In this document: positions 1-28,799 of the stretch, piece by piece | Layout: the number at the start of each line of letters is the position of its first letter | Numbering within the stretch: the stretch's first letter is position 1 | Source of the DNA: Macrostomum lignano | Taxonomy: Eukaryota | Direction of reading: 5' to 3' | Assembly (NCBI GenBank): GCA_002269645.1 | Contig: NIVC01002557.1 | Coordinates: 1 to 28,799 of the forward strand | DNA length: 28,799 bases | Notes under the pieces: model-generated | What the model saw: only the letters and a program-made list of their open reading frames with translations | Told to the model about the DNA's origin: nothing | Databases searched by the model: none | Translations under genes and position numbers: made by a program

Positions 1-548
1 CGCCGAATCCGCCGAGGAGGCCAGCAGGTCCTGCATAGCGCAGGCGCTGTTGGCGCGGAACTCCAGCTCGGCGAAATGAAGCTGCCCGCCGACTGGGCCG
101 CCTCTGCGATGCCCGCAGCCAGACCCGAATACAGCGGCCGCAGATGGCGCAGCAGGCAGGCCAGCACTGACACCTGGGAATTGGGATGGACTGGCATTCA
201 CTGACACCTGGAATTGGATGGACTGGCATTCACTGACACCTGGGAATTGGGATGGACTGGTATTCACTGACACCTGGAATTGGGATGGACTGGCAATCAC
301 TGACACCTGGGAATTGGGATGGACTGGCAATCACTGACACCTGGTAATTGGGATGGACTGGCAATCACTGACACCTGGGAATTGGGATGATTCACTGTTA
401 ATCTTACCTGTTCTGGGCCACTCAGATTGCCGAACCATCCAGCAACGTGCGCGGCCTCATCACGAAAGCTGGGGGCCATTAAGGGTGCCGGTGATGGTGA
501 CAGAATTCGCGGGCTTCGGATTGGCTGCATGAAGCAGGTGAAGAGAGG
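1..548 (-). CDS. Partial multi-exon protein-coding gene running off the left edge; product unidentified (weak, unverified resemblance to the pre-FAT region of ATM/Tel1 PIKKs)
   Basis: Exon 548-408 (acceptor ctcacag at 551-549, donor CAG|GTAAGA at 408/407) is 141 nt, phase 0-0, and reads PLFTCFMQPIRSPRILSPSPAPLMAPSFRDEAAHVAGWFGNLSGPEQ. The next exon starts at 173 (acceptor ttcccag) and reads VSVLACLLRHLRPLYSGLAAGIAEAAQSAGSF. The GC3-rich codon pattern then continues in a shifted frame (LHFAELEFRANSACAMQDLLASSADSA), implying an indel near 75-86. The family call is from memory only. Confidence 0.45.
165..396. repeat. 34-bp minisatellite, about 6.7 units (cactgacacctgggaattgggatggactggca[t/a]t)
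   Basis: Unit starts at 165, 199, 231, 265, 298, 332 and 366. Unit lengths are 32-34 bp, varying in homopolymer runs. It fills the putative intron 407-174 of the minus-strand gene. Confidence 0.97.
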
Positions 549-1250
549 CTGTGAGTGTTTGGGATCAGGACAGAAGTGATCCCAAGTAAGCCGGGCTTTG
601 TCACTTTCCTTAATGAGTAGGAAAACCAGTGAAAGGTGAATATATCAACAGCGATCCGTCTCAAGCCCAGCAGAAATTGAGCTGCAATGAGCAAAATGAA
701 GTCTAGTTGAAATGCAAGATAGTAACTGAGCAAAAAGATTTTTTATTTTCTGCATATAAAAATGAACACTTAATTGCTTTCTGCAACAAATTCAAGAGAG
801 TTAGATCTAATTACAAATTTACATGCATGTCTGAAAAACAGCTGAGCCTAGCCTAGTTGAAAAGTAAAAGCTAAGGCCCAAAGCCTGCAAGAAAAGTATC
901 AGAATAATGCTGGAAGCCCTAGCAGAGTCTCCCATAGGGCAAGCTGAATAGCAAGTTGGCAAGCAAGAGGCTGGTGGGTCATACATGTGCAACTGCTGGC
1001 CGACCTGGCCGATCTGACCACCGTAAATTGTGGTGGACCAGTGGTGAGTCGCAAAACTGCCCACCCCAAATAATACAGACGTAGTACTAATTAGATGACG
1101 ACGCATTTAGCCCTAATAGGACAGTCATAGTTACTCCTGCCGTATACCCAAAATTGCTATGTTGCCCAATGTTGCTTTAGGGTTTCTTTCACAGGTAAGT
1201 CGCATTTTTGGTCAAAAAGAAGTCGCATGGTGTAAACCAGGGGGGTTGCG

Positions 1251-3053
1251 CATGTATGCTGGTGCCTCATGTGTGGGCATATTACCTGTTAATATATATG
1301 TTAATATATATATGTTGTTAATAATTACTATTGGTATAGTTCAACTATTTATACAAAATAATTAAATAGAGCTAAAGTATTGCATGCATACTTGTAACAT
1401 GTTAACATACTTAACTACAATATCATTAAGTGCTATTTTAAGTATTTTGAAAGCAAGCAACTAGCTATTCAGCTTAATTCAGAATAGTGTCTAGGAAACT
1501 ACTAGAAATAAATATAAGTTATTTAAAATAGCACAAAACAGTAAAATGTAGTCATATTTTAATTGTATTTCTAGTAAAGCTTACATTGCAAAAAAATTCT
1601 AGTCTTAGATATTTAGCATTTTCATAGAAAAATATATTATACATACATAGATAAAATTCAAAAGATATATTTAACAGATCAATTTGATGATCTAAAACAT
1701 ATTTTGATACTGAATACTTTTATAAATTTTAGCTCATAGAAGTTGTTGCTCATAAGTGCATTGTTCTATACAATATGTAAAACAGGTAAGAAAAGTAAAG
1801 CTATATAAAATTTAATATACTTTAATACTTTTAAGATGTGAAATATAAACTTAGAATTTAAAAGTCTTTCAATGCCAATATTCTAATAGATGTATTATAT
1901 AAAAATGCACAATGTTGATATTTTAAACTTTATTTAGCTAATGCTAATTTTATAAGTTTATCATTTTTCTTTTTCTATATTGCATCTTTGTTTGTAGTGC
2001 CATATGATTTTTTTATGCTTGTTTGATTGATTTTTAACATAGCTCTATCACCTAGCTAGATTGGCTAAGTGAGCTAGGTGGACCTTTTTGAATTTTAGAT
2101 ATATAAAATGCTTTCAATTTTCTGATTTTTCTGGAACTTTTGCTAGACAATCAGAAGGTATCCGAAATGACATACCTTATAAAATAAAAAACTGCAAAAA
2201 ATACCCTTATTGATAATGCTAAAACCCCTAACCCTAAAACTTACCCTAAAAGCAAAAACCCCTTATTTCCTATGCCTTAGTTATTGGTCATTAAACTTTT
2301 AGTTTGTTATTAGGCCTATCCTCTTAACCTGAGAATTTATCTACTTAATCTTTAATAGACCTTATATCTATTTATATTTAGTTATATATAAAATCAATTG
2401 CTTTATATAGAATCTCCCTACCCTAAAACTCCCTTAAGCCCTAGTGGTTGACTTTAAGCTATATATAGATATAGTTAAATTGAAGCTATCTAAAAATAAA
2501 GCTTAAATTTATAATCAATACAATAAAAACCCTTAGGCCTGATTAGTGATACATGCAAATAGAGATAAAATTATGATGATATCAAATCTAAAACTAATGT
2601 ATCTATTTAAAATTTAAGAAGACTACCAAATATTGAATATATATTCATAGGCATTGAAAAGCATCTACCCTGACAATGATAGATTTAAGGAGGAGGCACA
2701 CAGGGTATGCACCCCCCTTGTCAAGTTAGAATTTTTTATCTTTATATAGAAAATACATATTGTGTATATATCCATATATCATACACATGTAACTTAGTAA
2801 TCTATGCCTCCCATTCAAAATTTTTTGGATCCATACCTATACCCCAACCTAGTGGTACTGAGCCATTTCTTTCCAATTGCAACTGCAAGTTATGCAACTA
2901 AGCATCCACATGGCTATGGAGAATTGTTTGATTTATTTAATTATTAAATAAATATTTAATGTTTAAATGTTTACTTTTTTAATTTCACACTTTAGATAGT
3001 TCCTATAGTTCTACAGCAGTTAAGCAGACTACTACTACTACCATAGTACCATT
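1251..3053. other. AT-rich, CpG-depleted block, probably decayed repeat DNA
   Basis: Read by eye: only one CG dinucleotide (2163-2164) in about 1.8 kb, abundant CTA/TAG, and no credible ORF. Confidence 0.8.
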
Positions 3054-3677
3054 CGCCACATGGGGGATGGGATGCCCATTTCGATAGGAGAGAAATGGCT
3101 CACTAGATCAGGGTGGATATTTTTCTATGTCTGTGGGTTGTGGCATTGTGGGTGAGGGTGCATAGTATAAAAAAATCGTAATTGCCATTGCCACCTTGAG
3201 AAATAAATAGAGCTAGTTGTTATACTTTTCCAGAAGAATAGCTGTGAGAGAGAAGACAAGTTCAAGTATGGAGCAAGCATCAATTAATATTTGGCAAATC
3301 TTTATTGAAAAGGGGTCAAAAAGTCACTAAAACTGGTCACTGGAGCTAGTATAGGTCGAAAAAACCATTTAAATATACACAAAGCCATTTTTCAAAGCTT
3401 ATTTACATTGTTTGAGCTATTAAGCACTTACAATTTTGATACAAAAATTATGTAAATAATTTCTGAGGTCCTGATAAATGAGCGACTAAAAATTTCCAAG
3501 AAAGTCCACTTGAACGTAAAATCGCGATATCTATCAGATAAGTAAGACACCAAATTATAAGCAATGGGGCTTTTAACATTTTTCCTGAAAATCTACGCCA
3601 AAAACAAAATAATTCTAATTCAAAAATAAAAATAGTAAAATACAAAGATTTGTATATTCTATGAATCTCCTCATTCT

Positions 3678-3935
3678 CAGTGGCGTAGCCAGGAATTTTA
3701 ATTGGGGGGGGGGGAGGGGAGGTTGGCCTGGCTGGCCATGCCTTATGCCATTGCCACTTTTTCTGTGGCGCGACACACCGCGCTGAATTCGTGCCAAGGA
3801 CTAAGCCCTTCATCTAGATAGTGGGAGCCAGTCTGCACGCACAGCAGCTCCTTGAGACGCTGGAAGCCCCCTGAGCCTTCCTTGGGGTGCTGGAAGCCCT
3901 CCTGAGCCTAATTCCTTGAGATGCTGAAAGGACCT
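3678..3935. mobile_element. Possible non-autonomous DNA transposon (MITE-like) fragment
   Basis: Starts CAGTGGCGTAGCCAGG followed by a long G run, a terminus type common in small invertebrate DNA elements. It is GC-rich against AT-rich flanks and has about 2.5 internal degenerate 30-33-bp repeats (ccttgagacgctggaagccccctgagcc) at 3849-3930. No matching right TIR or TSD was found. Confidence 0.35.
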
Positions 3936-4440
3936 GGGTGATCTGTTCAGTTGCAGGGAGGACACAAGGAGCCCGTTTCTAATGAATTCCGGCTCTACTG
4001 TCTAGCGAATATTTGCGAATAAAAAGAAGAAATAATCACGAAGCTTATTATGAGTTCAACAAGCAGAATATTCATATGCATGTAAATTTTTCTCTGATTA
4101 TTTATTTGTTGAAAATTTATTTTAGATAACGCACAGGACTGAATTAATGGAGCCGGAAGATGCAGCTTTCGCTTTTTTAAATAAGCCAGTCATAAAAAAG
4201 CCAGATTATTCACAAGTAAAAAACTACAAGCCTGCAACTGCAAACACTCCAAAGAGCACATAATACAGTGGAATTGCTAGCGTAAATGAACAGCTGTTAA
4301 AAGATCCGTGTCAGTTTAAATATAGTGAATAAATTAATAAATAAAAGCTACTTGTGCGCGGCAGAGCTACACGTACATGTAACTCAGGGGAATCACAGAA
4401 TCTGAACTGAAACAATTTGAAGAAACCTGATTGCTGTCGG

Positions 4441-6867
4441 TCACAACAGCTGCATACGGGACCGCCGCCCGATCTCTATTGTCTCATGATCGGAGCAGAG
4501 AAATGTGGTAATCAAGCAGTCCTGGCAGAGTCGCACTACGCGCCTGCAGCAGAGAAGCTCAGTCTGGCTCTGCGTGAGTGCAACCTCCCAGCCAGCACCG
4601 GTGGTGCTGAAAGTGTTCCACAAGCCCTGCCCGTTGGCAGCCAGCATCCGACTGAACAGGCGATTCAATAGCGACGTGTGAGAGCCGGCAGCTGACCGCT
4701 GAACGGCAGTGGCAACGGTTTGCTTGACGATGCCCAGAATCTGCCGGCGCTTAGCTGAGTCCAACTTCGCCAGCCAGAAAGCAGCTAGCTTCGGCCGGTA
4801 GAACTTCCAGTTCTGCCGAATCTGCTGCAGTATTTCAGCAGCCTCTGCTGGTGACTTTCCAGGAAATTGGATGCTGACCTCGGTTATTTGCTTCAACAGT
4901 TGCCGGGCTGTTTCATCTGAGGAGGTAGCAGCAGATTTCTGCTCTGACTGCGTCTCTAGCACAGCCGTAAGTTGCTGTTGGGAAGCATTGCTTTGCCTCA
5001 AATCGGATGTGGCGGTAGACTGGCCTTTGCTTCGACTTGAAAGACGCACATTCGGGAAACGGGAAGTAGAAGGGCGAGACTGAAAGCTTCTCGAACCAAA
5101 AGTTGACACCGTCCGCGAGGTAGGAGGTCGCCTCATTTGTCGATCCAGGGGTTTCGTCTCACTGGTGTCATTGTCGCAACTGGTAGAAAAGATAGAGTCT
5201 TCCGACTCGGACTCAGAACTGGCACTCGGATCGTCAACCGGAGCTCCATTCAGCTCGGCTAGCATTTCTGCAAGTTCGTCAACACCCGGACTAGCTGAAT
5301 TGTATCTACTTTCCAGTTCTTTAAGCAGAGTCGGAGCTCGGCCCTCCATTGCCGAGACAAACAACTGCATCAATAGTCGAGTGTAGCTCTCTTGTCGCAT
5401 CCGGTCATCGCAAGGAAAAACGCGGCGGAATCGATGGCAGGTCCGCGACTCGCGGTCTTCTGCCTGAGCCTCCCTGCGAAGCCGCTGCAGTTGAGCACTC
5501 AAGTCTGCTCGACGCCTTATCAGCTGGCGTCGATGAGCTGACTCTGGTGTCGCGGCGCTACCGCACTGCAGCAATCTCCTCTGGGCCTCCGCCTTCTGAA
5601 CAGCTTGGTTGCGCCGCCGGTCTGATAGCCGGATGTTCAATAAGCTCAGCGCCTCCTCTAACATTCCTAGCTTTACTTTCCTGTCGATCGGCTCATCAAT
5701 GCCAAAACTGGGCGATCGATTGACTTCCAACAACCAGGGCTTCAGCTTGTGATCCAGCATGATGTCAAAGCCGAGAATTTCGAAGCAGACGGACCTGGCT
5801 CCGGGGGGTGCACCAGGTCGGCACAGACGGTACTGCAGTAGCACCTGAGGGTACGCCACCAGCACTGTTTTGATGATAAGGTCAATGATGCTTCGCCACA
5901 GCTTCGCCACATCATGGTCCCGTTGCTGCAAGTATTCATTAAGAAATCGGATGGATCTTTTACTTCCTGTGCTATCGTCTGCGCCTTTCTCGTATTGGCC
6001 GCTGCGCTTGTTGATCGAATAGTTGGTCAGGTGCATGCACGGCCGGTCAGTTGCAGTCCCGCGAGGATCCTCATACTTTTCTGTGCTGAGTCGCAAGAGG
6101 CCGTCATTGTAAAAGAATATACGCAGCGGATCGCACGAAGTCACCAGGACGTAGATGCGAAGGTCACATTTAAAGCCATCTACTAGGAAGGGCTTGTCTA
6201 AATAGCGCTGAACTATGGAACTGCTTTCGGGAGTGACCGGTACCTGCTCACCACTCCTGTAGACACGAATACCGTGGCCCATGGCCCCGTTCGCCGGCTT
6301 GCTGATAAACACTGGCCGCTTCCCAGCCGACTTGGAGTCTCTTAGGAACTGCTGGAACTGTGCACTCTCCTGTGGCAGACACCAAGTCTGCGGCACAAAG
6401 TTGAACTCCAGCGGTTGCAGCCGCGCAGCCCGAGCCATATTTCGGCCTAAACTGTCCTTTCGACTGATCTCCCCCATGCCTGGGAAGTGGTTCACCCGCT
6501 GGTATCCCTTCAGCTCCGAGATGCGGTCCACAGGCACAGGTGCGTCGCTCCACACCAGCATTGCTGAAGAGAAGTCGTCATCGTGGCAGCGCACAGACCC
6601 GGCTCGCTCAGCCGCCAATTGCACTGCAGCGAACTTGCAGGCACTCAGGTTAATAGAAATTCTCTTTCTCCGCCGCTGGTGACTGCTGCCAACACTGGAT
6701 TTGCCATCGCCGCCGACACTGCTACAGTCTTCATCAGTTGCTGCAGGAATCGATGTAGTCCGATGAGGCTGGGCCAGCGATACCTGCGATGAAGATGGGG
6801 ACAAGGGCAGCCGGCGGATTGGCGGTCGGGCCGCTGCACTGCAGGTTTGAGGCCGAGTTGGCAGCAT
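4441..6867 (-). CDS. TTLL7: Tubulin polyglutamylase TTLL7 orthologue, 808 aa, single coding exon
   Basis: TTL/ATP-grasp motifs YQRVNHFPGMGEISRKD, KPANGAMGHGI, VQRYLDKPFLVDGFKCDLRIYVLVTSCDPL, MHLTNYSINK, GSKRS and CFEILGFDIMLDHKLKPWLLEVNRSPSF. TTLL7-typical segments CRPGAPPGARSVCFE, QKAEAQRRL (cationic microtubule-binding region) and C-terminal FWLAKLDS...GQGLWN...CCRRVVRLC. The ORF-track start at 6882 is TTG; the first ATG is 6867, with an in-frame TAA upstream. Confidence 0.95.
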   Translation of the reverse strand: MLPTRPQTCSAAARPPIRRLPLSPSSSQVSLAQPHRTTSIPAATDEDCSSVGGDGKSSVGSSHQRRRKRISINLSACKFAAVQLAAERAGSVRCHDDDFSSAMLVWSDAPVPVDRISELKGYQRVNHFPGMGEISRKDSLGRNMARAARLQPLEFNFVPQTWCLPQESAQFQQFLRDSKSAGKRPVFISKPANGAMGHGIRVYRSGEQVPVTPESSSIVQRYLDKPFLVDGFKCDLRIYVLVTSCDPLRIFFYNDGLLRLSTEKYEDPRGTATDRPCMHLTNYSINKRSGQYEKGADDSTGSKRSIRFLNEYLQQRDHDVAKLWRSIIDLIIKTVLVAYPQVLLQYRLCRPGAPPGARSVCFEILGFDIMLDHKLKPWLLEVNRSPSFGIDEPIDRKVKLGMLEEALSLLNIRLSDRRRNQAVQKAEAQRRLLQCGSAATPESAHRRQLIRRRADLSAQLQRLRREAQAEDRESRTCHRFRRVFPCDDRMRQESYTRLLMQLFVSAMEGRAPTLLKELESRYNSASPGVDELAEMLAELNGAPVDDPSASSESESEDSIFSTSCDNDTSETKPLDRQMRRPPTSRTVSTFGSRSFQSRPSTSRFPNVRLSSRSKGQSTATSDLRQSNASQQQLTAVLETQSEQKSAATSSDETARQLLKQITEVSIQFPGKSPAEAAEILQQIRQNWKFYRPKLAAFWLAKLDSAKRRQILGIVKQTVATAVQRSAAGSHTSLLNRLFSRMLAANGQGLWNTFSTTGAGWEVALTQSQTELLCCRRVVRLCQDCLITTFLCSDHETIEIGRRSRMQLL

Positions 6868-6890
6868 TGAAAAGTGAGTCAACGCTTAGC

Positions 6891-7300
6891 CCTGCATTAG
6901 CGGGGCATTAATTTTAATTATTCCGCTTCTGCACAGGTCAGCTTGACTCGCCAGTGTTTGCCTGTTTCTGCCGGCCCTTGCACCAGAAACACCAGATTCT
7001 CAGTCTCGCTCACTATGAAGCCAGCACACTGTACTGTCTCTCTCAATTGCTGTCCACTTTCTCTGTTTTGACGGGATTGGTAGACGGCCCATGCTTTAGT
7101 TTTTGGAGTTTCTCTCTCGCATCGCGCATTCTGCCTCCATATCTCTTACCTCTACCTCTCTCACCTTAGCAACCAGACCGCAATGCGTGGTTCTGCTCCG
7201 GACTCCGCCCCTCCTCATGCAGCGACCAATTCAGACCGCCCGCTCCCTCCGCACTCTCTCTCTCTGAGTTCTTTCCTCTGCCCCTCAACTACACAATCTC
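6891..7300 (-). promoter_or_regulatory. Putative TTLL7 promoter, non-coding first exon and 5-prime UTR intron
   Basis: GC boxes (ccgccc at about 7205 and 7236) and CCAAT (7226-7230). Minus-strand donor consensus GAG|GTAAGA at 7150/7149, with an alternative AAG|GTGAGA at 7165/7164. Acceptor ctaatgcag| at 6892/6891, 24 nt before the ATG. Inferred from motifs only. Confidence 0.4.
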
Positions 7301-8325
7301 TGAGTACAACAAATTGCCTCATTCAATAGACTGCTTCACCTCATTATCAGCCTAGCTGTCGCCCTCCCATTCTCGCTCAATGACAGAGGCCGCTACACAT
7401 TCAAAGAATAGTGGCGTGATGATCACGAAGCTGAACGGTCAGACTTTGCAAGACCATGATGCTTCTAGCTGTCTCGGTTCATTCTCAGGCTAGGAAGGAA
7501 TCTAGTTAGCAAAGCCAGAGCTCTGGTATTCACCTACATTGAAGCCAATAGAAAATGAGCATTTTCAACCCCTGCCAGAAAATTTGCAATCATGCCGGCC
7601 AGATCTATAGCACAGAACTGCGTGGGCTTTTGCGTAGGACCTAGACGGAAGCTTATGGACTGTGGCCCAAGATCTACATAAAAAATTCATGCACTGTAGG
7701 CCGATTTGCGTGGGCTAACGTCACTCACAAGAAAATTACAAACCTATGTATGCTACTCATCGCAACTATTTTGCTAGTAGTACAAGAAAAATGAAAAAGG
7801 TGCCGAAGATCTCTGTCCCCAATGACTCAATGAGGCACGAGAATTCGCCGTAAATCCCATCATACGAGCTATGTCTACCTTCCGCTTGACGCTCCGAAGC
7901 TCCGAAGCTCAAGTGCATATAGACTTTGATTTGGACAGAAAAATTACTGTGGCTTAAAGAATTTTTAAATAAACAGGTTGCTGAATTTAAACCAAAAAAC
8001 GCCGATACTGACACAAGTCCTTGTTGTTTCTACACTTTGTTTCGTATTTATCTTTCTTATTCCATCAGGTTTATTTAATCGCTGCAAAAGCAATCCCGCG
8101 GTTAAAAAATAATAATTGCTTACAAAAAGCTCTCGCTGTTTTGTTGCATTAGCTGAGAAAACTGCTTCGTGGTTCAGAGATGTGTTTTCAAATAAAAGCT
8201 AACTATGACTGATCTGAGAAATAAAGCAGTTCAAATAAAGCAGTTCAATGTGTTCGCAGTGGGCTGAGTCAGTCAGAGACTATCATTGCCAACAGTCGAA
8301 GCGAAGCAGTCGTTGCTTGATCAAC

Positions 8326-9449
8326 TCAGACGCCCAGAGCATTGGTCGGAGAGACCAGACGGCAAACCAGGGCCACCACAGCCACTGCAGCAAAGGCGAT
8401 TGACAGCGCGAATGGCCTGGCTGTCTGATCTGCCGTGGAGGACGCCGATTCTTTCTCTTTACTTGATGGGGTGAACGAGTCCAGAGACGGCGGGGGTGGC
8501 GCAGGCGACGGCGGCAATTCAATCTTTACCGGCGGCAGAGGCGGGCTGTTGGAGTTGTCTTTAAGGTTGCACAGATCGGTGTCACATGTTTTGCAGTTCT
8601 GCCAGTTCAGTTTGTCACAGTGCAGTTGGCACCCGACCAGGAAGTGCTAAAGTAGAGTGCGCGGAGTTCTGTAGTAGAATACTGGATGAATATCGTGAAA
8701 AAAGCTTGAAAAACTTGAAAGGAGAAAATAAACGAGGGGAAAGGAATCTCTGAATTATTGCTACTGCCAAGTACAATTTTCAAAAAAGTACTCTTCGATA
8801 AACCCCAACTCATTTCTATGATCCCTTTTCTATGAACCATCTCAGTCTCACCTCTGCATCGGTCGGGTTGGGGCTGGAGATGCATGGCATATCTTTCGGG
8901 CACAAGACAGGCACAGGAAGCGGGCCGATTGTAGTATTGAGGGAGTTGTAGCATAGCAGATACTTCGTAACGTTTGACTTGAGCTCGTTGCCATACTCGA
9001 CGTTGCAGTGGTCCTTAAAGCACTCGCGGCACTCAACGCTGTTTTTATCGAATTTTCCGCACTTGCCACAGCCGAAGTACATCTCCTACGAGTATAAGCA
9101 TAAATTATGGTGATTCAGCTGTAGTCTCTTGAATTTTAACTCTGAAATAAATTCATGCAGCGCGACTCACGAAAAATCCTGGATTTGTTTCCCAATTTAT
9201 CCTGCGCTTCTCAACGCAAGCGTTTCCAACTGCCTGGCATGTGTGGGCCTCTGCAGGAAAGTCAACACCGATAGTCGAGTGGTTGCCTGTGTAGCACGTG
9301 AGGGCTTCAGCAGTCTGAGTCGCGGCTGTGGGTTGGCAAATATATTTATATAAATTTCGCTTCAAATATTGCAATAGAAATCGAGTTCGTATCTGCATCA
9401 TTTACTCACCAAGCAGAACTCCAAGCAGCAGATACAGAAGCGTCAACAT
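8326..9449 (-). CDS. Secreted, membrane-anchored protein with two Ly6/uPAR (three-finger)-like 8-Cys domains, 249 aa, 4 exons (copy 1)
   Basis: Exons 9449-9410, 9325-9171, 9085-8852 and 8646-8326 (750 nt) are joined by GT-AG introns of 84, 85 and 205 nt with matching phases (1, 0, 0). Product: signal peptide MLTLLYLLLGVLLAATQTAEA; domain 1 LTCY...FGCGKC...CRECFKDHCN; domain 2 LLCY...VGCQLHC...CKTCDTDLCN; three N-glycosylation sequons (NHS, NVT, NTT); Pro/Ser stalk; hydrophobic tail FALSIAFAAVAVVALVC. Confidence 0.88.
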
Positions 9450-9974
9450 CTTCAAAGGCGAGTGAAAAACGAGACCCAGTGATCAAAGCCACACTAAAGC
9501 AGAGAATGAGATGATTGAGTTCTCTAAGCTTCAGTAATTGAAAGTTCTTATGCTTTGCTCTTTCCACTTACTGTTAGGAGGCGAGAGACTGAATTTTCGC
9601 GTGGGAAATCGGTAGGATTGGCCATAGACATGCTGCTCAGGCTTTTGTTTTTCTGTTTTGCGCGAGAGATGCCTCTACGATCGATAGAAAGGAAAATATT
9701 TTCTAGGGCACTGAGAATGCTATCATGGGCGAGACTATCTATTACTGAGAGAGACACGCATTTGCAGAGGCACCCACGGACCGTTGGCGCTACTGGCATA
9801 AGCCATGCATGGTGCCTTTGCAATACTTTTCTGTGTGTTGGAACCGGGCATCTGCATGGTCTAGAAGTGGCTGCAATAGACAGTGGGATGCAATTCAAAC
9901 CGGTCATTTTTTATTTCTTCACATTTTAAAAATGGCTCTACAAAATACAGATTATAAAAGTACAAGGCAACTAC

Positions 9975-10130
9975 TGGCGGATCCAGGGGTTCAAGAGGGT
10001 CGGCTGAGTCAAGAGAGGCAACGACATTCACAGGGCGCGTTTCAGAGCCTGGGCGCGGATGTAGGCGGCACTGCCTGCAGTGTCCGGGGCGCCGGCATCA
10101 GCCACGAAATGCCGAGTGCACCTGTCTTTT
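9975..10130. mobile_element. Possible MITE-like terminus or fragment (also at about 20869-21024)
   Basis: GGCGGATCCAGGGG terminus-like motif followed by a GC-rich tract and tandem arrays. No partner TIR was found. Confidence 0.25.
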
Positions 10131-10133
10131 TTA

Positions 10134-10489
10134 GCAATCCCCCGTAAGCCTCGACATCTCAGCGACTCCCTCGTGAGCACTGAAATCTCAGTAATTCCCC
10201 AGTAAGCCTTGACATCTCAGCAATTCCCCTAGTAAGCACCCCCAAATAGCAAGCACCCCAGACAGCAAGCATCCCCCTGATAGCAAGCATCCCCCTGATA
10301 GCAAGCATCCCCCTGATAGCAAGCATCCCCTTGATAGCAAGCATCCCCCAGATAGCAAGCATCCCCCTCGATAGCAAGCATCCCCCCTCTATAGCAAGCA
10401 TCCCCCAGATAAGCAGGCATCCACCAGATAGCAAGCATCCACCAGATAGCAAGCATCCCCCAGATAGCAAGCATCCCCCAGATAGCAAG
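10134..10489. repeat. Compound minisatellite: about 3.5 degenerate ~30-bp units, then about 13.5 x 18-bp units (gatagcaagcatccccca)
   Basis: Directly visible tandem units. The 18-bp array spans about 10246-10489. Confidence 0.95.
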
Positions 10490-10692
10490 TAGCTAGTGCA
10501 ACAATTTCCTCAGCTAGTGCTAATTCCTTTCTCAGCTAGCGCTTCAGAGACTGATTGAGCTGGCTTGTTGACGATGGAGAATCCATGGCGCAGGCCAACA
10601 CGGAGAAACTCCGCATTCAAATCGCAGGCTCCCAGGCTGATGACGAGAGTGACAAGGTCGAGGCCAGCGGCTGGATTGGCGACTGAGATGTC

Positions 10693-10782
10693 GGCTGAGA
10701 CTGAGACTGTCCGAGTGAGGCTGAGACTGAGACTGTCCGAGTGAGGCTGAGACTGAGACTGTCCGAGTGATACTGAGACTGT
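10693..10782. repeat. 26-bp tandem repeat x3 (ggctgagactgagactgtccgagtga)
   Basis: Units at 10693, 10719 and 10745, plus a degenerate partial unit. Confidence 0.95.
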
Positions 10783-12299
10783 TCTCTGCTATGAGAATGA
10801 GTGAAGCTGACGTGTTCAAAACAGCCAGAGTTTGCCATGATGCTGTCAGTGTTGCATCCTGCTTTCAGGCGCTATTGAACCAAGGAGTGCTGACACTGCC
10901 CTCAATTAGAAGGTTGATTTCGATCTCTAGTCCTCTTTCTGTGGACCCTGGTGTCTGACGAGCGGTACATTCACCTGCAAAGTAAGGAACTGCCGATCGC
11001 AGAGTGCAGCGTGAATCTAATACTCGATGAGATTCATCCTAACATAACATGCGTATTGAATCTTCCACTGGAAGAGTGGACTCATTCACCAAGAAAGAAT
11101 TTATTTTAATAGAAGTAAAATAACTGCAATAATGATGCAATTAGTTTAATTTCCAAGTCCATATACTAATTTGAACTCAAAATTAGTCGTTGCTCAGCTT
11201 TAAACAGAAAAAGCACTGCGGGAATGGAATTCAATGGGAATTCCTATACTCCTATAATCCTATACGCGTATTTTCAACTCGGCCCGGTTATGTTAAAGTC
11301 CAAAAAAGTCTTCAATTCCATACGAGTGTACATGTAAGCTAGTACATTTCTACGAGTATGCTTGAACAGTGCTTCGAAAGCCTTGAAGTACTGATAGTGA
11401 GCAGCCCTGGAAAGGGAAGGGAAGGAAGAGGAGCAGAGAGGAGTAGAAAAGTAAGGGGGGATTGTATCGAGCTGTTGAGACGAGCTTGCACTTTGTAAAC
11501 CGTTAACTGGGACCCAAGCAGAAGCTGGAACTGTGCCTTCACTGCCCGCGGATGGCTTCCCGACTCCTCCAATCCCAACCCCTCAGCCCCGACCCCCGCT
11601 TCAACTTGCGATACGCTTGTGGTCACAAGTTGCCAAAAAGTCACGCAACTCTCTCACTATCTTACTAAATAATCTTTCTGACCTGATTATTTGCAAAACA
11701 GGCCGCAGAATACTGTAATTCTTAACCCATGGGTATCTGGGTTTGGGTTGGCGGTTTTCAATGTTGCTGAGTTATCTGAGTATATATTCTATGAATATGA
11801 TTAAGTTAACAGAAAAGAATGAACCGTCTCGAGTGTGCGGAAAGAAGCAAATACTCGTAAATTTTGGTCAAATTTCTAATTTCAATGGATGTTAACAAAA
11901 TGTGGGAGTGCTACTAACTTTGCTCGAAAAATCTGCGCATTTGGAATACTCTGTCACGACTCACGAGTGAAGGCAGTGGTAATAGTAATATAGTATGGAG
12001 GTCAGGCTGGCAAAGGTGAGCCACATATTCAGATTTTAGCTTCGCCAGCAATTATGTAACACAGCGCTGGCCAAGCCCAAAACGATTGCGTAGATCGTAC
12101 CAATGCTATGTATAAGCTTTGTAGCGAGGCCTGTGACTAACAAAAGACAGACATGAATGGCAGGCTTGTGCAATGCATTGCATGATTACAATACAATATG
12201 TTAAACCCACTAACCAGAAAAGCCTGGGGATCAAGCAGATGAAGTTTGAATCCGAGTGTACAGGCTGACAGAGGAAAGCTCTTATGCGACCTTGGCGCC

Positions 12300-12845
12300 A
12301 GCCAATAGCAGCTGGGCGGCCGCACATTTCGTGATCAGTGTACGCACAACCCGCTGTACACTCTGGAATGAACACACTCGCTCATTCCTCTCTTGTTACC
12401 CACCCGCCCTTCATTTAAGACCGCACACGGCCTGCCCCATAGCCTTGCATTCAGTTCTTCCCTTCCTCAGTCTGCCGCGAGCCAGGGAAGTTTGCGGAAC
12501 CGGTTTGGCTCTTTGACCGAGAGGAAGGCGAGGAAAGTTACAAGCTTCTTGACCGCGAAGTGAGCTGAAGGCTCAAGGTAATCGATTCTGTTTTTCGAAT
12601 TTTCAGCTTCAATCTTTTTATTTGTAAGCTTTAAGATTTGTAATGCATTAATACTGGGCCTAAGAATCAGCAACCGTTTTTTGTTATTTCATCAGAATTA
12701 ATAGCAGTTTGAGTGACCAGTCCGACACGAACGGAACAAAAACTGACTGAGCTTTCGATCAGCTAAATGGGGTACTTGTGGAGTGAACTCCACTTGCGCA
12801 CTCCAAAGACTCAAATGCCAATGCTTTTATAAACTGTCACCTCAG
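12300..12845 (+). promoter_or_regulatory. Putative PPP1R3 promoter, non-coding exon 1 (about 12451-12577) and 268-nt 5-prime UTR intron (12578-12845)
   Basis: CCAAT, CAGCTG and GGGCGG cluster at 12303-12320, GC box at about 12403-12409, and initiator-like TCAGTT at 12451. The ATG-free segment ends in donor AAG|GTAATC, followed by an AT-rich intron and acceptor cacctcag|. The same is present at 23193-23738. Confidence 0.55.
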
Positions 12846-12859
12846 CTGAGCGAGCCCGG

Positions 12860-12913
12860 ATGCGCTGGACTCGCCTTCGGACTGCCACCCCGGCCCTGCC
12901 GGCACCCCGGTGA
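12860..12913 (+). CDS. Upstream ORF (17 aa, MRWTRLRTATPALPAPR) in the PPP1R3 leader
   Basis: First ATG after the predicted acceptor. Weak context (C at -3 and +4). Stop lies 14 nt before the main ATG. Translation is not demonstrated. The copy is at 23753-23806. Confidence 0.4.
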   Translation: MRWTRLRTATPALPAPR

Positions 12914-12927
12914 GAACCCAGGTTGGC

Positions 12928-13975
12928 ATGGACGAGGGCATTTCGGAGCCCGCGCTGCCGCAGGCCAGGGACAGCAGCGGCTGCCCGGCTGGAGACTGCG
13001 GCTCCAGCAGCGAGGGCTACGCCACATCGCAGGACAGCCTCGTGGCCTCCTCGGAGACGCTCAGCTTTGCCAGCGAGGACGCGCCGAGCGATGAGGCACA
13101 GAAGCTGGACAGTCTGAGTCTGGCGCTGCAGGAGCTGCGCTACGAGAAGCTTCCCCCACCGCAGCCGCTGGCCATTCAGACTCAACGCCAGAAGCCGGTC
13201 GGTGCTAGCAAGCAGCTGCAGCAGCAGCGTCGCTCCTCTTCCATGAAGTCCCAGAAGACGCCGCCGGGCACGCCGAACCAGATGAAGAAGGTCGTCCGCT
13301 TTGCCGATGCGTTCGGGCTCGACCTGGCTTACGTGAAGCACGTTTTCGATACCGAGAACCCGCCGGTGATCCCACCGCAGGCTACTCGGGACCTTGATTT
13401 GCCCGAAGCTACAGCTGCCGCGATCTCCCGTCTCCGGTGAGCCGCGAATTCTGTGTTCCCAATTATTTCATTTCTATAACTCGCTTTCTAATAAACTGCA
13501 TTGAAGCAGGCCGGAGCCTCTTGAGCGACGCCTGTTCAGTAGCCCATGCTTCGCTCAGCCCGGTGGCTGCGCCAGCTTCATGTCGCGCGTGCTGGCCCAG
13601 CGGGTGGTGCTGGAGCGGGCGAGCGCTACGCAGCCCAGCGGTCGCATTCACGGCCTCGTGCGCGTGGCCAACCTGGGCTTCGAGAAGTCCGTGATGGCTC
13701 ACGCTACCTTCGATGGCTGGCGCAGCTGCATCGACGTGCCCGCCGTCTATGTCGAGGGCTCCAGCACCGGCGCCACGGACCAGTTTTCATTCACACTGCC
13801 GCTGCCGCAGAGTTTCGGCGTGGGCGACCGGGTCTTCCTCTGCGTTCGCTACTGCATCGGCGGAGAGACCTTCTGGGACAACAACTTCGGCGAGAACTAC
13901 GCCTTCGACTGCTTCGCTGTCAACACCGTCAGCGGCGGCGGCACCACCGGGCCCGCCTGCTCGCGTTTTTTGTGA
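12928..13975 (+). CDS. PPP1R3: Protein phosphatase 1 glycogen-targeting regulatory subunit (PPP1R3/CBM21 family), 324 aa, 2 coding exons (copy 1)
   Basis: Exons 12928-13436 and 13510-13975, with a 73-nt GTGAGC...GCAG phase-2 intron that joins two ORF-track ORFs in frame (975 nt). PP1-binding RVxF motif KKVVRFADAFGLDL. CBM21 motifs GLVRVANLGFEKSV...TFDGW and FWDNNFGENY. The paralogue letter cannot be assigned. Confidence 0.95.
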
Positions 13976-15192
13976 GCTGCAGGCAGGGCTCAAGCTCAAG
14001 TGACCAACCCTCCCGAATCCCATCCCTAGTGCCCTAACAGATTCAGAATCTCCTCATGCGAAATATGTCGCTGTGATGTTAAATGCGATGATTTCGTTTC
14101 GAGTCGAATCTTACTTGAATTTCTCCCCCACCCTCCATATTATTTCCCTCTTCTGCTCCATAAAAATGTCTGGCCCTTGTAAAATTAATTTCCCGAGTTG
14201 TCCTTCAGCCCTGGTGAATGACTTTCAGTATCACGAGTTTTAGCTTTACAGGCTGAGGCGCTCGCAGCAGCCACAGAGCATCGCAGCTCTGAGCTACTCG
14301 ATGCATCCTCATTGTTCCGGTCAGCTTCCTATAGTTTCCCGCCCCAGTCTTGCCATTGGTGTGACCTCATTTAACCTCGTCTGTACGAAGCCATCAACGC
14401 GTATAACTCTTCATTAACACTCAGTGTGGCTCTTGCGAATAGTTCAATGTTTACCAATGATGCAGGACGAAACGGACTGCAACTTGTTTACCCCCCAAGT
14501 GTTGGCCAACTGCTCTTTAAATTGAATTTTTCGGCCTTAGGCTGAGTCCTATTAGATTTTCTGTCTACAAAATACAAATAGTTTTTTTTACTGTTGTTCT
14601 TTCATGATTTTTGCTCTTGCCTCAAGCAGCAGAGCGTCGCTCATCGCTCCTCATGTTGGGCTCGATATTGGCCCGCACCGCTTAGCTCCCGATTCGCTCA
14701 AATTATCTAGCCCCTCATCTTTTCTCATTCTGCCTAAAACAGTGTATTCTGAGCATAGCAACTAGGGTTAGGGTCTCTATTTTTAATAGTCGCTTGCTCG
14801 AGGCTGCCACGGCTTCAATGACATCGAGTTCGGAAGCTTTATTTAGTTCTGAAACTCGTTTCGAAATTGACTCCATAATTTTCCCTGTAGACAAATCAGT
14901 ATGGTTCAGCTCTCAAGAAGCAACTTGGTACGCATTTTAGGGAGCTCAGCTTATTCATTTTTGTACTAGAAATGTAGAAATTAGGCATTAGTAGGTGCGC
15001 ACCTAGGTTGGCTCATTGGACTGTGCCCAGCGCTCCCTTCATTGCGTGAAAATACACAGAATAGCCTAGCTGTGTTGCTTGCCGAGTATTTTGCTAAGCC
15101 TCCGCGAGCAAAAATCGAAAACGCTTCCAAGCGAACAAGTTGTTGCCTTGCTAAATTGCTTTGTTCTTCAACACTGTCCCTGACTTTATCAC

Positions 15193-15990
15193 TTTCACTG
15201 ACTTTCTGCCTCCTCCACCGACTCTTGCCTTCTTCACCGACTCTTGCCTTCTTCACCGACTCTTGCCTTCTTCACCGACTCTTTGCCTCCTTCACCGACT
15301 CTTGCCTTCTTCACCGACTCTTTGCCTCCTTCACCGACTCTTGCCTTCTTCACCGACTCTTTGCCTCCTTCACCGACTCTTGGCCTCCCTCACCGACTCT
15401 TGCCTTCTTCACCGACTCTTTGCCTCCTTCACCGACTTTTTACCTTCTTCACCGACTCTTGCCTTCTTCACCGACTCTTGCCTTCTTCACCGACTCTTGG
15501 CCACCTTCACCGACTCTTGGCCTCCTTCACCGACTCTTGCCTTCTTCACTGACTTTCTGCCTCCTCCACCGACTCTTGCCTTCTTCACCGACTCTTTGCC
15601 TCCTTCACCGACTTTTTACCTTCTTCACCGACTCTTGCCTTCTTCACCGACTCTTGCCTTCTTCACCGACTTTTTACCTTCTTCACCGACTCTTGCCTTC
15701 TTCACTGACTTTCTGCCTCCTCCACCGACTCTTGCCTTCTTCACCGACTCTTGCCTTCTTCACCGACTTTTTACCTTCTTCACCGACTCTTGCCTTCTTC
15801 ACCGACTCTTGCCTTCTTCACCGACTCTTGCCTTCTTCACCGACTCTTTGCCTCCTTCACCGACTCTTGCCTTCTTCACCGACTTTTTACCTTCTTCACC
15901 GACTCTTGCCTTCTTCAGCGACTCTTGCCTTCTTCACCGACTCTTGCCTTCTTCACCGACTCTTTGCCTCCTTCACCGACTCTTGGCCAC
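15193..15990. repeat. 19/20-bp pyrimidine-rich minisatellite, about 40 units (ccttcttcaccgactcttg and variants)
   Basis: Directly visible. It decays into diverged units to about 16080 and generates the spurious 277-347 aa ORFs. Confidence 0.98.
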
Positions 15991-16910
15991 TTAGCCAACT
16001 TCAACGACTCTTAGTCAACTTTACCACCAACTCTTGGCCTCTGTCACCAACTTTTAACCACCCCAATAGCCTCATCAACTCATGAGGAGGTTGACTTGTT
16101 CTCACTTTTCATATAACTCCTTGGCGCTGCAGTGATCTCTAGTCACTTCTTTGACAACTCACTGATAGGAGCGTATGTTAAATATTATATTTTAATCCTT
16201 AGGTTTATGTCACCTTAACACCCTTAGAATCTTCGAAAATTTCCCTCAGAAACGCTAATGACTGTTTTCCCATTCAGGATCCGCTGAAAGCAGAATCGTT
16301 AATTCGAATAATGTTAGATTCGTTCCAAAGAAAAAATCCATCAATTCTGGTCTTGAAGTCGCAGATAAAACCAAAGAGAGCTGCAAAACTGCAGCGGCTG
16401 CTTGCTGCTTGCGATCTCTTATAGACGGCTTAAAGAGCTCTTAAAATGCTAAATGTATGTACAGTCGAGCCGTCTCAGCTACTGCAAACTGATCACTCGC
16501 ATAAGAGGCACTTCGCTTACATTCCTAAGCCATGTGTAAACTTAGAAATGAGAAAAAGCTACAGAAATAAAAATGCTGCAATAAGAGATACAAACAAAGG
16601 GAAATAACTCAAAGCGGGCTCGTCAGCACCTCACTCAAGATGCACCAAAATACGCATGAAAGCTAGTGAACAAACTGAGGAGAATAGGCTTGCAGGCTCA
16701 ACTGCACAGTCATTCCTCAACAGCTAATAACACGCTAATAGCAGAATGGTAAACTAAAGAAAGTTTCCGTGCATATTTACATGCATATACATTTATACAC
16801 TTACTTTCCCTGTACTTAATCTATGAGCGGCGTGAAGCTTTGGCATTTGTGGTGTAAATTATTTCGCCTCGAAGATGCATTCCTCAGCCTGCAGGAAATG
16901 CACAACCGTA

Positions 16911-17774
16911 TCACGGGGTCCTGAGGCACCGCGTCAACAACTCCGCGAGACAGTTTCGAAGTCTATTGAGAACGCCATTCACACCTTCACCGGCCTTGAC
17001 GCTGAATTCCTCCCTCCCGAGTCCTTGAGCCTCCACGTTTGCCGTCTGGTTGCGGGAGGACGCAGCTACAGTTACTGCCTTCTGAATCTTGGAATCCGAG
17101 ACGCTTATCCCGCCTTCCTGATTCACAATCACAAAGCTGTTCTCATTGTCCGCTTCATCACTGACAGGAGTCTTCACTGTCTCGTAGACATCAGCCGCAG
17201 GTGGCAGTGCCACGGCCAAGACGGTTTGCCCCGACATCCGGTCTGAATCACTGCAGCTCATCTCGGCGGTAGTGCCACCCGCTGCGGGAGTTGCATAGCT
17301 GGTTGGCTTGCTCACACCACTGCAGCCGCTGCTGCAGATGGTGATGCAGATGGAATGCTGGCTGGTTCCTTCGCGACTGTTGGACGCCACCCGAGCTGAC
17401 TGGCTGGCTGCCAAAGAAGAAAGCTCGGCCTCTACCGATGCGGTCCTGTAGCCACTGCTGCCGTGACTGCGCCCTGCGGTTGAGGCCGTCCTAGAGGTGC
17501 TGCAGAGCGGCAGGTAGGTCCAGGATGACTGGTGCAGCCGTCTGGGCCTCTGCTGCGGCTGCCGCTTACGGAGCAGTAGGCGGGATTTCTGAATGTCGTA
17601 GCGGACGATGCCGACCGATTTCCAAGTTGATGTTGAAGCTGAGGTCTTTGCCTTGTGGCGCGTCGGTGACCGGCTTTTAATCGGCATGTCCGCCCTCTGC
17701 TTCACTGCTGCTGGCATTAGCGGAGATGCTGTGCGCACTGAGCTGCACCGCTGCTCTGATCGAACGAAGCTTCT
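16911..17774 (-). pseudogene. 5-prime-truncated copy of orphan Ser/Thr/Ala-rich ORF (gene X, copy 1)
   Basis: Open from the duplication junction to TGA at 16913-16911. It lacks the ATG and first codons present in copy 2 (MSS). It is a GC-rich block with sharp AT-rich flanks and could still be translated from the internal ATG (MPAAVKQ). No recognisable domain. Confidence 0.55.
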
Positions 17775-18956
17775 CTTACCTCTACCTCTCTCACCTTAGC
17801 AACCAGACCGCAATGCGTGGTTCTGCTCCGGACTCCGCCCCTCCTCATGCAGCGACCAATTCAGACCGCCCGCTCCCTCCGCACTCTCTCTCTCTGAGTT
17901 CTTTCCTCTGCCCCTCAACTACACAATCTCTGAGTACAACAAATTGCCTCATTCAATAGACTGCTTCACCTCATTATCAGCCTAGCTGTCGCCCTCCCAT
18001 TCTCGCTCAATGACAGAGGCCGCTACACATTCAAAGAATAGTGGCGTGATGATCACGAAGCTGAACGGTCAGACTTTGCAAGACCATGATGCTTCTAGCT
18101 GTCTCGGTTCATTCTCAGGCTAGGAAGGAATCTAGTTAGCAAAGCCAGAGCTCTGGTATTCACCTACATTGAAGCCAATAGAAAATGAGCATTTTCAACC
18201 CCTGCCAGAAAATTTGCAATCATGCCGGCCAGATCTATAGCACAGAACTGCGTGGGCTTTTGCGTAGGACCTAGACGGAAGCTTATGGACTGTGGCCCAA
18301 GATCTACATAAAAAATTCATGCACTGTAGGCCGATTTGCGTGGGCTAACGTCACTCACAAGAAAATTACAAACCTATGTATGCTACTCATCGCAACTATT
18401 TTGCTAGTAGTACAAGAAAAATGAAAAAGGTGCCGAAGATCTCTGTCCCCAATGACTCAATGAGGCACGAGAATTCGCCGTAAATCCCATCATACGAGCT
18501 ATGTCTACCTTCCGCTTGACGCTCCGAAGCTCCGAAGCTCAAGTGCATATAGACTTTGATTTGGACAGAAAAATTACTGTGGCTTAAAGAATTTTTAAAT
18601 AAACAGGTTGCTGAATTTAAACCAAAAAAACGCCGATACTGACACAAGTCCTTGTTGTTTCTACACTTTGTTTCGTATTTATCTTTCTTATTCCATCAGG
18701 TTTATTTAATCGCTGCAAAAGCAATCCCGCGGTTAAAAAATAATAATTGCTTACAAAAAGCTCTCGCTGTTTTGTTGCATTAGCTGAGAAAACTGCTTCG
18801 TGGTTCAGAGATGTGTTTTCAAATAAAAGCTAACTATGACTGATCTGAGAAATAAAGCAGTTCAAATAAAGCAGTTCAATGTGTTCGCAGTGGGCTGAGT
18901 CAGTCAGAGACTATCATTGCCAACAGTCGAAGCGAAGCAGTCGTTGCTTGATCAAC

Positions 18957-20080
18957 TCAGACGCCCAGAGCATTGGTCGGAGAGACCAGACGGCAAACCA
19001 GGGCCACCACAGCCACTGCAGCAAAGGCGATTGACAGCGCGAATGGCCTGGCTGTCTGATCTGCCGTGGAGGACGCCGATTCTTTCTCTTTACTTGATGG
19101 GGTGAACGAGTCCAGAGACGGCGGGGGTGGCGCAGGCGACGGCGGCAATTCAATCTTTACCGGCGGCAGAGGCGGGCTGTTGGAGTTGTCTTTAAGGTTG
19201 CACAGATCGGTGTCACATGTTTTGCAGTTCTGCCAGTTCAGTTTGTCACAGTGCAGTTGGCACCCGACCAGGAAGTGCTAAAGTAGAGTGCGCGGAGTTC
19301 TGTAGTAGAATACTGGATGAATATCGTGAAAAAAGCTTGAAAAACTTGAAAGGAGAAAATAAACGAGGGGAAAGGAATCTCTGAATTATTGCTACTGCCA
19401 AGTACAATTTTCAAAAAAGTACTCTTCGATAAACCCCAACTCATTTCTATGATCCCTTTTCTATGAACCATCTCAGTCTCACCTCTGCATCGGTCGGGTT
19501 GGGGCTGGAGATGCATGGCATATCTTTCGGGCACAAGACAGGCACAGGAAGCGGGCCGATTGTAGTATTGAGGGAGTTGTAGCATAGCAGATACTTCGTA
19601 ACGTTTGACTTGAGCTCGTTGCCATACTCGACGTTGCAGTGGTCCTTAAAGCACTCGCGGCACTCAACGCTGTTTTTATCGAATTTTCCGCACTTGCCAC
19701 AGCCGAAGTACATCTCCTACGAGTATAAGCATAAATTATGGTGATTCAGCTGTAGTCTCTTGAATTTTAACTCTGAAATAAATTCATGCAGCGCGACTCA
19801 CGAAAAATCCTGGATTTGTTTCCCAATTTATCCTGCGCTTCTCAACGCAAGCGTTTCCAACTGCCTGGCATGTGTGGGCCTCTGCAGGAAAGTCAACACC
19901 GATAGTCGAGTGGTTGCCTGTGTAGCACGTGAGGGCTTCAGCAGTCTGAGTCGCGGCTGTGGGTTGGCAAATATATTTATATAAATTTCGCTTCAAATAT
20001 TGCAATAGAAATCGAGTTCGTATCTGCATCATTTACTCACCAAGCAGAACTCCAAGCAGCAGATACAGAAGCGTCAACAT
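18957..20080 (-). CDS. Two-domain Ly6/three-finger-like membrane-anchored protein (copy 2)
   Basis: Exons 20080-20041, 19956-19802, 19716-19483 and 19277-18957. No difference from copy 1 was seen. Confidence 0.88.
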
Positions 20081-20350
20081 CTTCAAAGGCGAGTGAAAAA
20101 CGAGACCCAGTGATCAAAGCCACACTAAAGCAGAGAATGAGATGATTGAGTTCTCTAAGCTTCAGTAATTGAAAGTTCTTATGCTTTGCTCTTTCCACTT
20201 ACTGTTAGGAGGCGAGAGACTGAATTTTCGCGTGGGAAATCGGTAGGATTGGCCATAGACATGCTGCTCAGGCTTTTGTTTTTCTGTTTTGCGCGAGAGA
20301 TGCCTCTACGATCGATAGAAAGGAAAATATTTTCTAGGGCACTGAGAATG

Positions 20351-20613
20351 ATATATTCCTGCACGGTCACGAGTGCGGGAATGACATCTGCACGAGTGCG
20401 CGCTAGCGCACGAGTGCACGATGTCCTTCACGCACGAGTGAACGTGAAGGAATTCCATTGTCGGATGATTCATCGTGCAGGAATGCACAAAACCGTGCAG
20501 GAATGCATTTCTGCGCCTAATGCTTTTTCAGTGAGATTTTACCATAGACATCCATTCCTGCACGCAAAAGAGTGCAAGAATCCCATTCTTGCATGGAAAA
20601 TCAGCCGACAATG
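20351..20613. other. 263-bp repeat-rich, self-complementary segment present only in copy 2
   Basis: Copy 1 reads gagAATGctatc (9714-9725). Copy 2 reads gagAATG-[259 bp]-AATGctatc. The offset between copies jumps from 10631 to 10894. Confidence 0.95.
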
Positions 20614-21027
20614 CTATCATGGGCGAGACTATCTATTACTGAGAGAGACACGCATTTGCAGAGGCACCCACGGACCGTTGGCGCTACTGGCATAAGCCAT
20701 GCATGGTGCCTTTGCAATACTTTTCTGTGTGTTGGAACCGGGCATCTGCATGGTCTAGAAGTGGCTGCAATAGACAGTGGGATGCAATTCAAACCGGTCA
20801 TTTTTTATTTCTTCACATTTTAAAAATGGCTCTACAAAATACAGATTATAAAAGTACAAGGCAACTACTGGCGGATCCAGGGGTTCAAGAGGGTCGGCTG
20901 AGTCAAGAGAGGCAACGACATTCACAGGGCGCGTTTCAGAGCCTGGGCGCGGATGTAGGCGGCACTGCCTGCAGTGTCCGGGGCGCCGGCATCAGCCACG
21001 AAATGCCGAGTGCACCTGTCTTTTTTA

Positions 21028-21383
21028 GCAATCCCCCGTAAGCCTCGACATCTCAGCGACTCCCTCGTGAGCACTGAAATCTCAGTAATTCCCCAGTAAG
21101 CCTTGACATCTCAGCAATTCCCCTAGTAAGCACCCCCCAAATAGCAAGCACCCCAGACAGCAAGCATCCCCCTGATAGCAAGCATCCCCCTGATAGCAAG
21201 CATCCCCCTGATAGCAAGCATCCCCTTGATAGCAAGCATCCCCCAGATAGCAAGCATCCCCCTCGATAGCAAGCATCCCCCTCTATAGCAAGCATCCCCC
21301 AGATAAGCAGGCATCCACCAGATAGCAAGCATCCACCAGATAGCAAGCATCCCCCAGATAGCAAGCATCCCCCAGATAGCAAG
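21028..21383. repeat. Compound ~30-bp/18-bp minisatellite (copy 2)
   Basis: Matches 10134-10489 except for two compensating C-run indels. Confidence 0.95.
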
Positions 21384-21586
21384 TAGCTAGTGCAACAATT
21401 TCCTCAGCTAGTGCTAATTCCTTTCTCAGCTAGCGCTTCAGAGACTGATTGAGCTGGCTTGTTGACGATGGAGAATCCATGGCGCAGGCCAACACGGAGA
21501 AACTCCGCATTCAAATCGCAGGCTCCCAGGCTGATGACGAGAGTGACAAGGTCGAGGCCAGCGGCTGGATTGGCGACTGAGATGTC

Positions 21587-21676
21587 GGCTGAGACTGAGA
21601 CTGTCCGAGTGAGGCTGAGACTGAGACTGTCCGAGTGAGGCTGAGACTGAGACTGTCCGAGTGATACTGAGACTGT
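21587..21676. repeat. 26-bp tandem repeat x3 (copy 2)
   Basis: Matches 10693-10782. Confidence 0.95.
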
Positions 21677-23820
21677 TCTCTGCTATGAGAATGAGTGAAG
21701 CTGACGTGTTCAAAACAGCCAGAGTTTGCCATGATGCTGTCAGTGTTGCATCCTGCTTTCAGGCGCTATTGAACCAAGGAGTGCTGACACTGCCCTCAAT
21801 TAGAAGGTTGATTTCGATCTCTAGTCCTCTTTCTGTGGACCCTGGTGTCTGACGAGCGGTACATTCACCTGCAAAGTAAGGAACTGCCGATCGCAGAGTG
21901 CAGCGTGAATCTAATACTCGATGAGATTCATCCTAACATAACATGCGTATTGAATCTTCCACTGGAAGAGTGGACTCATTCACCAAGAAAGAATTTATTT
22001 TAATAGAAGTAAAATAACTGCAATAATGATGCAATTAGTTTAATTTCCAAGTCCATATACTAATTTGAACTCAAAATTAGTCGTTGCTCAGCTTTAAACA
22101 GAAAAAGCACTGCGGGAATGGAATTCAATGGGAATTCCTATACTCCTATAATCCTATACGCGTATTTTCAACTCGGCCCGGTTATGTTAAAGTCCAAAAA
22201 AGTCTTCAATTCCATACGAGTGTACATGTAAGCTAGTACATTTCTACGAGTATGCTTGAACAGTGCTTCGAAAGCCTTGAAGTACTGATAGTGAGCAGCC
22301 CTGGAAAGGGAAGGGAAGGAAGAGGAGCAGAGAGGAGTAGAAAAGTAAGGGGGATTGTATCGAGCTGTTGAGACGAGCTTGCACTTTGTAAACCGTTAAC
22401 TGGGACCCAAGCAGAAGCTGGAACTGTGCCTTCACTGCCCGCGGATGGCTTCCCGACTCCTCCAATCCCAACCCCTCAGCCCCGACCCCCGCTTCAACTT
22501 GCGATACGCTTGTGGTCACAAGTTGCCAAAAAGTCACGCAACTCTCTCACTATCTTACTAAATAATCTTTCTGACCTGATTATTTGCAAAACAGGCCGCA
22601 GAATACTGTAATTCTTAACCCATGGGTATCTGGGTTTGGGTTGGCGGTTTTCAATGTTGCTGAGTTATCTGAGTATATATTCTATGAATATGATTAAGTT
22701 AACAGAAAAGAATGAACCGTCTCGAGTGTGCGGAAAGAAGCAAATACTCGTAAATTTTGGTCAAATTTCTAATTTCAATGGATGTTAACAAAATGTGGGA
22801 GTGCTACTAACTTTGCTCGAAAAATCTGCGCATTTGGAATACTCTGTCACGACTCACGAGTGAAGGCAGTGGTAATAGTAATATAGTATGGAGGTCAGGC
22901 TGGCAAAGGTGAGCCACATATTCAGATTTTAGCTTCGCCAGCAATTATGTAACACAGCGCTGGCCAAGCCCAAAACGATTGCGTAGATCGTACCAATGCT
23001 ATGTATAAGCTTTGTAGCGAGGCCTGTGACTAACAAAAGACAGACATGAATGGCAGGCTTGTGCAATGCATTGCATGATTACAATACAATATGTTAAACC
23101 CACTAACCAGAAAAGCCTGGGGATCAAGCAGATGAAGTTTGAATCCGAGTGTACAGGCTGACAGAGGAAAGCTCTTATGCGACCTTGGCGCCAGCCAATA
23201 GCAGCTGGGCGGCCGCACATTTCGTGATCAGTGTACGCACAACCCGCTGTACACTCTGGAATGAACACACTCGCTCATTCCTCTCTTGTTACCCACCCGC
23301 CCTTCATTTAAGACCGCACACGGCCTGCCCCATAGCCTTGCATTCAGTTCTTCCCTTCCTCAGTCTGCCGCGAGCCAGGGAAGTTTGCGGAACCGGTTTG
23401 GCTCTTTGACCGAGAGGAAGGCGAGGAAAGTTACAAGCTTCTTGACCGCGAAGTGAGCTGAAGGCTCAAGGTAATCGATTCTGTTTTTCGAATTTTCAGC
23501 TTCAATCTTTTTATTTGTAAGCTTTAAGATTTGTAATGCATTAATACTGGGCCTAAGAATCAGCAACCGTTTTTTGTTATTTCATCAGAATTAATAGCAG
23601 TTTGAGTGACCAGTCCGACACGAACGGAACAAAAACTGACTGAGCTTTCGATCAGCTAAATGGGGTACTTGTGGAGTGAACTCCACTTGCGCACTCCAAA
23701 GACTCAAATGCCAATGCTTTTATAAACTGTCACCTCAGCTGAGCGAGCCCGGATGCGCTGGACTCGCCTTCGGACTGCCACCCCGGCCCTGCCGGCACCC
23801 CGGTGAGAACCCAGGTTGGC

Positions 23821-24868
23821 ATGGACGAGGGCATTTCGGAGCCCGCGCTGCCGCAGGCCAGGGACAGCAGCGGCTGCCCGGCTGGAGACTGCGGCTCCAG
23901 CAGCGAGGGCTACGCCACATCGCAGGACAGCCTCGTGGCCTCCTCGGAGACGCTCAGCTTTGCCAGCGAGGACGCGCCGAGCGATGAGGCACAGAAGCTG
24001 GACAGTCTGAGTCTGGCGCTGCAGGAGCTGCGCTACGAGAAGCTTCCCCCACCGCAGCCGCTGGCCATTCAGACTCAACGCCAGAAGCCGGTCGGTGCTA
24101 GCAAGCAGCTGCAGCAGCAGCGTCGCTCCTCTTCCATGAAGTCCCAGAAGACGCCGCCGGGCACGCCGAACCAGATGAAGAAGGTCGTCCGCTTTGCCGA
24201 TGCGTTCGGGCTCGACCTGGCTTACGTGAAGCACGTTTTCGATACCGAGAACCCGCCGGTGATCCCACCGCAGGCTACTCGGGACCTTGATTTGCCCGAA
24301 GCTACAGCTGCCGCGATCTCCCGTCTCCGGTGAGCCGCGAATTCTGTGTTCCCAATTATTTCATTTCTATAACTCGCTTTCTAATAAACTGCATTGAAGC
24401 AGGCCGGAGCCTCTTGAGCGACGCCTGTTCAGTAGCCCATGCTTCGCTCAGCCCGGTGGCTGCGCCAGCTTCATGTCGCGCGTGCTGGCCCAGCGGGTGG
24501 TGCTGGAGCGGGCGAGCGCTACGCAGCCCAGCGGTCGCATTCACGGCCTCGTGCGCGTGGCCAACCTGGGCTTCGAGAAGTCCGTGATGGCTCACGCTAC
24601 CTTCGATGGCTGGCGCAGCTGCATCGACGTGCCCGCCGTCTATGTCGAGGGCTCCAGCACCGGCGCCACGGACCAGTTTTCATTCACACTGCCGCTGCCG
24701 CAGAGTTTCGGCGTGGGCGACCGGGTCTTCCTCTGCGTTCGCTACTGCATCGGCGGAGAGACCTTCTGGGACAACAACTTCGGCGAGAACTACGCCTTCG
24801 ACTGCTTCGCTGTCAACACCGTCAGCGGCGGCGGCACCACCGGGCCCGCCTGCTCGCGTTTTTTGTGA
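23821..24868 (+). CDS. PPP1R3: PP1 glycogen-targeting subunit, PPP1R3/CBM21 family (copy 2)
   Basis: Exons 23821-24329 and 24403-24868. The translation is identical to copy 1. Confidence 0.95.
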
Positions 24869-26085
24869 GCTGCAGGCAGGGCTCAAGCTCAAGTGACCAA
24901 CCCTCCCGAATCCCATCCCTAGTGCCCTAACAGATTCAGAATCTCCTCATGCGAAATATGTCGCTGTGATGTTAAATGCGATGATTTCGTTTCGAGTCGA
25001 ATCTTACTTGAATTTCTCCCCCACCCTCCATATTATTTCCCTCTTCTGCTCCATAAAAATGTCTGGCCCTTGTAAAATTAATTTCCCGAGTTGTCCTTCA
25101 GCCCTGGTGAATGACTTTCAGTATCACGAGTTTTAGCTTTACAGGCTGAGGCGCTCGCAGCAGCCACAGAGCATCGCAGCTCTGAGCTACTCGATGCATC
25201 CTCATTGTTCCGGTCAGCTTCCTATAGTTTCCCGCCCCAGTCTTGCCATTGGTGTGACCTCATTTAACCTCGTCTGTACGAAGCCATCAACGCGTATAAC
25301 TCTTCATTAACACTCAGTGTGGCTCTTGCGAATAGTTCAATGTTTACCAATGATGCAGGACGAAACGGACTGCAACTTGTTTACCCCCCAAGTGTTGGCC
25401 AACTGCTCTTTAAATTGAATTTTTCGGCCTTAGGCTGAGTCCTATTAGATTTTCTGTCTACAAAATACAAATAGTTTTTTTTACTGTTGTTCTTTCATGA
25501 TTTTTGCTCTTGCCTCAAGCAGCAGAGCGTCGCTCATCGCTCCTCATGTTGGGCTCGATATTGGCCCGCACCGCTTAGCTCCCGATTCGCTCAAATTATC
25601 TAGCCCCTCATCTTTTCTCATTCTGCCTAAAACAGTGTATTCTGAGCATAGCAACTAGGGTTAGGGTCTCTATTTTTAATAGTCGCTTGCTCGAGGCTGC
25701 CACGGCTTCAATGACATCGAGTTCGGAAGCTTTATTTAGTTCTGAAACTCGTTTCGAAATTGACTCCATAATTTTCCCTGTAGACAAATCAGTATGGTTC
25801 AGCTCTCAAGAAGCAACTTGGTACGCATTTTAGGGAGCTCAGCTTATTCATTTTTGTACTAGAAATGTAGAAATTAGGCATTAGTAGGTGCGCACCTAGG
25901 TTGGCTCATTGGACTGTGCCCAGCGCTCCCTTCATTGCGTGAAAATACACAGAATAGCCTAGCTGTGTTGCTTGCCGAGTATTTTGCTAAGCCTCCGCGA
26001 GCAAAAATCGAAAACGCTTCCAAGCGAACAAGTTGTTGCCTTGCTAAATTGCTTTGTTCTTCAACACTGTCCCTGACTTTATCAC

Positions 26086-26883
26086 TTTCACTGACTTTCT
26101 GCCTCCTCCACCGACTCTTGCCTTCTTCACCGACTCTTGCCTTCTTCACCGACTCTTGCCTTCTTCACCGACTCTTTGCCTCCTTCACCGACTCTTGCCT
26201 TCTTCACCGACTCTTTGCCTCCTTCACCGACTCTTGCCTTCTTCACCGACTCTTTGCCTCCTTCACCGACTCTTGGCCTCCCTCACCGACTCTTGCCTTC
26301 TTCACCGACTCTTTGCCTCCTTCACCGACTTTTTACCTTCTTCACCGACTCTTGCCTTCTTCACCGACTCTTGCCTTCTTCACCGACTCTTGGCCACCTT
26401 CACCGACTCTTGGCCTCCTTCACCGACTCTTGCCTTCTTCACTGACTTTCTGCCTCCTCCACCGACTCTTGCCTTCTTCACCGACTCTTTGCCTCCTTCA
26501 CCGACTTTTTACCTTCTTCACCGACTCTTGCCTTCTTCACCGACTCTTGCCTTCTTCACCGACTTTTTACCTTCTTCACCGACTCTTGCCTTCTTCACTG
26601 ACTTTCTGCCTCCTCCACCGACTCTTGCCTTCTTCACCGACTCTTGCCTTCTTCACCGACTTTTTACCTTCTTCACCGACTCTTGCCTTCTTCACCGACT
26701 CTTGCCTTCTTCACCGACTCTTGCCTTCTTCACCGACTCTTTGCCTCCTTCACCGACTCTTGCCTTCTTCACCGACTTTTTACCTTCTTCACCGACTCTT
26801 GCCTTCTTCAGCGACTCTTGCCTTCTTCACCGACTCTTGCCTTCTTCACCGACTCTTTGCCTCCTTCACCGACTCTTGGCCAC
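26086..26883. repeat. 19/20-bp minisatellite (copy 2)
   Basis: Same length as 15193-15990, and the ORF-track translations across it are identical. Confidence 0.98.
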
Positions 26884-27803
26884 TTAGCCAACTTCAACGA
26901 CTCTTAGTCAACTTTACCACCAACTCTTGGCCTCTGTCACCAACTTTTAACCACCCCAATAGCCTCATCAACTCATGAGGAGGTTGACTTGTTCTCACTT
27001 TTCATATAACTCCTTGGCGCTGCAGTGATCTCTAGTCACTTCTTTGACAACTCACTGATAGGAGCGTATGTTAAATATTATATTTTAATCCTTAGGTTTA
27101 TGTCACCTTAACACCCTTAGAATCTTCGAAAATTTCCCTCAGAAACGCTAATGACTGTTTTCCCATTCAGGATCCGCTGAAAGCAGAATCGTTAATTCGA
27201 ATAATGTTAGATTCGTTCCAAAGAAAAAATCCATCAATTTTGGTCTTGAAGTCGCAGATAAAACCAAAGAGAGCTGCAAAACTGCAGCGGCTGCTTGCTG
27301 CTTGCGATCTCTTATAGACGGCTTAAAGAGCTCTTAAAATGCTAAATGTATGTACAGTCGAGCCGTCTCAGCTACTGCAAACTGATCACTCGCATAAGAG
27401 GCACTTCGCTTACATTCCTAAGCCATGTGTAAACTTAGAAATGAGAAAAAGCTACAGAAATAAAAATGCTGCAATAAGAGATACAAACAAAGGGAAATAA
27501 CTCAAAGCGGGCTCGTCAGCACCTCACTCAAGATGCACCAAAATACGCATGAAAGCTAGTGAACAAACTGAGGAGAATAGGCTTGCAGGCTCAACTGCAC
27601 AGTCATTCCTCAACAGCTAATAACACGCTAATAGCAGAATGGTAAACTAAAGAAAGTTTCCGTGCATATTTACATGCATATACATTTATACACTTACTTT
27701 CCCTGTACTTAATCTATGAGCGGCGTGAAGCTTTGGCATTTGTGGTGTAAATTATTTCGCCTCGAAGATGCATTCCTCAGCCTGCAGGAAATGCACAACC
27801 GTA

Positions 27804-28674
27804 TCACGGGGTCCTGAGGCACCGCGTCAACAACTCCGCGAGACAGTTTCGAAGTCTATTGAGAACGCCATTCACACCTTCACCGGCCTTGACGCTGAAT
27901 TCCTCCCTCCCGAGTCCTTGAGCCTCCACGTTTGCCGTCTGGTTGCGGAGGACGCAGCTACAGTTACTGCCTTCTGAATCTTGGAATCCGAGACGCTTAT
28001 CCCGCCTTCCTGATTCACAATCACAAAGCTGTTCTCATTGTCCGCTTCATCACTGACAGGAGTCTTCACTGTCTCGTAGACATCAGCCGCAGGTGGCAGT
28101 GCCACGGCCAAGACGGTTTGCCCCGACATCCGGTCTGAATCACTGCAGCTCATCTCGGCGGTAGTGCCACCCGCTGCGGGAGTTGCATAGCTGGTTGGCT
28201 TGCTCACACCACTGCAGCCGCTGCTGCAGATGGTGATGCAGATGGAATGCTGGCTGGTTCCTTCGCGACTGTTGGACGCCACCCGAGCTGACTGGCTGGC
28301 TGCCAAAGAAGAAAGCTCGGCCTCTACCGATGCGGTCCTGTAGCCACTGCTGCCGTGACTGCGCCCTGCGGTTGAGGCGTCCTAGAGGTGCTGCAGAGCG
28401 GCAGGTAGGTCCAGGATGACTGGTGCAGCCGTCTGGGCCTCTGCTGCGGCTGCCGCTTACGGAGCAGTAGGCGGGATTTCTGAATGTCGTAGCGGACGAT
28501 GCCGACCGATTTCCAAGTTGATGTTGAAGCTGAGGTCTTTGCCTTGTGGCGCGTCGGTGACCGGCTTTTAATCGGCATGTCCGCCCTCTGCTTCACTGCT
28601 GCTGGCATTAGCGGAGATGCTGTGCGCACTGAGCTGCACCGCTGCTCTGATCGAACGAAGCTTCTTGAACTCAT
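27804..28674 (-). CDS. Orphan low-complexity protein (gene X), 290 aa if two apparent -1 frameshifts are corrected (copy 2, native 5-prime end)
   Basis: ATG at 28674 (MSSRSFVRSEQRCSSVRTAS), preceded by an in-frame TAG and an acceptor-like tttccctcag| at 28706/28705. Relative to the open copy 1, single bases are missing at about 27947 (GGG to GG) and 28378 (CC to C). Coding status rests on ORF length and composition only. Confidence 0.55.
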
Positions 28675-28799
28675 GCTCGACTATACCGCTCTGTGTAGCG
28701 GCGTGCTGAGGGAAATTGGCTTCTACTTTTAATAGACAAAAGCCAACTTCTAGCCATAGACAAGTTAACCCTTTGTATGTTCTAGAAATCGGTCTGTTT

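Follow-up and report, generated by a model that had tools for sequence, protein, structure and literature searches.

A probable young 10.6-kb tandem duplication with a 3-bp microhomology junction in a contig of Macrostomum lignano

The window analysed is the entire contig NIVC01002557.1 (28,799 bp; Macrostomum lignano DV1, assembly Mlig_3_7, GCA_002269645.1). It contains two direct copies of a 10.6-kb unit, arranged head to tail with nothing between them. Judged from the sequence, they probably result from a real, young, non-homologous tandem duplication carried by one haplotype. One chromosome copy would then read flank, unit, unit, flank; the other (represented by NIVC01002556.1) and the older paralog NIVC01000543.1 would each hold a single unit.

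Structure of the duplication and of its junction

The first-pass annotation had proposed a tandem duplication at 7142-28665, and both adjacent copies were found by a repeat search, by BLAST and by global alignment. They are more than 99.9% identical over 10.6 kb, which rules out chance as an explanation. The parts of the window are as follows.

1-7141 (unstranded): left flank, single-copy; carries a TTLL7-type tubulin polyglutamylase gene
4441-6867 (-): CDS of the TTLL7-type tubulin polyglutamylase; Pfam TTL match 6e-73
7142-7167 (+): left breakpoint, 275 bp upstream of the TTLL7 ATG
7142-17771 (+): copy 1 of the unit, 10,630 bp; site of the 263-bp insertion empty
15194-15985 (+): CT-rich 19-bp minisatellite, ~41 units; its twin at 26087-26878 has the same length and sequence
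17766-17780 (unstranded): sole new junction, GAAGCT-TCT-CTTACC, in which TCT (17772-17774) can be assigned to either side
17772-28665 (+): copy 2 of the unit, 10,894 bp (10,631 bp plus the 263-bp insertion)
28663-28674 (-): right breakpoint, within codons 3/4 of a 290-aa gene
28666-28799 (unstranded): right flank, single-copy; 134 bp to the contig end; in both relatives the unit continues into this sequence, the ancestral state

The 31-mer spanning the junction is GATCGAACGAAGCTTCTCTTACCTCTACCTC. As had also been claimed, TCT is present at 7142-7144, 17772-17774 and 28663-28665, and the neighbouring bases are unlike. The left breakpoint coincides exactly with the start of a pyrimidine-rich tract (7142-7167), in which 23 of 26 bases are C or T. 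At the right breakpoint, the TCT microhomology, read on the minus strand, is AGA, the Arg4 codon of the 290-aa gene.

The unit is present once in two further contigs of the assembly. NIVC01002556.1 is allele-like (99.9% identical to the window); NIVC01000543.1 is a ~95%-identical subgenome paralog (BLAST blocks with ~2.5-3.7% mismatches). Both are collinear with the window through both outer boundaries, so that 17771/17772 is the only new join; the alignment of the paralog to copy 1 ends exactly at 17774. The features of a non-homologous or microhomology-mediated duplication were thus found together: direct adjacent copies, a single-copy ancestral state with one new junction, and at least 2 bp of microhomology. 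The 3-bp microhomology is by itself weakly above chance: at least 3 bp is expected with P = 0.051 analytically, and with P = 0.055 when breakpoints in this sequence are paired at random.

As the source of the join, NAHR (unequal crossover at repeats) or duplication through a transposon is scarcely credible. Minisatellites and mobile elements are abundant in the region, but the minisatellites are internal to the unit (the 41-unit one and a 14-unit one are identical between copies), and the junction itself was free of mobile elements, target-site duplication and added bases. Within 600 bp on either side of the breakpoints, no long direct repeat and no shared similarity past chance 9-11-mers was found (best words, E at least 0.28). 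These homology-free breakpoints exclude repeat-mediated unequal crossover. The earlier reading of the junction as a signature of MMEJ or template switching, not of crossover, therefore holds for its second part; 3 bp, found in ~5% of random joins, cannot separate such events from NHEJ.

Differences between the copies and from their single-copy relatives

The complete list of differences between the copies is: +A at 18624, a 263-bp segment at 20347-20609, +C at 21133, -C at 21277, -G at 22349, -G at 27947, -C at 28378, and C/T at 16347/27240. Every indel and the C/T difference listed by the first-pass annotation are included, and no further difference was found by global alignment. Two of them have the following features.

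20347-20609 (unstranded): copy 2-specific 263-bp segment; consists of a foldback, MITE-like element (259 bp) and the 4-bp direct repeat AATG
27240 (unstranded): sole substitution between the copies; T in copy 2, C in copy 1, in NIVC01002556.1 and in the paralog, hence T derived

The copies differ by ~0.01%. They share derived bases at 7527, 14490 and 14905 with respect to both NIVC01002556.1 and the paralog; given these three shared substitutions, the copies are sister sequences, neither of them being the NIVC01002556.1 haplotype.

The 1-bp run-length indels (most of the differences, counted as seven of nine) look like PacBio consensus errors. They are taken as consensus noise because they are private to each sequence (two in copy 1, four in copy 2, four in NIVC01002556.1) and clustered at contig ends: of the 13 small indels, 7 are less than 900 bp away from a contig end (P = 4.6e-6). 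Private small indels around the junction (17055-18623) number zero, and this clean 1.5 kb suggests that several reads support the sequence there. The genuine differences are likely to be one C>T and the 263-bp insertion in copy 2. The duplication had been called very recent, which accords with the extreme similarity and the identical minisatellites; the 1-bp differences resemble consensus errors and are no measure of divergence.

The 263-bp segment is missing from copy 1 (empty site at 9716), from NIVC01002556.1 and from the paralog, and is therefore a derived insertion in copy 2. The 263-bp indel reported earlier thus gains a polarity: a foldback insertion in copy 2, not a deletion from copy 1. 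Folded as DNA, the segment gives -71.8 kcal/mol (z = -10); its termini are not clean inverted repeats, and no second copy of the element was found in ~73 kb of paralog and NIVC01002556.1 sequence. It lies ~266 bp upstream of the ATG of a 249-aa gene (copy 2) and 2.6 kb from the junction, and it looks like a mobile element rather than a templated insertion from the duplication event. The insertion and a 5.4-kb LINE of NIVC01002556.1 are 44 bp apart, in one promoter-proximal spot.

Excepting the duplication, the 263-bp insertion and this LINE, the window (1-28799) is 99.8-99.9% identical to NIVC01002556.1; the difference is ~0.04%, with ~5 substitutions. The left flank alone is 99.9% identical (2 substitutions, 5 small indels). 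The unit accordingly occurs in three structural versions in one inbred line: with an empty site, with the 263-bp insert and with the 5.4-kb LINE.

Assembly context and origin of the join

Mlig_3_7 is a draft assembly of PacBio reads, produced with the overlap assembler Canu 1.4 from DNA of many pooled worms of an aneuploid neopolyploid, highly inbred line. It is reported to contain expanded and collapsed haplovariants and many chimeric scaffolds. NIVC01002557.1 is short; its end is reached just 134 bp past copy 2, where the consensus is visibly poor. The window contains no N, and no inverted repeats were found in it by the repeat search. No rRNA or tRNA was found in the window (Rfam, tRNA search); an rDNA or other multicopy array unit was rejected, there being no array RNA genes and only two units with unique flanks on both sides.

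The contig is near-identical to the larger NIVC01002556.1, lies inside its span and differs from it mainly in structure; we infer that it is a haplotig (alternative-haplotype contig). Haplotigs and false heterotype duplications (Ko et al. 2022, PMC9516828; Rhie et al. 2021, PMC8081667) are alike in these respects: 99.9% identity to, and position within, a larger contig, together with structural variants. In the haplotig sense, the locus is held redundantly in the assembly. Unlike in false duplications (PMC9516828, PMC8081667), the two copies in the window lack the diagnostic gap and meet at a precise, homology-free junction.

An assembly artefact is unlikely, although it is the main rival. Two single-copy haplotypes, with and without the 263-bp insert, would have been concatenated through chimeric PacBio read(s) or a layout or consensus error. 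Such an origin is consistent with the expanded haplovariants and chimeric scaffolds of the assembly, with a small contig of poor terminal consensus lying wholly within the span of a near-identical larger one, and with the frequency of false duplications in long-read and older assemblies (PMC9516828). The three structural versions of the unit would fit three single-copy haplotypes, two of them wrongly joined; a structural polymorphism separates the copies, as is expected of alleles, and a 3-bp microhomology occurs in ~5% of random joins. The copy-specific variants, a private insertion and one substitution in copy 2, fit either alleles or divergence after duplication; three derived SNPs with respect to NIVC01002556.1 are common to both copies.

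Against concatenation, the sequence-checkable hallmark of false duplications on one scaffold, a gap between the copies, is missing (0 N), and the end and the start of the unit have no common sequence on which a spurious overlap could form. An overlap assembler could therefore make the join only from reads containing it, so that the junction is probably carried by reads. The first-pass annotation had considered the junction hard to obtain by haplotype stacking, and the absence of both gap and shared sequence bears this out. A ligation chimera joining sequences 10.6 kb apart, in one orientation and in an exact tandem configuration, is very improbable (own estimate for a genome of ~0.7 Gb: ~1e-5 per chimeric read), and Canu trims junctions that are unspanned by other reads. 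Private errors are lacking in the 1.5 kb around the junction, unlike at low-coverage contig ends. Finally, three haplotypes are needed for an artefact, versus two for a duplication.

A real junction could also derive from an extrachromosomal circle of 10.6 kb, or from a variant that was rare or somatic among the pooled worms, and have been threaded into an apparent tandem. One unit circularised at TCT would give the same junction sequence, and many animals were pooled for DNA; this origin is nevertheless highly improbable. The copies differ by the 263-bp insertion and a substitution, each being on its own flank, so that a circle and one haplotype are insufficient. The contig would require reads of at least 8 kb linking empty site, junction and insertion, and native PacBio libraries sequence linear fragments and would yield few reads from circles.

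A real tandem duplication is thus the preferred reading. The derived TE-like insertion of copy 2 indicates two physically distinct sequences, not one stretch read twice. The end of the unit (codon 3/4 of the 290-aa gene) would have been joined to its start (275 bp upstream of TTLL7) at TCT, either by a template switch during replication (of FoSTeS/MMBIR type) or by end joining after sister chromatids or homologues had broken at differing positions. Later, the 259-bp foldback element would have entered copy 2 with a 4-bp target duplication, and one C>T may have arisen; the remaining differences would be residual PacBio consensus errors.

Short (~10-kb) microhomology-mediated tandem duplications are known from stalled replication forks, and class 1 of the 'tandem duplicator phenotype' is known from BRCA1-deficient tumours. 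Both are somatic and belong to mammalian cells in which a specific repair function is defective. The duplication described here has a similar span (~10 kb) and a short junction microhomology; this is a resemblance and does not bear on fork stalling or repair genotype.

The event is most likely an ordinary duplication of a known kind. It resembles non-recurrent tandem duplications (CNVs) with simple microhomology junctions, which are attributed to NHEJ/MMEJ or to template switching (FoSTeS/MMBIR; PMC2583991, PMC4056370), in its head-to-tail copies, one new junction, 3-bp microhomology and absence of inserted bases; further likenesses are the lack of long breakpoint homology, the kilobase-range size and a pyrimidine-rich tract, possibly able to form non-B DNA, at one breakpoint. 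Unlike them, the present event is seen in a single assembled contig, and there is a 263-bp insertion 2.6 kb from the junction. Among natural CNV junctions, the most frequent class is the simple breakpoint with 2 bp or more of microhomology (41% in Drosophila; PMC4056370). Since simple junctions are "essentially indistinguishable" between repair models (PMC4056370), the repair pathway is not assignable here, and both routes given above are conjectural.

The subgenomes S, L1 and L2 of M. lignano differ by 1.9-2.4% SNPs (PMC10733133), and NIVC01000543.1 (~95%) fits this level of divergence. Unlike S/L1/L2 paralogs, the copies in the window are adjacent and only ~0.01% apart, and therefore do not derive from whole-genome duplication; the difference between the window and NIVC01002556.1 (~0.04%) is also far below the reported L1-L2 and L-S divergence.

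Gene content and significance

Two genes of the unit are duplicated whole and a third in part.

8326-9449 (-): 249-aa gene, copy 1; approximate coordinates, transferred from the annotation of NIVC01002556.1
18957-20080 (-): 249-aa gene, copy 2; identical to copy 1
12928-13975 (+): CBM21 / PP1 glycogen-targeting-subunit-like gene, copy 1; 324 aa; intron 13437-13509; Pfam CBM_21 1e-28
23821-24868 (+): CBM21 gene, copy 2; base-for-base identical to copy 1
16911-17774 (-): 290-aa gene (Mlig023082 family), copy 1; ORF intact minus the ATG, two codons and the native upstream region
27804-28674 (-): 290-aa gene, copy 2; native start and upstream region, ATG 28674-28672; starts MSSRSFVRSEQ...

The N-terminus of the 249-aa protein is signal-peptide-like: MLTLLYLLLGVLLG... 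The exact CBM21 protein is found under three NCBI accessions from two contigs (Mlig006495 g1, g2 and a third); the exact 808-aa TTLL7-type protein of the left flank is found on two NCBI contigs. A SMAUG-like (PHAT/SAM) gene has its 5' end running off the left end of the window. In copy 1, the ORF of the 290-aa gene meets an in-frame stop 8 codons upstream, past the junction. In copy 2, its frame is broken by two 1-bp deletions (27947, 28378); both fall in the last 900 bp of the contig and probably reflect errors in the consensus. The P0121 and P0123 proteins have 290 aa. The outcome of the duplication would be a doubled CBM21/PP1-regulatory gene, a doubled 249-aa secreted-type gene and, for the 290-aa gene, one additional copy that is 5'-truncated and promoterless.

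Users of Mlig_3_7 should not take the three CBM21 copies, or the Mlig023082 copies with frameshift or truncation, for independent loci: the apparent copies reflect a haplotig, a possible polymorphic duplication and consensus errors. Knockouts, the design of RNAi, studies of copy number and analyses of expression are affected. If the join is an artefact, it is one more documented redundancy in Mlig_3_7; no general principle is changed either way. If it is real, a newborn gene duplication is available whose ancestral state, exact breakpoints, first mutations and gene fates can be read directly. Two genes would have been doubled intact, and one would have gained a beheaded copy, in a model flatworm genome reshaped after polyploidy.

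A wider proposal is offered tentatively, as possible but doubtful: that two near-identical haplotypes of this highly inbred line differ by three independent structural events in 10.6 kb (duplication, foldback element, LINE), structural mutation being nearly as frequent as point mutation (3 versus ~5). A bolder version would derive the 263-bp insertion from the same complex replication-based event as the duplication. If the proposal is true, the locus would be a PCR-testable case of rearrangements and mobile elements creating or maintaining heterozygosity between two large-chromosome variants of the neopolyploid M. lignano.

Anatomy of the assembled duplication

Two direct copies of the unit, the duplicated segment of about 10.6 kb, lie side by side in the window: copy 1 at 7142-17771 (10,630 bp) and copy 2 at 17772-28665 (10,894 bp). 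Both were delimited by repeat search, BLAST and global alignment, and the tandem arrangement of about 10.6 kb described by the first-pass annotation is borne out in full. According to the global alignment, the copies differ by one substitution (C/T at 16347/27240), by seven 1-bp length differences, all located in short base runs, and by 263 additional bp in copy 2 (20347-20609); every difference listed in that annotation was recovered, with no extra ones. The window includes no N bases. It carries no rRNA or tRNA (no Rfam family at threshold, no tRNAs), and an rDNA or other RNA-gene array is rejected on this basis.

Genes and tandem arrays of the window. Twins are the equivalents in copy 2.
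165-389: minisatellite, 34-bp x6.7, left flank
about 8326-9449, minus strand: 249-aa gene with a signal-peptide-like start, in the unit
10133-10489 and 10693-10781 (twins 21027-21383 and 21587-21675): minisatellites, 29-bp x3.6, 18-bp x14 (TAGCAAGCATCCCCCAGA) and 26-bp x3.4
12928-13975, plus strand: CBM21/PP1 glycogen-targeting-subunit-like gene (CBM21 gene), 324 aa, one 73-bp intron, Pfam CBM_21 at 1e-28
15194-15985 (twin 26087-26878): 19-bp CT-rich minisatellite TTCACCGACTCTTGCCTTC, about 41 units
Nearly whole within the unit, minus strand: 290-aa gene (Mlig023082 family), no assigned function

The 19-bp minisatellite is extremely asymmetric between strands (AT skew about -0.43; GC skew between about -0.52 and -0.57) and yields long spurious ORFs (277-347 aa). 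Some homopolymer differences between the two copies fall inside the 18-bp array. The G+C content is only 29% over the 2 kb of window 1000-3000, versus 42-63% elsewhere in the window.

Two related contigs carry one unit each. NIVC01002556.1 (133 kb; hereafter C) is 99.8-99.9% identical to the window. NIVC01000543.1 (545 kb; hereafter the paralog) is about 94-96% identical, with a conserved gene order. C is aligned in single blocks over the outer boundaries (window 1-9682 and 20607-28799). The paralog is aligned in a single block over the left boundary (window 3849-7646) and in another over the right boundary (window 26575-28799), and its alignment with the end of copy 1 breaks off exactly at 17774. 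Since the single-copy relatives are collinear over both outer boundaries, the flank-to-unit and unit-to-flank adjacencies are ancestral and the sole new adjacency is 17771/17772. As judged from these alignments, a single new adjacency between ancestral boundaries is what a tandem duplication should produce. Elsewhere, the alignment with the paralog is interrupted inside the 19-bp minisatellite, is partial and of lower identity (88-90%) in window 1000-3000, and matches several overlapping offsets in the 34-bp array.

The assembly (Mlig_3_7) was obtained with Canu 1.4 on PacBio reads, Pilon polishing and SSPACE scaffolding, from pooled worms of the DV1 line, which is inbred but aneuploid; its redundant part amounts to about 180-312 Mb of 764 Mb (PMC5730564). 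The window lies inside the span of C and shows mainly structural differences from it, and thus acts as a haplotig. The two contigs have neighbouring accession numbers; no weight is placed on that. M. lignano has three subgenomes (S, L1 and L2), with an SNP divergence of roughly 1.4-2.4% (L1-L2, 1.4-1.9%; L-S, 1.6-2.4%) (PMC10733133). Substitutions between the window and C (about 0.04%) are far below these values, so the assembly separates only two of the three expected subgenome copies, the third being possibly absent or collapsed. The divergence of the paralog fits the subgenome level. The suffixes of the gene names Mlig023082 g1...g5 hint at additional copies elsewhere. The older ML2 annotation includes two window/C-type entries and one paralog-type entry, a count that does not decide the copy number.

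Breakpoints and origin of the join

The junction reads GAAGCT-TCT-CTTACC (31-mer, GATCGAACGAAGCTTCTCTTACCTCTACCTC). As described in the first-pass annotation, TCT is present at both ends of the unit, with different adjoining bases. Within 600 bp on each side, the two breakpoints share no homology beyond chance 9-11-mers, which rejects non-allelic homologous recombination (NAHR) or unequal crossover between repeats. No mobile element and no added bases are found at the junction; a transposon-mediated duplication, or a transposon at this clean junction, is likewise rejected. With both routes rejected, only non-homologous joining at a 3-bp microhomology is left.

The earlier claim that the join does not result from repeat-mediated crossover is thus upheld by the lack of breakpoint homology. 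Its other part, a signature of microhomology-mediated end joining or template switching, is not diagnostic, since chance alone gives that much microhomology at 5.1% of random joins by analytic calculation and at 5.5% by an empirical count in this sequence, and since a 3-bp junction is equally compatible with replication template switching, microhomology-mediated end joining and classical end joining. The end-joining and template-switch models are regarded as indistinguishable when the junction is simple (PMC4056370). The left breakpoint is the exact start of a pyrimidine-rich tract (23/26 bases). Breakpoints of copy number variants (CNVs) in flies and humans are enriched for non-B-prone sequence (PMC4056370); a single case proves nothing about a role of this tract. 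Simple microhomology junctions are the commonest class of natural CNV junctions (PMC4056370). By its form, the event is an ordinary non-recurrent tandem duplication with such a junction, of a known kind, carried by a haplotig from a redundant draft.

Relationship of the copies and weight of an artefact

Copy 1, copy 2 and C were compared in a three-way alignment from which the two large insertions were taken out (15 variable columns). Four substitutions set both copies apart from C. At three of these (7527, 14490 and 14905), the paralog carries the base of C, so the states common to both copies are derived. The T at 27240, the sole substitution between the copies, is derived in copy 2. With three shared derived bases and one substitution between them, the two copies are sister to each other, and a pasted-in C haplotype explains neither of them. 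The 41-unit 19-bp and 14-unit 18-bp minisatellites have equal lengths in both copies, except for two 1-bp run-length differences in the 18-bp array, which implies a very recent common ancestry.

Private 1-bp indels number two in copy 1, four in copy 2 and four in C, as uniform consensus noise would give. When the whole contig is compared with C, 7/13 small indels are no more than 900 bp from a contig end (binomial P = 4.6e-6): single-base indels, relative to C, at 89, 210 and 216 and at 27947, 28378, 28700 and 28786. This terminal cluster includes the two deletions (27947 and 28378) by which the 290-aa ORF of copy 2 loses its frame; at both sites the intact state is kept in copy 1, in C and in the paralog. 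This pattern indicates that the 1-bp indels are probably PacBio consensus errors, with low coverage at the contig ends; Pilon presumably failed to mend errors within near-identical repeats. Two indels of the end clusters probably make false frameshifts in the annotated gene family.

A real duplication, specific to one haplotype, is the probable reading of these comparisons. An assembly or chimeric-read artefact is unlikely, even though Mlig_3_7 is recognised as error-prone and was made from pooled polyploid animals (PMC5730564, PMC10733133) and the contig is small and stops 134 bp beyond copy 2. The join lacks both homology and a gap and cannot come from a spurious overlap, so it should be present in reads. 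A ligation chimera copying the direct tandem layout of 10.6 kb is very improbable (about 1e-5 per chimeric read, author's estimate). Canu trims junctions that have no other spanning reads. No private difference is found around the junction (17055-18623), which suggests that several reads cover it; this clean region, versus the error-rich contig ends, favours a real duplication, as do the physically distinct sister copies. A gap between copies, the false-duplication criterion of Ko et al. checkable from sequence (PMC9516828), was not found. Two haplotypes (one duplicated, one single-copy with a LINE) account for everything, whereas the artefact model requires three. The inverted, missed-adapter type of PacBio artefact is rejected, as repeat search found no inverted repeats in the window. 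The other readings (a circle or rare variant, NAHR), even taken together, have very little probability.

Genes, insertions and consequences

A TTLL7-type tubulin polyglutamylase gene lies in the left flank (Pfam TTL, 6e-73). The best database relatives of its product are M. lignano proteins, and the exact 808-aa protein is on record for two contigs of GCA_002269645.1. The reverse complement of one of them, NIVC01002557.1 (28,799 bp), matches window 1-16867, and the window is this whole contig. The left breakpoint lies 275 bp upstream of the TTLL7 ATG, and the coding region is therefore intact. The 5' end of a SMAUG-like gene (window 1 to about 530, minus strand) seems to start near 530 and leaves the contig at the left end; PHAT_SMAUG and SAM_1 matches are annotated for this gene in both C and the paralog, and the 34-bp minisatellite is located within or adjoining it.

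No base differs between the copies of the 249-aa gene or of the CBM21 gene. An RVxF-like motif (KVVRF) is seen in the CBM21 sequence, and the exact protein has three NCBI accessions on two contigs, corresponding to two in the window and one in C. The 290-aa gene shows 11 synonymous and 8 non-synonymous codon differences between C and the paralog (dN/dS roughly 0.25, crude site count) and is a real, constrained gene. With its ATG at 28674-28672, the right breakpoint separates codon 3 from codon 4 (M-S-S / R-S-F). The copy 1 ORF is thus otherwise intact, without the ATG, two codons and its own upstream region; an in-frame stop is found 8 codons past the junction.

The 263-bp segment is missing from copy 1, C and the paralog, and is therefore an insertion specific to copy 2; it sits upstream of the 249-aa gene of that copy, about 266 bp from the ATG. 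It is flanked by a 4-bp AATG direct repeat, its predicted folding is strong and hairpin-rich (-71.8 kcal/mol, z = -10) and its ORFs have no significant family match. It looks like a small foldback (MITE-like) element, although it could be a templated insertion. No second copy was found in the approximately 73 kb of paralog and C sequence searched.

C carries a 5,375-bp non-LTR retrotransposon (LINE) at the equivalent of window ~9671/9672, with Exo_endo_phos_2 endonuclease, RVT_1 and RNase_H domains. This LINE is bounded by a 12-bp target-site duplication (GCCTCTACGATC) and terminates in a (TACT/TTAC)-type short repeat. It is missing from both window copies and from the paralog, and is thus a recent insertion in C. 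Its ORFs are broken across several frames, possibly through consensus errors. That the 263-bp segment might be a remnant (e.g. solo LTR) of this 5.4-kb insertion is rejected: the sequences are unrelated, 44 bp separate the two sites, the target duplications differ, and the larger element lacks terminal repeats and has coding content of LINE type (endonuclease, RT and RNase H).

Both insertion sites (window 9672-9716 / 20303-20347) lie upstream of the 249-aa gene, about 220-270 bp from its ATG, at a possible hot spot for insertion, for example open promoter chromatin. Two haplotypes about 0.04% apart in substitutions thus differ by three independent structural events in 10.6 kb: the duplication, the foldback insertion and the LINE in C. 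These three events agree with a published proposal for this neopolyploid, in which heterozygosity is maintained through rearrangements and mobile elements (PMC10733133); one locus is insufficient to establish it.

Follow-up and report, generated by a model that had tools for sequence, protein, structure and literature searches.

A probable divergent member of the Ly6/uPAR type with two candidate three-finger domains, encoded by a spliced gene of the flatworm Macrostomum lignano

The locus at positions 8326-9449 of contig NIVC01002557.1 from Macrostomum lignano raises the question of which kind of protein is built from two cysteine-rich modules that match no three-finger family in Pfam. The window analysed here is the entire contig (28,799 nucleotides). 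A preliminary description made from the letters of the sequence had proposed a hidden four-exon gene for a surface protein with two tandem Ly6/uPAR-like domains. The best overall explanation is that the product carries two very divergent Ly6/uPAR-type (LU) three-finger domains and is probably a GPI-anchored surface protein, a reading that we regard as likely.

The gene consists of four minus-strand exons that sum to 750 nt including the stop codon and encode 249 amino acids. Exon 1 (9449-9410, 40 nt) opens with the ATG and covers the initial 13 1/3 codons of the signal peptide. It is followed by intron 1 (9326-9409, 84 nt, GTGAGT..CCCACAG), a phase-1 intron lying inside the signal peptide after codon 13 and found at the same phase-1 position in the paralogues. 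Exon 2 (9325-9171, 155 nt) holds the remaining signal peptide up to A21 (9325-9303) and then domain 1 over its N-terminal two thirds, L22-F65 (9302-9171). Intron 2 (9086-9170, 85 nt, donor GTGAGT, acceptor ..CTCGTAG) interrupts the reading frame in phase 0 after F65. Exon 3 (9085-8852, 234 nt) begins with the C-terminal third of domain 1, E66-N93 (9085-9002), continues through a linker of 14 residues between the domains (9001-8960) and ends within domain 2, whose N-terminal part L108-E143 (8959-8852) it encodes. This exon bridges both domains with no intron between them, a point that had been overlooked before. After intron 3 (8647-8851, 205 nt, donor GTGAGA, acceptor ..ACTTTAG), which is in phase 0 after E143, exon 4 (8646-8326, 321 nt including TGA) encodes the C-terminal third of domain 2, H144-N170 (8646-8566), a Pro/Ser-rich stalk (8565-8434) and a GPI-signal-like tail of about S215-V249 (8433-8329) with a hydrophobic run from P221 to C238, and it ends with the stop codon at 8328-8326. 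All three introns are of the GT..AG type. The sequence claims made earlier on the four exons, their phase-consistent splicing and the 249-residue product were reproduced throughout.

GenBank lists an identical 249-residue protein as "hypothetical protein", with the two accessions Mlig018694 g1 and g2. The M. lignano annotation was derived from RNA-seq data and assembled transcripts with the help of TransDecoder (PMC5730564), and the presence of the identical model in this transcript-based annotation upholds the view of a real spliced gene. Since the protein is found unchanged in GenBank and the paralogues keep the cysteines and the intron positions, the model at 8326-9449 is a real spliced protein-coding gene far beyond chance.

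On the other hand, the gene can no longer be called hidden or unannotated. A second, exon-identical copy is found on the minus strand at 18957-20080 (exons 20080-20041, 19956-19802, 19716-19483 and 19277-18957), 10.6 kb away in the same window. It is 99.9% identical to the copy at 8326-9449, had been missed in the preliminary description and bears the GenBank CDS. This twin copy and all paralogues already carry CDSs as hypothetical proteins, and only the copy at 8326-9449 seems to be without one. What is new is the family assignment; the gene itself was already known from GenBank. The two copies belong to a tandem duplication whose units (no strand assigned) have a length of about 10.6-10.9 kb and extend over 7142-17774 and 17772-28665. 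The second unit is 99.9% identical to the first and contains an additional insert (20355-20606, about 253 nt).

It is possible, if doubtful, that the copy at 8326-9449 is no separate locus but a redundant image of Mlig018694, the tandem duplication being an assembly artefact in which haplotypes or homeologous copies were joined head to tail. The 99.9% identity of the units would fit such an origin, as would a third contig of 133 kb that holds the same locus at 99.9% identity and without tandem duplication within the 21 kb compared. The authors of the assembly describe 180 Mb of duplicated non-repetitive blocks in it (PMC5730564), and for this protein there is one CDS per contig only. However, the units are set apart by the insert (about 253 nt) and by a small number of substitutions, and they are thus distinct molecules. 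Moreover, the junction at 17772-17774 sits inside a contiguous long-read contig, and M. lignano is a recent polyploid in which real duplicated blocks exist.

A search for paralogues had been proposed along with the gene, and it yielded a family made up of M. lignano proteins. In an exhaustive single-sequence phmmer search of 1.84e9 (1.84 billion) representatives, the relatives were all from M. lignano, apart from one repetitive protein of 2,159 residues (P0004) that reached 1.7e-25 through 23 short stretches and was discounted as a spurious repeat match. A profile search with full-length sequences also returned M. lignano proteins only. It scored the 8,000 candidates richest in common words, with a suspected skew from low-complexity linkers, and missed the known members P0006, P0002 and P0010, so that the restriction to M. 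lignano rests mainly on the exhaustive phmmer search. Judged from these searches, the family looks lineage-restricted, in agreement with the suggestion of a lineage-specific subfamily. All members share a signal peptide, two 8-Cys modules, a linker and a hydrophobic tail. In paralogues with identities of about 25-54%, cysteines and intron positions are retained, the sole cysteine exception being domain 2 of P0012, which is without Cys5. Four paralogue lineages have the phase-1 intron of the signal peptide as well as the two phase-0 introns located five residues ahead of Cys4. A search of full texts and of supplements to M. lignano papers yielded no expression pattern, phenotype or functional data on Mlig018694, Mlig024610, Mlig017558, Mlig011668 and Mlig012756.

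The N-terminus of the protein is hydrophobic with a cleavage motif AEA|L, which predicts a signal peptide to A21 and a mature start at LTCY. Domain 1 (aa 22-93, 72 residues; 9002-9302, minus strand) runs from LTCY to CRECFKDHCN and is split by intron 2, and its eight cysteines are at positions 24, 43, 50, 71, 74, 84, 87 and 92. Domain 2 (aa 108-170, 63 residues; 8566-8959, minus strand) runs from LLCY to CKTCDTDLCN and is split by intron 3, with eight cysteines at 110, 127, 133, 149, 153, 161, 164 and 169. One further cysteine, at 238, is located in the tail. Both modules are written in the common frame LxCY ... CxxCxxDxCN, and the spaced CxxCxxxxCN is found instead of the adjacent-cysteine CCxxxxCN in both domains and all paralogues. 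The Asn after the last cysteine (N93, N170) is invariant in 12 of 12 aligned domains. In domain 1, the loop II motif NW..PGFFE.YFGCG is conserved in three paralogue lineages.

Introns 2 and 3 each lie five residues ahead of the fourth cysteine and fall into one shared column of the domain alignment. When domain 1 was compared with domain 2 by hhalign, an E-value of 6.4e-5 was obtained over the C-terminal third; all eight cysteines and both introns are in register. Because cysteine frameworks, intron position and phase, and the hhalign comparison agree, the proposal of an internal duplication stands, and homology of the two 8-Cys domains is supported at the level of sequence and gene structure.

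The signal peptide and the hydrophobic C-terminal signal are also in line with the surface-protein architecture proposed before. As for the type of attachment, the C-terminus of the query has a hydrophobic run of 18 residues (17-18) followed by 11 residues, RLVSPTNALGV, which is long for a GPI signal. All paralogues close with a hydrophobic run of 16-21 residues that is free of charges, with just 0-11 residues after it, and the C-terminus of the closest one, P0010, falls inside the run. From these features a GPI anchor is probably the more likely attachment than a transmembrane helix. The preliminary description had also offered the alternative that the same gene, with the same three-finger-like domains, encodes a type I transmembrane protein whose 11-residue tail is cytosolic and possibly PDZ-binding. 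We consider this unlikely. An Arg stands immediately after the run, followed by 10 more residues, in both the query and its homeologue, and the tail is nearly constant between the two (RLVSPTNALGV versus RLVTPTNALGV); moreover, Sm29 of Schistosoma has been discussed as both GPI-anchored and membrane-spanning (PMC4492491, the source for the Sm29 architecture). Nevertheless, the run is short for a bilayer-spanning helix, several paralogues have a Pro within it, and small residues (S/A/D/G) are found 6-10 residues upstream, like GPI omega sites. The tail varies among paralogues (0, 3, 5, 7 or 11 residues) with no shared C-terminal motif. The idea of a PDZ ligand ending in LGV is left without support, as the termination of P0010 within the run is a better fit to a cleaved GPI signal.

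Whether the probably GPI-anchored protein displays three-finger domains was addressed by structure prediction. An AlphaFold2 model of domain 2, computed from the 12-row domain alignment, reached a pLDDT of 84.7 and a pTM of 0.66 and shows a hairpin, a second hairpin and a C-terminal strand, although AlphaFold2 may be biased to folds that are abundant in its training set. In a Foldseek search of the PDB with this model, the 50 best matches were all three-finger folds (TM 0.29-0.51, E-values of at least 0.2), among them snake toxins, uPAR, the ectodomains of BMPR-IA, ActRII and BMPRII, PSCA and Prod1. The full-length protein, predicted from a 3-sequence alignment, gave an unusable model (pLDDT 35), and there is no confident model for domain 1. 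The three-finger claim thus holds in part: for domain 2 it is moderately supported by the model, its Foldseek matches and sub-threshold sequence matches, and for domain 1 the fold would follow through homology to domain 2.

The sequence matches are weak. At E<=10, the query matched no three-finger family in Pfam and no family at all at its gathering score, while six human LU domains used as positive control in the same scan obtained E-values of 1e-6 to 1e-17 with UPAR_LY6 or Toxin_TOLIP. Membership in UPAR_LY6 (PF00021) or Toxin_TOLIP (PF00087), two of the families named in the preliminary description, is therefore not borne out. The same applies to DUF753 (PF05444), also the UniRef name given to paralogue P0006, for which P0006 and all other members were without a match at E<=10 in a 2025 copy of Pfam-A that may no longer include this model. 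The only Pfam family matched by more than one domain was Toxin_cobra-type (PF21947), with 3 of the 12 domains and a best E-value of 0.0066 for one isolated domain; its best score in the family, for paralogue P0002, was 14.9 bits against a cutoff of 25.3. When the combined domain profile was searched against PDB sequences, 14 of 15 matches were three-finger toxins (best E 0.05), and the two full-length alignments displayed have the cysteines in register save for a displaced sixth cysteine. In the profile alignments, the first cysteine of the CxxC pair is two residues N-terminal of the canonical site. The profile of domain 1 had a three-finger toxin as top match (E=0.049) and also matched the zinc-ribbon ribosomal proteins S27e and L33 at E=0.07-0.2, near the E-values of the toxins. 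The profile of domain 2 alone found no three-finger protein and no relevant match in the PDB. Against six human LU domains, hhalign aligned CxxDLCN alone in local mode (probability 22%), and in global mode it placed seven of the eight cysteines on C3, C19, C26, C39, C45, C64 and C69 of CD59 (probability 8%). Taken one by one, all fold and sequence matches are statistically weak (Foldseek E>=0.2, HMM E>=0.049 against PDB sequences).

The missing Pfam match, the S27e and L33 hits, weak Pfam matches to Zap1_zf2, IBR and Zn_ribbon_RPAB4, automatic UniRef names of paralogues such as 'RanBP2-type' and 'Zf-3CxxC' and the sub-significant level of all three-finger matches might instead suggest that the domains adopt a cystine-rich fold of a new type, or that the CxxC...CxxC pairs (C71-x2-C74 ... 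C84-x2-C87) form a module like a zinc ribbon. This is very improbable. The signal peptide and the C-terminal attachment signal put the domains outside the cell, where cysteines pair as disulfides instead of holding zinc. The eight cysteines per domain, an even number, are ordered and spaced like those forming the four core three-finger disulfides, and the invariant Asn comes after them. Moreover, the confident domain 2 model is a three-finger fold with no zinc ribbon among its 50 best PDB matches, and 14 of the 15 matches of the combined profile are three-finger proteins. The UniRef names (RanBP2-type, Ephrin_rec_like, Folate_rec, CVNH, Zf-3CxxC, SET, DUF753) are mutually inconsistent, none is reproduced by Pfam scans, and they were set aside as noise of cysteine-rich sequence.

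For the likely LU assignment, the definition of Leth et al. (2019, PMC6600238) offers a yardstick: 60-90 residues in a three-finger beta fold and ten plesiotypic cysteines bonded 1-5, 2-3, 4-6, 7-8 and 9-10. The domains described here have 72 and 63 residues and eight cysteines each, the 2-3 pair of loop 1 being missing as in many accepted members, short-chain toxins among them. The LU C-terminal signature CCxxxxCN has cysteines 8 and 9 adjacent and an Asn right after the last cysteine (PMC6600238); the Asn is present in the M. lignano domains and the two cysteines are separated. In the LU gene plan, a signal-peptide exon is followed by an exon pair per LU domain with flanking phase-1 introns (PMC6600238). 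The phase-1 intron of the signal peptide agrees with this published plan, as the preliminary description had noted, but the inter-domain intron is absent and the intradomain introns are in phase 0.

Among the closest known counterparts is Sm29/SmLy6D of the Schistosoma mansoni tegument, also from a flatworm, which combines a signal peptide with two LU-type domains in tandem and a hydrophobic or GPI signal at the C-terminus (PMC4492491). The sequence of Sm29 was long held to resemble no known family, and its three-finger fold came to light through sensitive searches together with ab initio modelling (PMC4492491). However, the exhaustive phmmer search of 1.84e9 representatives returned no Schistosoma proteins, and the SmLy6 proteins are described as having canonical cysteines whereas in the M. 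lignano family the adjacent CC is replaced by CxxC. Vertebrate GPI proteins with several LU domains (uPAR/PLAUR, C4.4A/LYPD3, CD177, Haldisin and zebrafish two-LU proteins) likewise have tandem LU domains and a signal-peptide exon ending with a phase-1 intron (PMC6600238), and uPAR chains rank among the best structural matches to the domain 2 model. In these proteins each domain has its own exon pair with phase-1 flanks and the N-terminal domain is without the 7-8 disulfide (PMC6600238), in contrast to the domain-bridging exon, the phase-0 internal introns, the four core disulfide positions present in both domains and the missing UPAR_LY6 match found here. Single-domain LU proteins (CD59, LYNX1, SLURP1, LY6E, PSCA and Prod1) are alike in their LxC(Y) mature start, terminal Cys-Asn, DLCN, GPI-type C-terminus and size of 60-90 residues, and PSCA and Prod1 are structural matches of the domain 2 model. 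They differ by ten cysteines with the loop-1 pair, the adjacent CC and Pfam E-values of 1e-6 to 1e-17, with a profile-profile probability of 8-22%. Finally, snake three-finger toxins (8-Cys short-chain, PF21947) resemble the domains in their eight cysteines without loop-1 disulfide and in near-equal spacing, and they provide the best sequence-profile matches and many of the best structural matches. Yet they are secreted single venom domains that have the CC adjacent and are not anchored in a membrane, and the matches are all below family thresholds. The likeness is one of fold class only; nothing hints at toxicity.

Few extracellular binding modules of animals are as versatile as LU proteins, which act on complement and proteases, on ion channels and junctions, and on regeneration cues; in parasitic flatworms they supply the main surface antigens. 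The cluster Mlig018694 is a genuine, expressed gene of the free-living M. lignano. Its product would enter the secretory pathway by a 21-residue signal peptide, with predicted cleavage leaving LTCY as mature N-terminus. The protein may carry up to three N-glycans (N28, N103, N115) and would display its two disulfide-rich domains (72 and 63 residues) in tandem on top of the Pro/Ser-rich stalk. Removal of the C-terminal hydrophobic signal would lead to a GPI anchor as the most likely attachment, with the site probably in S212-D218. The putative disulfides are C24-C50, C43-C71, C74-C84 and C87-C92 in domain 1 and C110-C133, C127-C149, C153-C161 and C164-C169 in domain 2. With this pairing the four core disulfides would be kept, the loop-1 disulfide of the 10-Cys consensus would be missing and the usual adjacent CC would be pulled apart to CxxC. 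The internal duplication would be older than the diversification of this small paralogue family, detected in M. lignano only.

By analogy with other LU proteins, the product would most likely act as a membrane-tethered binding module whose finger loops contact a partner protein, and we infer loop II of domain 1, with its conserved aromatic motif NW..PGFFE.YF, as the best candidate binding surface. A more specific proposal is that the Mlig018694 family represents an undescribed LU subclass, so far confined to Macrostomum and marked by CxxC for CC, a phase-0 intradomain intron and a fused two-domain exon, in which the aromatic loop II docks on a conserved membrane partner. Candidates for this partner are a Cys-loop receptor or a channel, by analogy with Lynx/QVR, and, given that this flatworm regenerates, a receptor for positional or regeneration cues, by analogy with Prod1. 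Taken as a whole, this proposal is speculative and quite unlikely to hold in every part.

If the assignment is right, the family would mark how far an LU domain can drift with its fold retained, as seen from the absent Pfam match, the displaced cysteine and the rearranged exon plan. At least five "hypothetical proteins" of a transgenic model flatworm would gain a testable structural identity, and the schistosome double-LU tegument antigen Sm29 a free-living outgroup. The practical gain is modest and lies in better annotation and in an HMM for finding similar hidden LU proteins in other flatworms.

A last comparison concerns the homeologue Mlig024610, whose exons are 97.5% identical to those of the query with no cysteine changes, against 86-93% for the introns. 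The higher identity of the exons points to coding constraint. The pN/pS between the homeologues is about 1.2, a value calculated from 19 differences only, and it could reflect relaxed constraint.

The gene lies on the minus strand at 8326-9449. Its ATG opens a 40-nt exon that starts at 9449 and ends at a GTGAGT donor, and exons 2, 3 and 4 are read from the sequence on the same strand at 9325-9171, 9085-8852 and 8646-8326. The introns are short (84, 85 and 205 nt) and all of the GT..AG type, and the spliced coding sequence of 750 nt encodes a protein of 249 aa. The N-terminus is hydrophobic (MLTLLYLLLGVLLAATQTAEA) and runs into LTCY. Two modules of eight cysteines, aa 22-93 and aa 108-170, each start with LxCY and end with CxxCxxDxCN, and the second is followed by a Pro/Ser-rich stretch and a hydrophobic C-terminus. 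Intron 1 is in phase 1 within the signal peptide, while introns 2 and 3 are in phase 0 after F65 and E143, in both cases five residues ahead of the fourth cysteine of the module. All that the preliminary description states about the sequence proved correct when re-derived.

The 249-aa protein is identical from end to end to the GenBank 'hypothetical protein BOX15_Mlig018694g1/g2' of Macrostomum lignano, recorded under two accessions. GenBank already lists the gene, with no family assigned to it. The annotation of this assembly is based on a genome-guided transcriptome in which StringTie and TACO were run on RNA-seq, a de novo transcriptome was mapped in addition, and TransDecoder predicted the ORFs (PMC5730564). 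The independent, identical model from this transcriptome-based annotation thus provides indirect RNA evidence for all three junctions. On NIVC01002557.1 (28,799 bp; assembly GCA_002269645.1), the entire contig covered by the window, the recorded CDS sits at 18957-20080 and not at 8326-9449. Since the exact protein has one accession per contig only and no called gene overlaps 8326-9449, this first copy appears to be unannotated and its twin annotated. The claim of a hidden gene would hold for the former only and fails for the latter.

An exhaustive phmmer search of 1.84 billion representative proteins at E<=0.001 returned six proteins. Apart from P0004, a repetitive protein of 2,159 aa that was discounted as a spurious repeat match, all were the query and its relatives from M. 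lignano. A profile search added further M. lignano models only, in agreement with the suggestion of a lineage-specific family. This family comprises at least five lineages, namely Mlig018694 / Mlig024610, Mlig017558, Mlig011668, Mlig012756 and a group of messy models starting with EIECFTNG. The paralogues, at about 25-54% identity, keep all 16 cysteines, except for one missing in domain 2 of the paralogue P0012. They also retain the signal peptide, the hydrophobic tail and the Asn that closes each module.

Four paralogues were mapped onto genomic loci for intron comparison. All four carry the phase-1 signal-peptide intron and, in domain 1 and again in domain 2, the phase-0 intron five residues before the fourth cysteine, and none has an inter-domain intron. 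In a joint alignment of 12 domains, both intradomain introns fall in the same column, and the domain-1 set matched the domain-2 set over the C-terminal third (hhalign E=6.4e-5). The proposed internal domain duplication is well supported by these two findings, and it predates the paralogue family. The GenBank model of Mlig012756 (P0006; locus L007 4052-5434) contains an 8-codon mini-exon, IGTLAEIC, that lacks an AG acceptor and a GT donor. There is likewise no GT donor at the end of the preceding exon, and most of loop II is absent from domain 1; the model is probably wrong around the mini-exon.

Assignment of the modules to the Ly6/uPAR (LU) three-finger fold relies on several weak lines of evidence. 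The query matched no Pfam family even at E<=10, while six human LU controls (CD59, LYNX1, SLURP1, LY6E, PSCA and LY6H) matched UPAR_LY6 or Toxin_TOLIP at E=1e-6 to 1e-17. By family thresholds, the query is therefore not a member of either family. Among the 12 domains, Toxin_cobra-type was the only Pfam family matched by more than one (3/12, best E=0.0066, below the cutoff). Full-length AlphaFold2 modelling from a three-sequence alignment gave no usable model (pLDDT 35). Domain 2 modelled from the 12-domain family alignment reached a pLDDT of 84.7 and a pTM of 0.66, and consists of a pair of beta-hairpins, one short helix and a strand at the C-terminus. Foldseek found no PDB match to this model at E<=0.001; all 50 matches listed are three-finger folds (E 0.2-4, TM 0.29-0.51), including snake toxins, uPAR, ectodomains of type I and II BMP/activin receptors, PSCA and Prod1. 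The 12-domain profile yielded 15 matches to PDB sequences at E<=10, 14 of them to three-finger toxins, the best at E=0.049. The displayed alignments cover most or all of the domain, and the full-length ones are in cysteine register except for one displaced cysteine. The domain-1 profile alone had a three-finger toxin as top match, mixed with zinc-ribbon ribosomal proteins, and the domain-2 profile alone retrieved nothing relevant from the PDB.

Profile-profile alignment with the human LU set placed seven of the eight cysteines on C3, C19, C26, C39, C45, C64 and C69 of CD59, which belong to the four core disulfides, in the global mode (probability 8%), and aligned only CxxDLCN in the local mode (probability 22%). 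Taken together, the agreement between structure prediction, PDB profile matches and the recurrent Toxin_cobra-type match points to the three-finger fold proposed initially, even though every match is weak. Without being proven, this fold is likely for domain 2, as modelled, and for domain 1 by homology to it.

Tandem GPI-anchored LU proteins are well known, for instance uPAR, C4.4A, CD177 and zebrafish two-LU proteins, so the query belongs to a known kind of protein. It is a strongly divergent, lineage-restricted LU variant in which a cysteine is displaced and the exon layout rearranged. Compared with the published LU definition (PMC6600238), the loop-1 disulfide is missing in the M. lignano family, as it is in many accepted members. 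Cysteines 8 and 9 are adjacent in the canonical domain, whereas two residues separate them here. In the profile alignments, the cysteine due just before the second of the pair sits two positions earlier on the strand, a shift that would leave its side chain on the same face. In canonical multi-LU genes, every domain has its own two exons, with phase-1 introns on either side (PMC6600238). In the query, by contrast, exon 3 covers the last third of domain 1, the linker and the N-terminal part of domain 2, and the introns within the domains are in phase 0. The phase-1 signal-peptide intron, pointed out earlier, does agree with the LU gene plan (PMC6600238). The nearest described case is Sm29/SmLy6D, a double-LU tegument protein of the flatworm Schistosoma mansoni, which was deemed to have no sequence similarity to any family and was then placed by sensitive searches and modelling (PMC4492491). 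No sequence link was detected between it and the query family.

The C-terminus had been read as either a GPI signal or a transmembrane helix. In all paralogues, an uncharged hydrophobic run of 16-21 residues is followed by only 0-11 residues, with small residues a few positions upstream of the run. The query has 18 hydrophobic residues and then RLVSPTNALGV. Such an ending is typical of a GPI signal that is cleaved off, not of a helix that spans the membrane and leads into a cytoplasmic domain, and the query is probably GPI-anchored. A transmembrane helix is rather unlikely given these short tails and the closest paralogue, Mlig017558, which stops inside the run. The idea of a PDZ ligand in the terminal LGV is weak since the tails share no C-terminal motif.

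As a GPI-anchored protein, the query would pass through the secretory pathway, receive its glycans there and be held at the outer leaflet on its flexible Pro/Ser stalk, presenting two three-finger modules. Outside the cysteines, conservation is highest in loop II of domain 1, in the stretch NW..PGFFE.YFGCG. Mlig018694 and Mlig017558 share this stretch without change and one Mlig011668 lineage (P0005) retains it, while P0014 departs from it. Three-finger proteins such as toxins, Lynx1 and CD59 usually make contact through loop II. On this basis, a membrane-tethered role in binding or modulating another surface protein is proposed. No expression data on the family were found in the M. lignano literature.

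Comparison with the homeologue Mlig024610 (8326-9449 against L003 3001-4136) supports a functional coding gene: 19 of the 750 coding nucleotides differ (2.5%), against an identity of only 86-93% in the three introns. There are 13 amino-acid changes, none at a cysteine, and pN/pS is about 1.2, from these few differences. This suggests that positions other than the cysteines evolve fast or in a relaxed way, which could reflect rapid change in exposed loops or a loosening of constraint following genome duplication. Fifteen of the 19 differences lie in codons altering the amino acid, and the pair N115D and T117N removes one N-glycosylation sequon.

The window contains two head-to-tail units of about 10.6-10.9 kb (7142-17774 and 17772-28665) at 99.9% identity, and every gene within them, including the query, is present twice. 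The segments 7142-9723 and 9713-17774 match 17772-20354 and 20607-28665, both at 99.9%, and the two copies of the gene do not differ in any of the four exons. The arrangement may reflect a genuine tandem duplication of recent date or the wrong joining of a haplotype or homeologue; duplicated blocks totalling 180 Mb were reported for this assembly (PMC5730564). The locus recurs at 99.9% identity on the sister contig NIVC01002556.1, and on a contig of 546 kb Mlig024610 has the same TTL-family neighbour.

An insert of about 253 nt (20355-20606) is present in the second copy only, about 275 nt upstream of its ATG, between ..CACTGAGAATG and CTATCATGG.., with AATG at both junctions; it could be a small non-autonomous element. 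It is unrelated to a LINE-type non-LTR retrotransposon of about 5.4 kb found on the sister contig (L001 4393-9768), about 230 nt upstream of the gene. The latter is flanked by a 13-bp target-site duplication, TGCCTCTACGATC, and its site, equivalent to about 9670-9682, is empty in both window copies. Its 948-aa ORF is reverse transcriptase-like with an RNase H-like C-terminal region, as judged by eye. An older entry in UniRef, P0021 ('Polyprotein', 722 aa), is a faulty model in which the element is joined to the 249-aa protein.

The neighbouring genes give no functional hint. On the upstream (5') side and opposite strand, hence divergently transcribed, lies an intronless plus-strand gene of 324 aa with CBM_21/CBM53 domains (12928-13975 and 23821-24868), resembling a glycogen-targeting subunit of protein phosphatase 1. 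Comparison with the sister contig places an 808-aa gene of the TTL (tubulin tyrosine ligase-like) family at about 4441-6867 and the start of a SAM/SMAUG-like gene, cut off by the contig end, at 1 to about 527, both on the minus strand. A 19-nt tandem repeat, TTCACCGACTCTTGCCTTC, of about 41 copies (87% matches) occupies 15194-15985 and 26087-26878, with an extreme strand skew (GC skew about -0.5). Other repeats are an 18-nt one of about 14 copies (10230-10489 and 21124-21383) and a 34-nt one of about 7 copies (165-389). Finally, the 2 kb at 1001-3000 have 29% G+C, against 41-63% in the rest of the window, and by position may be an intron or the intergenic spacer between the TTL and SAM/SMAUG-like genes.

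Follow-up and report, generated by a model that had tools for sequence, protein, structure and literature searches.

The locus analysed here raises the question of whether a tandem duplication in the flatworm Macrostomum lignano has placed a beheaded copy of an orphan gene under the control of the upstream region of TTLL7, or whether the joint between the two genes is silent, or even a product of the assembly. The window, that is, the whole stretch of DNA analysed, is the entire 28.8-kb contig NIVC01002557.1 (28,799 bp) of assembly Mlig_3_7 (GCA_002269645.1). In our best reading the duplication is real, very young and specific to one haplotype, and the chimeric junction is a by-product of it.

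A preliminary description of the window had reported that DNA upstream of TTLL7 was duplicated and set directly 5' of a first copy of the orphan gene, called gene X here, with both genes on the minus strand. This observation was correct. The window holds a direct (head-to-tail) repeat, in which 7142-9723 aligns with 17772-20354 and 9713-17774 with 20607-28665, each at 99.9% identity, and a repeat of 10.6 kb goes far beyond what chance would yield. The joint between the copies was located (Table 1), TTLL7 and gene X are both encoded on the minus strand, and TTLL7 5' flank does immediately precede a copy of gene X with neither promoter nor ATG. Apart from 3 bp of microhomology the breakpoint flanks are unrelated, and they share no long repeat. 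Read on the minus strand, the sequence across the joint runs ...GGGCGG...ATTGG...GGGCGG...GCTAAG/GTGAGAGAGGTAGAG/GTAAGAGA-AGCTTCGTTCGATCAGAGCAGCGGTGCAGCTCAGTGCGCACAGCATCTCCGCTAATGCCAGCAGCAGTGAAGCAG. What separates the two copies is 1 substitution, 6 indels of one base each, all in short homopolymer runs, and an insertion of 263 bp. This insertion (20347-20609) is found in copy 2 only and is missing from copy 1, from the sister contig and from the homeologue; it contains many internal inverted CATTCCTGCACG / CGTGCAGGAATG motifs and so may be a small non-autonomous transposon which inserted after the duplication.

Table 1. Positions of genes, duplication landmarks and candidate signals in the window
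Feature	Position	Strand	Remarks
Tandem duplication, copy 1	7142-17774		10,633 bp; ~99.9% identity to copy 2
Tandem duplication, copy 2	17772-28665		10,894 bp; extra length from 263-bp insertion
New junction	17771/17772		parental breakpoints 7141/7142 (left) and 28665/28666 (right)
Junction microhomology TCT (minus strand AGA)	17772-17774		common to both parental ends
TTLL7 orthologue	4441-6867	-	single-exon CDS, 808 aa, intact; downstream of copy 1
Proximal TTLL7 5' flank, unduplicated	6868-7141	-	274 bp
Candidate acceptor CAG	ends 6892	-	in unduplicated flank
AT-rich TATA-like AATAATTAAAATTAAT	~6905-6920	-	40-50 nt before TTLL7 ATG
CCAAT in unduplicated flank	7080	-	
Captured distal TTLL7 5' flank	17772-18130	-	equals 7142-7500
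Donor-like GAG/GTAAGA	17780/17779	-	exon/intron boundary; intron +1 to +8 = 17779-17772
Second donor-like AAG/GTGAGA	17795/17794	-	
GC boxes GGGCGG	17835-17840 and 17866-17871	-	
Inverted CCAAT	17856-17860	-	
Gene X copy 1	16911-17771	-	without promoter and codons 1-3; rest of ORF intact
Met23 ATG (MPAAVKQ)	17717	-	268-codon ORF to 16914, stop 16911-16913
Junction-spanning upstream ORF	17717-17848	-	43 codons, out of frame; stop TAA overlaps Met23 ATG
Gene X copy 2	27804-28674	-	native ATG at 28674
Native gene X 5' flank	28675-28799	-	lost from copy 1
TATA-like TATTAAAAG	28734-28726	-	in native gene X flank; 27 nt before TCAGCA
CCAAT	28719-28715	-	in native gene X flank
TCAGCA	28709-28704	-	in native gene X flank
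PPP1R3-like CBM21 gene	12928-13975	+	324 aa, one 73-nt intron; fully duplicated, second copy 23821-24868
249-aa gene	18957-20080	-	directly upstream of captured TTLL7 flank
AATAAA	18706		

Mlig_3_7 was assembled with Canu from PacBio reads of the DV1 line, which carries extra large chromosomes. M. lignano is a hidden polyploid with a recent whole-genome duplication (PMC10468722), the assembly holds 180-312 Mb in duplicated blocks, 180 Mb of it non-repetitive at 95% identity or more (PMC5730564), and purge_dups discarded 46% of the scaffolds for redundancy (PMC8629364). A rival reading, which we regard as unlikely, is that the arrangement is present in no animal and stems from a chimeric read, or from a wrongly joined layout of a redundant Canu contig with low coverage. 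An artefact would accord with the known redundancy of the assembly, with a contig of only 28.8 kb, the sole one from which the junction is known, whose two ends both fall inside the 133-kb sister contig and whose unique right flank beyond the duplication is just 134 bp, and with inter-copy differences that are mostly one-base indels in short runs, as in a weakly polished PacBio consensus. However, the joint is clean, with 3 bp of microhomology and neither Ns nor a contig end, and a random ligation chimera of two points in the same orientation and 10.6 kb apart is very improbable. A missed SMRTbell adapter gives rise to inverted repeats, not direct ones. The insertion of 263 bp in copy 2 alone also speaks against an artefact, since it means that two physically different templates were read.

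Comparison with related contigs gives the direction and the age of the event. The sister contig, NIVC01002556.1 (133 kb), is 99.9% identical across the window and lacks the duplication, its single-copy gene order being gene X, CBM21, 249-aa gene and TTLL7. A single copy is likewise present in the homeologous contig NIVC01000543.1 (identity about 95%), and the native gene X upstream region is common to both, so that the ancestral state is unduplicated. Among the loci compared, the junction 40-mer TGCTCTGATCGAACGAAGCTTCTCTTACCTCTACCTCTCT occurs in the window only. The two window copies are closer to each other than to any other copy: relative to the sister contig, 4 substitutions and 4 indels are common to both, which argues that the window is a separate haplotype or chromosome copy and that the duplication arose on it very recently. 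The sister contig has in addition an insertion of 5.4 kb (1812-7185 in the NIVC01002556.1 locus; the corresponding site in the window is 9670-9682). On its two sides the target sequence, GATCGTAGAGGC(A), is directly repeated over 12-13 bp, and the insertion is probably a transposable element unrelated to the 263-bp one. It distinguishes the sister contig as another haplotype. It is absent in both window copies, and thus the window does not consist of the sister's reads laid out twice.

Gene X is Mlig023082, a single-exon gene of 290 aa. Its reported orphan status stood up in two large protein searches, one word-indexed and one a full HMMER search of 1.8 billion representatives, neither of which returned a relative outside M. 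lignano. No paper was found in the literature by gene ID (Mlig023082; Mlig033589, which is the TTLL7 of the sister contig; Mlig006495). Gene X and its 95%-identical homeologue are separated by 8 non-synonymous and 11 synonymous differences (pN/pS 0.24) with no indel, which indicates a real, constrained coding sequence. A single-sequence AlphaFold model (pLDDT 37, low confidence) contains only a C-terminal helix, 268-288, and the rest of the protein is, at this low confidence, predicted to be disordered.

Copy 1 of gene X begins at codon 4, and the ATG AGT TCA present in copy 2 (28674-28666) is absent from it, so that it has indeed lost its ATG, as had been proposed. The same proposal held that copy 1 had lost its own acceptor, and this point calls for correction. 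To judge from its motifs, the lost flank looks more like a TATA-plus-initiator core promoter than an acceptor, as TATTAAAAG stands at a spacing of 27 nt from TCAGCA. Copy 2 carries two derived 1-bp deletions, CC to C at 28377 and GGG to GG at 27946, and the resulting frameshifts explain why the NCBI annotation of this copy is limited to a 93-aa product (27872-28153). Each deletion falls within a short run of G or C and may reflect an error in the PacBio consensus. With copy 2 frameshifted, the beheaded copy 1, the body of which is identical to the intact 290-aa gene X of the sister contig, is the only intact gene X ORF on this contig. No CDS is annotated at copy 1. This is weak evidence, because the 249-aa gene, identical in the two copies, also has an annotation in just one of them.

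The remaining content of the window was also recorded. The unannotated equivalent of the 249-aa gene in copy 1 lies at about 8326-9449, so that annotation of identical duplicates is inconsistent. ORF fragments of this gene are cysteine-rich with a hydrophobic tail at the end; enumeration of its splice models gave 601 solutions, and the approach was dropped. Upstream of it are tandem repeats of 29, 18 and 26 bp (10133-10489 and 10693-10781, again at 21027-21383 and 21587-21675). Between gene X and the CBM21 gene sits a CT-rich 19-bp minisatellite of about 41 units with a strong strand skew, equal in length in both copies (15194-15985 and 26087-26878). Outside the duplication, the start of a SMAUG-like (PHAT/SAM) gene was placed at about 533 on the minus strand by alignment to the sister contig, the gene (~1-533) running off the left end, and a 34-bp tandem repeat of 6.7 units (165-389) lies near this contig end. 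An AT-rich stretch downstream of TTLL7, at 1000-3000, has 29% GC as compared to about 50% elsewhere.

Whether the joint could have brought a promoter to gene X depends on TTLL7 and on how its 5' flank was divided by the breakpoint. The gene had been named TTLL7 in the preliminary description, and this identity is well founded: the protein has a Pfam TTL domain (6e-73), among solved structures it matches human TTLL7 (4ylr) best, with 502 bits against 361 bits for TTLL6, and the UniRef name of the homeologue protein is TTLL7. From 6868 to about 7500 the 5' flank is 95-100% identical to the homeologue, which is a coding-like level, and identity falls to 89-93% further out. This conserved block straddles the breakpoint and has promoter-like motifs on either side of it. 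Rfam and tRNA scans of the whole window gave no match, and the conserved flank is therefore no known RNA gene.

An upstream coding exon for TTLL7 was considered and rejected, as the ATG at 6867 has an in-frame stop ahead of it, and splicing from either donor to the acceptor at 6892 would give GGC TAA. Two models fit the sequence, one with a short non-coding exon 1 whose splice acceptor is the CAG at 6892, the other with a start in the proximal, unduplicated flank.

If the first model applies, TTLL7 transcription would start above 7150 and a short non-coding exon 1 would end at either of the two donors, and promoter capture may have followed, a reading that we hold only tentatively and consider somewhat unlikely. 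It is encouraged by the conservation of the captured DNA, since 7142-7500 matches the homeologue at 96-100%, while nearby intergenic DNA is at 89-93%. The donor-like site reported at 17780/17779, with the break at intron position +8, is indeed present, its intron positions +6 to +8 being the microhomology itself, and so are the GC boxes and CCAAT that had been described in the duplicated DNA (GGGCGG twice and one inverted CCAAT). These lie 25-90 nt above the two tandem GTRAGA donors, both of which fit the M. lignano donor motif GT[G/A]AG. A block which is conserved like coding DNA and combines GC boxes, a CCAAT and two donors may be a working promoter with a non-coding exon 1, and 1-2.5 kb of upstream DNA was enough for tissue-specific expression of reporters in M. 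lignano (PMC5730564). If the leader were unspliced and extended as far as about 7190, it would include several upstream ATGs, which favours either an intron or a proximal start.

The same flank also offers reasons for doubt. The unduplicated 274 bp are equally conserved and have a CCAAT of their own and a TATA-like element at a short distance from the ATG, and the TTLL7 start site could sit there. The candidate intron that ends at the 6892 CAG is 258 nt long and purine-rich, unlike the one verified intron in the window. GC boxes occur in the window at chance level (13 observed, 8.6 +/- 3.1 expected). AGGTRAGA is enriched (8 observed against 1.7 expected), with 5 of the 8 being independent after correction for the duplication.

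On the gene X side of the joint, promoter capture would require that the captured copy fires and that its RNA reads through the junction or is cryptically spliced, to give a protein that starts at Met23 under TTLL7-type control; this second step is likewise possible rather than probable. The two genes share a strand, and the in-frame MPAAVKQ start codon that had been pointed out does open an intact ORF (Table 1); Met23 is conserved in the homeologue. The ORF that passes through the joint has no ATG ahead of Met23, and a TAA stands at 17798-17796. All three CAGs named as possible acceptors were located, ending at 17751, 17738 and 17729, or 29, 42 and 51 nt from the donor, and they have no pyrimidine tracts. 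The first leaves too little distance to the donor for cis-splicing, which counts against capture in its spliced form and makes read-through the likeliest route. Of the earlier proposal that unspliced or cryptically spliced RNA makes a shortened protein, then, the intact ORF from Met23 stood and cis-splicing to the first CAG did not; the wider interpretation as a chimeric unit had the architecture right, and its functional side is a possibility. The junction-spanning upstream ORF of 43 codons is a further obstacle, relevant only if transcription starts above 17848. The GAGCAG that ends at 17751 falls on a codon boundary, and the M. lignano spliced leader, 35 nt long, ends in ATG (PMC8629364), so that a start donated by the leader would be in frame and is conceivable. 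Exact look-ups of the protein starting at Met23, of the N-terminal product from copy 2 and of two ORFs that span the junction returned no match; a control ORF from the native locus was likewise unmatched, and these negatives are thus uninformative about transcripts or reads.

Taken with the structure of the joint, these observations lead us to give about an even chance to a real, young duplication whose joint is silent or neutral. In this scheme non-homologous, microhomology-mediated joining would have generated the 10.63-kb head-to-tail duplication and its single new joint, on one haplotype or extra chromosome copy of the DV1 line which was then assembled as a short redundant contig. Of the two breakpoints, one would lie in the TTLL7 5' flank, 8 nt beyond a donor-like site, and the other after codon 3 of Mlig023082. 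By geometry alone this would leave about 0.9 kb of TTLL7 5' intergenic DNA before a gene X copy lacking promoter and ATG, and we infer that the chimeric unit most probably represents a partial duplicate that is neutral. Were the captured flank to start transcription, the likeliest product would be an unspliced leader through the junction, with translation from Met23. That the duplication segregates in M. lignano and that the captured flank transcribes gene X copy 1, which together would make a chimeric gene near its birth, is in our judgement decidedly improbable; translation would then begin at Met23 or at a spliced-leader ATG joined at the in-frame GAGCAG site.

A chimeric gene of this kind, if real, would have been caught essentially at birth, with 1 substitution in 10.6 kb between the copies, and if the frameshifts of copy 2 are also real, copy 1 would be the sole intact gene X frame on this haplotype. 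A real duplication with an expressed junction would show an orphan gene capturing a promoter, in a flatworm that is tractable to transgenesis and in a form that can be dated and tested by PCR, and would be helpful for studying how young duplicates acquire new regulation. At present the locus serves mainly as a caution that architecture resembling gene birth can appear in a small redundant contig of an assembly with hundreds of Mb of near-identical duplicates.

A chimeric unit at the breakpoint of a tandem duplication is an already well-known kind of event. Chimeric and partial genes at such breakpoints have been described for young duplicates in Drosophila and Caenorhabditis. As in these, the M. 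lignano duplication is head-to-tail with its breakpoints in or next to two genes on the same strand, the junction unites one gene's 5' portion with the other's 3' portion, and the parent loci are at the outer ends. Unlike them, the TTLL7 side supplies flank, and perhaps a very small non-coding exon with its donor, but no coding sequence, and the flatworm event is known from the sequence of a single redundant contig. The window also resembles the class of haplotigs recognised by purge_dups (PMC8629364), being a short contig that is 99.9% identical to part of a larger one in a line with four large chromosomes, but differs from a plain haplotig in lacking the 5.4-kb insertion of its sister, and the tandem duplication of 10.6 kb and the 263-bp insertion are private to it. 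With respect to spliced-leader trans-splicing in M. lignano (PMC8629364), the GAGCAG at 17751 does not fit the reported trans-acceptor motif [T/C]TNCAG, yet, as in that system, a gene without an ATG could in principle regain one from the leader at this site.
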